Shown: positions 1 to 64,000 of the stretch, one piece after another
How the letters are laid out: each line of letters starts with the position of its first letter
Position numbering within the stretch: the first letter of the stretch is position 1
Source: a virus
Lineage: Duplodnaviria > Caudoviricetes
IMG/VR virus record: IMGVR_UViG_3300014205_000004
Coordinates: 60,497 to 124,496 of that record
Strand: one strand, 5' to 3'
DNA length: 64,000 nucleotides
Position numbers and translations under genes: made by a program
Notes under the pieces: model-generated
Told to the model about the DNA's origin: nothing
Database searches by the model: none
What the model saw: the letters and a program-made list of their open reading frames with translations, nothing else

Positions 1-86
1 GGACACCGTTATCGAAGACGACAACGGCCACTGGGGCTTCGAGGTCGGGAACGTCATCCATCCTCGCAACCTCCCGGAGGTCGAAG

Positions 87-353
87 TTGTCTGAACTCTT
101 CATCTTCGTCATGGGGTGCTGGTTCATGGTCAACATCCTGGTTTGGTTCCGGGCGTTCTTCCCGGACCAGTTCGCCAAGCTGTTTGGTCTCGGTACGGCA
201 CGCTGCTGCCTCGCACCCGAGTACCGCGGTGACCAGCGTCCCATCGCCATGCATTCGAATTACGCCGCGATGTCCAGGGAGTGTATTGCCCCTTGCTGCG
301 ACCCCGACGGGTCAGCAGCGCGCAAAGCAATCGCAGCCGGGAAGGCAGAGTAG
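87..353 (+). CDS. hypothetical protein with N-terminal hydrophobic segment and Cys pairs
   Basis: TTG start preceded by GGAGG; 88-aa ORF with N-terminal hydrophobic stretch. Confidence 0.55.
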   Translation: MSELFIFVMGCWFMVNILVWFRAFFPDQFAKLFGLGTARCCLAPEYRGDQRPIAMHSNYAAMSRECIAPCCDPDGSAARKAIAAGKAE

Positions 354-355
354 CG

Positions 356-811
356 ATGCTCTTCAAATACCGTGTCCCCGGCGTTGCCGGCGATAACACT
401 GCCGACTACTGGGCGAATGCCATATGGGCGGAGCACAACCGGGAGCGTCGCGCTCTCGGCATCCCTCCTCTCACCCGCAGCCCGCTCCTGGACCAGGTAG
501 CGGCCATTCGTGACGACGACCTCGTCAACGAGGGCTACTTCTCCCACAACGACCCAAACAACAACCCCGGCAACTACCAGTCGGTCGCGGTCCAGCAGGG
601 CCTCGCGGTCTGGGGTTGGCTCGGGGAAAACCTTGCCATGAACAACTACAAGAACCCTCTGGCAGAGGCGTGGCGTGGACTCATGGCAAGCCCGACTCAC
701 CGCGACAACATCCTCACTCGTGACTTCACTCACCTGGGTGTGGCCGCGCGTATCCGCCCGGACGGGCTCTATGTCTTCGTCCTCATCTACGCGTCGAGTG
801 ACCAGCTGTGA
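356..811 (+). CDS. CAP/SCP (YkwD-like) domain protein
   Basis: Motifs GYFSH, GENLA and LMASPTHRDNIL...FTHLGVA are typical of the CAP superfamily; start placed at ATG 356. Confidence 0.85.
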   Translation: MLFKYRVPGVAGDNTADYWANAIWAEHNRERRALGIPPLTRSPLLDQVAAIRDDDLVNEGYFSHNDPNNNPGNYQSVAVQQGLAVWGWLGENLAMNNYKNPLAEAWRGLMASPTHRDNILTRDFTHLGVAARIRPDGLYVFVLIYASSDQL

Positions 812-1002
812 CCCTGATAGACGCCAGGAAGCTGGTCATCGAAGCCCTTGTCGAGGAGCGGCAGCTGCTCGAAGAGGCCGGCATACCGCCCTCCTACAGG
901 GAGGATGTCTCACTCATGCAAGAACTCTGTCTGGATGACGAGGAAATCCTGGAGGCAGTCGTGAAGCTCGTGCTCGCAGACCTGGGGGTACGTCCGGACT
1001 GA
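808..1002 (+). CDS. small acidic hypothetical protein
   Basis: Overlaps both neighbours (GTGA and TGATG coupling). Confidence 0.6.
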   Translation: MTLIDARKLVIEALVEERQLLEEAGIPPSYREDVSLMQELCLDDEEILEAVVKLVLADLGVRPD

Positions 1003-1295
1003 TGGAACGCTACAGCAAAAACAACGCCTGCCCGAAGTGCTCATACGGACCCAGCCCGCGCCTGCCAATCACAACAACCTACCACTTCAATCGGTGCCAG
1101 CTGGTGCCAGACGACGACATCGTGGAGCACTTCGACCGGCAGTGCCCACGGTGTAGCTACCTGTGGGCGGAACAAACGTTGAGTACGCCGAGGAACTGGC
1201 TCGAACGGCACGTCGTGGTCACGACAGAGCTGGCGTTCGCGCTCGGTGGGGTTGCCGGAGGCGTCGTCTTCTTTCTTACGGAGGGATCATTGTGA
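1002..1295 (+). CDS. Zn-ribbon protein with C-terminal hydrophobic segment
   Basis: CPKC...CPRC motifs; coupled start and stop. Confidence 0.6.
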   Translation: MERYSKNNACPKCSYGPSPRLPITTTYHFNRCQLVPDDDIVEHFDRQCPRCSYLWAEQTLSTPRNWLERHVVVTTELAFALGGVAGGVVFFLTEGSL

Positions 1296-2218
1296 AACGC
1301 ATCCTCGCTCTCTCGCCCGACCTCAGCATCAAGGGCTTCGTCAACATCCGGCCGGACGCGCAGTTCACCTTCCCTGGTGGCGAGCGCCACGTGGACATCA
1401 GCAGCTACCTGCCGTCCGGGTCACCCGCGCGGCTGAAAGCGTACGTGTCCTCTCGCCTGGAGACGTCTGACGACCTCATGGACCTGCTCCTGGCTGTCGA
1501 CGCCCTCCAGCGCCGGTACGTCGGTATCCGGATCGCTGCGTACCTTCCGTACATCCCCTACGGAAGGCAGGACCGCTACCAGGAAATAGGTACGCCGTTC
1601 AGCCTCGCCGTAGCGGCCCAACTCATCAACTCCTGCAACTTCGCGTCGGTGCACACCCTTGACCCGCACTCCAGGGTCACAAGGGAACTCATCAAGAACC
1701 TGCGCGTAATGCCGATCGATCCCTTCTACATGTTGGCGATCGACAACCTCAGCTATGAGTGGGACGAGAGCAAGGGCATCTACATCTTCAACGAAGATGT
1801 CCCGGTTTTCGTCGCTCCGGATGAAGGCGCTGCAACGAAGCTGCCACCAAGGTACCTCGTTGACGACGGCGAGGACTGCTCGGTCATCTACGCCAAGAAG
1901 ACGCGTGACCCGCTATCCGGAATGGTAACGCCTCGCCTCGACGACCTGGTCTGGACGTACGGCAGCACCCGGCCAGCACTCATCATCGACGACATCTGCG
2001 ACGGTGGGGCGAGCTTCACCACACTCGCCAGGGCACTCAAAGCCGCGGGCGCACCCAGGGTGTACCTGTTTGTCACCCACGGGATCTTCTCGAAGGGGCT
2101 CCAGCCTCTGCGTGACGCCGGTATTGACCGCGTCTTCACGACCAACTCCCGGAGCTTCGTGCCTTCGACAGACGAAGACCAAAAGTTCCTCAGCATCTAC
2201 CGAATAGCGAAGGGGTAA
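1292..2218 (+). CDS. ribose-phosphate pyrophosphokinase-like protein (candidate ADPR-PP synthetase, Adps)
   Basis: FPGGE, PYIPYGRQDR, LDPHS, VAPDEGA, IIDDICDGGASF and VTHGIFSKG match the Prs fold; GTG start at 1292. Confidence 0.9.
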   Translation: MKRILALSPDLSIKGFVNIRPDAQFTFPGGERHVDISSYLPSGSPARLKAYVSSRLETSDDLMDLLLAVDALQRRYVGIRIAAYLPYIPYGRQDRYQEIGTPFSLAVAAQLINSCNFASVHTLDPHSRVTRELIKNLRVMPIDPFYMLAIDNLSYEWDESKGIYIFNEDVPVFVAPDEGAATKLPPRYLVDDGEDCSVIYAKKTRDPLSGMVTPRLDDLVWTYGSTRPALIIDDICDGGASFTTLARALKAAGAPRVYLFVTHGIFSKGLQPLRDAGIDRVFTTNSRSFVPSTDEDQKFLSIYRIAKG

Positions 2219-2220
2219 CA

Positions 2221-3681
2221 GTGACCACCCAACGAAACGTCCTGGAGTGTACCGACGTCTACAAGCTCGGACACCTCCTGCAGTACCCGGAAGGTACCGA
2301 CTACATCTACTCCTACCTGCAGGCGCGTACGGACAAGAAGTTGCCCGAGACCGTCTTCTTCGGGCTTCAGTACTACCTCACGGAGTACCTCGCGAAGCGG
2401 ATCAGCCACTTCGACGTGGACAAGCTCGTGCAGATCCATGAAGTCATCCTCGGCCCGGTGCGCCCGGCGATGCTCGACAAGCTCTACGCTCTGGCGAACC
2501 TCGGGTACTGGCCGATCTCCATCAAGGCCGTACCTGAAGGCACCGTCGTGCCCGTCCAGAACGTCCTCATGACCATCACCAACACCGTCCCTGGCTTCGG
2601 CTGGTGCGTCGGGTTCCTCGAAAGCCTTCTCCTGAAGGTCTGGAACACGATCACCGTGGCCTCGTACTCGCTCCGGCTCCGCCGGCTCGTCAACGCCTTT
2701 GCCGAAGCAACGTGCGACGACTTCAGCCACCTTCCCTTCCAGGTCCATGACTTCGGCTACCGCGGCGTGTCCTCCGAGGAGACCGCCGAGTTGGCCGGCG
2801 CTGCGCACCTGCTCAACTTCTACGGCAGTGATACGGTCCCGGCCGTGCGCATGCTGATGAAGTACTACGACGCGCACTTCCCGATTGCGCTGAGCGTGCC
2901 GGCCACCGAGCACTCGGTCATGTGCTCGACCGGGCCCGGCGGCGAGTTCGACGCATTCGAACGCCTCATGTTCCGCACGTACCCGGACGGCATCGTCTCG
3001 ATCGTATCGGACACCTACGACCTCTGGCGCGTCCTCACCCAGTACGTGCCGCGGCTCGGGCGCAGGATTCTCCAGCGCAACGGCAAGGTCGTGTTCCGGC
3101 CCGACAGCGGTGACCCGGTGAAGGTGATCTGCGGTGACCCGACCGCGGCACCGGGAACGCCGCAACATCGTGGCGCACTGAACATCCTCTGGGACACGTT
3201 TGGTGGGACCGTCAACAGCAAAGGCTACCGTGTCCTCGATCCGCACGTCGGCCTCATCTACGGCGACGGCTTCTTCTTCGAACGGTTCGAAGAGGTCCTG
3301 GGCCAGATGAAGGCGAACGGCTTCGCCAGTTCGAACCTGGTGGTCGGTATCGGCGGTCTCCTGCTCCAGGCGCACACGCGCGACGAGCTCGGGTTCGCCA
3401 TCAAGGCTACGTTCGCTGTCATCGACGGCGAGCCGGTCGAACTCTTCAAGGACCCGGTCACCGACTCCAAGAAGCGGTCTCACAAGGGCCGGCTGGCGCT
3501 TCACCTCGAAGACGGTGAGTGGGTGACCAAGCAGGGCGTGTCCGAGAGCGAAGAGAAGAACGGCCATCTGGTCGAGGTCTACCGAGACGGATGGATCCGT
3601 AAGCTGCAGTCCCTCGATGAGATCCGTAGCCGCATCGACGTTTCTACCGGTCTGCGGCCGCTCGAACTGGTGGCAGCATGA
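2221..3681 (+). CDS. nicotinamide phosphoribosyltransferase-like protein (candidate Namat)
   Basis: TDVYKLGH, HDFGYRG, SVPATEHSVM, SIVSDTYD, RPDSGDP, IYGDG, RD..GFAIKA and KDPVTD..K.S.KG are Nampt-family motifs. Confidence 0.93.
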   Translation: MTTQRNVLECTDVYKLGHLLQYPEGTDYIYSYLQARTDKKLPETVFFGLQYYLTEYLAKRISHFDVDKLVQIHEVILGPVRPAMLDKLYALANLGYWPISIKAVPEGTVVPVQNVLMTITNTVPGFGWCVGFLESLLLKVWNTITVASYSLRLRRLVNAFAEATCDDFSHLPFQVHDFGYRGVSSEETAELAGAAHLLNFYGSDTVPAVRMLMKYYDAHFPIALSVPATEHSVMCSTGPGGEFDAFERLMFRTYPDGIVSIVSDTYDLWRVLTQYVPRLGRRILQRNGKVVFRPDSGDPVKVICGDPTAAPGTPQHRGALNILWDTFGGTVNSKGYRVLDPHVGLIYGDGFFFERFEEVLGQMKANGFASSNLVVGIGGLLLQAHTRDELGFAIKATFAVIDGEPVELFKDPVTDSKKRSHKGRLALHLEDGEWVTKQGVSESEEKNGHLVEVYRDGWIRKLQSLDEIRSRIDVSTGLRPLELVAA

Positions 3682-4019
3682 ACGACCAACTGCTTCACAA
3701 GCGTCAGAACATCCAGTGGCTCCTCAATGCGGAGCGTCTGCGCCAGCTGGACCTTCAGCGTGAGGGCCGGTTCCAGTACACCTGCTCCGACCCGGAACTC
3801 TCTCCGGCCGAGCGCCTCGCGGTCCTCACAGAGGAGGTCGGCGAGGTAGCTCGACACGTCAACGACCACACCGACCACAGTGTCGACTGTCAGTCCGAGC
3901 TCATCCAGGTCGCGGCAGTTTGCCTGGCTTGGCTGGAGTCGTACAACAACTACGAACGTCAGGACCATGGCCGTGTGTCGCTTTCCGACTACGGCAAGAT
4001 CAACGATCAGCGCACGTAG
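3678..4019 (+). CDS. MazG-like nucleotide pyrophosphohydrolase
   Basis: LTEEVGEVA...ELIQVAAVCLAWLE motif. Confidence 0.8.
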   Translation: MNDQLLHKRQNIQWLLNAERLRQLDLQREGRFQYTCSDPELSPAERLAVLTEEVGEVARHVNDHTDHSVDCQSELIQVAAVCLAWLESYNNYERQDHGRVSLSDYGKINDQRT

Positions 4020-4041
4020 TAAACTACGTACGTAGACACGG

Positions 4042-4120
4042 CCGCATGTAGTTCAGGTAGTGATGAACGCCGGGGGTTCAGACCCGGATGTCGCTGGGGC
4101 AGGTCCAGTCATGCGGTCCA
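4042..4120 (+). tRNA. aberrant tRNA / tRNA-like gene; 8-nt anticodon loop GGUUCAGA (UCA anticodon after U33); encoded CCA
   Basis: Acceptor CCGCATG/CATGCGG + T + CCA; U8-A9; D stem GTTC/GAAC; anticodon stem CCGGG/CCCGG; 5-nt variable loop; T stem GCTGG/CCAGT with non-canonical loop GGCAGGT. Confidence 0.75.
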
Positions 4121-4231
4121 TATGGAGAACACAGATGCGTCCTCGCTGAATACAACCTTAGCCGCTCACCCCCGGTAGCGAGTCTTCGCACGAATCGACA
4201 ACAACTCGACAGCAACATCAGGAGACCAAGG

Positions 4232-4693
4232 GTGTCTAACTCAGGACTTGACCACATCAGGGTCAAAATCATCAATCAGGGCGACGAAGCCCGCACGATC
4301 GCCGCGCAGGAACGCCGGCTCGCCAAGAAGCTCAAGCGCGCTCGCGAGCGTGCAGTCCCCATGGAGCACATCTGCGACCTGGAGGGTCGCATCACGTCAC
4401 TGCGGAACCACCGGCGCATGCCTCTCCGCAGCGACACGCGCGCCGCAAACGTCGCGTACGCGTACCTCCGCAACAAGGCCTACCGCCAGGTGGAGCAGTC
4501 CGCAATCACGTCGCCGGACTGGGACAAGGCCAAGGCCATGGTCGTCCGGTTCTCGGGCTACATGAACGCCGACATGAAGGCATGGAAGATGATGGACTTC
4601 GAGCAGTGGGCGAAGACGGGCGTCGAGACGCCGCGGTACTGCGCTCCCCCGAAGCCCAAGAAGCCTTATGTGCGGGAAACCGCCGCGGCCTGA
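4232..4693 (+). CDS. basic phage protein of unknown function
   Basis: GGAG RBS then GTG 4232; motif LRNHRR..LR...R...VAYAYLR.K.Y..VE resembles a recurrent phage hypothetical family (from recall, not searched). Confidence 0.7.
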   Translation: MSNSGLDHIRVKIINQGDEARTIAAQERRLAKKLKRARERAVPMEHICDLEGRITSLRNHRRMPLRSDTRAANVAYAYLRNKAYRQVEQSAITSPDWDKAKAMVVRFSGYMNADMKAWKMMDFEQWAKTGVETPRYCAPPKPKKPYVRETAAA

Positions 4694-4711
4694 CACGCAG
4701 CGACGAAACGT

Positions 4712-4742
4712 AAAAGCCGGGACCATGTGGCCCCGGCTTTTT
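4712..4742. terminator. bidirectional intrinsic terminator
   Basis: AAAAGCCGGG...CCCGGCTTTTT between convergent genes. Confidence 0.8.
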
Positions 4743-5041
4743 CACGTACCTGCGAGTGGCTTTCGTTTCACTTTGCGGACGTGTAGCCCGGCAGAATCTT
4801 TGACGAGGTCGATGTCTACGCGATGTTCGCTGGACAGAGCATGAACGAACCTTCGAAGGGCGTACTCAGTCACCCCTGGTGGTGCACGGAATGTCTCTTG
4901 CACTGCACTGGCGTCCAGGAAGAACGCGGCGATGGTCTCCCGGATCTCTGCTGGTAGGGGCCTTCCGCCCTGGCTGCTGAATTGCTTTCGTATCTCAGGG
5001 GGCACGTACACGGAGTCAAGCTCGCGCCAGGAATCATCCAC
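4742..5041 (-). CDS. hypothetical protein, oppositely oriented (possible regulator)
   Basis: Only plausible minus-strand gene in the left arm; GTG start just downstream of TTGACT-17-TATCTA. Confidence 0.5.
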   Translation of the reverse strand: MDDSWRELDSVYVPPEIRKQFSSQGGRPLPAEIRETIAAFFLDASAVQETFRAPPGVTEYALRRFVHALSSEHRVDIDLVKDSAGLHVRKVKRKPLAGT

Positions 5042-5118
5042 ACGACATAGATACGCACAAAACGTAGGTAAGTCAAGGGAAATCCCTGATAGACACAGGA
5101 TTGCCACAGACGCGCGTC

Positions 5119-5147
5119 TTGCGTTCTGAGTATTCCTAACGTAGTCT
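5119..5147 (+). promoter_or_regulatory. putative sigma70-type promoter
   Basis: TTGCGT-17 nt-TAGTCT upstream of 5178. Confidence 0.45.
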
Positions 5148-5177
5148 GAATGAAGCCTAACTGAGGATACTTACGCT

Positions 5178-5564
5178 TTGACAGCTGAACGCTTGGAAGC
5201 CTCGGTCATCGCCATCGGCGGGACCTTCCACCACATCGTTCGTGCCATGTACGACGACGAACAGAAGACCCTTCAGGTCATCACCAACACCAAGGACGTC
5301 TTGAACTACGTCGGCGTCGTCAACCTGCGCCACGGCCAGTACCTGGTCGATGGTGTGCTCCGCTGGGGCATCAACCCGACTGTCGCCTCTGGCGAAGACG
5401 TAGCCCCCGAAGTCGTCGCCGAAGCCATCGCCGACACTGTCGCGGCTGTCGCGGCCGTCGCCGACACTGTCGCGGCCGTCGCCGACACTGTCGCGGCCGT
5501 CGCCGACGCTGGCGAAGCTGCCGAAGACTCGGGGGCGCGCCGTGGCCGACGGAACGCGGAATAG
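5178..5564 (+). CDS. hypothetical protein with ADTVAAV repeats
   Basis: GAGGA RBS and TTG start; low-complexity C-terminus. Confidence 0.65.
   Translation: MTAERLEASVIAIGGTFHHIVRAMYDDEQKTLQVITNTKDVLNYVGVVNLRHGQYLVDGVLRWGINPTVASGEDVAPEVVAEAIADTVAAVAAVADTVAAVADTVAAVADAGEAAEDSGARRGRRNAE
5430..5507 (+). repeat. in-frame 21-bp tandem repeat (GCCGACACTGTCGCGGCCGTC)
   Basis: About 3.5 near-identical copies visible. Confidence 0.85.
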
Positions 5565-5901
5565 CGACGTCGTCCTAGCGCACCTGAACCAGCGTGCTTA
5601 CGACTGGGACTCAGACGTGCCGGACACCTGGGAGCACGGCGACTACTGGCTGCTGTACGACGCGACGGACGCGTCCGACTACGCGGACGTGATCGGCATC
5701 ATGGCGGTGTGCCCCTACCAGCTTCATCCGCATCAGCACGCATTCCTCTTCCGCGACATTGGCGCAAGCCACGTGGTTGATGGGGAGTTCGAGAACCTCG
5801 ACGGACTCGACGCACGCAAGGACGGTTGCCCCTTCGTTGGGCGAATCGTCAACAGCAAATGGGAAGGTGGCATCCAGTATGGCGGCACAGCCAATTCCTA
5901 G
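5542..5901 (+). CDS. hypothetical protein
   Basis: 119-aa ORF with phage-like codon usage, overlapping its neighbours. Confidence 0.6.
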   Translation: MADGTRNSDVVLAHLNQRAYDWDSDVPDTWEHGDYWLLYDATDASDYADVIGIMAVCPYQLHPHQHAFLFRDIGASHVVDGEFENLDGLDARKDGCPFVGRIVNSKWEGGIQYGGTANS

Positions 5902-6052
5902 CGGCATGCGCGTCTGCATGAAGTGCCGCGAGGTCCTCCCCCTCGACTACTACAGGATCGTGACGGACGTGGGTAAGCCCATGTGCCAGTGGTGTGAGGA
6001 CAACCCCAAGAAAAGCAAGCAAGCCGAAGGAGCGCTGCAATCTCGATGGTAA
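5879..6052 (+). CDS. small Zn-finger protein
   Basis: CMKC...CQWC; ATG 5879 after GGAAGG. Confidence 0.5.
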   Translation: MAAQPIPSGMRVCMKCREVLPLDYYRIVTDVGKPMCQWCEDNPKKSKQAEGALQSRW

Positions 6053-6504
6053 CGACGATTTATCTTGCCGGCCCGGTCGCCGGAGAAACCCTCGCTGCGG
6101 CTGGCAACTGGCGACGCACGGTCGCCGCGTATTTGGACGAATGCGGATTCCGCGTGCTTGACCCGCTCCGCGCCAAGTACGACGTCATCGGCCAGGACGG
6201 CGGTCCTCTCAAGGACAGCTACAGCGGCATCCTGGGTTCTGGCTCGAAGGCGATCTTCGAGCGGGACCTTTACGACGTCCGCCAGGCGGACATCGTCCTC
6301 GCCAACTTCACCGAAGCGAAGAAGGTGTCGATCGGCACGGTCTACGAAGTAGCCGTCGCACACGAGCTCCGCAAGTACGTCGCCGTCTGCATGCGGACAA
6401 ATGACCCCTTCCACGACCACCCCTTCATCCATGAGTCCGCCAGCATCATTGTGCCGGACCTCTGGGATACGGTGTTCCAACTCGTCAAGGAGTTCTCCGC
6501 ATGA
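6046..6504 (+). CDS. nucleoside 2-deoxyribosyltransferase-like / nucleotide N-glycosidase
   Basis: IYLAGP, RDLYDVRQADIVLA and SIGTVYEVAVA match the NDT/Rcl fold. Confidence 0.8.
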   Translation: MVTTIYLAGPVAGETLAAAGNWRRTVAAYLDECGFRVLDPLRAKYDVIGQDGGPLKDSYSGILGSGSKAIFERDLYDVRQADIVLANFTEAKKVSIGTVYEVAVAHELRKYVAVCMRTNDPFHDHPFIHESASIIVPDLWDTVFQLVKEFSA

Positions 6505-6746
6505 GTGTGTGGCTCCAGGCGAACATTTCGCAGAAGCACCTCAACGCATTCCTGACGGTGTACGAGAACATGTACTCGGACGCCCCGGAAGGGTTCTTCA
6601 AGACCGTCGAGTCTGAGCTCGTGAAGGGCCGCGTGGACCTCGGTTGGCCGCGGCTGAAGGCAGTATGTTTCCGCCTTGGTATCCGGCCCACGTGCCTTGA
6701 AGTCAACGCGTTCGTCCGCGCATCGCAGGATGCGCTAAGTGACTGA
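6501..6746 (+). CDS. hypothetical protein
   Basis: ATGA-coupled to the upstream gene, with AGGAG RBS. Confidence 0.6.
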   Translation: MSVWLQANISQKHLNAFLTVYENMYSDAPEGFFKTVESELVKGRVDLGWPRLKAVCFRLGIRPTCLEVNAFVRASQDALSD

Positions 6747-6908
6747 CGTCTCGTTCTACCTCATGGCGTTGATAGCGAGCATCGCACTGGTAGGGAATTG
6801 GAAACGCTGATAAGGCTCAACATCCGCTACGCCTGGGCCCGGTGGCTTACCGGATGGGCACTCACTGGCGGCATCATGGTCATCATGATGTACTCCCGCG
6901 TCACCAAG

Positions 6909-6938
6909 AAGACCCGCTCCCCATAAGGGCGGGTCTTT
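6909..6938 (+). terminator. putative intrinsic terminator
   Basis: AAGACCCGC...GCGGGTCTTT hairpin. Confidence 0.55.
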
Positions 6939-7018
6939 GGTTTACCCTGTAGTAGACACCGTTTTCATTCATACAGCCCACAACACAGGGTGCGAAATCC
7001 ACTACAGGAGCGCACCCG

Positions 7019-7486
7019 TTGACCGCTGATGTCCACAGGGAGTCCACACTCCATTCCGGCGAAGTCACGCTAATCCTCGCGGCCATAAACGCCGGGCGAG
7101 AGGACACGCGAGAACTCGACCGCAAGTTTGAAGAACACCGTCGCGACGTCGCAGAACGCTTCGATCAGGGCACCAAGAAGATGGACGCCCAGGAAGCCAT
7201 CATCCGCAGCCTCGTTGAGCGTGAGACGGAACGCAACGGGGACGTCAAGAAGCTGGTAGCGGACTACTACGCGAGGAAACAGGAACGCGTCGAGATCCAG
7301 AAGTTCACCGAAGGCCGGCAGAGCATCACCTCGAAGTTCCGCGCCGTCGTGGTCGACGTCGTCAAGGAAGCCAAGAAGCCCGTCCTGTATGCGCTGTTGG
7401 TCGTCCCTGTCGCCTTTGGCTGGCCGCTACTGACCCAGGCCGGCTCACTCATCGCCGCGGCGTTTGGAGTGTGGATGCCGTGGTAG
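7019..7486 (+). CDS. coiled-coil membrane protein in the lysis cassette
   Basis: AGGAG RBS and TTG start; C-terminal hydrophobic segments; precedes the endolysin. Confidence 0.6.
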   Translation: MTADVHRESTLHSGEVTLILAAINAGREDTRELDRKFEEHRRDVAERFDQGTKKMDAQEAIIRSLVERETERNGDVKKLVADYYARKQERVEIQKFTEGRQSITSKFRAVVVDVVKEAKKPVLYALLVVPVAFGWPLLTQAGSLIAAAFGVWMPW

Positions 7487-8211
7487 ACCTGATACTCCTG
7501 CCGCCGATCGTTGGTTGGACCACCGGTCGGTTCGGCCAGTCGGACGATGGGTGGACTCCGGAGAACCCGCACCGCGGCTACGACATTTCCGGGCCGGAAG
7601 GTACCAAGATTATGGCCCCGTGTGACGGGCGCGTCGTGGACTTCACGAACTACGGCGACTTTGGTCCGCACGCGGTCTGCATCGACTACGACGGCAAAGG
7701 GAACTGGTTCGTTCTGCTCGCGCACTGCAGCAAGTCGTACGTCTCGATCGGCCAGTGGGTGACTATGGGCCAGGCGATCGCGGAGGTCGGCCACGAGGGC
7801 AAGGCGTACGGCGACCACGTCCACATCCAGGTCTGCAAGAACACTCTCTTCAGCACAAACCTCAGCGACTCAATTGACCCTGAGCCGCTCTTCATCACGG
7901 AGGATGAAATGGAACGGCTTTCACGCATTGAGCGAATCGTCGCAGGGTACGGTATGACTGTCGTTCCCTGGGCGAACGACCCGTCGATCGGCAAGGAGTA
8001 CTGGGTGGAGCACCTCTTCCCTGCCGGTACGGCCTTCGTGGCTGCCGACGACCCGCGGCCGTACGACAAGATGGTGACCATCACCGGCGACAACGCGCTC
8101 GAATACTGCGACCGCCGCGGCTGGAGCCTCGGTATGGGGCTCGGGCAGGCGCGTGAGAACATCCGTCGGCACTACGACGCGCACGCCAACGCTGGCACGG
8201 CCATCGAGTGA
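7471..8211 (+). CDS. M23 family peptidase (endolysin)
   Basis: HRGYD, APCDGRV, AHCS, GQAIAEVG and HVHIQV are the M23 HxxxD/HxH zinc motifs; exact start uncertain (7471 or 7480). Confidence 0.85.
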   Translation: MDAVVDLILLPPIVGWTTGRFGQSDDGWTPENPHRGYDISGPEGTKIMAPCDGRVVDFTNYGDFGPHAVCIDYDGKGNWFVLLAHCSKSYVSIGQWVTMGQAIAEVGHEGKAYGDHVHIQVCKNTLFSTNLSDSIDPEPLFITEDEMERLSRIERIVAGYGMTVVPWANDPSIGKEYWVEHLFPAGTAFVAADDPRPYDKMVTITGDNALEYCDRRGWSLGMGLGQARENIRRHYDAHANAGTAIE

Positions 8212-8519
8212 ACGCCCGTCCCACAATCCTGAGCTCAATCCTGGGCATCCTCGTCGTGATGCTCACCGGTCCGATGCTCCTGCTCGGCACGGTCAACGAC
8301 GACAACTGCCCCGACCCAGCCGCCCCCACGGTCCAGCGCGAGTGCTTCGAGCTGCTTACCGATGGCGACTTTCACAAGCGCGTAGCAGCCGCAGCTATCG
8401 CCGGTATCGCGGATCCCTGGCAGGAACTCGCCGGCGGTCTCTTGACGATGTTCGGTATCCCGGCATTCCTGTCGGTCGTGAAGCGCGACGGTAAGGACGA
8501 AATCAAGGAAGAAGGTTAG
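8208..8519 (+). CDS. membrane protein (holin-like)
   Basis: Two hydrophobic helices and a charged C-terminus; follows the endolysin. Confidence 0.55.
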   Translation: MNARPTILSSILGILVVMLTGPMLLLGTVNDDNCPDPAAPTVQRECFELLTDGDFHKRVAAAAIAGIADPWQELAGGLLTMFGIPAFLSVVKRDGKDEIKEEG

Positions 8520-8521
8520 TC

Positions 8522-8845
8522 ATGGAACCGTTCATGAGCATCCCGGACCGCATCACCGAGTCGCGCAAGCTGATCGGGCTTTGCGTTGCGCTCCTCGCCG
8601 TATTGCTGACGATGGTCACGTTCATCATCTGCTCCGCCTTCCTTGGCACGCCGTGGGCTCCGTTCAACGACATGCTGCAGTGGGTGGCTACCATCGCCGG
8701 CGTGCACCAGACGGCGCAGGCAACCAGTGACGTGGTGAAGTGGCGTGCATCTGGTCAGGCAGGCTACAACCTGCAGACTCAGAACACACCTGTCATCAAT
8801 TCCACGGTTACTCGCACGAATAGGCCCATCATTCCGGGTCTCTAG
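8522..8845 (+). CDS. membrane protein (holin-like)
   Basis: SRKLI followed by a long TM helix and a second amphipathic helix. Confidence 0.6.
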   Translation: MEPFMSIPDRITESRKLIGLCVALLAVLLTMVTFIICSAFLGTPWAPFNDMLQWVATIAGVHQTAQATSDVVKWRASGQAGYNLQTQNTPVINSTVTRTNRPIIPGL

Positions 8846-8939
8846 GACTCTTCAATGTAAGTTACATAGCGAGGCGTCGGCCGCTGCATGTCTGTTACCG
8901 TGAGACTACAGACTGCACAAAGAAGGCGAATACAGCTAC

Positions 8940-9320
8940 ATGGCCGATCCGTACAAGCGCATCCACAACCACCTGGATGAATATCGGGACTACATCAAGA
9001 GCCAGCCGCAGCGAGTACGTCCAGATGAAGCAATCGAGATGACGTCGGGATTCCTGTCAACGATCGGTTTCCACGACCATCACGTTCCTGTCTTCGACGT
9101 CGACCAGTTCACGTACCGTTTTCCGTTCCTGGACGAGTACTGGACCCGTCCAGGCGTCGTCTACATCGACCCCGACGAGATGTCTCGTTTCGACACCCGC
9201 CGGTTCCAGACCCGGCTCTTCTCGTGCCTCGCTGAGGCCGATCGCCAGGGACGCCTTTCGCGACTGATCGACAAGGGGAAGGTCTCTAACGTCCGCGCTC
9301 TCATCGATCGAGGGGTGTAG
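8940..9320 (+). CDS. hypothetical protein
   Basis: 126-aa ORF immediately before the portal. Confidence 0.6.
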   Translation: MADPYKRIHNHLDEYRDYIKSQPQRVRPDEAIEMTSGFLSTIGFHDHHVPVFDVDQFTYRFPFLDEYWTRPGVVYIDPDEMSRFDTRRFQTRLFSCLAEADRQGRLSRLIDKGKVSNVRALIDRGV

Positions 9321-9323
9321 TTC

Positions 9324-11435
9324 TTGGCCACTTCCAGCATCCTCCGCGCACTCTTAGGTCTTCCGCCCAAAGCGGATGCGCTCCTGGTCGCGCGGAATCA
9401 GCTGGTTTCGCCTCCCTCTCAGACTGACATCTGGGTGGCGAGGACCAGTGGCAAGGGCGGCCGCGTCCGGCTTCGCACCGGTGGCGGCACGCTCAGCGAG
9501 CAGATGATTTTCGATCGGCAGAACGACCCGCTTCGACTGCCCGGTTCCGTAAGTCTCGACGACTTCGACATCACGATGGAAGACATCGCAGCCGAAATGG
9601 CCGAGCGTGCCGACTACGCAGAGGCCGCATCCGGTGGTAAGGGCAAGCTCCTCAAGATTCCCGAGCCGCGAATCAGCAGCAAGATCGCGCTCAAGATTGC
9701 CCAGCAGCTGAACTCGGGCGGTTCGCCGGCCCCTCAGCTCGAAGTGCCCGCCGACCGTGTCGCGCGCGCCAACCTCGCAATCAAGTACTACCTGTCTGAC
9801 GGCATCGCCGGCCCGGCTATTCGAAGTCTCTACGAGTTCGTCATCGGGCCTGGGTTCGACATCGACCCGGTGTATACCTGGGACGAACTGCCTGGCTGGT
9901 TCAACGTGAACGCACCGGAAGTCGGTATCGCCCGCCAGCGCTACATCGAGAGCCTGGGCACGGAGACCGACGCCGAAGGCAAGACGAAGAAAAAGAAGAC
10001 CATCGGCAAGAAGTCGGACGAGCGAGACCGGCTCATCTTCCTCGAATACCTGCGTCTGCGCGCCGAAGAGCTGCGTGATCGCCTCGAACTCGAAGACTTT
10101 GCAATCGAACTGGCGCGTGACGGGCTTGTGGCCGGTGACGGCTTCGGCTTCCGTGTCGACAACATCATCGACGAGAAAGCCTTCGAAGACCTCCAGCCGA
10201 AGGCTGAGTACCTGTTCAACACGGTCTGGGAGATCCAGGGCGTCAACCCTGTCGCCATCGAGCTCGAAACTGACGAATTCGGCACCCTCGTTGGGGCTAC
10301 CACGAAGCCTGCCGGTGACTTCTCGGGCAAAGGCAACCCGGTTTCGACCGAAGACCTCCCCAAGCTCATCCACCTGAAGTGGAACGGCAACCGCTACACG
10401 ACCTACGGCAACTCGCAGCTCATCAACGCACTCACCGAGCTTCAGCTCAAAGAGTCCCTGATGAACGCAATGAAAGCGTCAGCCGACCGGTACTCGCTGC
10501 CTATCAAGCTGGCGACGTACGGTGTCATGGCTCCTGGCTCAGATGGTGGTCCTATCGCTCTCGACGAGTGGCGGGACGAACTCATCTCGGCCATGACTGC
10601 CTTCAACCCGCAGCGGGACGTCCTGGTCGGCCCGTTCCACTGGGACATCAAGTACATCGGTGCCGAGGGCGACATCCTCGACTTGGCCGGCGACATCGAA
10701 GCCTCGAACCGCCGCATCATGATGTCGATTGGCGTCCCGCCGAACTTCCTCGACTCGAACTACACCTCGTACAACACGGCGAAGATTCAGGTCGCCAACA
10801 TGTTCCTGCGCCTCCGCCAGCTGCAGCTTAAGACCGGCGGCGCGATGGAGCGCAGCATCCTGCAGCCCTGGGCGCAGATGCGCGGCTATCGCGACGTCAT
10901 CGGGAACGTCATCCCGTTCAAGGTCAACTGGCGCAAGGCGAACCTCGAAGGCGACCCGGAGATGCTTTCCACCATCCGGACGCTCGCTTCGGTACCCACC
11001 CAGGAAGTGATGAGCGTCAAGACGCAGCGTCACCTGATGGGCCTCAACCCGGACATCGAAGAGCAGAACTTCGCCGCGGAGCGCCTTGCACGTCGGGCCC
11101 GCTTCGAAGAGCAGGGTCTCGACCCCAACACGGGCCTCCCGCCTGGCACGGACAAGAGCGGCAACCCCGTGAACGAAGACAACGGGACCGACAACACCGA
11201 CCAGAACGACAGCTCGCAGAACAAGAAGAAGGACTCGGGCGACTCAGCAGCCTCGTTGCAGTCGCAGATCGACAGCGTGAAGAACCTCGTCTTCGAGGTC
11301 TCCGCGGAGCAGGGTGCCATGGAAGAGCGCATGGCAGAGCAAATCGAGAAGGGCTGGGAAGAAATGCGCCGTGTGACGACCGCACGCCGGCAGCAGAGGG
11401 CCAAAAGCGGTGAACAAGGAAAAGATCGTGGCTAA
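9324..11435 (+). CDS. portal protein
   Basis: GDGF, VNPVAIE, LIHLKWN...YGNSQL, IMMSIGVPPNFL..SYNTA; size and position at the start of the head module. Confidence 0.8.
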   Translation: MATSSILRALLGLPPKADALLVARNQLVSPPSQTDIWVARTSGKGGRVRLRTGGGTLSEQMIFDRQNDPLRLPGSVSLDDFDITMEDIAAEMAERADYAEAASGGKGKLLKIPEPRISSKIALKIAQQLNSGGSPAPQLEVPADRVARANLAIKYYLSDGIAGPAIRSLYEFVIGPGFDIDPVYTWDELPGWFNVNAPEVGIARQRYIESLGTETDAEGKTKKKKTIGKKSDERDRLIFLEYLRLRAEELRDRLELEDFAIELARDGLVAGDGFGFRVDNIIDEKAFEDLQPKAEYLFNTVWEIQGVNPVAIELETDEFGTLVGATTKPAGDFSGKGNPVSTEDLPKLIHLKWNGNRYTTYGNSQLINALTELQLKESLMNAMKASADRYSLPIKLATYGVMAPGSDGGPIALDEWRDELISAMTAFNPQRDVLVGPFHWDIKYIGAEGDILDLAGDIEASNRRIMMSIGVPPNFLDSNYTSYNTAKIQVANMFLRLRQLQLKTGGAMERSILQPWAQMRGYRDVIGNVIPFKVNWRKANLEGDPEMLSTIRTLASVPTQEVMSVKTQRHLMGLNPDIEEQNFAAERLARRARFEEQGLDPNTGLPPGTDKSGNPVNEDNGTDNTDQNDSSQNKKKDSGDSAASLQSQIDSVKNLVFEVSAEQGAMEERMAEQIEKGWEEMRRVTTARRQQRAKSGEQGKDRG

Positions 11436-11619
11436 TCGACAACCTTGGCGTTGTACCGGAACCATCCAGAAGACCGACATGCCGTGCCGGCAGACGCTCG
11501 GCTTCTACGACGCAGACAAGATGCCCCTGGCCGACCTCAAAGGCATCGTCCAGCTGCGTTGCATCCGCTGCAAGTCGCTCGAAGGCAATGGAGACCTCAC
11601 CCTTCCTGACGCGGCGTGA
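11428..11619 (+). CDS. Com-like zinc-ribbon protein
   Basis: WRC...C..TLG...VQLRCIRCK; overlaps the portal stop. Confidence 0.55.
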   Translation: MANRQPWRCTGTIQKTDMPCRQTLGFYDADKMPLADLKGIVQLRCIRCKSLEGNGDLTLPDAA

Positions 11620-11626
11620 ACTCTCG

Positions 11627-11656
11627 TAGACAGACTGAGTACTGAGTGTGTACTAT
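11627..11656 (+). promoter_or_regulatory. putative promoter of the Fic cassette
   Basis: TAGACA-18 nt-TACTAT with extended TG element. Confidence 0.5.
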
Positions 11657-11690
11657 AACCCCATCTCTTATATGAAGTGGGGCGAGGTTC

Positions 11691-12314
11691 ATGCAACCTG
11701 GTGAAATCGACGGAAAGACGCTCACGCAGTTCGTCATGCATTCGAACGCCATCGAAAACGAGCACCACGACTACATCGAGCAGCGGTTCCAGGCTCATAT
11801 CGGCATCGCGGCAGACATCGCCGCATCTCCCGACTCGGGCTGGCTGTTCACGAAGGACGGGTTGCTGGTCGCGCATCGCGCGCTGATGCAGCACGACCCT
11901 TGGAAGTTCCCCGGCGAGCTCCGGCAGATGGATGTGTTTGTAGGGCAGGACAAGAAGATGAGTCCCTGGCAGGTTCGAGAAGAACTCCCGGATCTCCTGT
12001 CGTTTGCGCGCCGCGGCCTCCCTCACGACCACGCGGACCGGGAAGCGTGGGCGTGGCACGTCCACAACTGGTTCGAGCACATTCACCCCTTCTGTGACGG
12101 CAACGGCCGTCTCGGCCGTCTCTTCCTCAACGCTGCTCGCCTGTACGTCGGCCTGCCCTGGCTTGTCGTGTGGGAGTGGGAGCGGTGGCAGTACTACGAC
12201 CGCATCATCGGATGGGAGCGGGACCTCAGCGCTTGGTTCCGGCAGATGCCCGACGGCCTCAACATCGATGACTTCGTCCAGGCCTCGCTCACTTCCTGGA
12301 GCACTGCCGCATGA
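11691..12314 (+). CDS. Fic-domain protein (AMPylase-type)
   Basis: Intact HPFCDGNGRLGR catalytic motif; N-terminal SNAIEN inhibitory-type motif. Confidence 0.9.
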   Translation: MQPGEIDGKTLTQFVMHSNAIENEHHDYIEQRFQAHIGIAADIAASPDSGWLFTKDGLLVAHRALMQHDPWKFPGELRQMDVFVGQDKKMSPWQVREELPDLLSFARRGLPHDHADREAWAWHVHNWFEHIHPFCDGNGRLGRLFLNAARLYVGLPWLVVWEWERWQYYDRIIGWERDLSAWFRQMPDGLNIDDFVQASLTSWSTAA

Positions 12315-12444
12315 TGGTCATCGCTACAAACGCCATCCACCACCCAGGTCGTTGGGATCGCAAACGCGGCCGGCGTCGCTGCAGGCAGTACCTGCCTACG
12401 GCGAAAGCCTTTCGGCTGTTCCTCTACACGTTGGAGAGGTAGCC

Positions 12445-12588
12445 ATGTCGAAGAGCAAACCACAGCGCTGCCGTCACTATCTCACCACCTACAAAACCGA
12501 CAGCGAGAGCCTCGTCTGGAAGGTCTGCACCAGCTGCGGCACAGCCTTCGAATCCACGCCCATCAAGAATCCCATGGAGTTCGTATGA
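12445..12588 (+). CDS. small Zn-binding protein
   Basis: GGAGAGG RBS; CRH...CTSCG; ATGA-coupled to the next gene. Confidence 0.5.
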   Translation: MSKSKPQRCRHYLTTYKTDSESLVWKVCTSCGTAFESTPIKNPMEFV

Positions 12589-13073
12589 TCATCAAAGCCC
12601 CGACACTATGGGTGTCCAACCCCAAGTACCTGCTGGACCTCTCGGTCTTCCTGGCCGGTTCCATTGAGATGGGTGAGGCCGTCAACTGGCAGGACTCGCT
12701 CGGTAAGCGTCTGGAGGCGAATGACTTCCTGGTCATCAACCCGCGGCGCGATGACTGGGACGCGTCCTGGACGCAGTCGATCGAGAACCCCGAATTCCAC
12801 ACGCAGGTGTCCTGGGAACTCAACTCCATCACCGAGGCTGACTGGGTGGTCTTCCACTTCGAGCCGGGCACGCAGTCGCCCATCACACTCATGGAGCTCG
12901 GCTACGTCGCCGGCGCGTTCCCGGACAAGGCCATAGTCCACTGCCCAGAAGGCTTCTGGCGCAAGGGGAACGTGGACATCGTGTGCGAGCGCTTCGGTAT
13001 CTACACCGTAGAGCGTCTGGGCGACATACCGGACCTGCTCAGCGAGTTGGCAGGCCTGAGTTGGGCAGCGTAG
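12585..13073 (+). CDS. nucleoside 2-deoxyribosyltransferase-like protein (second type)
   Basis: VFLAGSIEMG..NWQ, NPRRDDWD, QVSWEL, SPITLMELG, CPEGFWRKGNV. Confidence 0.85.
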   Translation: MIIKAPTLWVSNPKYLLDLSVFLAGSIEMGEAVNWQDSLGKRLEANDFLVINPRRDDWDASWTQSIENPEFHTQVSWELNSITEADWVVFHFEPGTQSPITLMELGYVAGAFPDKAIVHCPEGFWRKGNVDIVCERFGIYTVERLGDIPDLLSELAGLSWAA

Positions 13074-13600
13074 ATCCCTACGCATCCGCGTACCGAAAGA
13101 CCCTGAACGTCAGGCTCGCCGACGATTCGATGAAAGCGCTACTAGCCCGCGGCTTCGACACCCCGGGCGGTGCTGACTTCATCATCCAGCTGTACGAGCG
13201 CTTAATGGATGCGTACAGCAACGCATGGAGCATCAAAGCACTTTCTGGCAACGAGTGGGCGTACCTGGCCGACGTGGTCATCGAACAATTCCCGTACGTC
13301 AGGCCGGACTTCGATTTCTCGGGCATGTTCACCGCCATCGCCCTCCAGCAGCCATTCCTGCCGGACAGCAAGGTTCGTTGGGAGTTTGACTACCTGCACT
13401 TGCGCAGGGTACTGCTGAACATGGGTCTCGCAGAGGCCGTGTGCGTGTGGGACACGATTTGCCTCATAAGGGAAGAGGCGCAGCAGAGAATACTAACCGG
13501 GCAGCGGCATCGACTCGGCGGTGAACAACCTCCGGCTGGCAAGGTCGCCAAGGTGTCTTTGAAGAAGGCCGTCCGTCGGGTGACTGGACAAATATGCTAA
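13061..13600 (+). CDS. hypothetical protein
   Basis: Fills the gap before a terminator; start uncertain. Confidence 0.55.
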   Translation: MGSVDPYASAYRKTLNVRLADDSMKALLARGFDTPGGADFIIQLYERLMDAYSNAWSIKALSGNEWAYLADVVIEQFPYVRPDFDFSGMFTAIALQQPFLPDSKVRWEFDYLHLRRVLLNMGLAEAVCVWDTICLIREEAQQRILTGQRHRLGGEQPPAGKVAKVSLKKAVRRVTGQIC

Positions 13601-13650
13601 GCTGCGTTTAGCAGACCCTCTAGTTCCGCGGACCTAGCGAGCGGCCTTTG

Positions 13651-13684
13651 AGCCACCGTCCAATTCAAGGATGGTGGCTTTTTC
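13651..13684 (+). terminator. intrinsic terminator
   Basis: AGCCACCGTCC-loop-GGATGGTGGCT followed by a T run. Confidence 0.7.
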
Positions 13685-14338
13685 TTGTCACAAGCACTGG
13701 CACCTAACCACGTACGGATCCTCTCGGGTGGCTTCGCTTATGCGTCGCGCAACCCGCAGCCGACCATGTCCGTGGCTACGAAGAATTACCTCAGTGCCGG
13801 TGGAGTGAAGGAAGAGGATCTGCTCTACCTCAGCTACCCGTTGGTCCACGAAGGCACCAACAACAACGGTGACGAGTTCACCGCCGAAGAGATGAAAGCC
13901 TCGTACAAGACGCTGGTTGGCACGGTGGTCGACAAGGACCACAACATGAGCGTCGATGCCATCTGTGGTAAGAACTACGAAGCCGAGTACGTGACGGAGT
14001 CCGGCAAAGGCATCATCAACGTCGACGCGTATGTCTACGCCAACCTCTACCCGGACCTCGAAATCAAGATCCTGGACGGGACCATCAACGCGGTCTCGAT
14101 GGAGTGCTTCTTCGCGCGTTCCGAGCAGGTTGCTCTTCGCCGCCGGCGACTCCACGACATCCAGTTCATTGGCTCTGGCCTCGTCCGTATTCCTGGAGAC
14201 CCCCAGGCCCTGATCAACACCGACGAGCTGGCGGGTGAGACACAGAGTGGTCTCGTCACGCCTGGCCGCACGCAAGCAGACCGCCGCCGCTTTGCAGCGA
14301 TTGCCGCGGCTGTCATCGCCCTCCAGGAGGTTGCCTAA
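13685..14338 (+). CDS. putative prohead maturation protease
   Basis: N.NGD.F, DKDH, VSMEC, F.G.GLV..P.D..A pattern; lies between portal and capsid; start uncertain. Confidence 0.65.
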   Translation: MSQALAPNHVRILSGGFAYASRNPQPTMSVATKNYLSAGGVKEEDLLYLSYPLVHEGTNNNGDEFTAEEMKASYKTLVGTVVDKDHNMSVDAICGKNYEAEYVTESGKGIINVDAYVYANLYPDLEIKILDGTINAVSMECFFARSEQVALRRRRLHDIQFIGSGLVRIPGDPQALINTDELAGETQSGLVTPGRTQADRRRFAAIAAAVIALQEVA

Positions 14339-15552
14339 TGCCCGAACTCAACGAATCCAACGAACTGCTGTCCCCCGACGAGATGCGGACGTACCTGGCC
14401 ATGGCCAAGGAACTGATCACGCTGGAGCGCGTGGAGGCGGAGAACGCCAGCCGGCCGCGCTACGCGGATGCGGCGCGCATGCGCTTCCCTGTCTACACGG
14501 CAGAACTGGCTGTCGCTTCGAAGGTGTTCTACGACAACGCCAATGAAACGCACAAGGCCGTCTACTCCGCAGAACAGTGGGAAAACATCGGTAACGTTAT
14601 CAGTGCTGCACTCGGGTACACCAATGCGGCACACAACGAAGAAGAAGATGTTAATCTGGTCTTGCAGGCCATGGTTTTGGTGCGTGAGCTTGTAGCCCGT
14701 GAGGCTATCGATGGCGCACCCGACTCCACTTGGAAACTCAGTGACCTGGTCTACTGTCTGCAGCTTCTCTGCTCGCTCAAGTGGCAGGAGGAGTGGGACG
14801 TCTACTTCCAGGAAGAAATGGCCGAAGCCAGCGTTTCCGAAGAAGAAACCACCGCGACGGACACCGTCGAAATCATCACTGCCACGGAAGGTGAAGAAGA
14901 CATGGCAATTTCTGACGACGATCTGGCAAAAATTGCCGAGGTCAACAAGGCGTCGAACGAGGAGCTCAAGCAGTCCCTCGCCGACAACACCGCGGCCCTC
15001 CTGGCTGGCCTGAAGGAAATCCTCTCGGCCGCTGCTCCGGTCGCTCCGGTTGTTGCTTCCACGGAAGTCGAAGCCGAAGTCGAAGCCCCGGTCGTCGAAG
15101 CCCAGGGCCAGGCCGAAGCGGCCTTCCCGCCGGCCGACGACAAGAAGGACGAAGAGGACGACGAGGAAGACGACAAGGATTCCAAGGCGTCCGCCCCGGT
15201 CGCTCCGGTCGTCGCCACGAACCTGACCCCTGCTGAGCGCGCTGGTCGCGCTGCTGAACTCGCCCTTGACCAGGAAGCCGAAGCCGCCAAGGCCGAAGCT
15301 GCCGATCGTCTCGAAGCGAACGTCGGTGGGGGTGGCGGTGCTGCCAGCCTCGGCACCCTCGGTACGGCTTCGTTCCGCCTCTGGGACCCGGCCGATGTCG
15401 ACAAGGTCCTCTCGGCTCAGCGCGAAAGCGTGACTGCCGGCCTCACGAAGCGCCTCAAGGGCACGGCCATCGCCGTTGCAAACGGCGGCGGTCCCAAGCG
15501 CGACGCGTCCGAGTACGCCGAAGCGTTCATCGCTCTCCTTTCCCGCAACTAA
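14338..15552 (+). CDS. putative scaffolding protein
   Basis: Acidic, Ala/Glu-rich low-complexity protein between protease and capsid genes. Confidence 0.55.
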   Translation: MPELNESNELLSPDEMRTYLAMAKELITLERVEAENASRPRYADAARMRFPVYTAELAVASKVFYDNANETHKAVYSAEQWENIGNVISAALGYTNAAHNEEEDVNLVLQAMVLVRELVAREAIDGAPDSTWKLSDLVYCLQLLCSLKWQEEWDVYFQEEMAEASVSEEETTATDTVEIITATEGEEDMAISDDDLAKIAEVNKASNEELKQSLADNTAALLAGLKEILSAAAPVAPVVASTEVEAEVEAPVVEAQGQAEAAFPPADDKKDEEDDEEDDKDSKASAPVAPVVATNLTPAERAGRAAELALDQEAEAAKAEAADRLEANVGGGGGAASLGTLGTASFRLWDPADVDKVLSAQRESVTAGLTKRLKGTAIAVANGGGPKRDASEYAEAFIALLSRN

Positions 15553-15593
15553 GACCTGCGGGCCAGTCACCCCGTCCATAGGAGGACACACAA

Positions 15594-16076
15594 ATGGCCG
15601 AACTCGGCGTCGCACAGGGCATTTCCGCCCAGAAGTTTGAGGTCCTGGACCACAAGGGGCTGAACGCGTCCACGTTCAAGTGCGCGTCCCTGTGCAGCCG
15701 GGGTGACCTCGTCTACATCTCGGCCGCGGGTGTTGTCACCATCGGCACGACCGGCCTCGGTGCCAATGCCCGGTACGCCGGCTTCATCGACACCAATGTC
15801 ATCACCCAGGCTGACCTTGACGTCCGCGTCATCGGCCAGCACGGCGACTACGCTGCCCAGACCACGGGCGTCGTGTCCGTCTGGCAGGAGGGCGAGTTCC
15901 GCGTCTCCAACGTTAGCGGTGTCATCGGCGACAACGTGGCCGTTTACCCGGCCGCGAACGGTGCCCTCTCGGCGTCCCAGACGGGTTCCGACAAGGCGGT
16001 TGGCTTCTCGATCACCGGCAACGGTGGCGTCTCGGGCAAGCCGATCACCATCCGCATCAGCAACTACAACGCCTAA
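15594..16076 (+). CDS. putative head decoration/cement protein
   Basis: Strong RBS; small Gly-rich beta protein directly before the major capsid. Confidence 0.6.
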   Translation: MAELGVAQGISAQKFEVLDHKGLNASTFKCASLCSRGDLVYISAAGVVTIGTTGLGANARYAGFIDTNVITQADLDVRVIGQHGDYAAQTTGVVSVWQEGEFRVSNVSGVIGDNVAVYPAANGALSASQTGSDKAVGFSITGNGGVSGKPITIRISNYNA

Positions 16077-16121
16077 ACCGTAAGGCGAGAGACCACCAAA
16101 CCTAAGCAGGAGAACCAAGAA

Positions 16122-17102
16122 ATGCCCAACGCAGGAAACCGTGGCCTCTCCCTCGCGGACAAGCAGGCGCTGTTCGCGGAGGCCAAGGACACGCTCAGTG
16201 CCAGCGAGTTCCAGAATGTTCTGGCCACCGCTGCCCTCGTCCCGATCGCCGAGCAGGTGATTGAGACCTCGATCGTCCGGAAGCTCTTCCAGACGGACCG
16301 CTTCAGCCAGGGTGCAACGATTCCCTACACGCTGAAGACCCGGATGAACGCTGCCGCGATCATCCCCAAGTTCGGCATGGCTCCGTCCATGATCGTTCGG
16401 CAGAACCGCATCCAGGTCGAGCCGTACATCATCAGCCACAAGCACGAGATCAACCTCATCGACATCGAGGACGCGAACTACAACGTGGTCGCGGACTCGC
16501 TCGAAGACGCCGGCAAGGAAGTTGAGATCAAGGAAGACCAGGAAATCCTGCGCCTCCTCTCGACCTACGCCCCGGACGCTGGTGGTGGTTACCCCTCCAC
16601 GACCGAGACCATTACGGTCACTGCCGGTCCGGGCGGTCAGGGCACCATGCTCAGCGCGAACGTCTTCCGCGTCGGCTCCTCGCAGACCGCCCCTGCGGGC
16701 GGTGTCGCTGGCGATCCGACCATCCAGAACGTCCAGGTCATGCAGTCGCACCTTCGGGAAATCGGCTACGAGCCTGACCAGGTCCTGACCAGCCCGTGGG
16801 GCATGGGCAAGTTCAACGGCCAGGAGCTCTTCCTTCACGCCGACAAGCGCGGCAACAGCCGCACCCTCGATACCGGCATGGTCACCGACAGCCTCGGCGT
16901 CAAGTGGACCTGGAACCGCCTGGTACCGCGCAAGTCCATCTACATCATGGACACCGGTGAGCTCGCCCGCTGGGTGGAGCGCAACGGCCTGTCCATCAAG
17001 ACCAGCGAACGCGACCTCATGGCCGAGTGGTTCATGTGGGAGCGGGCTTGCCCCTTCCTCCGGAACGCCAACGCGTACGGTCGCATCATCTTCAACACCT
17101 AA
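16122..17102 (+). CDS. major capsid protein (probably HK97 fold)
   Basis: 326 aa; strong RBS; highly biased codons; synteny; followed by a terminator. Confidence 0.7.
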   Translation: MPNAGNRGLSLADKQALFAEAKDTLSASEFQNVLATAALVPIAEQVIETSIVRKLFQTDRFSQGATIPYTLKTRMNAAAIIPKFGMAPSMIVRQNRIQVEPYIISHKHEINLIDIEDANYNVVADSLEDAGKEVEIKEDQEILRLLSTYAPDAGGGYPSTTETITVTAGPGGQGTMLSANVFRVGSSQTAPAGGVAGDPTIQNVQVMQSHLREIGYEPDQVLTSPWGMGKFNGQELFLHADKRGNSRTLDTGMVTDSLGVKWTWNRLVPRKSIYIMDTGELARWVERNGLSIKTSERDLMAEWFMWERACPFLRNANAYGRIIFNT

Positions 17103-17126
17103 ACCGAGGTCTTCGGTCAGAACCCC

Positions 17127-17157
17127 AAGAGGGTGGGCATACCGCCCACCCTCTTTG
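17127..17157 (+). terminator. putative terminator after the capsid gene
   Basis: AAGAGGGTGGGC/GCCCACCCTCTT 12-bp stem. Confidence 0.65.
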
Positions 17158-17178
17158 CATAGGGAAAGGGTCCACCAC

Positions 17179-17370
17179 ATGTCCGCCAATGCGGCCGGCA
17201 AGACCACCATCACGACAGGCTTCTCGCGCATCGCCCGCAGCCAGAAGTCGAGCTTCGCTTCGAAGGCCGACTGCGACTGCCTCTGCCACCAGGGAGCGGC
17301 TTCGCACCTTGAGCCGTGCGTGTGCGTGAGTACCTCTGAAACAGCTCAGAACACGATTCTACAGGGGTAA
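17179..17370 (+). CDS. small Cys/His-rich protein
   Basis: CDCLCH...H..PCVC; RBS upstream. Confidence 0.5.
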   Translation: MSANAAGKTTITTGFSRIARSQKSSFASKADCDCLCHQGAASHLEPCVCVSTSETAQNTILQG

Positions 17371-17376
17371 TGTACG

Positions 17377-18006
17377 ATGGCTGACAAAGCGGTCATGGAC
17401 CTGGTTGTAGACCTCAAGTCGGACCTTCATTCGGTCCTTCAGGTCTACGTGCCTGAGAAGCTCATGGCCGTCGAGGCTGACCTTCAAACGTGCACGGCGT
17501 GGGAACAGAACTGGTACCAGCGCCCGCCCGCAATCATCTACAAGAACGGCGTTCCCATCTCCAGTGGGTTCGACATCGACTACGACACGGGCACGCTGTT
17601 CTTCTCGGTCGACCTCCTGGTGACTGACCGTATTACGGCGGAGTTCTTCTACTCGCCCTTCACGGATGAGCAGCTGACGACATTCCTGGAGCGGGCGTGC
17701 GCCGAGGTCGGTGCCAAGCTCAGCCTCGCGGTAGACACCCAGGCCATCCCGGACGCACTCCAGGCGCTCGTTGTCGACTTCGCGTACGTGCGCACCTTCA
17801 CCGCGGTCATGGCCGAGACGGCGATGTACCACAAGTGGATCCGCGACGGTGTCGAGGTACACAAGGACATGGTCACCAAGAACCATCAGATGGTCCTCGC
17901 CGAGAAGCGTGCCGGTATGACCGACAGCATCAACAGGCTCAGGCTCTCGGGCTTGAGCGGCGGTCAGGTAGTTGCCACCACGGCGACTGCTCAAGACCTC
18001 CTCTAA
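17377..18006 (+). CDS. putative head-tail adaptor
   Basis: Synteny; FTDEQLTTFL motif typical of connector proteins. Confidence 0.55.
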   Translation: MADKAVMDLVVDLKSDLHSVLQVYVPEKLMAVEADLQTCTAWEQNWYQRPPAIIYKNGVPISSGFDIDYDTGTLFFSVDLLVTDRITAEFFYSPFTDEQLTTFLERACAEVGAKLSLAVDTQAIPDALQALVVDFAYVRTFTAVMAETAMYHKWIRDGVEVHKDMVTKNHQMVLAEKRAGMTDSINRLRLSGLSGGQVVATTATAQDLL

Positions 18007-18017
18007 GGAAAAGGCAA

Positions 18018-18341
18018 ATGACATCAGAGGAACGGATTCAGCGCGGGATGGCCCCGAGCTTCTACCCGTACGGCAACGTGCCGGGGCCAGACTACGACTT
18101 CACCGACTACGCAGACTACGTCGACCACCTTGTCGTCAACCTGGGCGGTCCGCTGCGCATCTTCCGTGCGGCGATGCTCGACCTGGTCAGCATGATCTGC
18201 GTGAACCCCGAGCAGAAGAAGGCCGCGCGAGACGTCGTCTTCTCGAAGTTCAAGGAGAACGCTGAACTGCTCGAAGCGTGGTGCAGGTTCTACGGCTTCG
18301 ACGACGAGACCGTGCTCTGCGCCATCAAAGGGTTGGACTAG
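18018..18341 (+). CDS. hypothetical protein
   Basis: AGGA RBS and ATG 18018. Confidence 0.6.
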   Translation: MTSEERIQRGMAPSFYPYGNVPGPDYDFTDYADYVDHLVVNLGGPLRIFRAAMLDLVSMICVNPEQKKAARDVVFSKFKENAELLEAWCRFYGFDDETVLCAIKGLD

Positions 18342-18719
18342 ATGTACCCGGATGGTCGCGGCATGTCGTTCGACACGGACGAGCAGACGTTCGTGTTCGA
18401 CATTGGCCGAGTGCGCCAGCCTGCGGCGAACCAGAAGTTCCGCGAGGAGACCGTCCTCGCAGGCGTCCGGGGCTCCATCTTCTCAGCCATCTTCACACGC
18501 AAGCAGGTAACGCCGGCTGGCCCTATCTCCGAAGCATCCTGGGTGGCGCACGTGCGTCTTCCCGTGACCTTCGAGCCACGCACCGGTGACCGAATCATCA
18601 ACGTCCGTGTCGCGCGCACAGGTCGTGCGGGCCGGTGGGAGACCCTCCGCATCGTGTTCGTCCAGCAGATGGGCGAGCGCGATTACCACCTGTGGCTCAA
18701 GGAAGACGTGGTCAAGTAA
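18342..18719 (+). CDS. putative head-closure/stopper protein
   Basis: Synteny; P.TGDRI motif; beta-rich 125 aa. Confidence 0.5.
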   Translation: MYPDGRGMSFDTDEQTFVFDIGRVRQPAANQKFREETVLAGVRGSIFSAIFTRKQVTPAGPISEASWVAHVRLPVTFEPRTGDRIINVRVARTGRAGRWETLRIVFVQQMGERDYHLWLKEDVVK

Positions 18720-19711
18720 TGAGGTACCTGAGTCAGAGCGAAGTGTTCGAGGTCGTGCGTTCTTCGATCGGCACGCTGCGGGCCCGCGGCCAAATCCCTC
18801 AGCTGATGGAGCAGGCGTTCTACAACCACGCCCAGACTCTCGTGCGTATCATGGAACCGGTTACCCCGTCCAGCGCTCGCGGCAAGTACGTCGTCAGGAA
18901 GCAGGGCAACGTGGCCGGCGCTGACGGACGTGCCATCAAAGGCAGGCAGGTAGCTGCCATCCAGATCATCAACACCGACCCTGCCTTCGGCACCTACCTC
19001 ACGGGTTCCGCAACCAAGAACGTCGAAAAACCGTCTGGACCGTACAAAATCTTCCCGAAGAAGTCTGGCGGATTCCTCAAGATCGGGGGCCCCAACATAT
19101 TCGCCCGCGGCGTCGCTGGCGAGGCCAGGACGCCCACGCGCCCGAGCTGGAGGCCGACCGACCTTTTCGCAGATCAGACAAAGAACAAGCGCGGTGTGCT
19201 CTCTGGCGGTGTACCTATTCGCGACGGCGAAGCCCTTGGTCCTGAGTCCGGTGTGTTTCGTTCCGTAACCAATATCACCTACGGCCGCGGAAAGATGAAC
19301 GTGCGGACAGGGAAGCAAGTCAAGTCCTTCAGGTTCAGCACCAGAAAGGGATCGTCAAAGACAGGCCGTCCGTTCTCGCCGGGCGACATGGTGGTCAGAT
19401 ACGTCTCGAAGCACCCTGGCCGGCTGCCGGCCTTTGCTCTCCGCGACATGATCCTGTCGTTCGGAGAGTTTGAAGCCGACGGGGGACTGCCGGGAGCCGT
19501 TCTCGAATCTTTGCAGAAGTACATGGAAGCCGGCGAGCCGCGCATGGTGATGCAGGAACACGTACCTGTCGGCAACAGACGTATGGACGTGCCTGGCTTT
19601 GAGCACCGATTCGCTGGCTATCGCCGCGCGGGCGGAACGTTCATGCCTCTCGTGGACGAAATGGTAATCGTCCTGCACGGGCGTCTCAAGATTGGAAGGA
19701 CCAGGAAGTAA
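18719..19711 (+). CDS. basic neck/tail-completion protein
   Basis: TAATG-coupled on both sides; very basic; position of HK97 gp10-like genes. Confidence 0.5.
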   Translation: MRYLSQSEVFEVVRSSIGTLRARGQIPQLMEQAFYNHAQTLVRIMEPVTPSSARGKYVVRKQGNVAGADGRAIKGRQVAAIQIINTDPAFGTYLTGSATKNVEKPSGPYKIFPKKSGGFLKIGGPNIFARGVAGEARTPTRPSWRPTDLFADQTKNKRGVLSGGVPIRDGEALGPESGVFRSVTNITYGRGKMNVRTGKQVKSFRFSTRKGSSKTGRPFSPGDMVVRYVSKHPGRLPAFALRDMILSFGEFEADGGLPGAVLESLQKYMEAGEPRMVMQEHVPVGNRRMDVPGFEHRFAGYRRAGGTFMPLVDEMVIVLHGRLKIGRTRK

Positions 19712-20235
19712 TGGCACGAGCATACATGAAGGTCGCAAACGACATCGCCAACCTGCTGAAGATCGCCCGCGTACCGTCAACTGGCGCGACATTGACGACG
19801 ACTTCTGGCGACGGGACGCTGACGTTCATCTCGACCCGGGTGTCTGAGTGGGAGACGATTTTGAATCAGCTTCCGTGCATCTACGTCGATATCGATGAGC
19901 AGGCAATCGAGTACATACCGACTGACCAAGGTTACTACCGATTGATTCCGGTACTCATCATGGTGTATATTCCTATACAGGACACTGAGCTCGACACCCC
20001 TGAGGAACGAGCCGATGAAGACGTCCGTGCTGATGAGGACGTGAAGACAATCTTCGAGCACATCGAAGAGATCATCAACGCCCACACCACGCAGAAGGCC
20101 ATCGCCAACACGACTCTCCAGTTGGTCAGCGGTGGCATCCCGTACGAGCCGTTCTACGGGAATGATGAGGCAACAGGCATCAGCGTCCGAGTAGCAATGC
20201 TCCAGCTGTCAGCCCTCCAACTCATCCTCCCTTAA
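19711..20235 (+). CDS. putative tail terminator
   Basis: Acidic; LPCIYV motif; directly upstream of the tail tube. Confidence 0.55.
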   Translation: MARAYMKVANDIANLLKIARVPSTGATLTTTSGDGTLTFISTRVSEWETILNQLPCIYVDIDEQAIEYIPTDQGYYRLIPVLIMVYIPIQDTELDTPEERADEDVRADEDVKTIFEHIEEIINAHTTQKAIANTTLQLVSGGIPYEPFYGNDEATGISVRVAMLQLSALQLILP

Positions 20236-20272
20236 GCCATGCACTCCTCATAGGGCGTTCCCACTGAAAACA

Positions 20273-20301
20273 GCCCACCGAGACACCCGGTGGGCATTTT
20301 T
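20273..20301 (+). terminator. terminator-like hairpin
   Basis: GCCCACCG...CGGTGGGC-ATTTTT. Confidence 0.55.
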
Positions 20302-20324
20302 CACGTTCCGGAGGAACACCCAAA

Positions 20325-21197
20325 ATGGCAAAAGACCCCTCTTCGGTAGCACGAGCGGGCGCGTTCAAGAAGACTCACGGCGGTCCTGGCCTGATCTTCC
20401 TGGGCGACTTCGGCACGACCTTCCCGGACCATCCGGACGACGTCATTGACTTCGCCGGCGGTGTCTCGCAGTTCACCCCCAAGGCGGGCTGGACGGCGCT
20501 CGGTATGACGAGCGGTGGCGTGACCGTCACCCGCGGCTTCGAGAAGGTCGACCGTATGGCCGACCAGACGTACGGCCCGTTCGACTTCCGCCCCACCCAG
20601 TGGACCACCCAGGTCTCCACCGAACTCGTGCAGACGGACCTCGCGGCCCTCAAGTACGCCTGGCACGGCAATGCGCCGGCTGTCACGGCGGCGGGTACGA
20701 ACAGCTTGATCGCCACGAACGCGGTTACCATCAACGACACCGTCATCGACGTCACGACCAGCGATGGTGCGGACTTCAGTGTCGGCGACATTCTCACCGT
20801 TGGCGAAGGTGCGTCGCAGGAGTACGTCAAGGTCCTCTCGAAGGTCTCGGACGCGCTTACCCTCACCACCGGCACGATCTACGCACACGCCATTGGCGAA
20901 CCGGTCCGCAGGCTCGAAGTGCAGGCTGCTGGCTTCGGCACGCGGCGCATCGTGGAGCCGCAGCTCGTGGCAATCATCTGCCCGCTCGTCGAAGAGACGG
21001 CCGGCGTGATTACGCAGGGCTACCGCATGTACGCCATCCGCAAGGCCAAGCTCGACGCCGGCCAGCGCGCCATCAACCACAGCAACACCCAGGACTGGAC
21101 CATCCCGATCAGCTTCATGGCCTTCCCGGACCTCGATGTCGCGGATATGGACAACGACACCATGACCGTCATCGACATGGTGGTGGCGACGCCCTAA
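20325..21197 (+). CDS. major tail (tube) protein
   Basis: GGAGG RBS; W..LG.T.GGV motif typical of siphoviral tube proteins; upstream of chaperone and tape measure. Confidence 0.75.
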   Translation: MAKDPSSVARAGAFKKTHGGPGLIFLGDFGTTFPDHPDDVIDFAGGVSQFTPKAGWTALGMTSGGVTVTRGFEKVDRMADQTYGPFDFRPTQWTTQVSTELVQTDLAALKYAWHGNAPAVTAAGTNSLIATNAVTINDTVIDVTTSDGADFSVGDILTVGEGASQEYVKVLSKVSDALTLTTGTIYAHAIGEPVRRLEVQAAGFGTRRIVEPQLVAIICPLVEETAGVITQGYRMYAIRKAKLDAGQRAINHSNTQDWTIPISFMAFPDLDVADMDNDTMTVIDMVVATP

Positions 21198-21267
21198 TCC
21201 CTAACGCTCGGGTGGGAGCACCAACGGACGGTGCTCCCACTCCATTCCCAACCAAGGAAACGGAAAC

Positions 21268-21753
21268 GTGTCAGAAGAGTTCCTCCCCGAACCCAGGCAG
21301 ATCGCCCTGGGTACTTCTTTGTTCGACGTGGTCCCTCAGCCGATCGCGCGCGTCAAGCGCTTCAAGGTCGCGTGGAGCCACGCCTTCGAAAACTTCAACC
21401 GCCTCGAAGCAGACTTCCGAGACTTGCGTGACACGGACGAGACCGTCGACTCCGACGTCATGTTCGACAAGATCGCTGATTTCGCTCTGGAGATTCCGTA
21501 CGAACTCCTCGAAATCGCCATCCCCGATCTCCCGAAGAGTCTGTTCGAAGACGAAGTCAACGGCGTCACGTTTCCTCAGGTCTACGCAGCCTTTGACGTG
21601 ATCCTCGAAGTCAACGACTTGGAGGTCCTCAAGAAGATCACCCCTTTATTCCGGGATATGATCCTGAGTATCGACCCACGACGCGAGAGGATGATCGCTT
21701 CACTGAGGACCGCCTCATCGCCCGAGCAGCCGTCAGAGCAAACCTCAGCCTAG
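21268..21753 (+). CDS. tail assembly chaperone (G-like)
   Basis: Between tail tube and tape measure; contains slippery C CCT TTA at 21642-21648. Confidence 0.75.
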   Translation: MSEEFLPEPRQIALGTSLFDVVPQPIARVKRFKVAWSHAFENFNRLEADFRDLRDTDETVDSDVMFDKIADFALEIPYELLEIAIPDLPKSLFEDEVNGVTFPQVYAAFDVILEVNDLEVLKKITPLFRDMILSIDPRRERMIASLRTASSPEQPSEQTSA

Positions 21754-22139
21754 AAGACATCCTGGACGACCGAAAAGGTCTGACACCGCGGCAACTCGTG
21801 GTCCTCTGCCAGGAGATCGACTACCAGGACGACATCAGTCTGGCAACACAGCTGCAAGCTGGCGCGATGAGCGTAACAGCCCTCGCCAGCGTCATGGCGA
21901 TGATCATGGGCGGGACGTCAGAAGGCGTCGACCCGATGAATCCAGTACACAACATGCTGGAGCTCGTCCAGACCCTACTTACAGGTGAGAAGAGTCAAGC
22001 CCAGCTAGAAGCTCAAGCGATGAGTGAACGGGAGAAAGAACTCCAGGCCGAACTTCTGGACCACCCGATGTTCCAGAAGTTCCGTGCGGGCCAGCGAGGA
22101 GAGAAGTACCCGTGGCATCTCGAATCTTCCAGCAAATAG
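21642..22139 (+). CDS. tail assembly chaperone -1 frameshift extension (GT-like)
   Basis: The -1 frame is open from the slippery heptamer through the 21798-22139 ORF. Confidence 0.75.
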   Translation, partial: PFIPGYDPEYRPTTREDDRFTEDRLIARAAVRANLSLEDILDDRKGLTPRQLVVLCQEIDYQDDISLATQLQAGAMSVTALASVMAMIMGGTSEGVDPMNPVHNMLELVQTLLTGEKSQAQLEAQAMSEREKELQAELLDHPMFQKFRAGQRGEKYPWHLESSSK

Positions 22140-25100
22140 TCATTGCCCTTACCGGGGAGACGGACGACCTCGAAGGGAAAATGGAAGCGGTCGACAAGCG
22201 CCTTGCGGCGCTGTCGTCCCGCGCCGCTGCACGGGAAAAGCAGTACCAGGACCAGCTCACCGCTCTCGCAAACAAGCGTCTCGACCTTGAAGCAAAGAGG
22301 GCCCGCCTGGAGAAGGCCGACATCGCGCAGATGGCGCACTCGGCCGACCAGCGCATCAAGACCAACAACAAGATCGCCCAGACCGAAAGCCGCATCAACG
22401 AGCTGATCGCCAAGCGTACCGAGCTTGACATGCGTGCCACGGATGCACGCAATAACAGTGCCCGCAAGCAGACGAAAATAGACGGCACCTCGCGTAACCT
22501 CGCCGCCAAAGGCGAGGTCCTCGAAACCCGGAAGGTCAAGCTCGACTTTGACCTCGAAAAGGCTGGCCGCGAGGTCGACAGGCTCTTCGATCGTGTTGAA
22601 GCAAACTTTATCAGGATGCGTGGCGCGCTCGACCGTGACAAAGGGCAGTCTGCTTCCGCCTTCCTCGCCTTCGACAAGGCGGATAAGGCTGCCGAAGCAG
22701 TCGAGGAGCTAGTTGAAGGCACTGAACGCTACAAGAAGGTCCTCGCCAGCATCAATGCGATGCCAGATGAGGACAAGCGGAATGCAGCCCTCTCCAGGTG
22801 GTCAGAGATTGCTGAGAAGGCCACGCGCATCCAGATTGCCCGCAATGCTGCCTTGGACAAATGGACGGCTTCGAACGACGCCGTAACGATCGCCGAAAAG
22901 GCGCTGGCGGATGCGGAAGCTGCTCGCAGTAAGCAAGGGCAGCAGCGCACCGACGCACAAATCCGTGCGGAGCAGATGCTGCTCAACCTCGTCAAAGAGG
23001 AAGTCAACATCGGTATGCGGGCGACCGAGATCGAAGTCGCTGGGGAACGGGCACGGCAGAACAAGCTAAGCGCTCTCGCACTCGAAGCTCGGCAGCTGCG
23101 GGACATTGCCGCTGCCCGTCAGCGCGTCGACGACCTGCTCTCCGCTCGCAGAGGAGACAAAGCCGCTTATCAGTCTGGCCTCAACAACATCGATGCTAAA
23201 GACGTCAAAGCAGCGACTGAGTACAACGAAGCCATCGCAAAGCTGGATCGCGAGATTGCCACGCTCATCCCTCAGGCCGATCGCCTGGAGGCTGAGTACA
23301 AAGCAGCGATGGACGCTATCGCCCACCACACCAAGCTGGCAGAGAACGAGTTCGACAAGTTCAACAAGAAAGCCGGTAAGGCGTCCGGCGATAGTGCATT
23401 CGCTGGTGGTGTGAAGAAGGGAACCAGCCAGGCTTTCGAGCGCGTCTTTGGCGTACCGTTCAGCACCCTCAAAGACGTAATCACGAGCCCGGCCAAGCTG
23501 CTTGCCGGGCTTGGAGCCGGTATTGGCTTCATGGGGACCGGGCTGATCTTCAAGATGTTCACAGCCCCGTTCAAACTAGCGACTCTTGCCGCGGGATCCT
23601 TCTTCAAGGTCATGAACTCTGGCGTTGGCCAGATGAAGCAGTGGATTGGCCAGGCGCACGCATGGAACATGGAGATTCTCCAGTTCAGCGTGCAGACGGG
23701 CGTCGCAGTGAAAGACGCCTCCGAGTTCGTCTCGGTCTTCAAGGTCCTCGGACTGAACACGATGTTCACGTCCATCGGTATCGGTGGTCTCTCGAAGGAG
23801 ATTGCGGCCAACAACAAGTACCTGACGTCCATGGGTATCGCCACGCGCGACGCCAACGGTGCTCTGCGCTCTACTGCGGACGTCATCAAGGACCTCCGGA
23901 CTCAGTACCACAGCCTGAACGAAGAGGGTAAGCGCGGCTTCCTCTCAAACATCAACAACGTCCTCCCGTTCGCATCCACGCTCCTCCCGATGATCACGAT
24001 GGACCCGAAGATCATCGACAGTCTCCGGGAGATGAACGTCATCCTGGATGAAACAGAGCAGCGCGACATGAACCGTGTCAGCGCATCCATTTCTGCCCTG
24101 CAGATGACAGGCCAGGGCCTGGCGAACACGTTCGCCACGGCGGTCTCGCCGGCTATCTCCGACTTCGCGAACATCATCATTGACCTCGTCCAGCGTCACA
24201 TGGGCAGCATCCAGAACTTCTTCCGGATGATCTCCGACAACGTCCAGGACCTGCTCTTCATGCTTGGCCTGTTTGACCAGATGACCGATCGCATCGGCGG
24301 GTTCTCGGATGCGATGACGTTGGGCGCTGAGAGCGGCGCGGGCATGATGGACCCGTACGCCGAGAGCATCAATCAGACCGACGCGGCCCTCAAGACGCTC
24401 CGCGAAAGCGTCGACGACACCAATGCGTTGATGGAGGACCAGCAGGACATCGTTGATGAACTCCGTGACTCGATGGAAGGTGAGCTCGAAGTCATCAACG
24501 ACCTCAAAGAAGGCGTGAAGGATGCGCTCGAAGCGCAGATGAAGCCTCTCGAAGACAGCATCAAGCTGCTCGAAGAGCGCAAGGAGAAGTGGGAAGAAGA
24601 CAAGGAAGCGGCTAGCCGGGCGATCGACGCTGAGATTGGTCTCCTGGAACTCCAGAACCAGATCATCGAGCGCAACATGCAGAACGCCACGCGTCCGCTG
24701 CGCTCACGCCTGACGAGTCTCAACCAGCAGAAAGATGCCCTGGACAAGGACAACGGCACCAAGGCGCTCAAGGACCAGATCGACGCAATCAAGAAGGCGA
24801 GCGAGGCGACCGACCGCGCGCTGCGCAACTCTTCGAAGGGCGCGAAGGACGCGCTGCAGGCGCAGATCAAAGCCATTCAGCGCGCGCAGGACGAGTACGA
24901 GCGCGGCCTGGAAGACCAGAAGAAGCTGCTCGAAGACCAAATCACTGCAATCGAAGCCGTCAGTGACGCAGCCGAAGCCGCGGCCAAAGAGCAGGAGTAC
25001 TGGGACCGGCGCGCCTACCTCATGGGGCAGAGCCTCCTCGCACAGGCGGAAGCTCGGGCCCGCGCGCTGAACGACCGTCAGTCGCGTAGCCGGCAGGACG

Positions 25101-27058
25101 GCGAGTCCGACATCGACTACCAGCTGCGTATGATGCAGCTGAGCGAAGCGAACAACATCGACAACCTGCAGCGCCAGGAAGAACTCGCCGGCCTTGAGCG
25201 CCAGCGTAGCCTCGACCTGTTGAACGCTGCTCGCGAAGCTCAGATCAACCTCATCAAGGACGAGATTGACGAGATTGAGCGCCTCGCTGACCTCCGCAAG
25301 GCGGCAGACGATGCTGCCATCGATGCTATCCAGCAACAGATTGATCTCATCGAGCAGCGCGAGCAGGCTGCGTCAGATGCGGCCGCGGCGCGCAAGGAAG
25401 CCGAAGACGACGCGATTGCTGCGCTCGAAGCGCAGATCGACGCCATCGAGGAAATCTCCGACGCGCAGCAGCAGGCTATTGAAGACCAGATCACTGCAGT
25501 CGAGGACCAGATTGAGGCAGCTGAGAACGCCGCCGAGGCACAGGTCGACGCGAACGAAGCAGTCCTGGAGTCCTGGAAGCGCCTGAAGCAGGCCAAGGAA
25601 GACTACTACACGTACTACGCCGGCAACCCTGAAGCGGAGGGCCTGGCCAACCAGAAGATTGCGAAAGAGCAGGAACTGCTCGAAGTCAACAAGCAGATCG
25701 CTGCGGGTGTTGCCGGTGGGTCCGATGTCGAGTCCCTGCGCAGCCGCGCCAACTCCATCGCGAACGAAATCGCGGCTCTCGAAGCGCGCCTCATCACGAT
25801 GCAGTCCGGTGGGGTTGTTGGGGGCACGTCGCTCATCGACAAGCAGATCGACGACATCAACAAGATCAAGGACGCACAGAAGGAGGCCGCGGACCTTCGC
25901 CTAGAACAGCTGGACGATGAGGCCGAGAAGATTCGCGACATCTACGAGCCGCAAATCGAAGCCATCCAGGAGATCATCGAGGGCTACCAGGACCAGACCA
26001 AGGAGATCCAGGCCAAGATCAAGGAAATGGAGCGCGAGAAGGCGTATGCGGAAGAACTCCGCGTGGCCGAGAGCGCGCGCATCCAGAACACGAAGAAAGA
26101 ACTCGGTGAGCTCGAAGAGTCTCTCCGTAAGGCGAACACCATCGGTGGCCGGCTCGGCACGACGCTGCGCCACATCTTCATCGACCCGTTCTCGTCTCCA
26201 AAGCAGCGGGCCCTGGAAGACGCCGAGTCGGACTATCGCATTGCTAACCAGGGCAACCCCGACGCTGTGCCGTTCAGCCAGTCGCCTGTGGCCATGATCA
26301 TCCAGAACAACCCGTTCCTGAGTGACGAAAAGCCCAGCCTCGGTAAGGCGATCGGTGAGATGCTCGACCGCTCCTGGTACGAGATCAAGCCGTACATGGA
26401 GAAGTTCGGCGAGCTTATGGGTCAGGCCATCATCAAGGGGATGGGTATGGCCCTCAGCTCTGGCGGTAAGGCCTTGCTGGGCAAGTTCGACCCGACTGAC
26501 AAGAACTCGTGGTGGTACCGCTTCCCCGGTACAGCGAACAACGACTCTTGGATGGATGCCATCTTCGGTGGCGTTACGAATTACTCCGCCCCGTCTAGGC
26601 TCTTCGCCGGCCTGGCTGGCGTAATGGCCGGCAACGCTAAGGGCGACTTCGTCAGCACACCGACAATGTCGATGCTCGCGGAAGGTGGCTTCCCTGAAGC
26701 CGTCATCTCGACCGACCCGAAGTACGCCAACCGGTCACGCGCCATCCTCAGGACCTTCTTCGCGAAGGCCAACGAGACAGGGGCCACTCCCGGTATTCTG
26801 GGTATGGACAAGAGCATCTCCGGGCTTCACGGAAGCGGCCGGTCCGTAGCAGGTATTGATGCGCGCATGGGTGGCTCTCTCGCAGCGCTAGGAGCCACGA
26901 CAGGCGGAGACACGTACAACTTCTCGGTCGGCGACATCTACGCGAATACGAAAGAGGACAGCGAAGCGATCAGCCAGGCGATTACTGGCGAGTTCCGCAA
27001 GTTCATCGATTCGTTGCCGGCTCACGCGAAGGCAATGGAATTGCAGAAGGTGCGGTAA
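22112..27058 (+). CDS. tape measure protein
   Basis: 1648 aa; long helical/coiled-coil regions; hydrophobic central segment; C-terminal PT..M.AEGG.PEAVI motif; synteny. Confidence 0.9.
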   Translation: MASRIFQQIVIALTGETDDLEGKMEAVDKRLAALSSRAAAREKQYQDQLTALANKRLDLEAKRARLEKADIAQMAHSADQRIKTNNKIAQTESRINELIAKRTELDMRATDARNNSARKQTKIDGTSRNLAAKGEVLETRKVKLDFDLEKAGREVDRLFDRVEANFIRMRGALDRDKGQSASAFLAFDKADKAAEAVEELVEGTERYKKVLASINAMPDEDKRNAALSRWSEIAEKATRIQIARNAALDKWTASNDAVTIAEKALADAEAARSKQGQQRTDAQIRAEQMLLNLVKEEVNIGMRATEIEVAGERARQNKLSALALEARQLRDIAAARQRVDDLLSARRGDKAAYQSGLNNIDAKDVKAATEYNEAIAKLDREIATLIPQADRLEAEYKAAMDAIAHHTKLAENEFDKFNKKAGKASGDSAFAGGVKKGTSQAFERVFGVPFSTLKDVITSPAKLLAGLGAGIGFMGTGLIFKMFTAPFKLATLAAGSFFKVMNSGVGQMKQWIGQAHAWNMEILQFSVQTGVAVKDASEFVSVFKVLGLNTMFTSIGIGGLSKEIAANNKYLTSMGIATRDANGALRSTADVIKDLRTQYHSLNEEGKRGFLSNINNVLPFASTLLPMITMDPKIIDSLREMNVILDETEQRDMNRVSASISALQMTGQGLANTFATAVSPAISDFANIIIDLVQRHMGSIQNFFRMISDNVQDLLFMLGLFDQMTDRIGGFSDAMTLGAESGAGMMDPYAESINQTDAALKTLRESVDDTNALMEDQQDIVDELRDSMEGELEVINDLKEGVKDALEAQMKPLEDSIKLLEERKEKWEEDKEAASRAIDAEIGLLELQNQIIERNMQNATRPLRSRLTSLNQQKDALDKDNGTKALKDQIDAIKKASEATDRALRNSSKGAKDALQAQIKAIQRAQDEYERGLEDQKKLLEDQITAIEAVSDAAEAAAKEQEYWDRRAYLMGQSLLAQAEARARALNDRQSRSRQDGESDIDYQLRMMQLSEANNIDNLQRQEELAGLERQRSLDLLNAAREAQINLIKDEIDEIERLADLRKAADDAAIDAIQQQIDLIEQREQAASDAAAARKEAEDDAIAALEAQIDAIEEISDAQQQAIEDQITAVEDQIEAAENAAEAQVDANEAVLESWKRLKQAKEDYYTYYAGNPEAEGLANQKIAKEQELLEVNKQIAAGVAGGSDVESLRSRANSIANEIAALEARLITMQSGGVVGGTSLIDKQIDDINKIKDAQKEAADLRLEQLDDEAEKIRDIYEPQIEAIQEIIEGYQDQTKEIQAKIKEMEREKAYAEELRVAESARIQNTKKELGELEESLRKANTIGGRLGTTLRHIFIDPFSSPKQRALEDAESDYRIANQGNPDAVPFSQSPVAMIIQNNPFLSDEKPSLGKAIGEMLDRSWYEIKPYMEKFGELMGQAIIKGMGMALSSGGKALLGKFDPTDKNSWWYRFPGTANNDSWMDAIFGGVTNYSAPSRLFAGLAGVMAGNAKGDFVSTPTMSMLAEGGFPEAVISTDPKYANRSRAILRTFFAKANETGATPGILGMDKSISGLHGSGRSVAGIDARMGGSLAALGATTGGDTYNFSVGDIYANTKEDSEAISQAITGEFRKFIDSLPAHAKAMELQKVR

Positions 27059-30000
27059 ATGACGATCAACGCTCCTACAGTGTCCGCACCAACCGGAAGC
27101 ATTCACCTGCGTCCGGGCACGGGCTTCTGGTTCAACATCACTCCGAACCACACCGGTGCTGAGCAGCTGAACGGTGTGGAGCTCATGATTGCGTCCACGG
27201 ACGGCAGCGTGCGCTACACGCCGCAGGTCAGCCCGTTCTATCGGACCGACCTCGCGCTTGACTACACCCAGCCGTACAGCGCCCTGGTCACTCTGCCAAG
27301 CACCATCCCGCAGAACGTGAACCTCAAGGCGTGGGCGCGCACGTACAGCGGTGGCGTGTGGGGCCCGTGGGGCGTGGCGTCAACCGCGCTGAACAGCTCG
27401 AACACCAACCCGAGCATGACCCCGTCCTACCCGATCGGGACCATCAACGTTACCGGATCGTCGTACTACTCGCCGTTCCTGGTCACTGTGTCGGACGCGG
27501 ACAGCGACAGCATCGCGTACTACCAGCTGACGGTTACCGGCACCGGACTGAGCTACGACTCAGGCAAGCTCGCAGTCACCCAGGCCGCGGGCGGTTCAAT
27601 CACCCTGAACGGTCCTGCGAACCTGACTGCCGGCGTGACCTACACCTGGCAGGTGCGCTTCTGGGACAACGCCCACAACGCCGCCACTGACGCCGACCCG
27701 TCGTACTCGGCCAGCCAGAACTTCACTGGCACCTTCTCCGTCCCTCCGGGCGGCGGTGGTGGGGGCGATACGATCCCCTACCTCGACAACTCCTACACGG
27801 TGTCCCCGCAGGGACAGCAGTCCGCTTCGTCCACGACCTGGACCACGGAGTTTGCGTCGCGCTGGCTGGACAACACGTCCATCACTGCCTACCAGATTCA
27901 GCTGTACCGGATCCCGATGGACCAGCTGCCGCTGCTCGCGACGAATCCCGGTCTCGTCACTCCTGAGCTCATCTGGGACTCTGGACAGACCGAACGCGCA
28001 GTCGCGTCTGGCGTGGCCTTCACTGTGGCCAGCCCTCAGCTTGCGCTGAACTTCCACTACCGGTGGCGCATGTCTGTCTGGGACACGAACGGTAACCAGT
28101 CCGCATGGACCGACCCGTACGAGTTCTGGGCTACGACCTCGGTCTCCGAGAACTCCGCCCCGAACGTCACCATCACCAATCCGGTAGGCAACCAAGCGGT
28201 TTACGGACCGCTCGCGCTGAACGGCTCGTTCTCGGACAACTACACGCTCCTGAACACCTTCACCCACTACCAGGTGGAGGTGCGCCGGTACGACAACCAA
28301 GCCATCATGTGGCGCACGATCCTCATCCGGACGCTCAACGTCGAGCGCCAGTACAAGAACTTCGGGATCGTCTACGGCTCGCTCCGCGGTGATGCTGGAG
28401 GAGGCTACTCTAGTGCCCTCGCCCTGTCCTCGGGCGTGCGCTACGAGTGGCGCGCGCAGGTGTTTGACGACGGTGGTCTTGGTAGCGGTTGGTCGGCCTG
28501 GGAGAGCTTCACGCTCCAGCCTTCCGCCCCGAACGCGCCTACCTCGCTGACCCCGTCCGGGTTGGTCGGTACGCTCACGCCGACGTTCGGGGGCAACTAC
28601 TCGAACAGCGGCGCAGGCGCGGCCGCGAGCGTGCAGATTCTGCTCTACGCGGCTGACCAGACGACCCTGGTCTGGGACTCCGGCCTGCGCACGGCTACAG
28701 GCACGAGCGGCACTCCGTGGTCCGTCCTCTATGACGGTACGGCGCTCACGCCAGGACAGGTCCTCTACTGGAAGGCCCGCAACCGAGACGAGTTCGGCTT
28801 GTACGGGCCGTACTCTGCGTTCGTCAACATCTCCATCCAGTCGACTCCGAACGCGCCCACGAATCTCACCCCGTCGACGACGAGCTTCGCCGTCATCCCG
28901 AACGACAACATCACGTTCGCCGGCGACCACTTCGCCGTCTCTGGCAGCGGCATGAACGCCTGCGAGGTCATCGTCTATCAGTCCGATGGCACCACGCAGG
29001 TCTGGACGTCTGGCACGTACACAGGTGTGTCCGGTACTCGCTTCAAGGTCCCGTACACGGGCCCGGCGCTGTCCCAGGGCCAAACGATTCTCTGGAAGGC
29101 CAGGACACGCGCGACCGATACCAGTTTCTGGGGCCCGTTCTCCGCGCTCCAGACGGCGATCCTCAACCGCGTGCCACAGACGCCTAACTCACTGGCTCCC
29201 AGCGGCACCAACGTCTCGACGCTCACGCCAACGCTGACCTGGACGACGCAGATGGGCGACAGCTACCAGCACACCGCTGGTGCTGTTGACGGCCGGCGTG
29301 CCGCATTCCACATCATCGATGTCATCGACCAGGCCACCGGCACGAGCTTCGGCGGCTATCCGCTCAACACCGCGGCGCTCTATCACGACTTCCAGACGGC
29401 GCTCTCCGGCTGGACGACGTCGGGCGGCACATGGTTGGCCGCCGACGGTTACCTCACGGTGACCGTCTCCGCGGCGCACGCTCACCTGTACCGCGACGCG
29501 TTGATTGAAGATGCTTGGGTGGGGGCCTTCGTCAAGTACGACGCAGCAGCCCGCTCCGGCCTGTTGCTCCGGCGGTCTGCAGCTAACGCGTGGGTCGCTG
29601 TCGTTTACGACGCCGGAACGGTGAAGCTCATCAAGAACGTGGCGGGCACGGTCTCGACCATTCAGTCCGCCAACGTGGACATCACCACCGGTCAGCGTCA
29701 CCACCTGGGCGTGTCGATGTCGGGGTCGAACTACGAAGTCTTCCTCGATGGTGTCTCGCTCTTCTCTGCGACCGATGCACACAACTCCACCCAGACCGAC
29801 CACGGCCTGTACGCAAACAGCACCATCGCGACCAACTTCGATGAGTTTGTCGTGGCCGCGGCCAGCGCGGAGACCGCGTCGCACACGACGTCAACTCTGA
29901 CGGCCAACAAGCAGTACGTGTGGACCGTGAAGTCGCACGACGGCTACGGGCTGGGTGTTGCGAGCACGCCCGCGTCCTTCTCTACGAACTCCGCGCCGAC

Positions 30001-30973
30001 GACGGCCATCACTTCGCCCACGAACGGGAGCACGTTCACTGTCCCTAACCTGACAGTGACCTGGAGCTACGCGTCGGCCGGTGCATACGCGCAGGCGAAG
30101 TACCGCCTCCTGGTCCTGAGGACCGGGGTCGCGGTTTACGACTCGGGCCTCCTCAACGGCACAGCCACCTCCCACCAGATTCCCACCGGGTACCTGCTGC
30201 ACGGAGCCATCTACGAATTCCAGGTCACGGTGGCGGACACAAACGGCCTCGCCGCAACATCGACTCCCATCTCCGCGCTCGCGCTGTGGACGCCTCCGGT
30301 GCCGCTGGACGCGCTGACTGTGACTCCGTCCAACTCCACCGCCTCGGTGGTGCTTGAGTGGAGCCGTTCCGATCTCTCCACCGCGGACTTCGGGTACTAC
30401 GCGATTCGCCGGCAGTACACCTCAGTCGACGGTGAAGAAGTCGACGCCATCATCGCCAGGCTGACCGACCAGGAACTGCTCACCTACACCGACTACGTGT
30501 GCCCTGAAGGCGTCACCGTTACCTACAGCATGTTCCAGGTGCAGCTCGTCGGGAGTGACGAAGTGCCCAGTGGATCCCTGTCTGCTGACACCTCGTTGAC
30601 GTTCCGCGAGATGTGGATCGTCGACATGGATGACACTGACTATCGTGTCGCACTACTCGACAGTCCTTCACGCGGCTTCGACCACGTCAAAGACGAGGAA
30701 GATGTGAAATACTGGGGTAGGGCAAAACCGGTGCGTCACAAGGGAAACGCACGGTATCAGTCATTCACGATCTCCGGTCGTCTATTTGACGACGAGCGAA
30801 CAGCGTACGAAACGCTTCTCGCGATTGACAGGCGGTCGCATGTGGTCTGTTACCGAGACGGCCGGCACCGAAGGATCTTCGGTAACCTCCACCTCAACGA
30901 GACAGATGGTCTCCCCGACTCCTGGTCGGTGAACCTTCAAATCGTTGAAGCCGACTACGACGAAGAGGTTTAG
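27059..30973 (+). CDS. minor tail protein with FN3/Ig-like repeats and a C-terminal distal-tail-like region
   Basis: Repeated P.APT.LTPS...Y.W..R.......WS units; first gene after the tape measure. Confidence 0.7.
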   Translation: MTINAPTVSAPTGSIHLRPGTGFWFNITPNHTGAEQLNGVELMIASTDGSVRYTPQVSPFYRTDLALDYTQPYSALVTLPSTIPQNVNLKAWARTYSGGVWGPWGVASTALNSSNTNPSMTPSYPIGTINVTGSSYYSPFLVTVSDADSDSIAYYQLTVTGTGLSYDSGKLAVTQAAGGSITLNGPANLTAGVTYTWQVRFWDNAHNAATDADPSYSASQNFTGTFSVPPGGGGGGDTIPYLDNSYTVSPQGQQSASSTTWTTEFASRWLDNTSITAYQIQLYRIPMDQLPLLATNPGLVTPELIWDSGQTERAVASGVAFTVASPQLALNFHYRWRMSVWDTNGNQSAWTDPYEFWATTSVSENSAPNVTITNPVGNQAVYGPLALNGSFSDNYTLLNTFTHYQVEVRRYDNQAIMWRTILIRTLNVERQYKNFGIVYGSLRGDAGGGYSSALALSSGVRYEWRAQVFDDGGLGSGWSAWESFTLQPSAPNAPTSLTPSGLVGTLTPTFGGNYSNSGAGAAASVQILLYAADQTTLVWDSGLRTATGTSGTPWSVLYDGTALTPGQVLYWKARNRDEFGLYGPYSAFVNISIQSTPNAPTNLTPSTTSFAVIPNDNITFAGDHFAVSGSGMNACEVIVYQSDGTTQVWTSGTYTGVSGTRFKVPYTGPALSQGQTILWKARTRATDTSFWGPFSALQTAILNRVPQTPNSLAPSGTNVSTLTPTLTWTTQMGDSYQHTAGAVDGRRAAFHIIDVIDQATGTSFGGYPLNTAALYHDFQTALSGWTTSGGTWLAADGYLTVTVSAAHAHLYRDALIEDAWVGAFVKYDAAARSGLLLRRSAANAWVAVVYDAGTVKLIKNVAGTVSTIQSANVDITTGQRHHLGVSMSGSNYEVFLDGVSLFSATDAHNSTQTDHGLYANSTIATNFDEFVVAAASAETASHTTSTLTANKQYVWTVKSHDGYGLGVASTPASFSTNSAPTTAITSPTNGSTFTVPNLTVTWSYASAGAYAQAKYRLLVLRTGVAVYDSGLLNGTATSHQIPTGYLLHGAIYEFQVTVADTNGLAATSTPISALALWTPPVPLDALTVTPSNSTASVVLEWSRSDLSTADFGYYAIRRQYTSVDGEEVDAIIARLTDQELLTYTDYVCPEGVTVTYSMFQVQLVGSDEVPSGSLSADTSLTFREMWIVDMDDTDYRVALLDSPSRGFDHVKDEEDVKYWGRAKPVRHKGNARYQSFTISGRLFDDERTAYETLLAIDRRSHVVCYRDGRHRRIFGNLHLNETDGLPDSWSVNLQIVEADYDEEV

Positions 30974-30977
30974 GGAA

Positions 30978-31343
30978 ATGAGAATGTCGACGACCCGTTG
31001 GATGCCTGATACCTGCGCCTGCGTGCTTGAGTACACGTACGATGCCGACCTTCCTGACGACCAGCGCGAGCACACTCCGACCACCGTCACGCCCTGCGAG
31101 CGCCACGCACATGGGGAGACAGAGTTGGAGTTCCTCGCCGCGCACACCGACAACGTGGTCAAGAACAACACGCACCGTCTGCTCAAAGAAGAGTTCCCCG
31201 ACATGGAGGACAGCGACTTCGAGTGGGACTTCGACCATCCCGATGGTCAGCTCCGCTACAACGTCAAAGGCAGGACAGTCAGTGCCGCGGCGCATGCGCG
31301 CGTTACCGGCCAGGTTCCTGGTGTGGTGAGGCGTGGCAACTAG
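30978..31343 (+). CDS. hypothetical protein in the tail module
   Basis: ORF between tail genes; W.PDTC.C motif; start 30978 or 30984. Confidence 0.55.
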   Translation: MRMSTTRWMPDTCACVLEYTYDADLPDDQREHTPTTVTPCERHAHGETELEFLAAHTDNVVKNNTHRLLKEEFPDMEDSDFEWDFDHPDGQLRYNVKGRTVSAAAHARVTGQVPGVVRRGN

Positions 31344-33243
31344 GTACACCCTAGCCTCTTACCCTAATGGTGCGCTGACCGGAAACAAAACGTACTATCA
31401 GGCACTGGACGGTGGCTTCCTCTACAATGTCGGAGTTGAGGCTATCTACCAGACACGCATACGCGACACATGCACGCTGAGCCATCTGTACGTAAATGTC
31501 ACGGCAAACACCGTGTCAGCCACAAGCACCATCAGGACGCGCAAAAACGGTGCAAACGGCGGTCAGTCAGTAAGCATAGGTTCAGACGCGACAGGTCTGT
31601 TCGAAGACACTTCCAACACGGACTCTCTCGCAGACGGCGACCTGGCCTGCTACCAGGTTGTTGCTGGAGCAGACGGTGGTGGGTCGATAACTCTTGCGTT
31701 CATTTCCACACTGCTAGCACCGTCATCGACTGCCGGCATAAACAGCAGTGCGTTCGGATCCAGTTACGCTGCCAGCACAACGTACTATCGACCAATTTCG
31801 GGTGTGGCCGGAACTACGCTCACAACTGAGTCGATGGTGCGATACACCAACCATCTCGCGACCGTCCTGAGCCATTTGCGCGCGTACGTCACTACCAACT
31901 CATGCACATCCACGACTACGGTGTACGTGCGCAAAAACGGAGCCGATGGAGCGCAGAATCTGTCCATTGGCGCAAGCGCCACTGGGGCGTTTGAGGACAC
32001 GTCCAACACTGACACCATAGGCGACGGGGATGAGACTAACTACCGTATAGCAACAGGGGCCACCGGCTCTATCTACATGTACACGGTGCAAACAAAATCT
32101 AGCGTTGGTATGATTTCCGCTGGCAACAGTAGCGCCGCGGTCGTCGGAAGCGAATATAGAGGACTTGGCCTTGGCCAGTCTGCCACCCAGAGTTATGTGC
32201 AGTTAAAGGCACGTGGGCTTGTCCCTGACGTACCAAGGTTCAAGTACTTGGGTGCTGCGGTGTCCTCCAACAATCGTACAGTGTCTGTGACACTCGCTTT
32301 TCGCAAGAACGGCACTAACGCAATCAGCGTCAGCGTACCTTCCTCGACGACAGGGTACTACGAGGAGACAAGCACTCAAGTCGACGCTACCGACAACGCA
32401 GACACCTTCAATTTCGCTTCGATAGCATCTGGAGGCACCGGACAGCTGGGTGTCCGCATGTGGGCCATTACCGAAGTGCCTGGGTACACTGCCGTGTCTC
32501 AGACGTTTGCGGCGCTCACCGAAGCCATCCAGCAGACCGCGAAGACGAACGCGGTCAGCATCGAGGCAGTTCAAAACCTGGTCCTGCCGTTCGTCACGCT
32601 CATTGAAGCAGACGCTCCGGACTACATCACCCAGACTTTTCTCGTGCCGATTGAGGCGAGGCAGGGTCTCACTGCCACCCGCCTGTTGCCTTTGGAGACC
32701 ATTCCGCTACCGACCACCGGGCTCGCGCCGCTCAGGCTCCTTGAGCTTCGGGCGTTTCACGGTGACACGCCTGATACCGGATACGACATTCTCGGGTCCG
32801 GGCTGACGCTAATCTCGAACGACAACGCTGCCGTGCGATCGAATCTCCTGGACGGTATTCGCGTCCCTGAGCCTGGCGAGCCGGCCGTCTACAGCGCGGT
32901 GAAGAACCTGCGGCTCTTGCGTGCCTACGAAGAGGGCACGCTCCTCACGAACTTCAAAATGTGGTTCTCGCCGCGGAACCTCTCCTGGAACGGCGTCGAC
33001 GTCTTTGTGACTACGGGAGCGTCCTACGTCGCCCCCACCCAGGACCCCTTGCCGGGCTTCGTCAACAACGCCAGCCAGTACACCGCAGAAAACCCGCTCG
33101 TACTCAACGCGTCCGCGCTGACGTTCGAGCAGACGTTCGGAGACTGGATCCAGGTCCAACTGCGCGTGACATCCCGCGCCCGCGCCGGCCTTCCCCGGAC
33201 GTTCTACGTCTACCTGTCCTGGACTGAATGGAGGCCGAACTAG
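31333..33243 (+). CDS. tail/virion protein with three N-terminal beta-domain repeats and 14-aa stalk repeats
   Basis: Three RKNG-containing repeats; Ser/Thr/Gly-rich; IEA repeats at about 32490-32700. Confidence 0.65.
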   Translation: MATRYTLASYPNGALTGNKTYYQALDGGFLYNVGVEAIYQTRIRDTCTLSHLYVNVTANTVSATSTIRTRKNGANGGQSVSIGSDATGLFEDTSNTDSLADGDLACYQVVAGADGGGSITLAFISTLLAPSSTAGINSSAFGSSYAASTTYYRPISGVAGTTLTTESMVRYTNHLATVLSHLRAYVTTNSCTSTTTVYVRKNGADGAQNLSIGASATGAFEDTSNTDTIGDGDETNYRIATGATGSIYMYTVQTKSSVGMISAGNSSAAVVGSEYRGLGLGQSATQSYVQLKARGLVPDVPRFKYLGAAVSSNNRTVSVTLAFRKNGTNAISVSVPSSTTGYYEETSTQVDATDNADTFNFASIASGGTGQLGVRMWAITEVPGYTAVSQTFAALTEAIQQTAKTNAVSIEAVQNLVLPFVTLIEADAPDYITQTFLVPIEARQGLTATRLLPLETIPLPTTGLAPLRLLELRAFHGDTPDTGYDILGSGLTLISNDNAAVRSNLLDGIRVPEPGEPAVYSAVKNLRLLRAYEEGTLLTNFKMWFSPRNLSWNGVDVFVTTGASYVAPTQDPLPGFVNNASQYTAENPLVLNASALTFEQTFGDWIQVQLRVTSRARAGLPRTFYVYLSWTEWRPN

Positions 33244-36200
33244 ATGGCTACTGCAATGACGGGGTCCGGGGAGTTTCAACGGGCAGAATCCGGGTTCTTC
33301 AGAAGCTGCGAGTCGGGTGGTTACCTTTACTCTGCCGACGTAAACTACCCTGCGGATCTCATTAAATCCGACCTCACAACCCACCAGCGAGTAGCTGCGA
33401 TCGCCCTCCGCGACGAGAACCCGGACTATCACCACTGCTGGGACATTGTGACTGCAGGTGGGTACCTGTACTTATCCGTGCACAACGCAGACACGACTGT
33501 GCACAACATCGTCAAGGTGGACATCAGCACCTTTACGGTAGTGGACAGTTTGGCGCTTTCTAGCTCCACCTGGTTCTCCAGACTGATTGTCAACGGCACG
33601 ACGTTGTACGTGACCGCCACAAACGGCGATGACGCCGCCACTGTGTTCGAGATCGACCTGACCACGTTTACGGAGACCGACAGCCTGGTACTTGACGCCA
33701 ACGAGGCCGCTTGGGACGGTGTTTTGGTCGGGACAACCTTGTACCTGAGCACAAGACAGGCACCAGCCCGTGTAGTGCGCGTAGACACCACCACGCTGAC
33801 GCGGATAGACTCGCTCACGCTGTCTACGGGCGAAGATTACGCTTTGGATATTCTTTCAGATGGCACCGATCTATACGCCATTTGTGCTGGCGACGCAGTT
33901 TACGACCCTGTCGTCGCCGTGAAGATCAATATCGCTTCGTTCACTCGCACATCTGCGCTCACTCTAGACAGTGACGAATGGTACTTCACGTATCTTGGGT
34001 GCGCAATGCTTGACGGCGGGTTCATATATGTAGGCACTTACAACAGCAAAATCGTAAAAGTGCAGACGTCTGACATGACCAGGGTCGGCGCTCTTGCGAT
34101 GTATGGAGGTTTATCAAGCCTTACAGTCTATGGCGGCAGCATTTTCGCAGTTTGTCCGAATGTGGCACCATCACGGGTGGATGAGATACTCATATCCACG
34201 TTCACAACCACCGCGAATGCGTGGAGATTCGGTTGGGGAGATGGCTACCTAGCTCGTGGCGTGGGCGTGCTAGGTACGAACTTCTACGTATATACCGAGC
34301 AGCACTCGTTTATGGGAGGCAAGCTCCTTAAGCTCGACCAAGTCAGCCTTGCTGTGCTCGGCGAATACAGCCTTACTGAAGATATAGCATACGCATTCTG
34401 CGTGGGTCCTGATGGCTACATCTACATCACAGCAGACTGGAAGCTGCTGCGGATCGACCCGACCGACATGAGCTTGGATGCTTCTTTGACTTCCTCATAC
34501 GGCCCCATTAAGGCGCTCGCGTCAGACGGGGCAACGTACTTGTTCGGTGCCACAGATCAGGGCAACGTCGTAGCCTACTCGTTCGCGTCGTTTGTGGAAG
34601 TGAGCTCACTCGCTACTGCGGAAAGCTCCCTCCGAGGGCTGACCTATGGAGACGATGGGAATCTGTACGCATCTGCTGGCTTGAGCCCGGATAAGATTCT
34701 CAAGATAACTCCTTATCCGGCGTGGGACGGAGTCGACGACCTGGTTCTGGACACTGGAGAAAACGGAGTTGGATGGCTGGCCGCGGTTGGTGGGTACACG
34801 TACGTCAACACCAACGCAGGCGAGATTGTCAAGATAGACCAAGCCAGCATGACGCGGGTCGGAAGCTTGTCTCCGGGCGGTGGCATGAGCAGTGAGCTGC
34901 TCGTCCACGACGGATTCCTTATAACGCGGGGCAGCACCATAAATACCGTGTTCGTTGACCTCAGCACGTTCACGGTCAGCGACACAGTAGCAAGCAGCAG
35001 TCTTTTCAGCGAACCCGCAGTCCTGGCCGTTAACGCAGGCACCGACACGATCTTCATCGCAGGACCTAACTACGCGAACGGTGTGGCTTTTGCCAGGCTG
35101 GAAATGTACATAGGTACGCCGGTGTCCGCCACGTTGACTATTCCGCTCGAAGCGCTGGAGCAGAGTGTCCACAGCACGCACACCCTGCTGACTGAAGCCA
35201 AGAGCGGCCTCCGTGTGCCGTTCCTCACGCTTGGCGAGAACTGGGTGAACATTCTGCATCAGATCTCTGCGGCAGGGATCGACACGGTCCTGTACCCGAA
35301 CAACCAGGACATCGACAGCGCGATTGCCGGCGAAGGTTCGGGCGAGGTGCGGTCGCGCCCAGCGCTCTACCGAGTGGACATCCGGGGCCAGATCATTGAG
35401 GACCTCAGTGACCGCGTCATCTCAGCCACAGTGGCCGGTACGCGCTCCGAGGTAGTCAGCCGTACTGCCCAGATTGTCGTCCGGAACACTGACGGCCTCG
35501 ACCTCAAGACCGACTACCTGATGCCTGCCATGATTTGGGACATCAGCGGGATTGACGTCGTCTTCCCGTACGGCATTTTCCAGGGCAGCGTGCCTCGGAA
35601 GACCACAACGGAGAAGGACCGGCGTGTGACGCTGGTCTGCAACGACCTCTCGATTCATCTGACCGAGAAGTTTAGCTACCCGTTCACCGTCCCTGCGGGG
35701 ACGAACTACCGTGACGCCCTGGCTGCTGTCTGGCAGCTGACGAAGCTGAAGGGTAACGCGCTCAACATCCCGCCCATCAACGAAACGCTCCCCAATGCGT
35801 TCACGTGGGAGCCGCGGGGTGCGTTCGGTGTTGCTCTGAACGGCCTGCTCCAGGGCGTGAACTTCCTGCCCATCTACATCTCGAAGAATGACGGGGCCGG
35901 GCTCAGCCGGCCCCGTGAGTTCCTGCGTGACCGTGCCCCGGACGTCACGTACACGTCCGACCCTCTCGTGGACGGCACGTACCTCATCACCGGTAACTTC
36001 GATGAGGAAGACGACAACACCGAGCAGAAGAACGAAGTCATTGTCGAGGTGAATGACCCGCTGCGCGACCAGTTCTGGGAGACGTACTACATCGAGAATG
36101 CTCTCTCGCCGATCGTCATCCCCTACCGGCACGGCTTCACAGGCTTCTCGGCTACGGACTACTGGGAGGCCGCTGGTCTGACCGCGGAGTCACTGGTTGA

Positions 36201-37716
36201 TGCCGCAGACGGTACGCTCTCGTACCCGACCTTCGGCGTGCCTGGTACTGTCGCTCTCGGCGGGTGGGTGTGGTACGACCCGACCGACACTGGCCGCGTC
36301 ATGGGCGGCTTCTGGGAGACGACCGAAGCAGCGTCCTCGATCGTCTTGATGGCGAACGGCGAAGGCGGTAAGCCGGCCGTTGGCATTGTGACCAACCCCA
36401 CCAGCAACCTCGCGTCGGGTACCGTCACCGAGTGGCTGGAGAGCCCGTACTTCCCTACCGAGGGCTGGCACCGTGTTTCCGCAGTGTTCTCCGCAGGTGG
36501 GCACTCCGGGCCCAACCTTCTTTCGAATGCCGGCTTCGAGTCTGGCGACACCGCACCGGGTTCGAACTGGAACGCCAACACAGGTACTGACAGGTCGTTC
36601 TCCTTCAACGCCGACCACTCGGAAGGCGCACGGTCGTTGGAGATGACCGAAACTACGGCGTACAACACCGGCGCTATTGTCGACCAGGTCGTCTCGCTCG
36701 CTGCGGCCATTCCGGCTGGCTCGAAAATCCGGTGCAGCTTTGACCGCCGAGTTATCGCCTCTTCCAGTCACCGCTTGCTGGCTGATGTGTACGTCAAATA
36801 CCGGTACTCCGATGGCTCGGTAGGTGACTGGACGTTGCTGAAGTCGAACACGGAAAATCCACTCAGTGTCGGCTCCTTCGAGACCACTACGTTCATCTCG
36901 AACGACACGACTCTTGATGTTGTTGCACTCAAGCTCACAGTGCATATCCTCAACACCAGCAGTGCAACTACCGGCACAGTGCGCATCGACAATGTCAAAC
37001 TGTCCCTCGGTACGCGCCCGTCCCTTACCCTCTTTGTGGATGGCGTGGCTGTGGCTACGTCGATCACTCCGCAGGCGTTCCTGCACGCAGTAAACACGAA
37101 CACGTTCAAGATCGGCGGTCCTGGTACAGGCTGGGATTCTGGCACGCCTGCAGACGACGGCACGCCGGCGCGGCGCGTTCACGACTTCGGTGTGTGGTAC
37201 GGCTCAGCATCCGCAGAGACTGCTGAGAGTGCCACCCAGGAGCTCGCGCTGTACAACGGCCTCTGGCCGACGAACCAGCCGTTCTGCCTGGCCTACTGGC
37301 ACCTTGTGGCGACTGACGTGATCCCTGCTGTGGACCACACGTCGCACGGGTTCACGCTCTCACCGGTCGGCTCTCCGACCATCGAAGTCATCCAGGACTT
37401 CCTGGCAGATGTGGGCATCCGTGACCGCTTCCTTGCGATTCCTGACCCGGTCCGGTTGCCGCGTTCCCCGAATTCCGCAGCTGCTGCTGTGTCGGCCAGG
37501 ATCTTCGCTGAAGAGAACGCTTCGCAAATCAAGAAAGCGACACTCATCACTACAATTGATCCTCGAAGAGACCTCAATGAGGTTTACAGAATTCGCCTCA
37601 TCGACGCTCAAGGTGTTATAGTTACAGATGACAAGTGGGTAGTCGATGGCTGGTCTGTGGAACTTCGCGCAGGCGGTCGGATGACCCACCAGATTCGGCG
37701 GATTGAGGAGTCCTAA
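33244..37716 (+). CDS. large tail-tip protein (beta-propeller-like + hub-like + LamG-like + CBM-like regions)
   Basis: About 40-aa blade repeats in the N-terminal 620 aa; WHRVSAV...LTLFVDG LamG-like motif; NLLSNAGFE...IDNVKL CBM-like motif. Confidence 0.7.
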   Translation: MATAMTGSGEFQRAESGFFRSCESGGYLYSADVNYPADLIKSDLTTHQRVAAIALRDENPDYHHCWDIVTAGGYLYLSVHNADTTVHNIVKVDISTFTVVDSLALSSSTWFSRLIVNGTTLYVTATNGDDAATVFEIDLTTFTETDSLVLDANEAAWDGVLVGTTLYLSTRQAPARVVRVDTTTLTRIDSLTLSTGEDYALDILSDGTDLYAICAGDAVYDPVVAVKINIASFTRTSALTLDSDEWYFTYLGCAMLDGGFIYVGTYNSKIVKVQTSDMTRVGALAMYGGLSSLTVYGGSIFAVCPNVAPSRVDEILISTFTTTANAWRFGWGDGYLARGVGVLGTNFYVYTEQHSFMGGKLLKLDQVSLAVLGEYSLTEDIAYAFCVGPDGYIYITADWKLLRIDPTDMSLDASLTSSYGPIKALASDGATYLFGATDQGNVVAYSFASFVEVSSLATAESSLRGLTYGDDGNLYASAGLSPDKILKITPYPAWDGVDDLVLDTGENGVGWLAAVGGYTYVNTNAGEIVKIDQASMTRVGSLSPGGGMSSELLVHDGFLITRGSTINTVFVDLSTFTVSDTVASSSLFSEPAVLAVNAGTDTIFIAGPNYANGVAFARLEMYIGTPVSATLTIPLEALEQSVHSTHTLLTEAKSGLRVPFLTLGENWVNILHQISAAGIDTVLYPNNQDIDSAIAGEGSGEVRSRPALYRVDIRGQIIEDLSDRVISATVAGTRSEVVSRTAQIVVRNTDGLDLKTDYLMPAMIWDISGIDVVFPYGIFQGSVPRKTTTEKDRRVTLVCNDLSIHLTEKFSYPFTVPAGTNYRDALAAVWQLTKLKGNALNIPPINETLPNAFTWEPRGAFGVALNGLLQGVNFLPIYISKNDGAGLSRPREFLRDRAPDVTYTSDPLVDGTYLITGNFDEEDDNTEQKNEVIVEVNDPLRDQFWETYYIENALSPIVIPYRHGFTGFSATDYWEAAGLTAESLVDAADGTLSYPTFGVPGTVALGGWVWYDPTDTGRVMGGFWETTEAASSIVLMANGEGGKPAVGIVTNPTSNLASGTVTEWLESPYFPTEGWHRVSAVFSAGGHSGPNLLSNAGFESGDTAPGSNWNANTGTDRSFSFNADHSEGARSLEMTETTAYNTGAIVDQVVSLAAAIPAGSKIRCSFDRRVIASSSHRLLADVYVKYRYSDGSVGDWTLLKSNTENPLSVGSFETTTFISNDTTLDVVALKLTVHILNTSSATTGTVRIDNVKLSLGTRPSLTLFVDGVAVATSITPQAFLHAVNTNTFKIGGPGTGWDSGTPADDGTPARRVHDFGVWYGSASAETAESATQELALYNGLWPTNQPFCLAYWHLVATDVIPAVDHTSHGFTLSPVGSPTIEVIQDFLADVGIRDRFLAIPDPVRLPRSPNSAAAAVSARIFAEENASQIKKATLITTIDPRRDLNEVYRIRLIDAQGVIVTDDKWVVDGWSVELRAGGRMTHQIRRIEES

Positions 37717-38322
37717 CTGAGCACCGAAGACGACACTCCACACAAGTTTCTGGAGACGATGCGTGACCTGAGTACTGGCTGGGCGGACCAGTCAGCCGCT
37801 AACGCGGTGTTCTTTGAGGCACGCGTGGTGGAAGTCAATGGCTCCCTCGCCCGCATTGAAGCAGAGGGCCAGGTGAGGGCACAGTACTGCCCCACGCTCG
37901 CTCCGTACCTTCCTACCCTGGATGACCAGGTTCTTGTGGCGAACACGCCAAGTGGTGCAGTCATTCTTGGTGCAATCAATCGCACCGAAGAAGTCAGCGG
38001 CACAACCGCGGTGTATGCCCCTCTCGATTCACCAGCCTTTACCGGCTCCCCGACCGCCCCACTCGCACCTGCCGACGATGACTCAGACCGCATCGCCACG
38101 ACCGAGTTCGTGAACGACTGGGCCCAGGCCATCGTGCACGGCATCGAGTTCACCGACGGGTACATCACGTTCCCGTACGCCCGCATGGTCCCTGGGTCCG
38201 GCGGAACCTTCACGACGTTCCCGGCCGACGGTGCAGCCTTGACTGCCAAGGCTGCCCTTCAGGTGAAGATCTACTTCGGCGGGACGCTCTACACAGCCAA
38301 AATCCCCATCTACAACACGTAG
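37717..38322 (+). CDS. tail tip/fibre-associated protein
   Basis: YAPLDSPAFTGSPTAP...IATTEFV phage fibre motif; in-frame CTG at 37717 sits 6 nt after GAGGAG (alternative ATG at 37759). Confidence 0.7.
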   Translation: MSTEDDTPHKFLETMRDLSTGWADQSAANAVFFEARVVEVNGSLARIEAEGQVRAQYCPTLAPYLPTLDDQVLVANTPSGAVILGAINRTEEVSGTTAVYAPLDSPAFTGSPTAPLAPADDDSDRIATTEFVNDWAQAIVHGIEFTDGYITFPYARMVPGSGGTFTTFPADGAALTAKAALQVKIYFGGTLYTAKIPIYNT

Positions 38323-38336
38323 CTCCAGGAGAACGT

Positions 38337-40886
38337 ATGGAACCGATCGCCTGTGCCCGTAAAGGGTGTGACATCGTCTTTACCCCGAAGGAACCCAAGA
38401 ATCGATTTCACGATCCTGTCTGTGCGGACGAAGACTACAACGAGCGCAAGCGCGAGAAGCGCCTCAAGAAGCACGCGACTGAGACGGCCGGCGAGCAAGG
38501 TGACATCTTCGAGATGAAGAAGATCCGCTGCTCTCGCTATGGCTGCGAGGAGCTCTTCGTACCGAAGTCCATCAACCACCAGTACCACTCCGACGTCTGC
38601 GCCAGCCAAGCGAAGAGCGACAAGAAGCTGCTGCGGCAGATTGAGGACGTGGACCCCGCGGTTGTGCGGGCTGCTGAGTCGGAACTGGTGAAGGAAGCGG
38701 AGCGCCAGCTGGGTGTGGTCCAGCGTCGGCTGCTGAAGGAAGAGTCCCGGTCAGCCATCACCCTCCAGCGCATCGATGAGTACCTGAGCGGGAACCCGAA
38801 GCCGCGTCATGCGCTCTACCCGGTTCGCTCTCTCAAGAAAGCCGGCAACGGCGCAGCGACGGACTGCCACTTCGTGTTCTCGGATCCCCAGGGCGGGAAG
38901 TGGAACTCGGGCATCGGGCTGCAGGCCCTCCTCGAAGCGTACCTGCCGGCAATTGCGGAGAAGATTATCCGCTGCGTGGAGGTCCAGCGCTTCGAAGGGC
39001 CCGTAGACACGTTCTTCTTCCACATGGTCGGCGACATCGTCGAAGGCTGCTTGCCGGCCGGCACACCTGTGCTCACTCCAACCGGTCCGAAACACATCCA
39101 AGACTTAAAACCCGGAGACTCTGTGTGGGCCCACGGGCCTGATGGCTTCAAGCAGCGCGTTGTGACTGCAGCGGCTATGACTGGCATAAAGCCGATTCAC
39201 ACCGTAGTTAGCACGGAGCGCACTCTGCGTGCTAGCCCTGAACACCCCATCCTTGTTCGCCGCGACGTAGAAGTGAGCGGGCATGCATCTCCGAATCGTC
39301 ACCGCTACGAGGTCACACACAGTTACGTTGCCGCGCAGGACGTCCGCGCTGGGGACTACCTGTGCATTGTCGACAGCGTGCCGGATGTGGGGTCCACTTC
39401 GACCCCAACTCGGGACGCGTCGGTAGAGCTGATGGAGTTCCTCGGCTTCTATGTGGGCGACGGATGCCTCACACGTAACGCCAACGGAGAACCAAACGGA
39501 GTTTTCCTCTCGCACGGCGCTGACGCAAGCTACATGGCTCACTACGTCGACAACTGCAAGACGCTGTTCTCGAAGCAAAAGAACTCGCAAGACACTTCAG
39601 CAGTGGCGGTTGCGCCAAAACCCTCACAAGCATCTGGGACCCGGTTCGGTTCCGTAGCAGCAGCCAACGAGATCCTCGCGCTCGGATTCGCTGGAGACTC
39701 CCGAACTAAGCGGGTACCTGCCTGGGTGTTCACACTTACCAGGGAACTACGGCTGGCCTTCCTCCGCGGCTACTTGGACTCGGACGGCTCAGTGAACAAG
39801 CTAGGTCAGGTCACCTTCGCGACCGTTAATCGCGGACTTATTGAAGACATCCAGGCGCTCTGCCAGGGCTTGGGAATTCTTGTCTCGCGCATCAGGACGC
39901 ACGAACGAGTGTGCCCGCTGCCTCAAGGAGGCGAGCAGCAGTCGACAATCTTCGTTATCAACTGCGGATCACCCGACCTCAACCAGGAGATTGGCAGCCA
40001 CACCCCACAGTATCTGGACCGTTGGGCCCAGCGTAGTGGGACTCGCAGGACACGCAACTACGCTGTCACGAGCAAGGGGCGCATCCCGGCCGCACCGATC
40101 GGCTGCAGATATAGCTTGGTGAAGTCGAATGACGTTGGCCTAGCAGAACCGACATACAACATCTCAGTCGAAGGACTTGAGACGTTCATCGCTGACGGCG
40201 TCGTGACACATAACTGCGCCATTTACCCAGGCCAGCGCCAACACCTCGACCGCTTCCAGAATGGAGACTCCGCGGTCGACCAGGTCCTGACCATGGCTGA
40301 CGCTATCTGCGACATCCTCATCGCCAGGCTGCGGCCCTACTTCAAGAACTTCGTCTTCGCCAACGCGTTCGGCAACCACGGGCGCACCGGTAACAAGCTG
40401 GACCCGGCACTCGACAAAGATAACCGCGACCGATTGGTGGCCGAGATCGTCAAGCGCATGTGCAGCCACATGGACATCCAGTGGATCATTCCCGAGCGCG
40501 ATCGCTATGTGGTCGAGTCGATGGGTTACAGCATTGGCGGCATCCACGGGCATCAGCTGGGTAACAAGAGCAGCCTCAACGCCATGGAGCTTCCGATCCT
40601 CCGCTGGGACGCGTTGCGCCACTTCGGGACCAACCTGGACGGCCTCGTCATGGGCCATCGGCATCACCCGGCTTCGCTCGACATGAACGGCATCGAAGTC
40701 ATCCAGAACGGTGCGCTAGACGGTGGTTCTGATTGGTTCACGAACACCACGGGTGCGTGGGCTCAGCCGAGCCAGGAACTGTTCTTCGTGAGCGAGGAGT
40801 TCTTCATCGGGACGCGCCGGCGGCTCTACGTGACACCAAAAACGCCGCGGGCCCGAGCAGTTTCTCAGTGGTCATCCGCGGCGTAA
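38337..40886 (+). CDS. calcineurin-like metallophosphoesterase with N-terminal Cys-rich repeats, intein-containing
   Basis: FSDPQ, GDIVEG, GNHGR, IHGH, MGHRH motifs; two C...GC...F.P...H...C repeats. Confidence 0.85.
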   Translation: MEPIACARKGCDIVFTPKEPKNRFHDPVCADEDYNERKREKRLKKHATETAGEQGDIFEMKKIRCSRYGCEELFVPKSINHQYHSDVCASQAKSDKKLLRQIEDVDPAVVRAAESELVKEAERQLGVVQRRLLKEESRSAITLQRIDEYLSGNPKPRHALYPVRSLKKAGNGAATDCHFVFSDPQGGKWNSGIGLQALLEAYLPAIAEKIIRCVEVQRFEGPVDTFFFHMVGDIVEGCLPAGTPVLTPTGPKHIQDLKPGDSVWAHGPDGFKQRVVTAAAMTGIKPIHTVVSTERTLRASPEHPILVRRDVEVSGHASPNRHRYEVTHSYVAAQDVRAGDYLCIVDSVPDVGSTSTPTRDASVELMEFLGFYVGDGCLTRNANGEPNGVFLSHGADASYMAHYVDNCKTLFSKQKNSQDTSAVAVAPKPSQASGTRFGSVAAANEILALGFAGDSRTKRVPAWVFTLTRELRLAFLRGYLDSDGSVNKLGQVTFATVNRGLIEDIQALCQGLGILVSRIRTHERVCPLPQGGEQQSTIFVINCGSPDLNQEIGSHTPQYLDRWAQRSGTRRTRNYAVTSKGRIPAAPIGCRYSLVKSNDVGLAEPTYNISVEGLETFIADGVVTHNCAIYPGQRQHLDRFQNGDSAVDQVLTMADAICDILIARLRPYFKNFVFANAFGNHGRTGNKLDPALDKDNRDRLVAEIVKRMCSHMDIQWIIPERDRYVVESMGYSIGGIHGHQLGNKSSLNAMELPILRWDALRHFGTNLDGLVMGHRHHPASLDMNGIEVIQNGALDGGSDWFTNTTGAWAQPSQELFFVSEEFFIGTRRRLYVTPKTPRARAVSQWSSAA
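39048..40214 (+). mobile_element. intein with LAGLIDADG-type homing endonuclease (389 aa)
   Basis: Starts CLPAGTPV; block B SPEHPIL; LGFYVGDG and FLRGYLDSDG endonuclease motifs; ends TYNISVEG..TFIADGVVTHN followed by Cys+1. Confidence 0.93.
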
Positions 40887-40962
40887 GTGGCTCTACCTAC
40901 TGTTTTGACAGTCTGTACGGGCTGACGAGTGTTGTAGAGTGTTCTAGGGCATGTCTCCGAGC

Positions 40963-41367
40963 CTACTGCGCCTGCCAGGTACGTGACCACCAGAGCGTGT
41001 GCGCCAGTAGCTGGTCCGGCAACTCCGCCCGTACACGAAACTGAACGAAGGTCGGCTCGAACTCCACAAGCACCCGAAGCTCGGCGTCGTAGATGGCGTC
41101 GCGTAACCGGTCCGAGTCGTACGGCGCGTCGATAACCGTGACGACAGACGCGTTTACGGTATCCACCCAGATCTCCCGCACAGCATGATGCTGCTTGACA
41201 GCGTCGACAAACTCGTCGGCCAGCTTGACGACCCTGCTCGCTTTCGTGCCGGCAGGGCAGGGCTGCAGCTCATCTCCTGGACAATCCAGGGCGTAGAGCT
41301 GCGCTTCACGTGCTGCCTCGGCGAGCCGACGCTTGTAGTCGATACCTAACAGCCTTGCGATGTTCAT
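40963..41367 (-). CDS. hypothetical protein
   Basis: GGAGG RBS; ATGA-coupled to dCMP deaminase. Confidence 0.6.
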   Translation of the reverse strand: MNIARLLGIDYKRRLAEAAREAQLYALDCPGDELQPCPAGTKASRVVKLADEFVDAVKQHHAVREIWVDTVNASVVTVIDAPYDSDRLRDAIYDAELRVLVEFEPTFVQFRVRAELPDQLLAHTLWWSRTWQAQ

Positions 41368-41783
41368 GCTGCCTCCGGCGCGTAGATGCAGCGGACGCCG
41401 GCCTGCTGGAGCAGGTCCTCGCCGTCCGTCGTGCGGTAGGTCCGGCGGAAGACGACAGTCCCGGCACCAGAGTTGATGATTGCCTTGGCGCAGCCGCGGC
41501 ACGGTGAGTGCGTCGTGTAGACGATGCGGTCGTCGACGGTGTTGTCGCACTTGAGGAGTGCGTTGATTTCAGCATGCACGCACTGACAGGCCCCAACGGC
41601 CGTTGGGTCGTCACAGGTGTTAGGCCCACCTGCCCAGTTGCCATTGAAACCGATGGCTAGGACGCGCCGATGGTCGGCTGTGACAACCACGCAGCCGACC
41701 TGCAACCGTGGGCAGGTCGACCGGCGTGCCACCGTGTCCGCCATGTCCAGGAAGATGTCCGTCCAGGAAGGTCTGTCAGTCAT
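41364..41783 (-). CDS. dCMP deaminase (ComEB family)
   Basis: RPSW..IF...A..VA.RSTC, HAEINA, SPC..C. Confidence 0.92.
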   Translation of the reverse strand: MTDRPSWTDIFLDMADTVARRSTCPRLQVGCVVVTADHRRVLAIGFNGNWAGGPNTCDDPTAVGACQCVHAEINALLKCDNTVDDRIVYTTHSPCRGCAKAIINSGAGTVVFRRTYRTTDGEDLLQQAGVRCIYAPEAA

Positions 41784-42295
41784 GCTGCTTGTCCTCGCGA
41801 TGTTGGTCCCGGATCCGTGGCTCGTCGCCGGCCGCGAATGATGTCGCTCACCTGGTGCCTGGGCAGGCCGTAAAGGGCGGCTAGCTTGGTGATGGTGATG
41901 ATTTTGTTGGGGTCGAAGTACTCATTGCGGAGCTTCTCGACAGTCTCAGTCGTTACGAACTTCAGCGGCTTGCCGCGCTTCTTCTGAGCTCGGTCAGCAC
42001 AGTTCTCGGCGTTCGTGCCGAGGAAGAGGTGACTCGGGTTGCAGCAGACACGGTTGTCGCAGGTGTGGCACACCGACAGCCAGTCGGGAAGGTAGAGCGG
42101 GCGGTCCGGGTCGTACGTGCGCGACAACCTGTACGCTGCACGGCTGGCCGGGTCTGTCTTCGTCTTGCCTTCGACGATGATGTGGAACTTGCCGTACCCG
42201 TACGAGTTCAGGCCGGCGTTCCACACCCAGCAGTCGTCCGGGCCGAGGATCGTGACTTTTTCCCAGAAGCGTTCGTGGACGGTCTTACGCGGCAT
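41780..42295 (-). CDS. HNH homing endonuclease
   Basis: RFWEKV...CWVW, YGKF, VCHTCDN..CCNPSHLFLGT..EN..D, C-terminal HTH-like region. Confidence 0.9.
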   Translation of the reverse strand: MPRKTVHERFWEKVTILGPDDCWVWNAGLNSYGYGKFHIIVEGKTKTDPASRAAYRLSRTYDPDRPLYLPDWLSVCHTCDNRVCCNPSHLFLGTNAENCADRAQKKRGKPLKFVTTETVEKLRNEYFDPNKIITITKLAALYGLPRHQVSDIIRGRRRATDPGPTSRGQAA

Positions 42296-42902
42296 CGATC
42301 TCAACCGTCCTGAGCTCGACCCATTCACTCGTAAGCCCAACCAGTGCCTTGTTGAGTCTTTCAATCTCTTCTTCGATCACCGTCATCTCGGCGCGGACAC
42401 ACTCAGCCGTGCGGATGTGCTCTGGCTTTCGCTTTCGCTTCGGCGCATCTCTACCTGTCGCATCCGCGGCCAGGCGGTCCGCTTCTTTGTTGATCTCGCG
42501 GTCGATGTGCTGGAAGGTCCACGCTTCGAGGCCCGTCGACAGGATGGACTTCAGTTCCACGTGCAGTTCGCGCACGGCAGCGTCCTTCACTGAGAACGAA
42601 CCCTGCATCTGCTTCGCCACGACCAGCGAGTCAGTCTTGAACCACACCATGTCGACAGCGTTCTGCACGCACCAGTTCGCAGCGTGGATGACGGCCAGGT
42701 ATTCGAGGCAGTTCACGCCGGGCCCGTAGGGTACTTCCAGGGACCGGCTGTAGAGCACTTCGTCTGCGCGATGCTTCTTGATAACCACGCCGATGCCGGC
42801 TCGCATCACGGACGATCGGTGGCTGGCATCCGTCCAGACGTCGACCTTGTTTAGCTCGCGCGTGCGACGCGCTGTCAATTCCGCCTGCACCAGACTGTCC
42901 AA
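42285..42902 (-). CDS. rnhA: ribonuclease HI-like protein
   Basis: WTDAS..AGIG, N..EY.AVI, TDS.VV..Q..G, HI.RE.N.EAD.LA. Confidence 0.85.
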   Translation of the reverse strand: MDSLVQAELTARRTRELNKVDVWTDASHRSSVMRAGIGVVIKKHRADEVLYSRSLEVPYGPGVNCLEYLAVIHAANWCVQNAVDMVWFKTDSLVVAKQMQGSFSVKDAAVRELHVELKSILSTGLEAWTFQHIDREINKEADRLAADATGRDAPKRKRKPEHIRTAECVRAEMTVIEEEIERLNKALVGLTSEWVELRTVEIDAA

Positions 42903-43405
42903 TCAGCCATCCAGTCCCTGCCTACGATGTGGATGTACGCGGGCGGGATAAGTGCAACGCCGAGGGACTCGTCGAAGGTGCCGTGCCGCAGGGTAATCTG
43001 GACGAACGCGTAGCCGCGGTGCTGGATGACTTCCTGTAGCCGGAACATCTGGCGAATGCCGGAGTTGCCGTCATCGCTCACATCGAACTGGCCAATGTAC
43101 GCGGCGGGATTGCTGCAGTTCTCATCGCCATCGTCAAAGCGCACGCTCACGCTCACTTTGTCGTAGTCGAACACAGCCAGGAGACATTCGGGGCGCAGGT
43201 GCGTGTGGAAGTACTCGCGTGCACGCTCAAACTCGGAGGCTTCCGTCAGTATGAGATTGAAGGCAACGAAGGAGTTTGTCTGCATGGGGTTAGCCCCCAC
43301 CCAATCACCTGGCATGTTCGCCGGGTTAGATTCGTCCTGCTTCAGCAGGTTCGCTGCCACGCGGGTCTGCAGGTATGCATTAAACAGGGGAACTGGTTCG
43401 TTCAC
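42875..43405 (-). CDS. hypothetical protein
   Basis: GTGA-coupled to RuvC; 176-aa ORF. Confidence 0.6.
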   Translation of the reverse strand: MNEPVPLFNAYLQTRVAANLLKQDESNPANMPGDWVGANPMQTNSFVAFNLILTEASEFERAREYFHTHLRPECLLAVFDYDKVSVSVRFDDGDENCSNPAAYIGQFDVSDDGNSGIRQMFRLQEVIQHRGYAFVQITLRHGTFDESLGVALIPPAYIHIVGRDWMADWTVWCRRN

Positions 43406-43980
43406 GCGGCTGCCTTTCGGAGAACGCCGCGGCCATACAGCGCGATGCCGGCCGAATCGAAGCAGTCCTCCCAGTTAACTTTGGGGACCTTGAGGTCGAC
43501 GACGGCCTGGGCCAGGGTGGGGAGCCGGATCTGCACCAGCTGCGCCACATGGTCCTTCGACGCCCCGCCCTTGAAGCTCGACTTTGCTTTCCACGTCGAC
43601 ACGGGAGTGCCAAACACCGGAACGCGCTGCTCCTCAAGGACGATGCGGACGAGAGCGAACATCTGCGCCATGGCCAGGACCGAGGGTTTGTCGTAGATGA
43701 CAGGGGCTTCGACGAATACAGCACGGGGTTTCCCGTGCTCTTTGATGTACGCGACGCAGTCCTTCTTGAAGTCGGCCTGCAGCTGGCGCATGCGCTTCCA
43801 CTCATCGCGCACTTTAGGATCCGGCTTGATCCAAGCGATGTCACAGCGGTCGCCGTTCAGGCGCGTGATTGCGAGACCTTTGACTGCCGGGTCGATGCCC
43901 CAAACGTGGTACGCGTCATCAGTGGCGGTATCCATTGAGCCGTTAGCGTACTTCAGTTCGACTACGTTAGCAATACTCAT
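43402..43980 (-). CDS. ruvC: RuvC-like Holliday junction resolvase
   Basis: GIDP, VFVEAP, WK...G.ASK..V, D..DSAGIA. Confidence 0.85.
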   Translation of the reverse strand: MSIANVVELKYANGSMDTATDDAYHVWGIDPAVKGLAITRLNGDRCDIAWIKPDPKVRDEWKRMRQLQADFKKDCVAYIKEHGKPRAVFVEAPVIYDKPSVLAMAQMFALVRIVLEEQRVPVFGTPVSTWKAKSSFKGGASKDHVAQLVQIRLPTLAQAVVDLKVPKVNWEDCFDSAGIALYGRGVLRKAAA

Positions 43981-44231
43981 AGGTCTTCGAAAGCGTCGGC
44001 GAGTTCCTCGTCCAGGTCGTAGTCCCAGTCCTCCTCGCGGTACTCGAACGGCTTGAACGTGTCGCGTTCCCGGAGGGACTTGATGTCTTCTGGTGTGGGC
44101 TCTCGTGGGGGATACGTCAGCGAACCGTGAATCACGCACTCTGGCTCTTCACGGTTCCCGTACAGGCGCTGCGGGGGCAGGCGAAAGTGCACACATCGAC
44201 CGCAGTGTGGATACTGAGTACTATCTGTCAC
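43977..44231 (-). CDS. small Cys-containing acidic protein
   Basis: HCGRCVHF...C..H; leaderless-type promoter upstream. Confidence 0.55.
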   Translation of the reverse strand: MTDSTQYPHCGRCVHFRLPPQRLYGNREEPECVIHGSLTYPPREPTPEDIKSLRERDTFKPFEYREEDWDYDLDEELADAFEDL

Positions 44232-44238
44232 CTAACTG

Positions 44239-44266
44239 AGGTTAACAGGTATCCAAACCGATGCAA
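44239..44266 (-). promoter_or_regulatory. putative leaderless promoter
   Basis: TTGCAT-16 nt-TAACCT with extended TG, 7 nt before GTG 44231. Confidence 0.45.
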
Positions 44267-44269
44267 TAG

Positions 44270-44539
44270 CTACGCTGCGAGCTGTTTTCCGTCACGTCGC
44301 TCGACATACTGCCTGCGGTTCACTGCACGCTTCGCGGCCGTGCAAGGCTCGCACCTGCAGTTGTAGTTCACGTAGGTCGACTCTTTGCCGTGCTGCACGT
44401 GTGCAGGCAGCGGAAGGGAAGAACGGCGCAATCGCGCCACCGTGACTCTCGTACGATGGTGAACCACACAAGTGTCGCAACGACAACCTGCGTTGTAACG
44501 CGTACCCGTTCCGTGTGCTGTGCTGTCTCGGTGTGTCAT
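44270..44539 (-). CDS. small protein with duplicated HG...Y...CRC..C motif
   Basis: HGTGTRYNAGCRCDTC and HGKESTYVNYNCRCEPC. Confidence 0.7.
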   Translation of the reverse strand: MTHRDSTAHGTGTRYNAGCRCDTCVVHHRTRVTVARLRRSSLPLPAHVQHGKESTYVNYNCRCEPCTAAKRAVNRRQYVERRDGKQLAA

Positions 44540-45210
44540 TCTCGGACGATGTGCTCCGCATGGCTCTTCACCGCGCTGTAGCGGCTAATGCCGTTCTTCT
44601 GGGTGACTTCGTACATGACGTCAGCGTGCTCGCCGAACAAAGGCTCGTGCGTGACGAGGATGATTTGCACGCCGGTCTCGTCGACCAGCTGTCGCAGTAG
44701 CTTCGCTAGATTCGGGACGTACTCCTGCGACACCATCGCGAAGTTCTCATCCAGGATCATCACTGGCCGCAACGGCGGCTTCGAAGCCAGGAGAATGAGC
44801 ACTCGCAGCAGGAAGCTGACGACAGCAACAACGCCGCCACCCTTCGCTCCCATGATGTCGGTCACGAGCTCGTCGTCGCCGACCATCTGGACGAGCTTGA
44901 AGTCCATGGTCGACATGTCGCCACGCTGCTTGGTCTCCAGGACAAACCTCAGCGGCTCATTGAACACCAGCGAAAGGCCGCGGGAGATGAGGCCGGCCAA
45001 CTTGTTTTCGAAGGACCGGTGCCAGGTGCCTTCGAGGACCTGGAATACCTGTAGTGCTTGTTGCAGTTCCAGGAGGGCAGAGCGGTATTGTACGGTGTTT
45101 GAGCGCAGGTTTTCGAGGTCCTCCTCGACCTGCGCTTTCCGACCAAGATCGCGCTCGATACCCCTGCGCATGTCGGCCAAGCGCGTGCTGACGGTTTCGA
45201 GCGCAGTCAC
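44536..45210 (-). CDS. Rad50/SbcC-like C-terminal half (signature, Walker B, H-loop)
   Basis: Coiled coil, then KGGG signature variant, MILDENF Walker B and IILVTH; no Walker A. Confidence 0.85.
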   Translation of the reverse strand: MTALETVSTRLADMRRGIERDLGRKAQVEEDLENLRSNTVQYRSALLELQQALQVFQVLEGTWHRSFENKLAGLISRGLSLVFNEPLRFVLETKQRGDMSTMDFKLVQMVGDDELVTDIMGAKGGGVVAVVSFLLRVLILLASKPPLRPVMILDENFAMVSQEYVPNLAKLLRQLVDETGVQIILVTHEPLFGEHADVMYEVTQKNGISRYSAVKSHAEHIVRE

Positions 45211-45794
45211 GCCGCCAACCCACGCTTGCGCCGGTACAGGTCGAACAGGCCATCGATGCTTTCCTGGGCGCTGTTGACCGTCCAGACGACGTTCTTCCAC
45301 TCCACGTCCGCGAGCGCGGTCTCCGAGTCGTGGTTGAGCATGGCGCGTGCTTCGGCGTCGGTGTACCCGCGAATCCCCGTGAGGTACTCCCAGGTCCGCT
45401 GAAAGCTGGGCTGCAGACGCACGATGTCGAAGCCGAGGTCCTGGAGGGCGTCGTACTCGTTCTTGAAGCGCAGGTCGTCAAGGACGAGCTTCTCGCCGCT
45501 ACCGAGTGACTGCGCGTAGACCTCGCGGAACCGCTTGACCCACCAGTTCTGGTCGAACCGGCGCGCCATGTCCGTACCCCAAAGGACGAGAAGCCAACGG
45601 AACTCTTCCTTCTTCGGTGACTCCAGGAGCCACTCGATGGGGATACCGAAGTAGTCGGCGATGTCCAGCCGGAGCGGGTACGCGAAGCTCAGCGGCGTAT
45701 ACCCGTGGGTGTCCACCAAGTACTTGCGGAGCTCGGTCTTGCCGGCCCCGATTGGTCCGGACAGGGCGATGCGGGAAGGGAGCAGATCAGCCAT
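45207..45794 (-). CDS. deoxynucleoside monophosphate kinase-like protein
   Basis: IALSGPIGAGKT, SFAYPLR, R.LL..WGT, DDLRFKNE, H.SE. Confidence 0.85.
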   Translation of the reverse strand: MADLLPSRIALSGPIGAGKTELRKYLVDTHGYTPLSFAYPLRLDIADYFGIPIEWLLESPKKEEFRWLLVLWGTDMARRFDQNWWVKRFREVYAQSLGSGEKLVLDDLRFKNEYDALQDLGFDIVRLQPSFQRTWEYLTGIRGYTDAEARAMLNHDSETALADVEWKNVVWTVNSAQESIDGLFDLYRRKRGLAA

Positions 45795-46032
45795 TCATTG
45801 CCTCCAGGAGCGCTTCGGCGTCAGAGATGGCGACTTCAGCCAGCTTCTCGACTTGCTCGGCGAGAGACTTCTTCACGTCAAAGCCCTCGTCCTCGAACCA
45901 CGCAAGAATCTCATCGCGGGCGGCGATGGCGTTATCGCGCGCAGCTTCAAGCTGAATGCGTTTCACCTTCGCTGCTTCGAGGTCTCTCTGTAGCTGCTTC
46001 AATTCCGCAGCCCGGTCAACTACCTGTGCCAT
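45787..46032 (-). CDS. small coiled-coil protein
   Basis: Heptad-rich 81 aa; GGAGG RBS; within the Mre11/Rad50 cluster. Confidence 0.65.
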   Translation of the reverse strand: MAQVVDRAAELKQLQRDLEAAKVKRIQLEAARDNAIAARDEILAWFEDEGFDVKKSLAEQVEKLAEVAISDAEALLEAMNG

Positions 46033-47008
46033 AGCCGGCTTCCTCCATGTAGTGGCGTACGCGAGCCATGACTGGCTCGGGAACTTCGAGAGCAGACAAG
46101 ACCTGACCGAAGTCGAGGTCGTCGAGCGACATCATCGAGCGCGCGTCGCGCGCCAGGTCCGTCAACTCCGGGTCAATCAAGTACTCCGGCATCGTGTCCG
46201 AAGAGACGAACACGTCCTGCCAGGGGACAGCGCACTTCAGCTTGTACGGGACAACCTCCGCGTACACATCGCCGTCACCTGAATTGCGGTGCAGGTCGAT
46301 GAGCGGAACGACGACGTCACGCATCTGTGTGCGCGAACGCCTGGCGAGAGAGCCGTACTGGACGAACTCCGTACCACCTACCAGCTGACTACCGTAGTCG
46401 TGGTGAAGATGGCCGCACAGGACCATGTCCACGCCGCGCTTTGGGAACTCCGTGTACGTGACGTGCGGGTACGGCAGCTGCTCCTTATCGGGAGCGACAG
46501 CGCCGTGAGTCATCAGGATGTGGTAGTCCGTGTTTCGCAGCCGCTTCGACGTGAAGAAGCTTGCTTCGGACTCACCATCCTCGTGGTAGTTGAAGGGAGT
46601 GACCTGGATCTTGAAGCCCTCATACATCTGCGGGAAGAACACATCGTCGACCAGCTGGATGGCTCCGCTGGATGCCAGGACGCCGAGTGGCTGCTTCCAC
46701 AGGCTCGCCATGCCTTCCTCAGAGAGGTCGTGGTTGCCGGCGATTGCCCAGACGGGCAGCTTTGCTGCATGCATCTCACCGAACAGGTCGATGAGCCACT
46801 TCACAAGACCGTGCGATACGTGGTTCGGCCGCTTCGAATCAAACAGGTCGCCGGTCATGAAGAGATGGCGCTTCTGGGCCACACAGAGGTCCACGACCTC
46901 GCGCATCTTTGCCTTCATCTCGTCGGGGTAACTGGCCGCTCTGTTACCAACTGGCCGGTCACAAAGGTGCTGGTCGGTGATGTGCGCGAAGCGAAAGATG
47001 TCAGGCAT
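46016..47008 (-). CDS. Mre11/SbcD-like nuclease
   Basis: TDQH, TGDLFD, AGNHD, MTHG, GHLH, GSLAR motifs. Confidence 0.9.
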   Translation of the reverse strand: MPDIFRFAHITDQHLCDRPVGNRAASYPDEMKAKMREVVDLCVAQKRHLFMTGDLFDSKRPNHVSHGLVKWLIDLFGEMHAAKLPVWAIAGNHDLSEEGMASLWKQPLGVLASSGAIQLVDDVFFPQMYEGFKIQVTPFNYHEDGESEASFFTSKRLRNTDYHILMTHGAVAPDKEQLPYPHVTYTEFPKRGVDMVLCGHLHHDYGSQLVGGTEFVQYGSLARRSRTQMRDVVVPLIDLHRNSGDGDVYAEVVPYKLKCAVPWQDVFVSSDTMPEYLIDPELTDLARDARSMMSLDDLDFGQVLSALEVPEPVMARVRHYMEEAGYGTGS

Positions 47009-47016
47009 GCAAAAGC

Positions 47017-47045
47017 ATTGTGACTTGCTGAGTACTGACTGTCAA
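47017..47045 (-). promoter_or_regulatory. sigma70-type promoter, probably leaderless
   Basis: TTGACA-17 nt-CACAAT, 8 nt before ATG 47008; no RBS. Confidence 0.65.
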
Positions 47046-47055
47046 CGAGGTTGGT

Positions 47056-47430
47056 CTACGTAGCTTGAGGACGGAACGGGCCACACCCCGGTACTCGCGT
47101 CTCAGCTGAGGGCGAACCAGGAATCGTGACGATGCACTTCCACCAGACGGCCACGGAGTCTTCGAACGTGTTGAAGGACGTGCTCGGGAAGCGGAAGTCG
47201 ATGATGCCATCAGTCCCGAAGGGAAGGTTCGTGAACCACTCCGCGTCATCCGTGGTGTTGAACGAGATGATGGCAGACCCGTCAGCTGTCAAACGAGTCG
47301 CCTTCAATAGGATCACTGCTGACGCACCGGTCAGGTTCCGCGGCCGGCCGTGACCGTCACGCACGCGAAGACGGATGGGGTGGTCGGTCCCGAGTACCGG
47401 TTCAAGCGGAGTGATGACTGGTGAGTTCAC
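47056..47430 (-). CDS. BppU-like/virion-associated small protein
   Basis: G....I.L.V.D..G.P.NLTGAS pattern. Confidence 0.5.
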   Translation of the reverse strand: MNSPVITPLEPVLGTDHPIRLRVRDGHGRPRNLTGASAVILLKATRLTADGSAIISFNTTDDAEWFTNLPFGTDGIIDFRFPSTSFNTFEDSVAVWWKCIVTIPGSPSAETRVPGCGPFRPQAT

Positions 47431-47439
47431 AGGGCCCCT

Positions 47440-50400
47440 TTAGTACTGGTCATTGAGGTTCGGGTCTGTGTACCAGAGCCCGTCTACGTCTTGGGCGTCG
47501 GCGTACCCTTCGATGACCTGAGCGAGGGGAAGGAGGCCTGTAATCTCAGTGTACGCCTCAATGATGCCCAGGATGATGGACAGGCGCGCGAGTGCGACGC
47601 GAGCTTCAATCGGAAGGACCTGGAGCAGGCGTACGGTCTGCGTTGCCTCGAAGGCCGTCTCGATGAGCTTGGCGACGCCAAGGTTGGCTTCGAGAGTGAA
47701 GACCTCGTCCACCAGGAGCTCTTGCAGGGCCTCGATGGGGCCTTCCTTGGCGAGCGCGAGGCGCTGCGCGGCTTCGATGATCGCGACGTTGCCGCGCGTC
47801 ACACCGCTGAGTGCCTCCACCTTCAGCTGCTCTACGACGAGGTTGACGCCAACCAAGCCTTCGGTCTTAAGGCTCAAAGCCATAAGCAGTGAGCCATAGG
47901 CTTCTATAGGAAAGACCTTAGACGCGGTCAGGTTCAGGAGCGCCTCAACCGGTACCAGCTCATCCTTGGTGATGCCCAGCTGTGCTTCGATTTCGACAGT
48001 CACCTGCTCCGCGATGTTCAGGACAGCCTCTTCGAGAGTCTGCTGCTGAATGGAGAGGATCTGAAGTGCTTCGATCGGCATGACAGCCAGGGCGGTGATG
48101 ACGCCCGGCGAGCCGAGGTTCTCGATCTGGAGCGACACAGCGCTCGCGACACCACCGAGTGCCTCAATGAGCGACTCGACAGTCGATGCCAGGCCGCGGG
48201 TCGCTTCGCTCGGAGCAGCGACCGTGAACGCGACGAGGGCAATGGCTTCGGGATGAGTGACAAGGCCCTGAGAGAGGGCGAACAGTGCTTCGATGTGATT
48301 TTCGACCGTAGCCGTCAGCCCGCTCAGCGCCTCTACGTCGCCTTCGTGCACGGCCATGACGCCTTCGAGAGACTCGATGGGGTTGGTCGTTGAGGCGATA
48401 ACGCCGTTGAGGACCTCGACCGCGGACTCGCGCGTCAGCGACAAACCCATGAGAGCTTCGATCGGGTTCCCGTTCACCGAAACCAGGTTGGCCAGCGCTT
48501 CCAGTGCAATGTCTTCAGCGAAGCCCATCTGCTGCATCGCTTCAATGCCGGCCTCGATGGGGATAGAAAGGCCCTGTGCCGCCTCGCTCAGGAACTGGAC
48601 CACGGCGTACAGCCCCTGCGCTGTTTCGTACTCAACATCCATCAGGCTGCTGATGCCGGCGATGACTTCAGTGAGCGGGACGCTCGTGAGCCGTAGGTTC
48701 TGAATCGCCTCGATAGGCACTTCCGCCAGGGCAGAGACGACGAGTCCGTCATACAGGACTTCGGTGGGAGCGCCGAGAAGTGACGACACACCACCGAGGG
48801 CCTCGATGATTGCCTGCGTGAATTCCTTGACGCCGACAACGGCTTCCGTTGTGGCTTCAATGTCCACCGAAACGAGGGCCATGCCTTCGGTCTGAATCGG
48901 GTTGACGATCTCGGTGTACTGGAGGGCCTCGGTCTGTGCTTCCTCGCCCGCGGCGACGCCCTGCTGTGCTTCTGTGGCGATGGTACCCAGGATTAGCGAG
49001 ATGTTGGCCTGGGTCTCCACGGGGATCGGGCTCGCTTCAACGATGTCCTGCAGCGTCTCAAGCGACACAACGCCAGTCATCACCAGCGAGGCCAGTGCTT
49101 CCAGCGGGAAGGCCGCGAGCGTAAACGCGGTCGTCTGCTCGACCTCAGTGTGCAGGACCGATGCGATGACCGCGCCACCGAGAGCTTCGATAATTGCTGC
49201 GGCCAGGGCGTTCGCTGCAGCGAGACCTTCGTACTGCACGGTCATCGAGAACGGCACCACGACCTGGCTCGCTTCGATGTTGATAGCGTGCTGGAACTGC
49301 GCCAGCTGAAGGGCTTCGATACTGGTGACATGCGCGGACCCGATACCGCTCGTCGCCTCGATAACCATTTCCCGAGTCTGCAGGAGAGCCTGCAAAGCTT
49401 CAGTCCGAGTAGTCAACAGCATACTCTCCTGATGAAGTGCCTCCAGCATACTATCTGATGCCGCGGAAACTTCAGTTAGAGCTTCAATCAAATTGACTTG
49501 TTGTGATGACAATCCACCAAGTGCTTCAATCTGTTCCTGGTTGGCCGCAGCGATCTGCTGCACGGCTTCGGTCAGCGTCGAAATCAGCATGCTTGCCTGC
49601 TGCACGCCTTCAATCGGGAGGACCGGCACCAAGCTGAGTGCCTGCAACGCTTCGATGATGGCTACGAAGGTCTGGCTGACGGGCGTCCCACCGCCGACAG
49701 CAAGGGCGATGTCGAACACCGTGCCAGAGTCCCGAAGGGAGAAGTCGAACGGGTTGCCAGAACCATCACCCAGGTTCTCTGTGAGAGCCGTGAGCGTTGC
49801 GGAGACACCCTCCTGGGCCTCGATGAGCGCTAGGAATGCTTGGCTGACAGGGATCAGTACGTAATCGGATGGACGTATGGCGATCATCGCGGCCATCATC
49901 GCGGCCGACCCCGCGTCCGTGTACGTCGCTGTGCCTGTAGCGCCAGCTTCAGTCGGCCCATCCACCCAGTACGAGTCGAGCTCTGCACCGCCGGTGTCGT
50001 CGTGGATCTCCGTCCATCCCGACATGTTGCCAGCCAAGCCTGCCCAAGCCCGCCCAAATGCGACCAGGAGCGTCTTTCCGGTGGTGGTATTCATCGACGG
50101 AATCACGACCGACGAGGTCGCGCCATCGTTATTTACTGACGAGTACCCATCGATCGGGACACCCATGCCCTGGGTCCCGACAATGCGTACGATTTGGATG
50201 TAGTTGTCGTTGTCCGTGGTCCACGTCCAGGTGAGAGCAGGCGCTGAAGCGCCGCGTCGAATCCAGTACCAGTACTGGTCGCACGACTGTCCGCCGTTGT
50301 TGCCTGCTGTGCCTATGTAGCTCCAGCCAGCAGGAGCCGTGACGCCCGTTGAGCTGCCGTTCTGTACCTGCAGGCAGGCGAGCAAAACGTCAGTCTCGCG

Positions 50401-53400
50401 CGTATCAGCCGGCTCGACACCAAGGGCTGAGTTGTTGGCTCCGTAAATTCGATGCTCGTAGCCAGCAAAGTCAGGTGCTTGCCCCTTCTTACGCAACACC
50501 GCTGACCAGGTGGCAGCTACGCTACTCCCACCGAGAGACCAGGTCGCGACGCCGGTCGTGCCCGGTGTCGTAAACACACGATAAGACATCGCGAAGCCGC
50601 CCCCGCCGTTACCGGCTGGGTTGCGGTTTTCGATTTCTGTGTGGCTTGTCGGGACGGTGATCGTTTGGCTGGTGCCCAGCGTAAGGCCACAGACCATGAC
50701 CGAGTCTTGCCCCCATCGTGTGACCGACAGCGAACCAGGATTGCTTGAAGTCGAAGCGGTATCGAATCTTGGGCCGGTATCGAATGGCGAGTACGGGTCA
50801 ACATTGCGCCACACCGACAGCTGTATGGAGTAGTCTCCAATGCTGCCACCGGTCGTCCACACGAGGGACGGTGCAGACGCGCCGCGTTTGATGCAGAAGA
50901 CGTGGATGTCGTTGTTCGCCCCGTCTGGCGCAGAACCAAGGCTGGTCCAGCCAGCCGGTGCTGTTGGAGCGCCGGCGACGTTGTCCGTCACGTGCGCCAG
51001 GTAGAAGTCGTCTTCGAGTGCGCCAGGCACGTCGACCGCGGTGAGTTTTGCGGTGACCTCGGAGGAGCCAACGAGCACGACGTCGGTCTGCGGCGTATAC
51101 GCTCCCGCAGAGGTAGCCGACTTCAGGAGAATTGACGCGGCACGACCCTCTGTTGCTGCTGCGGTCACGACATCGACAGTACCCGTCAAGCCGTTGGCAG
51201 AGAGGACCTTGTCGTAAACCTTTGCCGCAGCTGCCCCGCTGTTGTCGTAGCGCTCGTCAAAGCCCGCCGGCGTTGTTGCCGCCGAGTAGTTGTCCTCGAC
51301 CGCGATGACGACGTGCAGGTCGTTGGTGTACGCCGCCCACACCGAAGGAGCGATGTGGCTGGTCGTGGTGCCCTCATGGGACACCAGGAACGCATCAAAA
51401 GGCGTCGTCTGGTCGACGCCGACGTACAGGCTAGTCACTACGTCCGAGAAGACGTACTCAGCACCTGCCGTCCACTGGAGCGCTTGGTAGTCGCCAGCGT
51501 CTCCTGGCTCGACGAACTTGTAGAGGACCACCCAGTGGTCGCCACTTGTCGGCTGCCAAGCGTCCCAAAGCAAAGACCAGCCAGCAGGAAGCGACAGTCC
51601 CGTCAGCACGGCGGACTCGTAGTTGATGGTCGCGGACGCGATCGCCAGGTCACCCACCTGTGCGTTCGCGTTGATGTCAAAGATGTGGGTGATCGTCTCA
51701 CCGTTGTGCCCGGTGCCGCCCGGCGAGGCACTACCACTGACGTCGGAGCGCCGCCAGTATGCATTCGGCAGTTCGCTTCCTTGCTTGCGCCGGAAGTCGC
51801 TCGTCGGAACGTTCAGGTAGCTGCTGAACGTGAAAAGGCCGGACTTGATGGTGTAAGGGTTGGCGGTACCTTCCTGCCACACGGTAAGGATCCGCCCATC
51901 GGGCGTGACTGCTGCCATTGGTGCCCGGCGGTCCGCCGACGTCGTGTCTGTCAGGTCGACGATCGGGCCCCAAGCCCTGGCGTCGGCCATCCAGCGCCGA
52001 TACGCAATGCGGTAGTTGCCTGCGCCGATGTACCGGGAGTACACCATCACCAGGTCAGGTGAGTTCGGGACGCGGCAAAGACTCGGCTGCCGGTCCTGGA
52101 AGCTCCCGCCCAGGTGAGCGCCGTTTGCCCACGTGTCTGACCAGGATTCGTAGTAGGTGTATCCGATCTTCGTGTCGTTGGTATCGCCCTTGCCCCAGAC
52201 GTACACAAACACACCGTTGCCGTCGGCCATCCCGTGTGCACGGTCAGCCCAGTTGTTCCAGATGACCGCTTCGGCATCTGTAGACGGATCCTCGGTCTGC
52301 TGCGTGGACCAAGTCGTGAGCCCGTCGGTAACTAGGTGCCTACGCCAACCGACCACATCGCCACCTGTCGCGGTGACAGCCAGCAGAGTTGCGCGATCGG
52401 GACCACACACACCCATAGCGGTGTAGCTCTGAGTCCCGCTGAGGTCAGACGTGCTGAGGGACTGAGTCCAGGTGGCTCCAGCATCGGTTGAGTAGAAGAA
52501 CCGCTGGCTCCACGAACCTACCCACGCCCCCATGTGGACCCACATGTAGCCACGGGCATCGACCGAGATGTGTCCGTTTTCAGCAACGTTCGTACCCCAG
52601 TCGACTCCAGATGAGTCGATAGCGACGGGGCTGGACACGGACCACGTACCACCGCTGCGCGTCAGCCTATAGAAGTTCAGGTTGGCTGTGTACGAAGACG
52701 TGACGACGTATATGCAGTCCTGGAGCTCGTCGTAGCGTACAGCCCTGAGGTACTGGCTGGAGATGGTTTGTGGCAGCAGCCACCCGGTGTACGCACTGTT
52801 CGCTACCGAGAACACGGTGTTCGAACCGTTGTACCATGCCAGGAACGCTTGCCCGTTGTTGGTGATGATCAGGCTATCTGGCGTGGACTTCAGTGTGTCA
52901 GCAGAGCTGGTGCCGGGGTTGTCCGCGACGACGTCCACGAGAAGCTCGATGATCGCCCCGCCAAACGATCCAACCTGCGTACCGAGGTCGCTGAACGTGG
53001 CTGTAGGACTGGTCGCGCCGGTACGCTGAAAGGCAAACGACGATATGTACGCGAGATCGTTGTTGACCAGCTGCGTGTAGTCCGTAGGCACGCTAACTGT
53101 GCCGTTAGCGTCGTTGGACTTTGCGCCAAGTACCAGCACATAGTTTGTAGGTGTCGGGTCACCTCCGAGGCTCACCGCACTAGCTTCGGTGTTTCCTCCA
53201 CCTTCGTTCGTCGCCGTAAGTACAATGGCTTGCGCTTCGGCATTGTTGGGGTCGAAGTCGCCAGAGTTAGGTGTGACTTCGACAATGACCCAGGCATAGT
53301 GATAGTGCTGGATGGACGCAGTGACGTCTATTTGCAGTGTGCGAGCACCGCTCGTTGGAATACATGTGAACAACGCGCCTCGGCAGTCGAAAAACGTCTC

Positions 53401-53628
53401 CGTGTTCCATGCGACTTCGTTGCTTTCACCGACCTTCGTCCAAGTATCTGACGTACCGGCTGTGGTCGTAACAGCTATGGGCGTTGTGCCCTCATTGTGC
53501 CCGTTCTCCTCCACCCACACGTACAAGTAGACCTTACCGCCAACAGTCGGCGTGAAGCTGCCCGTTGAAGTAGTCTCTGAAGGTACGCCTACCGTGCCGC
53601 CTGACGCAATGTGGGTTATGGTCGGCAT
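47440..53628 (-). CDS. 2062-aa virion fibre/adhesin-like protein with C-terminal 14-aa repeats
   Basis: N-terminal beta domains incl. an Asp-box-like STDAGATW; three PAGW-containing repeats; roughly 50 IEA-type 14-aa repeats. Confidence 0.75.
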   Translation of the reverse strand: MPTITHIASGGTVGVPSETTSTGSFTPTVGGKVYLYVWVEENGHNEGTTPIAVTTTAGTSDTWTKVGESNEVAWNTETFFDCRGALFTCIPTSGARTLQIDVTASIQHYHYAWVIVEVTPNSGDFDPNNAEAQAIVLTATNEGGGNTEASAVSLGGDPTPTNYVLVLGAKSNDANGTVSVPTDYTQLVNNDLAYISSFAFQRTGATSPTATFSDLGTQVGSFGGAIIELLVDVVADNPGTSSADTLKSTPDSLIITNNGQAFLAWYNGSNTVFSVANSAYTGWLLPQTISSQYLRAVRYDELQDCIYVVTSSYTANLNFYRLTRSGGTWSVSSPVAIDSSGVDWGTNVAENGHISVDARGYMWVHMGAWVGSWSQRFFYSTDAGATWTQSLSTSDLSGTQSYTAMGVCGPDRATLLAVTATGGDVVGWRRHLVTDGLTTWSTQQTEDPSTDAEAVIWNNWADRAHGMADGNGVFVYVWGKGDTNDTKIGYTYYESWSDTWANGAHLGGSFQDRQPSLCRVPNSPDLVMVYSRYIGAGNYRIAYRRWMADARAWGPIVDLTDTTSADRRAPMAAVTPDGRILTVWQEGTANPYTIKSGLFTFSSYLNVPTSDFRRKQGSELPNAYWRRSDVSGSASPGGTGHNGETITHIFDINANAQVGDLAIASATINYESAVLTGLSLPAGWSLLWDAWQPTSGDHWVVLYKFVEPGDAGDYQALQWTAGAEYVFSDVVTSLYVGVDQTTPFDAFLVSHEGTTTSHIAPSVWAAYTNDLHVVIAVEDNYSAATTPAGFDERYDNSGAAAAKVYDKVLSANGLTGTVDVVTAAATEGRAASILLKSATSAGAYTPQTDVVLVGSSEVTAKLTAVDVPGALEDDFYLAHVTDNVAGAPTAPAGWTSLGSAPDGANNDIHVFCIKRGASAPSLVWTTGGSIGDYSIQLSVWRNVDPYSPFDTGPRFDTASTSSNPGSLSVTRWGQDSVMVCGLTLGTSQTITVPTSHTEIENRNPAGNGGGGFAMSYRVFTTPGTTGVATWSLGGSSVAATWSAVLRKKGQAPDFAGYEHRIYGANNSALGVEPADTRETDVLLACLQVQNGSSTGVTAPAGWSYIGTAGNNGGQSCDQYWYWIRRGASAPALTWTWTTDNDNYIQIVRIVGTQGMGVPIDGYSSVNNDGATSSVVIPSMNTTTGKTLLVAFGRAWAGLAGNMSGWTEIHDDTGGAELDSYWVDGPTEAGATGTATYTDAGSAAMMAAMIAIRPSDYVLIPVSQAFLALIEAQEGVSATLTALTENLGDGSGNPFDFSLRDSGTVFDIALAVGGGTPVSQTFVAIIEALQALSLVPVLPIEGVQQASMLISTLTEAVQQIAAANQEQIEALGGLSSQQVNLIEALTEVSAASDSMLEALHQESMLLTTRTEALQALLQTREMVIEATSGIGSAHVTSIEALQLAQFQHAINIEASQVVVPFSMTVQYEGLAAANALAAAIIEALGGAVIASVLHTEVEQTTAFTLAAFPLEALASLVMTGVVSLETLQDIVEASPIPVETQANISLILGTIATEAQQGVAAGEEAQTEALQYTEIVNPIQTEGMALVSVDIEATTEAVVGVKEFTQAIIEALGGVSSLLGAPTEVLYDGLVVSALAEVPIEAIQNLRLTSVPLTEVIAGISSLMDVEYETAQGLYAVVQFLSEAAQGLSIPIEAGIEAMQQMGFAEDIALEALANLVSVNGNPIEALMGLSLTRESAVEVLNGVIASTTNPIESLEGVMAVHEGDVEALSGLTATVENHIEALFALSQGLVTHPEAIALVAFTVAAPSEATRGLASTVESLIEALGGVASAVSLQIENLGSPGVITALAVMPIEALQILSIQQQTLEEAVLNIAEQVTVEIEAQLGITKDELVPVEALLNLTASKVFPIEAYGSLLMALSLKTEGLVGVNLVVEQLKVEALSGVTRGNVAIIEAAQRLALAKEGPIEALQELLVDEVFTLEANLGVAKLIETAFEATQTVRLLQVLPIEARVALARLSIILGIIEAYTEITGLLPLAQVIEGYADAQDVDGLWYTDPNLNDQY

Positions 53629-53634
53629 CTATGG

Positions 53635-54063
53635 TCAGGCCGTCTGAATCGAATAGGTCTCGCAGGTGATGGCGTGGCTACCGCCCGTACTGTCCAACGC
53701 CGCACCGCTCTGGTTCTCCACCGCGACTTTGAATTTCTTGGGCAGGTAAGGGACCAACCTGAAAGCCTTGATGTACGTCGTCGCGTTGGCGACAAGTGCG
53801 ATTGCCCCTAGCAGGACGCCTCCGTTCGCAGTGCTGTCCGGATAGGTCGTGCCGTTGTCCGCGGACGGAAGCAGGTACACGTTCGCCAGGCCGGTAGCAG
53901 ACACGCCGGAAGCACCCGTCTTGAGCTTGACGACCAGCCAGCCGTCCGTATCGAGGTTGCTGGAGTTGTCGATTTCGCTTGACGCAACGAACGTGTTGTT
54001 CGCCAGCGACGCGAGCGTGATCGTCACCGTCGGGTTGTGGGCGAGTGCCTTCGAAGTGGTCAT
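53635..54063 (-). CDS. putative virion structural protein
   Basis: AAGG RBS and ATG 54063; Ser/Thr/Ala-rich beta protein. Confidence 0.6.
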   Translation of the reverse strand: MTTSKALAHNPTVTITLASLANNTFVASSEIDNSSNLDTDGWLVVKLKTGASGVSATGLANVYLLPSADNGTTYPDSTANGGVLLGAIALVANATTYIKAFRLVPYLPKKFKVAVENQSGAALDSTGGSHAITCETYSIQTA

Positions 54064-54076
54064 GACTGTGTACCTT

Positions 54077-56026
54077 TCATGAGGAAGCCACGCCCTTCCA
54101 GGACGCGCCCGTGTGTGTTGCGTTTTCCATGCAGACGGCGAACACGTCGTCGACGTTGTCGTACCAGGTGAACGTGTAGTCGCCGCCGGCCGATGTCGTG
54201 ACGACTCCGATGAGTTCGTTGTTGTACTCACGGAAGATGCGCACGCTGAGCCCGGCCCCGTCGGCGTCCACGTAGCCGCTCACCGCGCCCGCAACCGTCC
54301 ACGTCATCGCGTGGTAGGTGGTCCACATGCTCCAACTCGCATACACGCTGGGGGAGGCGTCGAGTCGCCAGCTGCGGGTTACTTCAAGGTCAAGACGCTC
54401 TGTGTCGGGATCTGCCGGCCAGCGTTTGAAGGCGGATCTGGGAGCTCCGTAGAGTGTGACGTTGGTGTTCTTCTCCACGTCCTGCGTTGCCATACCCGAG
54501 TACAGCGGCTCCCAGCCTTCACCAGGACCTTCACCGCTGGCGCGCTCTGCCTGCAGCGCAACCGCGCTGGCAGCGACCGACGACCCGTGCACAACAACTT
54601 CGCTAACCAACCCCATAACGTAATACGACGTCTCTGCGAGGGTTGCGGCAGCTACGGTGTTAACGACGCGCCCCTGCGATGTAGCCGCGTTGTTCGGCGC
54701 GATGAGCTGATGGGTGGTGTGTGCGTGTGCACCGGGGCCCAAAGCGGACACACCGCTCGTGTAGTTGAGAATCATGAACCCGCTGAGGTTCCAGAACAGG
54801 TTTGCGGTCCCAGCGTAGATACGCAGTTCGTAGTAGTTGCGCCCGCGGGCGAGCGTCTCGAATGCTGACCCGTTTGTGCCGCCCGAGTCGATGCGATGAA
54901 CCAAGCTGTGCTGGCCCAACTCGAACGACGAAGTTCCCGCGAGGGTGTAGCTGGTGTAGGAGGCTTGGTCGCCAACCGCTACGTTCAACGCAACTCCGCC
55001 AGGTGCGTTCGTCTGCACCCAAAGGCAGACCGCGGACTCCTTCATCGTGATGTTCGTCGGTTCCTCGATGAGGAAGGTCCGGGACCAGGAGTCAGCATCT
55101 GCTGACGTCGTACCCGGAACCTGGCCGATCGTGTCGATGGCTCCGAGCATCAATGAGTTGAATACTGTCGTCGTGCCGGCAAGCGTGAACTCGTACGTCA
55201 CCACAATCATGCCGCCTACGCGACCGAACCGGCTGGCTACAGAAGTCTGAAGTTCGAGCGACTGCGCAGAGGTGTTAACGACTGACGTGATGTTGTATGC
55301 CGTGCGGAAGTGACAGGCGTTACCTGTAAGACCCTGCTCAGACAACCAGATGTTCTGAGACCCACCACCGCCACCAATACGCATAGACAGTGTCGCGTCA
55401 GTAGTGGACGCACTGGACGCACCTTCAGAACCCCAAAGTTCCAGAGAGGCATTTCGAAGCGTGTACGACGCTTCTGGTATGTAGGAGCCCCCGTTGCCTA
55501 TTCCGGGAATTGCGGTAGCCCCGCCGAGCGTGCTCCACGACGTTGTCGTGGCCGGGTACTGTGCTGTGCTCTCCAGTGGGATCCGAATCGTCTTAACCTG
55601 AGTTGCGCTCGTGTCGTCGTAGTCGTACGTGATGATCAGCTTGAACCAGTGGTTCGCCGTCGCGGTGCCGGCCGCGCTGAAACGCAACACCCAGTTTGCT
55701 GAAGAGCCAGACCAGTTGGTCGTGAAGTAGGACGTGACGTCCCGCTGAAACAGGAACACCTGGGACTCACCGCTGTTGGCCGGCGGGTTCGTGCTGGCGA
55801 CGCTGTCCCAGGTCGATCCGTTGTAGCTGATACCCAGGGTCGGAGACGTCATCGTCGCCGCGGTCGAGATGTTGTCGCGGCAAATTAGTTGAAGCGTGAC
55901 GCTCCGGAAAGTCTTACCAGACTCCGGCAGGTAGATGCTGATGTTCTGATCACGGTTGGTCGACACGGCGAGGTTGGTTGGGTCAACCGTCGTTGCGAAC
56001 TCAACCGTCTTGGTACGTGTCGCCAT
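54077..56026 (-). CDS. putative virion structural protein (649 aa)
   Basis: Ser/Thr/Gly/Trp-rich beta protein in a co-oriented block. Confidence 0.65.
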   Translation of the reverse strand: MATRTKTVEFATTVDPTNLAVSTNRDQNISIYLPESGKTFRSVTLQLICRDNISTAATMTSPTLGISYNGSTWDSVASTNPPANSGESQVFLFQRDVTSYFTTNWSGSSANWVLRFSAAGTATANHWFKLIITYDYDDTSATQVKTIRIPLESTAQYPATTTSWSTLGGATAIPGIGNGGSYIPEASYTLRNASLELWGSEGASSASTTDATLSMRIGGGGGSQNIWLSEQGLTGNACHFRTAYNITSVVNTSAQSLELQTSVASRFGRVGGMIVVTYEFTLAGTTTVFNSLMLGAIDTIGQVPGTTSADADSWSRTFLIEEPTNITMKESAVCLWVQTNAPGGVALNVAVGDQASYTSYTLAGTSSFELGQHSLVHRIDSGGTNGSAFETLARGRNYYELRIYAGTANLFWNLSGFMILNYTSGVSALGPGAHAHTTHQLIAPNNAATSQGRVVNTVAAATLAETSYYVMGLVSEVVVHGSSVAASAVALQAERASGEGPGEGWEPLYSGMATQDVEKNTNVTLYGAPRSAFKRWPADPDTERLDLEVTRSWRLDASPSVYASWSMWTTYHAMTWTVAGAVSGYVDADGAGLSVRIFREYNNELIGVVTTSAGGDYTFTWYDNVDDVFAVCMENATHTGASWKGVASS

Positions 56027-56039
56027 CTACCGATTCCCT

Positions 56040-56076
56040 TAGAAAGAAAGCCGGGAGCTTGCGGACTCACCGGCTT
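56040..56076 (-). terminator. terminator-like hairpin
   Basis: Minus strand AAGCCGG...CCGGCTTTCTTTCT. Confidence 0.55.
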
Positions 56077-56140
56077 GATGCGAATTCAAAAAGCGCCGCA
56101 ACGCACCGTGCCGCCGAAGCGAACCACGGGAGGTACTGGG

Positions 56141-56875
56141 TTAGACGGTTGAGCCGGCTGCTTGGACGGTGTAGGAACTCTTGTACGGAGCCGCGGCAGC
56201 GGCGAGGGTCTGCTTTAGCCAGACGCCGATGGCCTCGCCCGCCGCGAGGTCCGTACCAGGCACGTTTTTGTCCGTGTCGTTGAAAGTCAAACCAGGGTCG
56301 GTGAGCCGGTTCGCGACCGAACCGGTGTCATCTTTTGAAGCAGCCAGAGCGTGCATGACGTCGGCTTCGGGGTCAGCACTCTGATTGATGGAAGCCGACA
56401 GCAGCGCCAAAGTCGCGTGCGTGTTCTTGATGAAGATCTTCTCAAAGCGGTCCTTGCCTACGGACGGGTCGCTGGCCGCGTTGATGAACAGGCGGCGGAA
56501 GCCACGCTCACCGACCGGGATCGTGCCGATCGTTGTGTCGTCGGTGTCGCGCCGGACAGTAACCACACCGATGGCATCCGACGCGAGAGCGACGCTGAGG
56601 ATGCGTTCGAACGCGTTGGTGGAGAGGTTGACCGGCGTGATGCCAGTCATGGCGATTGTCTGAGACGCAATCGCGCCACTGGCGAGCCGGCCCTTGACCG
56701 TGATGTTCTGGGTGTCGCTGGCGCTGGTGGATACCGCTTCGACGTCGTCGGTCGCGGCGATGTCGGTGAAAACGACGCGCGTCTTGGCATCGATCGCACC
56801 ACCAGACGTGGTGGTGTCGTCCTCCGGCATGTTAGCCGAGGCGTAGGCAATGATATCGCTGGCAGTAACGGGCAT
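56141..56875 (-). CDS. putative abundant virion structural protein
   Basis: AGGAG RBS; TAA stop followed by hairpins; GTDLAAGEAIGVWLK pattern; first gene of the block. Confidence 0.6.
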   Translation of the reverse strand: MPVTASDIIAYASANMPEDDTTTSGGAIDAKTRVVFTDIAATDDVEAVSTSASDTQNITVKGRLASGAIASQTIAMTGITPVNLSTNAFERILSVALASDAIGVVTVRRDTDDTTIGTIPVGERGFRRLFINAASDPSVGKDRFEKIFIKNTHATLALLSASINQSADPEADVMHALAASKDDTGSVANRLTDPGLTFNDTDKNVPGTDLAAGEAIGVWLKQTLAAAAAPYKSSYTVQAAGSTV

Positions 56876-56962
56876 GCCGGAGTGCTCCTGGAGAAGGTAT
56901 TGTAGCCTCTCCAGTATAGCGACTGATGCCGTGAGCCGAGCGGAAACCGATTACTAGACTGA

Positions 56963-57226
56963 CTACTTGCGTGTAGTGGAGTCTTCTTCACCTGGCATCG
57001 GCAACGCTTCCCAGACACGTCCACGAGGAAGCTTCTCCGGACCAGGCTCTTTGGTGAGAATCAGGATGAGACCGATCACCATCCCGATGTAGCTCATCAG
57101 GGCCCACCAGGCGTATGCCGGCGAGCGTCGCCGGTTGTGCGCGACGAGTAGCAACACACCCATAGGCATCCACAGCGGGAACGTGAGAATGCCCAGGATA
57201 CCGACGATTACTTCCAACTCACCCAT
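56963..57226 (-). CDS. small membrane protein
   Basis: GAGGAG RBS; two hydrophobic helices; next to attP. Confidence 0.6.
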   Translation of the reverse strand: MGELEVIVGILGILTFPLWMPMGVLLLVAHNRRRSPAYAWWALMSYIGMVIGLILILTKEPGPEKLPRGRVWEALPMPGEEDSTTRK

Positions 57227-57270
57227 GTCAGCTTGTCTCCTCAGTCAGTGACCGAAACTGTAACTCAAAA

Positions 57271-57326
57271 CGCGTAAATCCACGAGCCAATTCAGCCAAG
57301 GCTGAGTTTGCTCGTGGATTTACGCG
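57271..57326. other. putative attP site of the serine integrase
   Basis: 27-bp inverted arms (25/27 match) around a central AA dinucleotide, 1 bp from the integrase stop codon. Confidence 0.75.
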
Positions 57327-57327
57327 G

Positions 57328-58860
57328 CTACCCAACACGGGACGCCACAGACTCAGGTCTGGCCTCCAACAGGACCTCAACTCCCAGGCGTGCTGCAGCA
57401 GGCTGGACGGCATACAGAAACGGCACGTAAGGGCGCACAGCCACGATGCGCCGTTCGTCTAGGTCAAGGTACACGGCCTGAAAGATTGTGCGCACGATGC
57501 GTGCCTGCTCCTCTGGTGTAGTCCAGGGCCATGCCTCAGCAATCGCTTCCAGTTCTTTGACAGACGCCGCGTTCACTGTCTCAGAGGGCAAAGCCAACTC
57601 GGAGAGCTGCGCTTCAATGTTCCTCTTGTCTTCGGTGTACCGGTCCTTCGCGATGTCGCCATCAAGGTAAAGCTCCTGTAGCCGGCTCAAGCGCTGTTCG
57701 AGGCTCTTACGTGTTCGAACAACAGCAACCATGTCGTTGGGCTGGCGTTCTTCCGCCGCAGCACTCACATGCTCCATGACTTTGGAGATGCTTCCAAAGC
57801 TCGCCATGAGTTCGTGCATAAGACCGTCCACACGATGCATGCGAACAGAGTGAACCTTCGCAGGACATGTCACTTGCAGTTCGTTGGCTCTGCACTTGAA
57901 GCTCGGCGATGCGGTCGGACGCAGCTTGTTCACGCCTGTCATTGGCCTGAGCTTCAAGCCGCAACTCGCGCAGTGTGCAACAAATCCGAGAAGCCAATGG
58001 TTCTTCACACGCTGCGCACGGACACGCCCGGTGCGCTGCCTGGCGTTACGCACTACGCACACCTTGTTCCAGAGCGCCTCGTCAATCAACGGCTCATGAG
58101 CCCCTTGCAGCTCTGCACCCCGGTAGGTGATGTACCCGACATAGAATCGGTTGTAGATGATGCTCCACGCGTTGTGATCGACGAACCTACTTGGCGAGCC
58201 ACTGCGGGTGTGTGGCCGGATACCTTGGTTGTGTGCCCACCTGGCGAGGGCGCTGAACGACCACTCACCGGAGGCGTAGCGCTCGAACAGCTCTCGAACG
58301 ATAGGGGCTTCTTCCGGGTTCGGCACCGGCGGGAGATGCTTGCCTCCCTCAGCGCGCATGTACCCGAACGGGATGGTGCCGTTCTGGATCCCGTATCGCT
58401 CGGCGCGCGTGCGCAATCCCTTCTGCGCCTCTGCGCCAAGGTTCCGCTGGTAGAACTCTGCCAGCAGGCCGAACATGCCGGCCTGGAGGAAACCCTGGGC
58501 TGTCGTCAACTGGCTCTCGCCCTCGGTGAGCGAGTAGAACCGGACCTTAGCCTTCAGCAGCTCATCAAGGGAGCGCATGAGGACCACGATCTTGCGGCTG
58601 AAGCGGTCGTACTTGTGGACCAGGACAATGTCGAACGCGCCGGTCGCCGCGGCTTGCATCAGCTGGGTGAAGGCTGGCCGTGTGGAAGTGTCTTCGTTCG
58701 AGGCACTCTTGCCTTGATCCTCGTAAACGCGAACAACCTCCATGCCTTCGCGTGAAGCGTAAGCATGGAGGGCGTCGCGTTGGGCATCTATCGAGTACCC
58801 ATCTATCTGGTCTTTGGTGCTCACCCGGACGTAGAGAGCGGCACGTAGAGGACTGGTCAC
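57328..58860 (-). CDS. large serine recombinase (integrase)
   Basis: YVRVST catalytic Ser, YED.G.S, RP.F..L, DRFSR, PFGY, N.FY.G, H.PLI, CASCG zinc ribbon, coiled coil. Confidence 0.95.
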   Translation of the reverse strand: MTSPLRAALYVRVSTKDQIDGYSIDAQRDALHAYASREGMEVVRVYEDQGKSASNEDTSTRPAFTQLMQAAATGAFDIVLVHKYDRFSRKIVVLMRSLDELLKAKVRFYSLTEGESQLTTAQGFLQAGMFGLLAEFYQRNLGAEAQKGLRTRAERYGIQNGTIPFGYMRAEGGKHLPPVPNPEEAPIVRELFERYASGEWSFSALARWAHNQGIRPHTRSGSPSRFVDHNAWSIIYNRFYVGYITYRGAELQGAHEPLIDEALWNKVCVVRNARQRTGRVRAQRVKNHWLLGFVAHCASCGLKLRPMTGVNKLRPTASPSFKCRANELQVTCPAKVHSVRMHRVDGLMHELMASFGSISKVMEHVSAAAEERQPNDMVAVVRTRKSLEQRLSRLQELYLDGDIAKDRYTEDKRNIEAQLSELALPSETVNAASVKELEAIAEAWPWTTPEEQARIVRTIFQAVYLDLDERRIVAVRPYVPFLYAVQPAAARLGVEVLLEARPESVASRVG

Positions 58861-58991
58861 GCGGCTGTCGCCTCGATGTTGTCCCCTTTACTTAGCGCCG
58901 CTCGTCGACGTCTGTCAATGACGATGAGTATTCGTGCGAGTTCGAGCTCTTGAGGCGTGAGCTCTGGCAGCTGTCGCTTGGTGCTAGCCAT
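58857..58991 (-). CDS. 44-aa ORF coupled to the integrase start
   Basis: Translated by hand as MASTKRQLPELTPQELELARILIVIDRRRRAALSKGDNIEATAA; GTGA overlap with the integrase. Confidence 0.55.
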   Translation of the reverse strand: MASTKRQLPELTPQELELARILIVIDRRRRAALSKGDNIEATAA

Positions 58992-59247
58992 TCAGCTTGT
59001 CAGCTGCGACGTCAGCGAGGTGAAACGTACCTGCGATGACTCGAAGGATGACCACCGCGCCGATCGCTTCAGCGTACTCGATAGGCGGCATGGCGCTGCC
59101 AAAGTACTCAGCAACGGACAGGTTCCACCCTGCCCACATCGCCGCCGCGGCGAACAGGACGGAGACCAGGTAGCTGAGAACACTAGAGAGCAGCACAGAT
59201 GCTAGGAGCGACTTGGTTGGCTTGTTGAGGGCTTGCCTGTAGATCAC
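58984..59247 (-). CDS. small membrane protein
   Basis: GGAGG RBS; hydrophobic segments. Confidence 0.6.
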   Translation of the reverse strand: MIYRQALNKPTKSLLASVLLSSVLSYLVSVLFAAAAMWAGWNLSVAEYFGSAMPPIEYAEAIGAVVILRVIAGTFHLADVAADKLNG

Positions 59248-59750
59248 TTTGACCTCCCGGTGGTTGTGCGTCGGGCCGGAGCTCGCCGGCGTGTCGTCGG
59301 AGTGGCAGTCGCGGCCTTCGCGATGGCTTTGGCCGTGCGTTCCGCTTCAGCTGTCTCCATGGTCGCCAAGCGCTTCTTCAGGTCGATTTCCCACTTGGAC
59401 TGGAACACGTTGGAGAACTCCGTGAAGTCGTCGTAAATCTGCGCCTTCATGGCGTTGAAAGTGTCGATGATGGCCTGGCAGTTACGACTGTCTACGTCGC
59501 CGAGGTTTCCGGCACTGTGCCGCAGGAGGGACTGCAGGCTCTCGACCATCGACGAGTAGTACCCGATGAGGCTCTTGACGACAGACTTGTCCGTCTTGTC
59601 AGACTTTGGGGAACGGAACTCGTGGAGCGTCCAATTGTGCTCGCCATCCCACTCGATGCTGTACTGTCCGACCTTGATCGCGGTCCTCTCAGAAAACACA
59701 AAACCAGCTGGCGGTTTGACGATAGGACGGGTGGTTGTCGCTGCGGTCAC
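59244..59750 (-). CDS. hypothetical protein (DUF5405-like pattern)
   Basis: I.VG.Y.I..D...W.L.E...LIGYYSS...L..L; family assignment from recall. Confidence 0.55.
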   Translation of the reverse strand: MTAATTTRPIVKPPAGFVFSERTAIKVGQYSIEWDGEHNWTLHEFRSPKSDKTDKSVVKSLIGYYSSMVESLQSLLRHSAGNLGDVDSRNCQAIIDTFNAMKAQIYDDFTEFSNVFQSKWEIDLKKRLATMETAEAERTAKAIAKAATATPTTRRRAPARRTTTGRSK

Positions 59751-59971
59751 GCTGCTGCACTCCTCGGTCGCTTGGTCGCCGCGCCGCGGCGGTTCACTGG
59801 CACGTCGTTGAACCCGTACTCGTCTTCAGCGACAGGCTTGAAAAGCCGGCTCGTCGAGCACTTCTTGCAGCGCCCCGGAGTCGGCTGACTGCCTATCGCC
59901 TCGTCCAGGACCCACCAGTGCGGAGGGCACTTCGTGGTCTGGTCCGCCATCGTCACCGACGCCTCAAGCAT
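59747..59971 (-). CDS. small Zn-binding protein
   Basis: C..HWW.......G....G.CKKC; GGAGG RBS; start 59971 or 59950. Confidence 0.65.
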   Translation of the reverse strand: MLEASVTMADQTTKCPPHWWVLDEAIGSQPTPGRCKKCSTSRLFKPVAEDEYGFNDVPVNRRGAATKRPRSAAA

Positions 59972-60767
59972 TGATTGCCTCCCAATCCTGCACTCGAAGG
60001 TCCTGCAGGTTGCCGCGGACCGCGTCCCACACTTCGAAGAGCTGGTCCTTGTGCGGCCGGATACGCCCGAGCGGACACGCTGCCCAGTCCTTTTGGGACT
60101 CGTCGCAGTAGCCCAGGCGGAACTCGCCGCACTTCGGCTGCATGTACTTGCCGAGTTCCGGGATGACCCGCATGACTTCGGCACGCATCAGCGCCATGAC
60201 TTTGCGGAACTCCCACTGGGCCCTGGTGCAGAGGCGAAGGTCAGCCATGTGCAGCAGCTGCTGGAAGTTCACGGTGACCTTGAAGTTGGTGCTCGTGGCG
60301 TTCGGCAGAACGAAACGAGCGTCTTCCGGCGGCACACCGTTCGACACCAGCTGGTCGTAGGTCCACTGGATGTTGCTCATCAGCGTGTCGTAGATGTCCG
60401 CGTTCTCGTCGTCGCTCGCGATGGACTTCGGGGTGATCCGCGGGAAATACGCGTCGGCATACGACACGTACCGCTGACTCTGCTGCTCGAACGAGATGCC
60501 GATGCGGTGACGCACGAATTGGTGGCTGAAGGCCCTAGATACGCCAGAGATGACGAACTCGAAGTGGACCTGCTCCAGCGGGCTGGCGTGGCCGGTCTTC
60601 AAGCGTTCCGTGACGAACTTGAGCATCGTTTCGCGGGTGATCTTTTCGCTCTCGATGCGGTCCAGGACCTGCTGCGGGGTGAGTTCGCTGTAGCAGACGC
60701 GGAACGCTAGGTAGAGCGACTTGATGGGGTCGGCGGTGTGCGAGACCAGGGTGACTTGCGGTTTCAT
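59964..60767 (-). CDS. thyX: flavin-dependent thymidylate synthase
   Basis: GHASPLE, SRAFSHQFVRHR.G.SFEQQSQRY, EDARFVLP, AQWEFR. Confidence 0.95.
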   Translation of the reverse strand: MKPQVTLVSHTADPIKSLYLAFRVCYSELTPQQVLDRIESEKITRETMLKFVTERLKTGHASPLEQVHFEFVISGVSRAFSHQFVRHRIGISFEQQSQRYVSYADAYFPRITPKSIASDDENADIYDTLMSNIQWTYDQLVSNGVPPEDARFVLPNATSTNFKVTVNFQQLLHMADLRLCTRAQWEFRKVMALMRAEVMRVIPELGKYMQPKCGEFRLGYCDESQKDWAACPLGRIRPHKDQLFEVWDAVRGNLQDLRVQDWEAINA

Positions 60768-61972
60768 CAGAGTCCTTTGTAGTTGATGACGGCGGAGAGC
60801 TTGGCGACGGGACGAATGAGGTCGACCGAGTCGGCCATAACGACTTCGATAGGCTTGTAGGCGCTTGGGGCTTCGTCTAGAAGTGCGTCCGCGTAGCTGT
60901 TCAGCCACGTCCGTCCAGCCATGTCCTCACGGAACTGCTCTACGTCGAGGGTCTTGCGGGCGACGTTGCGCCCGAGCAGCCGGCCAGCTCCGTGAGGCGA
61001 CGTGCAGTAAGACTCTTCATTGCCCAGGCCCGCGATGATGTAGGTGTCGGTGCCCATACTCCCCGGCACTACGCCGAACATGCCGACACTCGCGTTAATC
61101 GCTCCCTTGCGGGTGAGCCAAAGACCAGGCTCGATCTCCTCGGCGTAGTTGTGGTGGCAGTTGACACGGACCCCGGTTGCCAGGGAGTCGACGGGCAGGC
61201 CGACACCTAACTCAACCGCAAGAATGAGGTTGTCCATCATTGCTTCGCGCTGAGCCGCGGCGTACTCCTGGCCCCACAACATGTCATGCACGTACGCGTC
61301 GTACTGCGGGGTGTCCCGCTGGACGTACGCGAACTCCTTGCTCTCCAGGCGGATGTACTGCTTGGCGCAGAGGTCCTGAGCGACCTTCACGTGGAAGTTG
61401 GCAAGCTGGTTGCCTGCTCCACGAGAGCCTGAATGCAGGACGAGCCACACACGGTCGGACTCATCCACAGACACTTCGACGAAGTGGTTGCCGCTACCAA
61501 GAGTGCCGAACTGGATGGCCGCGGTGGCGCGGAACGAGTCCTTACCCTTCAGGACATTCTTCTCAGCCACGGGCCAGCCGTGGTCATGGAAGAAGTTCTC
61601 CGCCTGGTGGATTGGCCGGGCGTGGCTGTTGCCCATCCCAGACGGGATGAGCTTGCGGATGTGCTCCAGAATGCGTTCCTCGTGCCCGATGAGGTTGAAC
61701 CGCTCCAGTTCGGTCTTGACGGCAATCATCCCGCAGCCGATGTCCACGCCGATCGCGTAGGGCATCAATGCGTCACGGGTCTTGAGCGCGGATCCGACTG
61801 GAGGACCGAAACCGAAGTGGGCATCCGGCATCAGAGCCAGGTAGCCTTCCACAATCGGTGCGCGGCTGATGGCCTCTGCCTGTCGCCGGCAATTGTGATC
61901 CAACAGCGAGGCCCAGGAGCGGACTTCGCCCTCGCCGCGGGCGGTGCTTGTCTTGAATACTTCGATGGCCAT
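60767..61972 (-). CDS. rtcB: RtcB RNA ligase
   Basis: MPDAH, GVDIGCG, GTLGSGNHF.E, HSGSRG, HHNY, RKGA, PGSMG, HGAGR, DEAPSAYK. Confidence 0.95.
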   Translation of the reverse strand: MAIEVFKTSTARGEGEVRSWASLLDHNCRRQAEAISRAPIVEGYLALMPDAHFGFGPPVGSALKTRDALMPYAIGVDIGCGMIAVKTELERFNLIGHEERILEHIRKLIPSGMGNSHARPIHQAENFFHDHGWPVAEKNVLKGKDSFRATAAIQFGTLGSGNHFVEVSVDESDRVWLVLHSGSRGAGNQLANFHVKVAQDLCAKQYIRLESKEFAYVQRDTPQYDAYVHDMLWGQEYAAAQREAMMDNLILAVELGVGLPVDSLATGVRVNCHHNYAEEIEPGLWLTRKGAINASVGMFGVVPGSMGTDTYIIAGLGNEESYCTSPHGAGRLLGRNVARKTLDVEQFREDMAGRTWLNSYADALLDEAPSAYKPIEVVMADSVDLIRPVAKLSAVINYKGL

Positions 61973-62184
61973 TAGAAGCCTGGCTCCTCTGTTTTGAACG
62001 CCTCGATGGGGTTCAGGAAATCGTTGTCGTCTCTGCCGTCCTCGAAGTCGTACCCGTCGGGGAAGTACTCGTCGCAGTGGCAGCAGTGGTAAGCGAGCGT
62101 CTGCCCGGGAAAGCCCGAATACGGCCTTGCGGACAGGCAGTGCTCGCCGTAACAGTCGTTTGGGCATGCAGGCTCTCGGGCCAT
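61972..62184 (-). CDS. small Cys-rich acidic protein
   Basis: GGAGG RBS; TAATG coupling on both sides; CPNDC...CCHC. Confidence 0.6.
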   Translation of the reverse strand: MAREPACPNDCYGEHCLSARPYSGFPGQTLAYHCCHCDEYFPDGYDFEDGRDDNDFLNPIEAFKTEEPGF

Positions 62185-62528
62185 TAAGCTGCTACCTCCT
62201 CGAACTGGAACTGGTGGTTGTGAGGGTGAGGAGGGCGACCACCGAGCCGATAGCTGAGGTCGCTGAGGATGCACCAGCAGCGCCAGTAATTGTCTGAAGC
62301 TCGGCACTTGCGCTGGAACTTCGTGCGGTGCTCGCTGTTCGTGTACCGGTAGGTGAGTGAGCACCGGAAGCAAACGTGGAAGACCCGTTCATCTCGCATA
62401 CCGGACGAACTGGTGAACACGGCCTCGATCTTCTCCAGTTTTCCCGGCGCATCGCAGCGCATGCAGATGGGGGGAGCAGGAAACTCTGCTTTCGCTACCA
62501 CCGGCGGCGCTTTACGGATGCGGCTCAC
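62184..62528 (-). CDS. Zn-binding hypothetical protein
   Basis: CMRC...CFRC, further Cys and His residues. Confidence 0.6.
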   Translation of the reverse strand: MSRIRKAPPVVAKAEFPAPPICMRCDAPGKLEKIEAVFTSSSGMRDERVFHVCFRCSLTYRYTNSEHRTKFQRKCRASDNYWRCWCILSDLSYRLGGRPPHPHNHQFQFEEVAA

Positions 62529-63568
62529 GATGTCACCGCCAGCTGACCGCAGGTAGGGCAGGGCCCGTAGTGCGATACCTTCTCCTGGAGAGCCAGGATC
62601 TCGGCGGCCACCGCTTTGACTGCCGGCTCAGCGCCTTTGACCTGTGCCTCCGCCCGGTCGTACGAGACTGCCTTAGCAGACGCCTGAGCTACCAGGTGGA
62701 CGATGTCGATGCACTCATCAAGGGATCCAACCGTGACTGCGGGTAGGTCGCCAACGCGGTCTTCGGCCTGGGCGAGTCTCCGGGCTTGGCTGCAGGCATC
62801 AATGGCTTGCTTGACGTCCTGGAGAGCGGCGTCGATCTCGGCCACCGTGACCTTCGGTACGCGAAGGTCCTTCTTCAGCTTGTCGAGAGTCGCAAGCTTG
62901 ACGCGCGCCTCCGCCACCACCTGCTCGACACCGAGCAGTTCTTCGCACTCGGTCTCCCAGGCGAGGAGCCTTTCCTGCGCTTCATCGAGGCCAGCGAACG
63001 CCGCGAGCTGCTCTTCTTTGGCGGTGACCTGGTCGTCCAGGTCTGCTGCTCGCTGGCGAGCCCGCTTCAGGTCGCGGTTGCATTCCGCCGCAGCCGAGAC
63101 CACGACGTCGAGCTGAGTCATCTTGGCGAGGACCCGAGCGGCCTTGCCGGCACTTTCGCGGAGGAGGAACGGCGGGTCGAACTGGTCGCTTACCTGCGGG
63201 GTCAGCTTGGTCCCATCAACGTCCAGGGTGCGGATACCGAGCAGCGCCTGGATCTCTTCCGGGACGCTCTGTCCAATCTTCGTGAAGACGCGCTCCCCTT
63301 CGGTGCCCTCGTCAACGACGTAGCGGCCGGTCTTACCCTTCATCCAGGTGACTTTGTTCCCGGACGAGAGCTCAACGGTGACAGCGGCGTACGCCTCCCC
63401 GCGGTGGATGAACTCGTTGCCCGCCTCATTGAAGGCCAGGGCCGCGAGGGCCCGCACAGCCGCGGACTTGCCCTTGTTCGACTCACCGACAACAACTGTC
63501 AGGGGAGCGAGTTCGAGGCTCACGTCCTTCAAGCTTTGGTAGTTCTCGATCTGCACTGACTTCAACAT
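62525..63568 (-). CDS. Rad50/SbcC-like N-terminal half (Walker A, coiled coil, zinc hook)
   Basis: IENYQS, GESNKGKS Walker A, Q-loop (SDQFD), coiled coil, terminal CPTCGQ. Confidence 0.88.
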   Translation of the reverse strand: MLKSVQIENYQSLKDVSLELAPLTVVVGESNKGKSAAVRALAALAFNEAGNEFIHRGEAYAAVTVELSSGNKVTWMKGKTGRYVVDEGTEGERVFTKIGQSVPEEIQALLGIRTLDVDGTKLTPQVSDQFDPPFLLRESAGKAARVLAKMTQLDVVVSAAAECNRDLKRARQRAADLDDQVTAKEEQLAAFAGLDEAQERLLAWETECEELLGVEQVVAEARVKLATLDKLKKDLRVPKVTVAEIDAALQDVKQAIDACSQARRLAQAEDRVGDLPAVTVGSLDECIDIVHLVAQASAKAVSYDRAEAQVKGAEPAVKAVAAEILALQEKVSHYGPCPTCGQLAVTS

Positions 63569-64000
63569 CAGGCTGCCTCGTCCATTTCCATGTCTTCGTC
63601 GATCTCGTCGTCCACGACGTCGTCGAGGATGTGCCACATGCGAGACTCGGGCGGGTAGACAAACCCAGCCGGCAGTTTCGAATGCAGTATCCCGAGCAGG
63701 TCAGGGTTGTCGCGGAGGACGCGGGTGAATTCCTTCTGGTAGAAGGTCTTGGACTCTTTGCCTTCGATGTCCAGGGCGTACCGCGAGCCCTTCTTGACGA
63801 TCACGCCAGTCTGCAGGCCCAGCTGGAAGAACCCTTCGATGATGTTGATGCCTCCAGGATTCGCGAAGCTGACTTCGAACGTGGCTTCACGAAATGGCGC
63901 GGCAATCTTGTTCTTCTTGTTGCGGGCGCGAGACGTGATCCCAATGATTTCCTTGGTCTTGGGATCCGGAATCTTCGTGACTTGCGCCACTTCCATACCG
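63568..64000 (-). CDS. recA: RecA-like recombinase, C-terminal part (truncated by window edge)
   Basis: KNKIAAPFREATF, GI......LG...GVI.KKGS.Y. Confidence 0.8.
   Translation of the reverse strand, partial: GMEVAQVTKIPDPKTKEIIGITSRARNKKNKIAAPFREATFEVSFANPGGINIIEGFFQLGLQTGVIVKKGSRYALDIEGKESKTFYQKEFTRVLRDNPDLLGILHSKLPAGFVYPPESRMWHILDDVVDDEIDEDMEMDEAA

Follow-up and report, generated by a model that had tools for sequence, protein, structure and literature searches.

A tRNA-like cloverleaf lies downstream of NAD-salvage and MazG-like genes

The phage genome is a single-contig virus of IMG/VR with a length of 124,496 bp, a GC content of 61%, direct terminal repeats and a CheckV completeness of 100%. 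The window, which is the whole stretch of 64,000 nucleotides that was analysed, corresponds to the right half of this record (60497-124496), and all coordinates given here without a contig name are those of the window. Near its left end, a Prs-like gene and a NAMPT gene are followed by a gene encoding a MazG-like protein, homologues of which carry the name NTP pyrophosphatase (Table 1). The start of the MazG-like gene overlaps the NAMPT stop by the sequence ATGA, and the two genes are thus coupled. The MazG-like reading frame is closed by an in-frame tandem stop, TAG TAA (4017-4022), embedded in a small hairpin (4015-4028).

A cloverleaf element sits 22 nt beyond the MazG-like gene, in a 212-nt gap between two genes on the plus strand. 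An initial annotation of this DNA had described a complete cloverleaf with a perfect 7-bp acceptor stem, U73 and an encoded CCA, positioned directly after NAD+ and MazG genes, and our analysis bore out each of these points. The downstream gene encodes a 153-residue protein whose sole match among 5.8 billion proteins was itself, with the same start, and searches for a family, an atlas entry or a structure gave no lead. We considered whether the sequence between 4088 and 4231 might be the 5' part of this gene, and rejected this on third-position GC, rare codons, and the ribosome-binding site and GTG at 4232. The third-position GC of this stretch, counted by eye, is approximately 58%, compared with approximately 80% in genes, indicating that it is non-coding. 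A promoter and terminator scan detected neither a sigma-70-like promoter nor a terminator in the 212-nt gap.

Two perfect palindromes, CTACGTACGTAG and TCCATATGGA, flank the cloverleaf. Palindromes of at least 10 nt are no commoner genome-wide than in simulations (146 versus 148-161). The presence of two within one 212-nt gap is mildly unusual, with a roughly estimated probability of approximately 0.03.

Table 1. Genes and sequence features of the cloverleaf locus (window coordinates)
Feature	Coordinates	Strand	Description
Prs-like gene	1163-2218	+	Pfam/PHROG matches; NAD-salvage pair with NAMPT
NAMPT gene	2221-3681	+	Pfam/PHROG matches; NAD-salvage pair with Prs-like gene
MazG-like all-alpha NTP pyrophosphatase gene	3678-4019	+	113 aa, EExGE motif; phrog_2831, E 1e-12
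Small hairpin (CGTAG-TAAA-CTACG) and palindrome	4015-4035	+	Just upstream of cloverleaf; spans MazG-like TAG-TAA tandem stop
12-nt palindrome	4024-4035	+	CTACGTACGTAG; just upstream of cloverleaf
tRNA-derived cloverleaf gene	4042-4120	+	79 nt including U73 and encoded CCA
Acceptor stem	4042-4048 / 4110-4116	+	CCGCATG/CATGCGG, 7 Watson-Crick pairs; C1-G72, not G1-C72
U8 A9	between acceptor and D stems	+	In sequence
D stem	4051-4054 / 4065-4068	+	GTTC/GAAC, 4 bp
D loop	4055-4064	+	10 nt, AGGTAGTGAT; A14 and G15 present
G26	between D and anticodon stems	+	In sequence
Anticodon stem	4070-4074 / 4083-4087	+	CCGGG/CCCGG, 5 bp
Anticodon loop	4075-4082	+	8 nt, GGTTCAGA / GGUUCAGA; TCA 4078-4080, U33 = 4077, G37 = 4081
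G5 run	4072-4076	+	Source of 8-nt loop
Variable loop	4088-4092	+	ATGTC, 5 nt
T stem	4093-4097 / 4105-4109	+	GCTGG/CCAGT, 5 bp, G49-U65 wobble
T loop	4098-4104	+	GGCAGGT; G53-C61, C56 and R57 kept; T54, Psi55 and A58 replaced by G
Discriminator U73 (T4117) and encoded CCA (4118-4120)	4117-4120	+	In sequence
10-nt palindrome	4117-4126	+	TCCATATGGA; left half = U73 + CCA
Downstream orphan gene	4232-4693	+	153 aa, GTG start, AGGAGA ribosome-binding site 4220-4225, 6 nt before start

The element is real, tRNA-derived and missed by standard finders

RNAfold returned the cloverleaf as both the minimum free energy and the centroid structure (-32.3 kcal/mol). The folding-energy z-score was weak (-1.85), because GC-rich shuffles also fold stably, and we therefore tested geometry instead. 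Both strands of the whole genome were scanned for the tRNA arm layout only, with a cost of 1 for a G-U pair and 2 for a mismatch. This gave one match in the 124,496 bp, the element at 4042-4120 with a penalty of 1, and no other cloverleaf with a penalty of 6 or less elsewhere in the genome. Ten Markov-simulated genomes contained no matches with penalties up to 3 and 0.4 per genome with penalties up to 6, and the analytic chance expectation for such a cloverleaf is approximately 3e-5 per genome.

We then built a tRNA covariance model, for which 17 genuine tRNAs of Brevundimonas phage Kabachok served as the training set, and ran it with filters off. The model aligned the element end to end with a score of 27.9 bits (E 5e-5 over 64 kb), which includes sequence matches at conserved unpaired positions, while the next best score was 15.4 bits in the window and at most 13 bits in the other half of the genome. 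This difference shows that the element is tRNA-derived, and its sequence marks it as descended from a class I tRNA rather than as a new fold. Its identity to any of the 26 phage tRNAs sampled was at most 51-54%, with no clear best isotype.

These results bear on the possibility that the locus is a chance fold or a DNA-level element, such as protein-binding palindromes or a recombination site, and not an RNA gene. The modest folding z-score and the two perfect flanking palindromes are consistent with this, as is the finding that the 221-nt stretch across the gap (4015-4235) shows no excess of structure over shuffles (z = +0.44). Against it stand the rarity of a cloverleaf of such quality, which was never seen in simulations, and the contribution of conserved unpaired positions to the covariance score, and we consider this explanation extremely unlikely. 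A phage attachment site in particular finds no support, as there is no tyrosine integrase. We also rejected an attP copy of a host tRNA gene, since the genome has no match to PF00589 in a search that covered tyrosine integrases only, and since the aberrant T loop could not have come from a working host tRNA.

The initial annotation had anticipated that standard tRNA finders would overlook this element, and they did. ARAGORN reported no tRNA in the genome, and did not report the element even at a threshold that gave 184 noise calls. The Rfam model RF00005 gave no match, even at E≤10 on 91 nt, and its gathering threshold of 29 bits was not reached. Relaxing thresholds, which the annotation had proposed as a check, thus failed with both programs, and detection came from the unfiltered custom covariance model. 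The same model behind a first-look filter misses the element, suggesting that Rfam fails probably because its filters drop it. When G54G55 was changed in silico to TT, ARAGORN called a tRNA(tca) at default settings, while in-silico removal of one G alone gave no call. The finders therefore fail on this element because its T loop is GGCAGGU.

The annotation had also allowed that the extra G in the G5 run might be a sequencing error. The run is identical, with no indel, in an independently assembled Logan contig of sequencing run X1. This rules out an assembler slip; as X1 is probably the source sample of the phage record, it does not amount to independent sequencing. We conclude that the element is real, that its genome contains no second one and that standard finders do not see it.

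The stems and core are intact and the elbow is lost

The element folds as a 7/4/5/5-bp cloverleaf in which 20 of the 21 stem pairs are Watson-Crick and one is G-U. Conserved tRNA positions retained are U8, A9, G10, A14, G15, G26, U33, R37, A44, G46, C48, G53-C61, C56, R57 and the CCA. In established tRNA numbering, these nucleotides would allow the usual core pairs U8-A14, G15-C48, G26-A44 and C13-G22-G46.

The three aberrations described in the initial annotation, namely the 8-nt anticodon loop, the GGCAGGU T loop and the 10-nt D loop, are all present in the sequence. In the covariance alignment, the extra G of the anticodon loop falls at its 5' stem-loop junction. In the D loop, the sequence and the model alignment show a single GG at positions 15-16 and none at the place of G18/G19. 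In the T loop, RNAfold pairs G54 with U60 additionally, leaving a loop of 5 nt. As a result the elbow nucleotides G18, G19, T54, Psi55 and A58 are all missing. The defects are confined to the elbow partners and the anticodon loop.

At the ends of the element, G-2 and G-1 can pair with C74 and U73, and this pairing could disturb cleavage by RNase P. The encoded CCA is part of a palindrome, and could be coincidental. Bacterial tRNA-Sec (RF01852) has 8/5 acceptor/T helices, a long variable arm and G73. With its 7-bp acceptor stem, 5-nt variable loop, U73 and absence of an Rfam match, the element is not a tRNA-Sec, in agreement with the initial annotation.

One distant relative of the phage lacks the element

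We searched for related phages and for variants of the element. In INPHARED, megablast and blastn of the region found no relatives, nor did tblastn of the portal and of a 404-residue ORF in the head module (14338-15552) that is probably a scaffold or capsid protein, and matches to NAMPT all had less than 45% identity. Single-protein searches of IMG/VR, run with the portal, the MazG-like protein and the 153-residue downstream protein, were either empty or returned spurious matches of 23 residues. An 18-mer from the anticodon arm had one chance match in IMG/VR (L017), a DNA pattern of the three loops had none, and a pattern of the anticodon and T loops had 112 matches, none with both stems paired. 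A profile of the MazG-like protein identified 48 loci in metagenome contigs, none of which had synteny, an adjoining tRNA or a cloverleaf.

The portal had two homologues in a large protein set: P0026, which is 55% identical and encoded on a Logan contig of 12 kb, and P0027, encoded on a JGI contig of 2 kb. A profile search identified one distant relative in IMG/VR, G001 (105.9 kb; L204, IMGVR_UViG_3300013121_000004, 59111-80478), with a portal 47% identical and a syntenic portal-protease-scaffold-capsid-tail module. G001 has a GC content of 46% compared with 61% here, suggesting that hosts of the lineage differ widely in GC content. NAMPT is absent from G001, as is any tRNA-like element in the vicinity of its portal, and elsewhere it carries a canonical tRNA-Arg(UCU) and a canonical tRNA-Met with encoded CCA (L206:1498-1573 and L207:1498-1573). 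In G001 only a small gene separates the portal from the protease. In our phage, a cassette of Fic and nucleoside-deoxyribosyltransferase-like genes (11691-13073) lies between portal and protease, and had no tblastn match in G001 (L204:11400-11900); on sequence, this is consistent with a moron insertion.

Over window positions 3800-4500, the same phage was found in landfill (2018), groundwater (2022) and wastewater (2025) metagenomes (runs X1, X2 and X3), and no RNA run was among those listed as containing it. The three sequences are identical where covered; coverage is missing over 4029-4096 in X2 and over the element in X3. Since the runs are identical, they offer no natural variants with which to examine covariation. 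Covarying homologues in related phage contigs, to which the initial annotation had looked for support, were likewise not found in the collections searched.

Stop codon usage and tRNA identity do not point to decoding

The initial annotation had offered three readings of the element, as an opal suppressor, a quadruplet or frameshift tRNA, or a non-translating decoy. In the first two, the RNA would be a decoding tRNA, either reading UGA through its UCA anticodon and charged with Gly or Cys as suggested by U73, or shifting the frame by +1 at UGAA or CUGA by means of its 8-nt loop, perhaps late in infection. The UCA directly follows a U33-like base within the 8-nt loop, and once the T loop had been repaired it was this anticodon that ARAGORN read. 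The nucleotides beside it fit less well: UNN-reading bacterial tRNAs normally have A37, while the element has G37 beside A36, and G32 is also atypical. The elbow nucleotides needed for normal handling by the ribosome and EF-Tu are missing.

The genome was then examined for recoding. In 148 rough gene calls, TGA was the most frequent stop (61), ahead of TAG (51) and TAA (36), and read-through is not required by any gene. No credible in-frame TGA was found in phage genes; a same-frame TGA junction at 12312 was rejected, as the Fic gene stops there and an unrelated gene then starts at an ATG of its own. Genes ending in TGA lack a nearby back-up TAA or TAG (median 73 codons, the same as for other genes). 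In the case of frameshifting, no +1 site stands out; the +1 frames after TGAN stops are the next genes with their own starts. One observation in favour of decoding is that approximately 20 consecutive late or structural genes (12983-41349) use TAA or TAG and never TGA, which is the stop of about half of the other genes. However, the GC-rich control mycobacteriophage CicholasNage (L208), with no suppressor annotated in the 45 kb read, is also TGA-poor in its structural genes (TGA in 4/27, versus 16/37 of others). This trend is weaker, and suggests that such a bias needs no suppressor. Together, these data give neither the opal-suppressor nor the frameshift reading support, and we regard a decoding tRNA as quite improbable.

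The identity of the amino acid that might be attached is equally ambiguous. The bacterial tRNA-Gly identity set consists of U73, G1-C72, C2-G71, G3-C70, C35 and C36. The element has four of the six, with C1-G72 in place of G1-C72 and A36 in place of C36. The GlyRS tally of the initial annotation (U73, C2-G71, G3-C70 and C35 present, G1-C72 absent) was therefore correct at the sequence level, and the absence of C36 is to be added to it. U73 together with C35-A36 fits Cys about as well as Gly.

This partial identity also bears on a role as a dedicated off-ribosome aminoacyl carrier, which a host synthetase would charge and from which a non-ribosomal transferase would receive the amino acid. U73, C2-G71 and G3-C70 resemble a Gly acceptor end and CCA is encoded, while C36 and G1-C72 are missing. 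To our knowledge there is no phage precedent for such a carrier. Searches of the phage genome found neither Fem-type (PF02388) nor Acetyltransf_6-type (PF13480) transferases, and neither a CCA-adding enzyme nor a class II synthetase core, which together make this role very unlikely. The T loop without TTC is nevertheless shared with staphylococcal non-proteogenic tRNAGly, which are functional in this state and avoid EF-Tu and the ribosome (PMC7826273).

The intact stems argue mildly for maintenance

Loss of invariant elbow nucleotides could also indicate decay. The element might be a young tRNA pseudogene in a lineage that once had tRNA genes, which has acquired T-loop mutations and an anticodon-loop insertion and is drifting with no present role. 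The two canonical tRNAs of G001 show that tRNA genes exist in this lineage, our phage lacks any further tRNA, the searches returned no homologue of the aberrant form, and slippage at the G5 homopolymer could naturally give a +1 insertion. Against this, all 21 stem pairs are intact despite at least 5-7 loop changes. If the ancestor was canonical and substitutions were independent and uniformly placed, the chance that 5-7 random substitutions spare every stem is 0.05-0.014. Many conserved positions outside the elbow are also retained together with the CCA, and phage genomes usually delete useless DNA quickly. The intact stems despite the loop changes argue mildly for selection on shape over plain decay. 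We consider a pseudogene possible, but on balance doubtful.

An alternative form of selection would be on a tRNA-like signal acting in cis on processing or stability, at which cleavage by RNase P or RNase Z/E parts the NAD-salvage/MazG-like message from that of the downstream genes, the released RNA having no job of its own. The location between co-oriented genes, in a gap with no promoter-like or terminator-like site, would suit such a signal, as would the A/U-rich stretch that follows the CCA. Bacterial RNase P needs no more than the acceptor/T-stem helix and UCCA, and these are the best-preserved parts of the element. However, the D arm, the anticodon arm and the core tertiary positions are all kept, although a signal for processing could do without them, and the genome holds no second such element. 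A purely cis-acting role therefore seems unlikely.

A non-decoding tRNA mimic is proposed as the best explanation

The lost elbow partners, the odd anticodon loop and the absence of a recoding signal argue against ordinary decoding. The element is probably not an ordinary decoding tRNA, and may have been kept as a tRNA-shaped RNA. We propose as the best explanation, with a probability of roughly one in three, that it is a maintained non-decoding tRNA mimic within an island of anti-defence genes, and probably a bait for a tRNA-directed host enzyme.

In this model, the element would be transcribed from the plus strand as part of the Prs-like/NAMPT/MazG-like message, as suggested by the lack of a promoter or terminator in the gap. 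Host RNase P and 3' trimming would then release the RNA, and the parts that bacterial RNase P requires in a minimal substrate are intact, namely a 7-bp acceptor stem stacked on the T stem and an encoded UCCA. The elbow formed by the D loop and T loop is read by the ribosome and several tRNA enzymes. An RNA released without it and with an 8-nt anticodon loop would be expected to act off the ribosome. Its likeliest job may be to act as bait, or as a spare substrate, for tRNA-attacking host enzymes, for example an anticodon nuclease or a toxin that modifies the CCA end. This role is proposed from the neighbourhood, as the element is placed among counter-defence genes. Immunity directed at tRNA is documented, as are counter-measures of phages that involve tRNAs (PMC10264068, PMC11555353, PMC12851939). 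The staphylococcal non-proteogenic tRNAGly, which work without TTC in the T loop and avoid EF-Tu and the ribosome, are a precedent for an RNA of this kind (PMC7826273). The decoy suggested in the initial annotation is thus the candidate that fits best among its three readings.

More speculatively, the RNA might itself be an anti-defence effector, an elbow-less mimic cut from the NAD-salvage/MazG-like transcript that baits or blocks an immune enzyme aimed at tRNA (an anticodon nuclease, a tRNA-tail nuclease or a CCA-end modifier) while going unseen by EF-Tu and the ribosome; we hold this specific proposal to be doubtful. A bolder variant would have the RNA weakly decode UGA, or a quadruplet containing UGA, late in infection, which would make sense of the TGA-free late block.

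Comparison with known tRNAs and tRNA-like RNAs

Canonical phage class I tRNAs (RF00005), such as those of G001 and the 24-25 tRNAs of Kabachok, have in common with the element the 7/4/5/5 cloverleaf, the 5-nt variable loop and the encoded CCA, as well as U8, A14, G15-C48, G26-A44, G53-C61 and C56. Unlike them, the element has G at T54, Psi55 and A58, no G18G19, an 8-nt anticodon loop and C1-G72, and its covariance score is about half of the 68-69 bits of the G001 tRNAs. Within the Kabachok set, tRNA-Ile(GAU) (L179:1501-1574, minus strand) and tRNA-Pro(GGG) (L183:1501-1572, minus strand) have an apparent C33 for U33, with loops TCGATAA and TCGGGAA.

Several non-canonical RNAs are similar in part. 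Stop-codon-recoded phages carry suppressor tRNAs and in-frame recoded stops. The UCA of the element would likewise pair with UGA, but this phage has no in-frame recoded stops and ends its genes most often with TGA. Frameshift suppressors of the sufD/sufA6 type have an 8-nt loop with the extra base within the anticodon of an otherwise normal tRNA. The element shares the 8-nt loop, but its extra G is at the stem-loop junction of an elbow-less body. The stable RNA species 1 and 2 of phage T4 (rnaC and rnaD) lie within a tRNA cluster, have no full cloverleaf and are of unknown function. Set beside them by description, the element is similarly a small phage RNA with a tRNA-like acceptor end.

The non-proteogenic tRNAGly NP1-NP3 of Staphylococcus aureus and S. 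epidermidis also have U73 and a Gly-type acceptor end (PMC7826273). These tRNAs keep a UCC anticodon and full GlyRS identity and serve Fem transferases (PMC7826273), whereas the element has UCA in an 8-nt loop and lacks G1-C72 and C36, in a phage without a Fem-like gene. Phage tRNAs that evade or replace the targets of tRNA-directed immunity (PMC10264068, PMC11555353) share with the element a phage origin, an altered anticodon loop and a counter-defence setting. They are translation-competent and have canonical bodies, while the element has lost the elbow.

The element belongs with the phage-encoded non-canonical tRNA-like genes. Phage tRNA genes are now understood partly as counters to tRNA-directed immunity, and the known cases are working tRNAs. 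What this element has lost is precisely the elbow nucleotides and the 7-nt anticodon loop; its cloverleaf is complete and it retains the CCA. As a relic, it would document a recent loss of tRNA in a 124-kb phage that has no other tRNA. As a functional RNA, it would mimic tRNA instead of decoding, and would show that standard finders overlook such genes.

Follow-up and report, generated by a model that had tools for sequence, protein, structure and literature searches.

The window analysed here is a stretch of 64,000 nucleotides (positions 60,497 to 124,496) of IMGVR_UViG_3300014205_000004, a GC-rich phage genome of 124,496 bp that we called throughout with a codon-usage caller built for this analysis. 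On the plus strand it carries a run of 20 genes (13685..40886), delimited by ORF ends, gene calls, PHROG/Pfam matches and orthologues in the sole relative found (G001), that includes the head genes with the major capsid (16122-17102), the major tail protein (20325-21197), the tape measure (22112-27058), two chaperone-like genes and large tail-tip and fibre genes. The last member (38337-40886) is an intein-bearing exonuclease/phosphoesterase rather than a virion gene, and the preliminary description, which counted all 20 as late genes, has to be corrected on this point. Directly 5' of the first gene of this run lies a 12-bp hairpin with a T-run (13650..13680, plus strand), a terminator-like feature that probably marks a transcription-unit boundary, and two more plus-strand genes (12585..13600), one for a nucleoside 2-deoxyribosyltransferase-like protein (TAG stop) and one a 179-aa ORF (TAA stop), lengthen the run to 22. 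Further upstream on the same strand, the segment 8208..11435 is TGA-free, with three small TAG-ended genes followed by the portal gene (9324-11435, TAA).

Three TGA-ended exceptions sit inside the late region (11410..12588, plus strand), as judged from gene calls and orthology with the relative: a conserved 69-aa gene 3' of the portal (11410-11619), a Fic/DOC gene (11691-12314) preceded by a word of early type (ACTGAGTAC) and by a promoter-like site (11627-11656), and a 47-aa ORF. TGA also ends an M23 peptidase gene, a candidate lysin (7480..8211, plus strand), where the stop lies within an ATGA overlap, and two minus-strand genes (53635-54063 and 54077-56026). All three of these stops had been read correctly before, but the placing of the minus-strand pair (53635..56026) in a second virion block gained no support, as the family search returned no match pointing to a virion role. 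The candidate TerS and TerL genes have TAG stops, though they are located 55 kb from the virion block. For comparison, the minus-strand nucleotide-metabolism and DNA-processing block at 40963..47008 (dCMP deaminase, HNH endonuclease, RNase H-like, RuvC-like, ATPase, dNMP kinase and SbcD-like products) ends in TGA in 9 of its 11 genes, mostly in ATGA overlaps; the nine TGA stops reported earlier thus stand, while the gene total of 12 becomes 11 with our calls.

Genome-wide, the 183 gene calls comprise 85 TGA, 51 TAA and 47 TAG stops. Between 13685 and 40886 the stops are TAA in 13 genes, TAG in 7 and TGA in none, and the exact counts therefore bear out the original observation, including the seven TAG codons and the non-TGA stop of the portal. 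The 22-gene run that begins at 12585 has 14 TAA, 8 TAG and no TGA, and the longest non-TGA run in the whole genome is 23 genes. A Fisher test of late against remaining genes, as had been proposed, separates the two sets (TGA in 0/22 versus 85/161, p=6e-7), and a longest-run permutation gives p ~1e-5. When doubtful small ORFs are dropped by keeping just those genes that have a counterpart orthologue in the relative, TGA ends 1/19 late versus 15/20 non-late genes (p=1e-5). Off-frame TGA triplets are equally dense in the two sets (19.96 per 1000 triplets in late genes, 19.57 in the others), showing that composition is not the cause and that the bias is confined to the stop codon itself. There it is specific to TGA and exceeds a preference for TAA, because the non-TAA stops are TAG and TGA in a ratio of 8:0 in late genes and 39:50 elsewhere (p=0.002). 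We also found C at position +4 to be rarer after late stops (2/22 versus 51/161, p=0.04), which fits selection for termination efficiency, the effect being weak and absent in the relative. The avoidance of TGA in the virion and packaging genes is thus confirmed, and it looks selected.

The structural blocks of six GC-matched phages have 43-71% TGA stops, and their pooled late genes end in TGA in 57% of cases versus 73% for their remaining genes, so that 0/22 compares with 81/141 in the pooled control late genes (p=9e-8). In these phages TAA is favoured in capsid and tail-tube genes only; for the portal, terminase and tape measure, TGA is the usual stop. Among the control comparisons, phiC31 uses TAG in 9/34 early genes yet TGA in 12/17 late genes, indicating that a TAG-tolerant host is insufficient as an explanation. 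Beside these six phages the pattern is unusual.

The relative has a GC content of 45%, a difference of 15 points, and shares 31-57% protein identity with the phage; 85% of its genome was examined, and the lineage sample consists of these two genomes. Its syntenic late genes likewise lack TGA (0/22 versus 36/124 elsewhere, p=0.002; run permutation p=0.007), with 19/22 late stops being TAA. Of the 19 late genes paired with an orthologue, 8 have a different stop in the two phages, a TAA/TAG difference in 7 cases, and the sole TGA on our phage's side of the 19 pairs is that of 11410-11619. Where the relative has TAA and the phage a different stop, the latter is TAG in all six late genes and TGA in all nine non-late genes (p=2e-4). 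Avoidance of TGA in late genes is therefore an inherited, lineage-wide trait of both genomes.

The explanation that we favour, with the scales evenly poised as to whether it is right, is that purifying selection in this lineage keeps UGA from the stop position of packaging and virion genes. Of the three stop codons UGA leaks most, and strongly expressed genes favour TAA (Ho & Hurst 2021, PMC8789281). Packaging and virion genes end solely in UAA or UAG, the less leaky stops that are both read by RF1, and under such selection the remaining genes would drift with GC pressure to UGA, often chained via ATGA overlaps. As the lineage turned GC-rich, those late stops that changed moved from TAA to TAG, which would have absorbed the pressure, and non-late genes moved from TAA to TGA. 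The driver may be what read-through at UGA, or slow termination there by RF2 alone, costs proteins that have to assemble together, a cost probably higher in a host or infection state with comparatively poor UGA termination; neither recoding nor a phage suppressor tRNA would be required. The avoidance covers the whole class, low-copy proteins included (portal, candidate TerS/TerL, tape measure, chaperones and tail-tip are all TGA-free), an all-or-none pattern that general expression selection does not predict, and a lineage- or host-specific factor must therefore be added.

Recoding of TGA was considered separately and gained no support. The late ORFs of 1648, 1304 and 1490 aa are intact under table 11, gaps are no longer than 89 nt, and coding density is 0.90. 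The search for release factors and in-frame TGA suggested by the preliminary description returned neither: an RF-1 domain search of the genome revealed no release-factor gene, and no in-frame TGA or code-4 signal was detected in it, all candidate code-4 gap-filling frames scoring negative for coding. Back-up stops are not enriched behind TGA-ended genes, whose median extension is 26 codons, compared with 24 codons after TAG and 35 after TAA.

Upstream of the portal gene lies an element (4042..4120, plus strand) with a UCA triplet within the anticodon-loop sequence GGUUCAGA and an encoded CCA. Its minimum-energy fold (-32.3 kcal/mol) is a cloverleaf with a 7-bp acceptor stem, discriminator base and CCA; the fold z-score is just -1.85, with 11/200 shuffled sequences folding equally well. 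A model derived from the element (R1) matches the normal tRNA-Arg(UCU) of the relative (41 bits, E=2e-9), compensatory changes having preserved the stems, and does not match the relative's tRNA-Met. Relative to this tRNA-Arg, the element differs at anticodon position 36 (UCU to UCA). From this resemblance we conclude that it derives from a tRNA and is homologous to tRNA-Arg(UCU). Its T-loop, GGCAGGU, is without T54, psi55 and A58 and so departs from the conserved T54-psi55-C56-R57-A58 pattern, the anticodon loop has 8 nt instead of 7 nt with U33, and the D-loop is atypical. ARAGORN left the element uncalled at default, -ps and -ps80, even at a setting with 184 false calls in this genome, in which it also found no canonical tRNA, and Rfam gave no tRNA match for the element at E<=10. 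We regard it as a candidate tRNA whose link to TGA avoidance is not supported.

This bears on the proposal that UGA decoding changes with the stage of infection, UGA termination being weakened late either through a phage suppressor or because RF2 is lost or inhibited, with early genes tolerating TGA. Such a switch, which we think unlikely, would accommodate class-wide, all-or-none avoidance that includes low-copy proteins better through timing than graded expression does, and RF1 can read all late stops. The tRNA ancestry of the element and its UCA triplet also speak for it, as does the collapse of AGA to 2.9% of Arg codons, which would free tRNA-Arg(UCU) for another role. There is, moreover, precedent in the T4 UGA suppressor, which according to the secondary account in PMC12807605 arose from tRNA-Arg (Kao & McClain 1977, J Biol Chem 252:8254), and in recoded phages, whose suppressor tRNAs are often non-canonical and escape detection tools (Borges et al., bioRxiv 10.1101/2021.08.26.457843). 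However, the relative avoids late TGA equally with its normal tRNA-Arg(UCU), and the UCA element was not found in the 85% of its genome examined, which includes the corresponding stretch just upstream of the portal gene; the preliminary description had itself named such a finding in a related phage as refuting the tie that it drew between avoidance and the UCA tRNA-like gene, and this tie is not supported. The aberrant loops, the rejection of the element by both ARAGORN and Rfam, and the results of the recoding searches, back-up stops included, argue against the switch as well. A shielding of late genes from UGA read-through is further weakened by two genes that are likely expressed late and yet end in TGA, one for the M23 peptidase and the other the conserved small gene that follows the portal.

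A general tendency of strongly expressed genes towards TAA, not peculiar to this lineage, is quite unlikely to suffice. The late block is TAA-rich (14/22 versus 37/161 elsewhere), the major capsid and major tail genes being among those ended by TAA, the controls shift in the same direction, and the literature documents selection at the stop position towards TAA in abundant proteins (PMC8789281), of which the six controls show a mild form. This preference nonetheless leaves the 8 TAG and 0 TGA among non-TAA late stops unexplained, and a graded effect would spare the low-copy terminase, portal, tape-measure and chaperone genes; the first reading of the locus had already noted that it explains the seven TAG stops less well. 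It is too weak an account beside the mostly TGA-ended portal, terminase and tape-measure genes of the controls, none of whose six late blocks is TGA-free. Per-codon codon bias is no higher in late genes (0.30 versus 0.28 elsewhere, p=0.79). Expression-linked bias also usually disfavours TAG, which serves here as a GC-rich substitute, and the trait differs from it in being absolute over 22 consecutive genes and heritable in one lineage across the 15-point GC difference.

That the phage is part-way to TGA recoding, or already runs a late-phase UGA-decoding switch, seems to us very unlikely. On this reading the whole lineage, as represented by both genomes, would first have purged TGA from late stops; once AGA had become scarce in the GC-rich branch, a redundant tRNA-Arg(UCU) would then have mutated to UCA with an enlarged loop; the resulting RNA might suppress UGA or shift frame at UGA; and TGA-ended early and host proteins would be harmed or remodelled late in infection, to which virion genes would be immune.

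Gene architecture offers a most improbable account, in which short early genes are chained by TGA-forcing ATGA overlaps and late genes are spaced. ATGA/GTGA overlaps do hold 35 of the 85 TGA stops, none of the 35 in the late block, where the junctions are TAATG (14338, 18719, 19711) and TAGATG (18341, 33243), the couplings seen earlier, plus TAAATG (27058), and never ATGA. Yet the contrast persists when stops forced by such overlaps are removed (0/22 versus 50/126, p=5e-5) and when the comparison is limited to genes free of overlap with the next one downstream (0/16 late versus 31/87 others, p=0.0024), which largely refutes this account; overlaps explain just part of the avoidance. Since control structural blocks do contain ATGA (3-4 per ~20 genes), the absence of late ATGA is more likely a consequence than a cause of TGA avoidance. 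Chance, or descent from a low-GC, TAA-rich ancestor with stops lagging behind the rise in GC, is barely credible despite the TAA-dominated late stops of the 45%-GC relative, given the run permutation, a late-gene GC3 no lower than that of the rest of the genome, stop turnover in 8/19 late pairs, silent sites saturated at 31-57% protein identity and, refuting it, the opposite directions of change in late and other genes.

The stop usage of this phage resembles the situation in code 4 and code 15 gut phages, which show the same early/late split in the use of one stop and whose late genes necessarily use the other two (Borges et al., bioRxiv 10.1101/2021.08.26.457843); their often non-canonical suppressor tRNAs also recall the tRNA-derived UCA element. 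The present phage differs from them in having no in-frame TGA, a 90% standard-code coding density and no RF-1 domain gene. The standard-code relatives described in that study lose TGA genome-wide via low GC (e.g. 4/146 genes), unlike this GC-rich phage with its plentiful TGA stops outside the late genes. The position-36 difference also gives the element a partial likeness to the T4 suppressor through the link to a phage tRNA-Arg. The T4 suppressor reportedly came about by the same UCU to UCA anticodon change. The T4 molecule is a tRNA mutated in the laboratory and normal in other respects, whereas the element has an additional nucleotide in its loop and its T-loop lacks the universal T54-psi55-C56...A58 pattern.

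Stop-codon selection is usually seen as weak, graded and confined to the most expressed genes, whereas here it is all-or-none for an entire functional class in a GC-rich phage with the standard code, has persisted through a large change in GC content and takes TAG as the escape from GC pressure. The lineage is thus a natural test case for the cost of UGA read-through to proteins that assemble into a particle, and for whether purging of late-gene stops precedes the suppressor tRNAs and recoding of gut phages. Should a phage-driven change in UGA decoding prove true, code switching would also reach GC-rich phages from the environment.

The preliminary description had reported that none of the 20 genes at 13685-40886 ends in TGA, a count that holds (13 TAA and 7 TAG), and the TGA-free run grows to 22 genes, starting at 12585, once the two genes preceding 13685 are included. 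In the whole phage record (G000, 124,496 bp, 60.6% GC), which ends in a 124-bp terminal direct repeat and is thus a complete genome with the window as its right half (60497-124496), our home-made codon-usage gene caller finds 183 genes at 90% coding density in the standard code, with 85 TGA, 51 TAA and 47 TAG stops. The Fisher test across the whole genome separates the late genes, labelled as such from function and synteny, from all others (0/22 versus 85/161 ending in TGA, p=6e-7), and permutation gives p ~1e-5 for the longest non-TGA run.

Gene overlaps account for part of the TGA stops, as 35 of them lie in ATGA/GTGA overlaps, none in the late block, yet the contrast persists without these overlaps (p=5e-5) and without all overlapping genes (p=0.0024). 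Gene length is excluded as the cause, since 10 of the 22 non-late genes of at least 300 aa end in TGA (hand count from the gene table), and so is composition, since late genes contain off-frame TGA triplets as often as the rest do (19.96 versus 19.57 per 1000). A plain preference for TAA, offered earlier as the alternative, is excluded by the stops that are not TAA, which divide 8:0 between TAG and TGA in late genes versus 39:50 elsewhere (p=0.002). With length, composition and simple TAA preference set aside, the pattern points to selection on the identity of the terminator, specifically against TGA. Codon bias per codon did not separate late from other genes. The avoidance extends to low-copy genes, among them the two candidate terminase genes, small and large (L001:16615-18908, + strand, in the part of the record outside window numbering), each of which has a TAG stop even though they lie 55 kb away from the virion module.

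We compared G000 with six phages of similar composition (BcepNazgul, YuA, D3, L5, phiC31 and Bcep781; 58-64.5% GC), using the same gene caller and structural blocks taken from public annotation. TGA ends 43-71% of the genes in these blocks (pooled 81/141) and 73% of the remaining control genes, so that the late genes of G000 depart strongly from the pooled late rate (p=9e-8); the longest non-TGA run is 2-10 genes in the controls versus 23 in G000. TAA in the controls clusters in capsid and tail-tube genes (8/11), with TGA ending most of the portal, terminase and tape-measure genes. This is the known graded link between stop-codon bias and expression (PMC8789281), from which G000 differs in that its low-copy genes are TGA-free too. 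TAG is unusually common across G000 (26% of stops), and outside ATGA overlaps its non-late genes have a TAG:TGA ratio of 39:50 versus 2:23, 1:37, 5:29 and 10:30 in the first four controls. Tolerance of TAG alone does not explain the pattern, because phiC31, which tolerates TAG in early genes, nevertheless uses TGA as the stop of its late ones.

Profile scans with capsid and portal of viral, metagenome and genome contigs yielded a single relative, G001 (IMG/VR UViG_3300013121_000004; 105.9 kb, 45% GC, ~85% complete), which is syntenic with G000 at 47-48% identity in the portal and 40% in the capsid; three more capsid homologues have ~50% identity, and isolated phages gave remote matches only. 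The 22 syntenic late genes of G001 end in TAA (19) or TAG (3) and never in TGA, versus 36 TGA stops among 124 genes elsewhere (p=0.002; run permutation p=0.007). Restricting the count to genes conserved in both phages, which protects it against spurious small ORFs, leaves TGA in G000 on 1 of 19 late versus 15 of 20 other genes (p=1e-5). If a gene ends in TAA in G001 and in another stop in G000, that stop is TAG in all 6 late genes and TGA in all 9 others (p=2e-4). Late stops do turn over between the two phages, with TGA present among them in G000 only at 11410-11619, which excludes inertia from a low-GC ancestor. TGA avoidance in late genes is therefore an inherited trait of this lineage, as sampled by these two genomes.

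The gene layout has two arms: a long leftward arm carries replication and nucleotide-metabolism genes, and the rightward arm runs from small early-type genes to the virion module at its end. In this module the portal gene occupies 9324-11435; further along lie the genes for the major capsid (16122-17102), the major tail protein (20325-21197) and the tape measure (22112-27058), and then large tail-tip and fibre genes that extend to 38322. Genes for a dCMP deaminase, HNH endonuclease, RNase H-like, RuvC-like, ATPase, dNMP kinase and SbcD-like protein occupy 40963-47008 on the strand opposite the virion module. The 849-aa exonuclease/phosphoesterase at 38337-40886 contains an intein (Hint_2, Intein_splicing and LAGLIDADG_3 domains), and its 452-aa orthologue in G001 is intein-free and on the other strand. 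Strong hairpins with T-runs lie directly before the first gene of the 20 (13650-13680, gene start 13685) and before the major tail gene (20273-20295, terminator-like on both strands). The family A DNA polymerase is split, in both phages, into two adjoining genes (in G000 L001:4880-7458, - strand; 445 and 414 aa, ATGA overlap). A giant gene (47440-53520, 2026-2062 aa) without PHROG or Pfam family match lies in the region that the incomplete G001 genome is missing. A large serine integrase gene (57328-58860; PHROG 95, E=1.6e-91) points to a temperate lifestyle; a search of 185,579 species-representative genomes turned up no related prophage. The candidate terminase pair, in a small + strand island within the leftward arm, has one weak PHROG hit, no Pfam or PDB sequence match and, for the large subunit, no sequence relative among solved structures; the pair is conserved in G001, with the large subunit 50% identical.

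An insertion between portal and head genes (11691-13600), absent from G001, carries a Fic/DOC gene, a 47-aa ORF, a nucleoside 2-deoxyribosyltransferase-like (Ndt-like) gene and a 179-aa ORF. The Fic/DOC gene (11691-12314) ends in TGA. Its upstream word, ACTGAGTAC, also precedes four early + strand genes, so this gene probably has its own early-type promoter; the exact 9-mer search that found such upstream words returned no late promoter motif. We rejected a readthrough fusion in which this gene would run in frame through 90 codons into the Ndt-like gene, as the latter alone explains the coding score (58.3, versus 34.6 for the Fic readthrough extension) and the linker appears not to be coding-like. 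An in-frame fusion of 53635-54063 with the giant downstream ORF was likewise rejected; the extension is not among the long ones, and a second in-frame stop presumably follows the TGA.

For the effect to be absolute and class-wide in G000 and not in the six GC-matched phages, either the hosts would be constitutively poor at UGA termination, or infection would alter UGA decoding through a factor common to both phages. Searching the conserved genes of unknown function against Pfam and PHROG revealed nothing translation-related that could be such a shared factor, and neither a protein-atlas search with the portal nor a tblastn with the DNA polymerase gave a usable host signal.

We consider unlikely the stage-specific switch in UGA decoding that the preliminary description had tied to a UCA tRNA-like gene (4042-4120, + strand). 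This element folds into a cloverleaf, and a covariance model built from it matches only the genuine tRNA-Arg(UCU) of G001 (L008:6755-6830, - strand; 41 bits, E=2e-9), with stems preserved by compensatory changes, all of which favours a tRNA origin. Position 36 has changed from U to A, turning UCU into UCA, and the anticodon loop from CUUCUAA to GGUUCAGA, with one extra nucleotide (8 nt). An exact-word scan of viral contigs with this anticodon arm found nothing. AGA accounts for 28.7% of Arg codons in G001 versus 2.9% in G000, so that the GC-rich branch no longer had a use for tRNA-Arg(UCU); a UGA suppressor of T4 is known to map to tRNA-Arg, according to a passage of PMC12807605 citing Kao & McClain 1977. 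The most important counterpoint is that G001 keeps its late genes TGA-free and lacks the element in the ~85% of its genome available, including the stretch directly upstream of the portal, where G000 carries it; the preliminary description had itself named such an outcome as refuting its proposal. Moreover, the anticodon loop is 8 nt long, and in the T-loop UUCGAGU has become GGCAGGU, without the universal T54, psi55 and A58; ARAGORN misses the element even when set loosely enough to give 184 spurious tRNAs in G000, and Rfam has no tRNA match for it at E<=10. A general UGA problem late in infection is also disfavoured: the genome-wide search for release factors and in-frame TGA in G000 detected neither an RF-1 domain gene nor an in-frame TGA, and code 4 gave no coding signal; back-up stops after TGA are not in excess, and the M23 peptidase gene and a conserved gene after the portal end in TGA. 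That the element is a working suppressor, which would place G000 on the path to recoding taken by the phages of Borges et al., is very improbable.

Selection against UGA termination is our preferred reading, to which we give an even chance: in this lineage, purifying selection would keep UGA from terminating packaging and virion genes, and TAG would take up the GC pressure on their stops. The mild avoidance of C at position +4 of late stops (2/22 versus 51/161, p=0.04) fits such selection for efficient termination.

Follow-up and report, generated by a model that had tools for sequence, protein, structure and literature searches.

A 14-residue glutamate-anchored repeat in a giant protein and two tail-module proteins of a caudoviral genome: a candidate fibre stalk and junction module

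The window analysed here, a stretch of 64,000 nt covering positions 60,497 to 124,496 of the Caudoviricetes record IMGVR_UViG_3300014205_000004, carries on its minus strand an ORF encoding a giant protein of 2062 aa, the C-terminal part of which consists of a 14-residue repeat. The gene lies outside the tail module and on the opposite strand to it, among consecutive ORFans bordered by an SbcD-like gene and a serine integrase. Its parts and immediate neighbours are as follows (window coordinates):

54077..56026, minus strand: 649-aa beta-rich ORFan, opening the tightly packed gene run that holds the giant gene
53635..54063, minus strand: 142-aa ORFan, with its stop 6 nt ahead of the ATG of the giant
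47440..53628, minus strand: giant ORF of 2062 aa, ATG start, TAA stop, open throughout
49852..53628, minus strand: N-terminal non-repeat region of the giant, residues 1-1259, no family match
49741..49851, minus strand: first lead-in (PVSQAF) and 2 units, residues 1260-1296, with the lead-in HMM domain at 1260-1287
49684..49740, minus strand: 19-residue spacer separating the two arrays, residues 1297-1315
47473..49683, minus strand: second lead-in (PVSQTF) and 51 units of 14 residues, residues 1316-2052
47443..47472, minus strand: 10-residue C-terminal tail of the giant, YTDPNLNDQY
47056..47430, minus strand: 124-aa ORFan, 9 nt downstream of the stop of the giant

The ORFans flanking the giant gene are beta-rich and structural-looking though unassigned, and the ESM Atlas gave weak leads only for the 649-aa neighbour. 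A 244-aa gene near the giant gene has its own promoter-like site and a terminator.

The original prediction, made from the letters of the DNA, had read about 50 copies of the unit between about 49850 and 47500. Phase tracking bore this out, resolving 53 units of 14 residues over residues 1260-2052 (window 47473-49851, minus strand), with the consensus P-[IVT]-E-A-L-Q-G-[LVI] and the Glu present in 53/53 of them. In the C-terminal part of the protein, Glu-Glu autocorrelation is highest at lags 14 and 28, with counts of 44 and 38, and no comparable peak occurs in the first 1240 residues. Within residues 1260-2052 the lag-14 count of 44 compares with 8.6±2.7 in shuffled sequences (maximum 18 in 5000; z = 13), and a unit HMM trained exclusively on the metagenomic relatives described below recovered the giant with an E-value of 2.5e-53. 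The Glu-anchored repeat of the giant is confirmed by these data. Ala, Leu and Glu are abundant in the array, and its lead-in, TPVSQTF, stands 10 residues ahead of the first Glu. Tandem Repeats Finder detected no 42-nt period in the underlying DNA, which indicates that the repeat copies are old and diverged.

Shorter copies of the module occur in two proteins encoded on the plus strand by adjacent genes, which lie downstream of the tape measure gene and are followed by a gene matching 'tail fiber protein' PHROGs:

31333..33243, plus strand: 636-aa tail-module protein with three tandem beta domains of ~120 aa, the repeat module and a C-terminal domain of ~170 aa
32491..32733, plus strand: module of the 636-aa protein, residues 387-467, comprising lead-in AVSQTF, 3 units, a second lead-in-like ITQTF and 2 units
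33244..37716, plus strand: 1490-aa tail-module protein with ~620 residues of propeller-like blades of ~45 aa, a short module and a C-terminal part of ~820 aa
35119..35238, plus strand: module of the 1490-aa protein, residues 626-665, comprising lead-in PVSATL and 2 degenerate units

A direct phmmer comparison of the giant array with the other window proteins gave no match, unit profiles being needed to detect the short copies. The check named in advance, that is, scoring these copies with an HMM built from the giant, succeeded for the 636-aa protein (E 5.7e-7) but failed for the 1490-aa protein (E about 1). The same division was obtained with the unit HMM from the metagenomic relatives only (E 2.3e-8 and 1.3, respectively), and with both HMMs the 636-aa protein was the sole significant match besides the giant among the 1456 six-frame ORFs of this uncultured phage's 124-kb genome. 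The roughly five copies anticipated in the 636-aa protein were recovered as 5 units plus lead-in, while in the 1490-aa protein the lead-in with its units was found but the units number 2 rather than the 3 that had been counted. The case for the latter copy comes from an HMM of the lead-in plus two units derived from the relatives, which ranked the 1490-aa protein third in the genome (E 2.2e-4; next ORF 0.2) after the giant (7e-21) and the 636-aa protein (1.4e-5), a test that is partly circular because its training rows were picked by the lead-in pattern itself. In an independent pairwise test, the module of the 636-aa protein aligned to exactly residues 625-665 of the 1490-aa protein, with a score reached by 0/2000 shuffles; the two modules are identical at 16/41 positions and have PF.TL in common, a mutual similarity above chance. 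Compared as DNA, the four module copies of the genome share no similarity, and there is thus nothing to suggest recent exchange within the genome.

As had been proposed, the module divides an N-terminal beta-rich part from the rest in each of the three proteins. The introducing motif proved to be a fixed lead-in located 10 residues before the first Glu. The stretch following the last phased Glu is long in the two tail proteins (154 residues in the 636-aa and 814 in the 1490-aa protein), unlike the near-C-terminal arrays of the family at large; the C-terminal part of the 1490-aa protein gave a weak CBM_4_9 match. Another phage, of 114.7 kb, has the triple domain found at the N-terminus of the 636-aa protein but not the module. 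That phage was considered as a close relative and rejected, since the array, the 649-aa protein and the 1490-aa protein all lack a match in it.

The presence of one start motif in three proteins of a single phage, two of them from adjacent genes, could be taken to mean that the module serves in docking or co-assembly. The shared lead-in and first units would then mediate binding among the three proteins, for instance with their strands zippering into a mixed oligomer, or binding of all three to a common site on the virion, and the long array of the giant would extend the attachment element instead of being a passive spacer. This explanation, which overlaps the 'assembly module' of the original prediction, draws on the above-chance resemblance of the two tail-protein modules and on the separate mini-module of the giant, whose lead-in and 2 units make it the same size as the module of the 1490-aa protein. 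However, most relatives are known as single proteins only, and homo-oligomeric rods account for the same facts; we regard docking as unlikely.

Beyond this genome, the repeat was matched at E<1e-3 by 67 cluster representatives among 1.84 billion proteins. One of the 67 is a 147-aa fragment 100% identical to the giant itself, which leaves 66 relatives, and a lag-14 Glu autocorrelation peak was observed in 62/66 of these. The family unit can be written as P-h-E-[AS]-L-x-G-h-[AS]-x-[TS]-x-x-x, the array being opened by a TPVSQTF cap. In a profile of 1372 units, positions 2, 5 and 8 are hydrophobic, 44% of the units have Pro at position 1 and 40% have Gly at position 7. No single period dominates the hydrophobicity spectrum, in which 3.5, 2.8 and 2.0 are of roughly the same strength. 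Among the relatives the lead-in T-P-V-[ST]-[QA]-T precedes the first Glu by exactly 10 residues in 30 instances, as it does in all three window proteins. The relatives also share an architecture, consisting of a variable N-terminal part (median 299 aa; more than 150 aa in 60/66), the array, and a C-terminal tail with a median of 40 aa. On sequence grounds, the three window proteins and at least 66 metagenomic clusters constitute one repeat family, hitherto undescribed.

The N-terminal parts differ between carriers, including LamG (7/54), one CBM96 and one BNR domain, and together with the occurrence of the triple domain elsewhere on its own this agrees with the earlier proposal that they are interchangeable. 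The repeat had been called unrecognised, and this holds insofar as it has no match in Pfam, NCBIfam or PDB sequences; it does not hold for some relatives, as opposed to the window proteins, which match phrog_6079 (7/54, the match falling within the repeat part), phrog_8510 (5/54) and phrog_2804 (3/54). These PHROGs are uncharacterised and bear the labels 'tail protein' (phrog_6079) and 'virion structural protein' (phrog_8510 and phrog_2804). None of the three was matched by the window proteins at E<=0.01, and the giant and the 636-aa protein had no PHROG match whatever at that threshold. Pattern scans of viral contigs, from which the gene contexts of relatives were obtained, placed one relative 4 genes after a tape measure gene, with a phrog_6079 match of E 4e-20, and two others adjoining genes with weak endolysin or transglycosylase matches. 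A tblastn search against 50,697 phage records gave no match, no close relatives turned up in viral and metagenome contigs, and the giant array had no usable match in the ESM Atlas. The capsid protein of the phage has just a 22% match to Bacillus phage G and no prophage relatives in 185,579 genomes.

The gene setting of the giant invites a different account of its function. A minus-strand gene located among recombination genes, near a serine integrase and in an ORFan run, with the neighbouring 244-aa gene under its own promoter-like site and terminator, could be moron-like cargo beside the attachment site, with a product made in the lysogen or set free at lysis. The giant would in that case be no virion protein, being instead, for instance, a protein that binds or degrades glycans, or an exclusion factor, with a fibre-type repeat simply put to another use. 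The N-terminal region contains one Asp-box (STDAGATW, at residue 380). Three to four of its segments resemble one another loosely and have a P-A-G-W-[ST] motif, at residues 683, 893, 1101 and 1204. Its first 1250 residues, like the whole giant, found no match in word-indexed searches, and five N-terminal segments run with jackhmmer against the 66 relatives gave none either. Read by eye, however, the N-terminus has no signal peptide or membrane segment. The module is moreover common to two tail-module proteins of the same phage, relatives are encoded in tail modules, and the flanking ORFans have a structural look, so that we consider a cargo function doubtful.

With regard to the fold, the models that bear on the fibrous stalk of the original prediction are of uneven quality. 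The sole usable AF2 model is that of the relative P0019 (pLDDT 60-70 in the repeat, 49 overall), which is a predicted beta-solenoid with one coil per unit and two short strands in each 14 residues. At the top of its PDB matches stand the BpaC head 7o23 (E 5.9e-5, at a TM of only 0.2-0.3) along with other YadA-like heads and beta-solenoids, at Z 10-12. The P0019 model fits the fibrous reading weakly, whereas the model of the giant's own array is poor and inconsistent (mean pLDDT 55, its first half modelled as long helices and its second as 11-residue strands) and had no PDB match. The motif [DSN]-P-x-E...G may also be read as a helix capping box with a Gly C-cap after it, and the units could accordingly be a short helix plus a strand.

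YadA-like heads of trimeric autotransporter adhesins (BpaC 7o23, BoaA 3s6l, AtaA 3wp8, UspA1 3pr7) are left-handed parallel beta-rolls and rod-like adhesin parts, built of 14-residue layers at roughly 4.8 Å spacing, with 42 tandem 14-residue units in BpaC (PMC9543794). They resemble the phage repeat in their long tandem 14-residue arrays, recurrent Gly and small or hydrophobic residues, but have no sequence relationship to it. Neither the giant, the two tail proteins nor 54 relatives matched a YadA-type family when searched against the whole Pfam library, and the PDB profile search with the repeat returned no YadA head domain. Conserved Gly at positions 1 and 8 is the criterion for BpaC-like heads (PMC9543794), whereas the phage repeat has an invariant Glu and a single Gly position (40-43%), with no second conserved Gly. 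The setting also differs, the repeat belonging to a phage protein that lacks stalk and membrane anchor, and its likeness in fold is a low-confidence prediction for a relative.

The helices and period-14 strands that AF2 assigns to different halves of the giant array, together with its Ala, Leu and Glu content, recall the coiled-coil/beta-prism segment of F7 pyocin and lambda-like central fibres, which is likewise Ala/Leu-rich, belongs to non-contractile tails and is predicted as both helix and sheet. By analogy, the array might be metastable and switch between helix and beta structure, storing energy or altering its length on receptor binding. For segments of siphophage fibres that genuinely switch, structure predictors are divided over the two states, according to a preprint (He et al. 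2026, PMC12874032). Those segments, however, follow the pattern SxSxxMxxLxS with very high coiled-coil propensity, and have no reported 14-residue unit; the words 'repeat', 'heptad' and 'periodicity' are absent from that study (PMC12874032). They are also part of gpJ-type proteins, while a Pfam scan of the window proteins revealed no Phage-tail_3 or other gpJ-type match; lacking the former, the giant does not count as a central fibre protein of gpJ type. Pro at position 1 and Gly at position 7 of the family unit would disfavour long coiled coils, and the split predictions may stem merely from a shallow, badly registered alignment. Switching of this sort seems very unlikely to us.

In Aeromonas phage AVP3 (Casjensviridae), the tail protein AVP3_0029, whose gene follows the tape measure gene, has a further 14-residue array, APYGLQPGVIADLT, at its C-terminus. 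This array has period 14, Pro-aromatic at the unit start and Gly near the middle in common with the present repeat, but its units lack the Glu anchor. Its candidacy as a cultured-phage member of the family, raised by a tblastn match of E 1e-5, was rejected, since a 3-unit HMM from the relatives only gives it no score; judged by its units, it is a different repeat, at most analogous to the Glu-anchored family. AVP3_0029 carries a Phage-tail_3 domain and has the array at its C-terminal end, an arrangement of classical polarity.

Taken as a whole, the interpretation first offered for this locus is partly supported, and we lean slightly towards the repeat being a fibre stalk and junction module, a rod in the giant and a short connector in the two tail-tip proteins. 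The rod would be periodic, with a layer for each 14-residue unit, and its fold would most likely be a narrow beta-solenoid or beta-roll akin to the 14-residue coils of YadA-type heads, the lead-in capping or nucleating its N-terminal end and the invariant Glu, one per unit, lining up as a ladder along it. In the giant, 53 layers of about 4.8 Å would amount to a rod of about 25 nm, probably oligomeric. We infer that this rod belongs to the virion and carries the 1259-residue multi-domain N-terminal part, which presumably binds the cell surface, while in the two tail-tip proteins the cap and 2-5 layers might act as a short rigid connector. Since the module sits at domain junctions, it could also be a point of N-terminal domain exchange between phages. 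We think it quite unlikely that the rod is a homotrimer anchored C-terminally, with a carboxylate ladder of ~50 Glu layers at the axis or interface, possibly metal-binding, and exchangeable lectin-like N-terminal domains directed outward, or that it undergoes a helix-sheet switch on binding. If true, such a C-terminally anchored rod would represent a fibre class of polarity opposite to that of classical tail fibres, the reversal put forward in the original prediction.

There is nothing unusual in the general notion of tail proteins with a periodic stalk. Fibrous repeats are nevertheless the scaffolds on which phage host-recognition domains are mounted and exchanged, and a family with a clean start motif and at least 66 clusters that is absent from Pfam, NCBIfam and PDB represents a gap in phage annotation. 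Given the invariant Glu in each layer and the split helix and sheet predictions, the family is a sensible choice for structural work. With an HMM of the repeat, many 'hypothetical' structural proteins would be labelled and the junction at which binding domains are swapped would be marked, which would help host-range prediction and the design of chimeric fibres.

The giant protein of 2062 amino acids, encoded by ORF 47440-53628 on the minus strand, carries its repeat in the C-terminal part, where Glu-Glu autocorrelation showed sharp peaks at lag 14 (44) and lag 28 (38) that were absent from the N-terminal 1240 residues. Over residues 1260-2052 the lag-14 count of 44 compares with 8.6±2.7 in shuffled sequences (n=5000; maximum 18; z=13). 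Phase tracking resolved 53 units, so that the roughly 50 copies of a 14-residue repeat announced in the original prediction are real and their coordinates accurate.

Organization of the repeat region of the giant protein, from phase tracking
Residues 1260-1296: lead-in PVSQAF and 2 units
Between the two arrays: spacer of 19 residues
Residues 1316-2052: second lead-in PVSQTF and 51 units
After the second array: C-terminal tail of 10 residues

Glutamate is present in 53/53 units, whose consensus, starting one residue before it, is [IT]-E-A-L-Q-G-[LV]-s-x-x-x-V-x-P, and in composition the array is acidic, with abundant Ala, Leu, Glu and Val. Since Tandem Repeats Finder detected no 42-nt period in the array DNA, the array is ancient and maintained at the protein level. 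Ahead of it, one perfect Asp-box (STDAGATW at residue 380; 52465-52488, minus strand) suggests a predicted BNR/sialidase-like propeller at residues ~240-620, a region without Pfam match. P0004, a 147-aa protein of the protein library, matches the C-terminal 147 residues of the giant at 100% identity, and hence this phage, or one nearly identical to it, was sampled in another assembly.

Residues 1300-2062 of the giant, run by HMMER against the full set of 1.84 billion cluster representatives (E<1e-3), matched 67 proteins, one being the giant's own 147-aa fragment (100% identical), which leaves 66 metagenomic relatives. Glu autocorrelation peaked at lag 14 in 62 of these 66, and 1372 units gave the profile P(44%)-[IVLYFW]-E-[AS]-L(53%)-x-G(40%)-[VIL](80%)-[AS]-x-[TSA]-x-x-x. 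The usual order is a non-repeat part (median 299 residues), the array and a median of 40 further residues; more than 150 aa precede the array in 60/66 relatives and follow it in 3/66. Recognisable front domains were Laminin_G_3 (7/54), CBM96 and BNR_2, and this family architecture supports the proposal that the N-terminal domains are interchangeable. Some relatives matched PHROGs, namely phrog_6079 'tail protein' (7) and phrog_8510 and phrog_2804 'virion structural protein'. Pattern scans of IMG/VR provided gene contexts for a few: at locus L011 a 481-aa carrier, whose repeats match phrog_6079 at E 4e-20, lies four genes past the tape measure, and the carriers of loci L025 and L026 adjoin genes weakly matching endolysin or transglycosylase, where the last structural gene usually sits.

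No Pfam family covered the repeat in 54 relatives scanned, no PDB chain matched the family profile, and neither the giant nor the 636-aa tail-module protein (31333-33243, plus strand) had a match in Pfam (E<=0.1), PHROGs, NCBIfam or PDB sequences, in keeping with the earlier view that this is not a well-described family. The family is undescribed but not unique. The sole cultured-phage protein found with a C-terminal 14-residue array was AVP3_0029 of Aeromonas phage AVP3 (L017:5216-9601, PP601402.1), a tail protein of 1461 aa that contains a Phage-tail_3 domain, has the classical polarity and ends in ~25 near-identical units, APYGLQPGVIADLT. It was rejected as a family member, as a 3-unit HMM built from relatives only gave no score; the APYGLQPGVIADLT repeat is a different 14-residue repeat that likewise appears undescribed. 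AVP3_0029 therefore does not bear on the reverse polarity proposed earlier for the present repeat, by which putative adhesion domains at the N-terminus would point outward.

Short copies had also been proposed in the 636-aa protein (about five) and in the adjacent 1490-aa protein (33244-37716, plus strand; about three), with the expectation that an HMM built on the giant would detect both. Of the genome's 1456 six-frame ORFs, a 2-unit HMM of this kind matched the 636-aa protein (E 5.7e-7) and no other, leaving the 1490-aa protein without score. With an independent 3-unit HMM (310 blocks, metagenomic relatives only), the giant scored at E 2.5e-53 and the 636-aa protein at 2.3e-8, against 1.3 for the 1490-aa protein. 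The distance from the T-P-V-[ST]-[QA] lead-in to the first repeat Glu is exactly 10 residues in 3/3 window proteins and in 30 instances among relatives, and a relatives-based HMM covering the lead-in and 2 units placed the three carriers at the top of the genome (7e-21, 1.4e-5, 2.2e-4; next ORF 0.2), a test that is partly circular because its training rows were picked by the lead-in motif. In an independent comparison with the whole 1490-aa protein, the 45-residue module from the 636-aa protein aligned at residues 625-665 with 16/41 identities, including PF.TL of unit 2, and 0/2000 shuffles scored as high. A lead-in with two degenerate units is thereby supported in the 1490-aa protein at the sequence level; the copy stands, the count of three does not, and the unit numbers become 53 in the giant, 5 in the 636-aa protein, as predicted, and 2.

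In the 1490-aa protein, the first 620 residues (33244-35100, plus strand) are made up of 8 or more ~45-residue blades (G..LY...........V.V........SL), which recall beta-propeller repeats of YVTN type and are not detected by Pfam. Three tandem ~120-aa domains open the 636-aa protein (31333-32480, plus strand). Another complete phage (114.7 kb) encodes the same triple domain, at 33% identity, in a protein of 440 aa (L002:9866-11188) that has neither the repeat module nor the C-terminal domain, which demonstrates exchange at the module boundary. A module recurring in three proteins of one phage might instead be a docking or co-assembly element, a role that we find improbable.

The virus record comprises 124,496 bp with direct terminal repeats and is rated complete, the window being its second half (60497-124496), whose plus strand carries a late module of siphovirus type.

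Genes of the late module and of the minus strand
16122-17102, plus strand: major head protein
20325-21197, plus strand: major tail protein
22112-27058, plus strand: tape measure protein, 1648 aa
After the tape measure, plus strand: 1304-aa protein with Ig_Rha78A_N and lectin-like domains
After the 1304-aa protein, plus strand: 132-, 636- and 1490-aa proteins, in that order
After the 1490-aa protein, plus strand: 187-aa protein matching PHROGs annotated 'tail fiber protein'
~41-64 kb, minus strand: recombination genes (RuvC-like, SbcD-like, SbcC-like ATPase), RtcB, large serine integrase
54077-56026, minus strand: 649-aa ORFan
53635-54063, minus strand: 142-aa ORFan, stop 6 nt ahead of the giant's ATG
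47056-47430, minus strand: 124-aa ORFan, after the giant

The best capsid protein match was Bacillus phage G, at 22% only, and no prophage relatives of this protein were found among 185,579 genomes. In the 849-aa helicase/exonuclease-like protein (38337-40886, plus strand), Hint, intein-splicing and LAGLIDADG matches at residues ~238-626 indicate a homing intein. The octamer CTGAGTAC occurs 10 times in the window against 1.3 expected, a number reached by no shuffle, at sites including 11635, 23217, 23292, 37768, 47028 and 51454; one copy falls in the promoter-like region that precedes the SbcD-like gene, another within the giant gene.

The giant gene is third in a tightly packed minus-strand run of four genes (649/142/2062/124 aa), none with a family match and with the SbcD-like gene downstream, and is therefore outside the tail module. 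Such a position would also suit a non-virion cargo protein, which we consider unlikely; we infer virion location from the module shared with the tail proteins. The 142-aa ORF occupies the interval from the 649-aa gene to the giant gene, and the ORF list has it only as a longer GTG-start call (53635-54231, 198 aa) overlapping the 649-aa gene. Upstream of the run, a 244-aa gene (56092-56962, minus strand) is preceded by TATACT/TACAAT-like promoter boxes and followed by a GC-rich terminator-like hairpin and T run; beside an 87-aa hydrophobic protein (56963-57226) and, beyond, the integrase with a palindrome, it looks like a self-contained, moron-like unit.

AF2 modelling of the giant array from a 68-row alignment was poor (mean pLDDT 55) and inconsistent within itself: the first 280 residues formed long helices, the second half 11-residue strands and 3-residue turns of period 14. 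The model had no PDB match. The hydrophobicity spectrum of the units is mixed (periods 3.5, 2.8 and 2.0 about equal), and [DSN]-P-x-E followed by Gly resembles a helix capping box with Gly C-cap. A helix/sheet switching element, as in the F7 pyocin central fibre (PMC12874032), would accommodate both conformations, yet seems very improbable to us. For P0019, a more regular relative from the protein library, AF2 (pLDDT 60-70 in the repeat) placed two short strands in each unit, '(V)EA' and 'ILQT', hence one solenoid coil per 14 residues. With this model, Foldseek gave a single match at E<=0.001, 7o23 (BpaC head, E 5.9e-5), followed by further YadA-like heads; an exhaustive aligner returned generic beta-solenoids (Z 10-12), among them phage tailspikes and the heads of UspA1 and BpaC, and the viral library returned proteins of fibre type, some with a YadA-like label. 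The known case of 14-residue layers ~4.8 Å apart is the YadA-type head (PMC9543794). The likeness is analogy and not membership, since the repeat family has no sequence match to these heads and lacks the two conserved glycines that define BpaC-like heads.

On balance, and with modest confidence, we favour a role in virion fibres as periodic rod and junction module, with the lead-in as its cap. The giant would use the module at full length, and the two tail-tip proteins of 636 and 1490 aa would use a short form as connector. At YadA-type spacing, 53 layers would form a rod of ~25 nm. The functional class, a fibre stalk, is probably ordinary, and its sequence form new.
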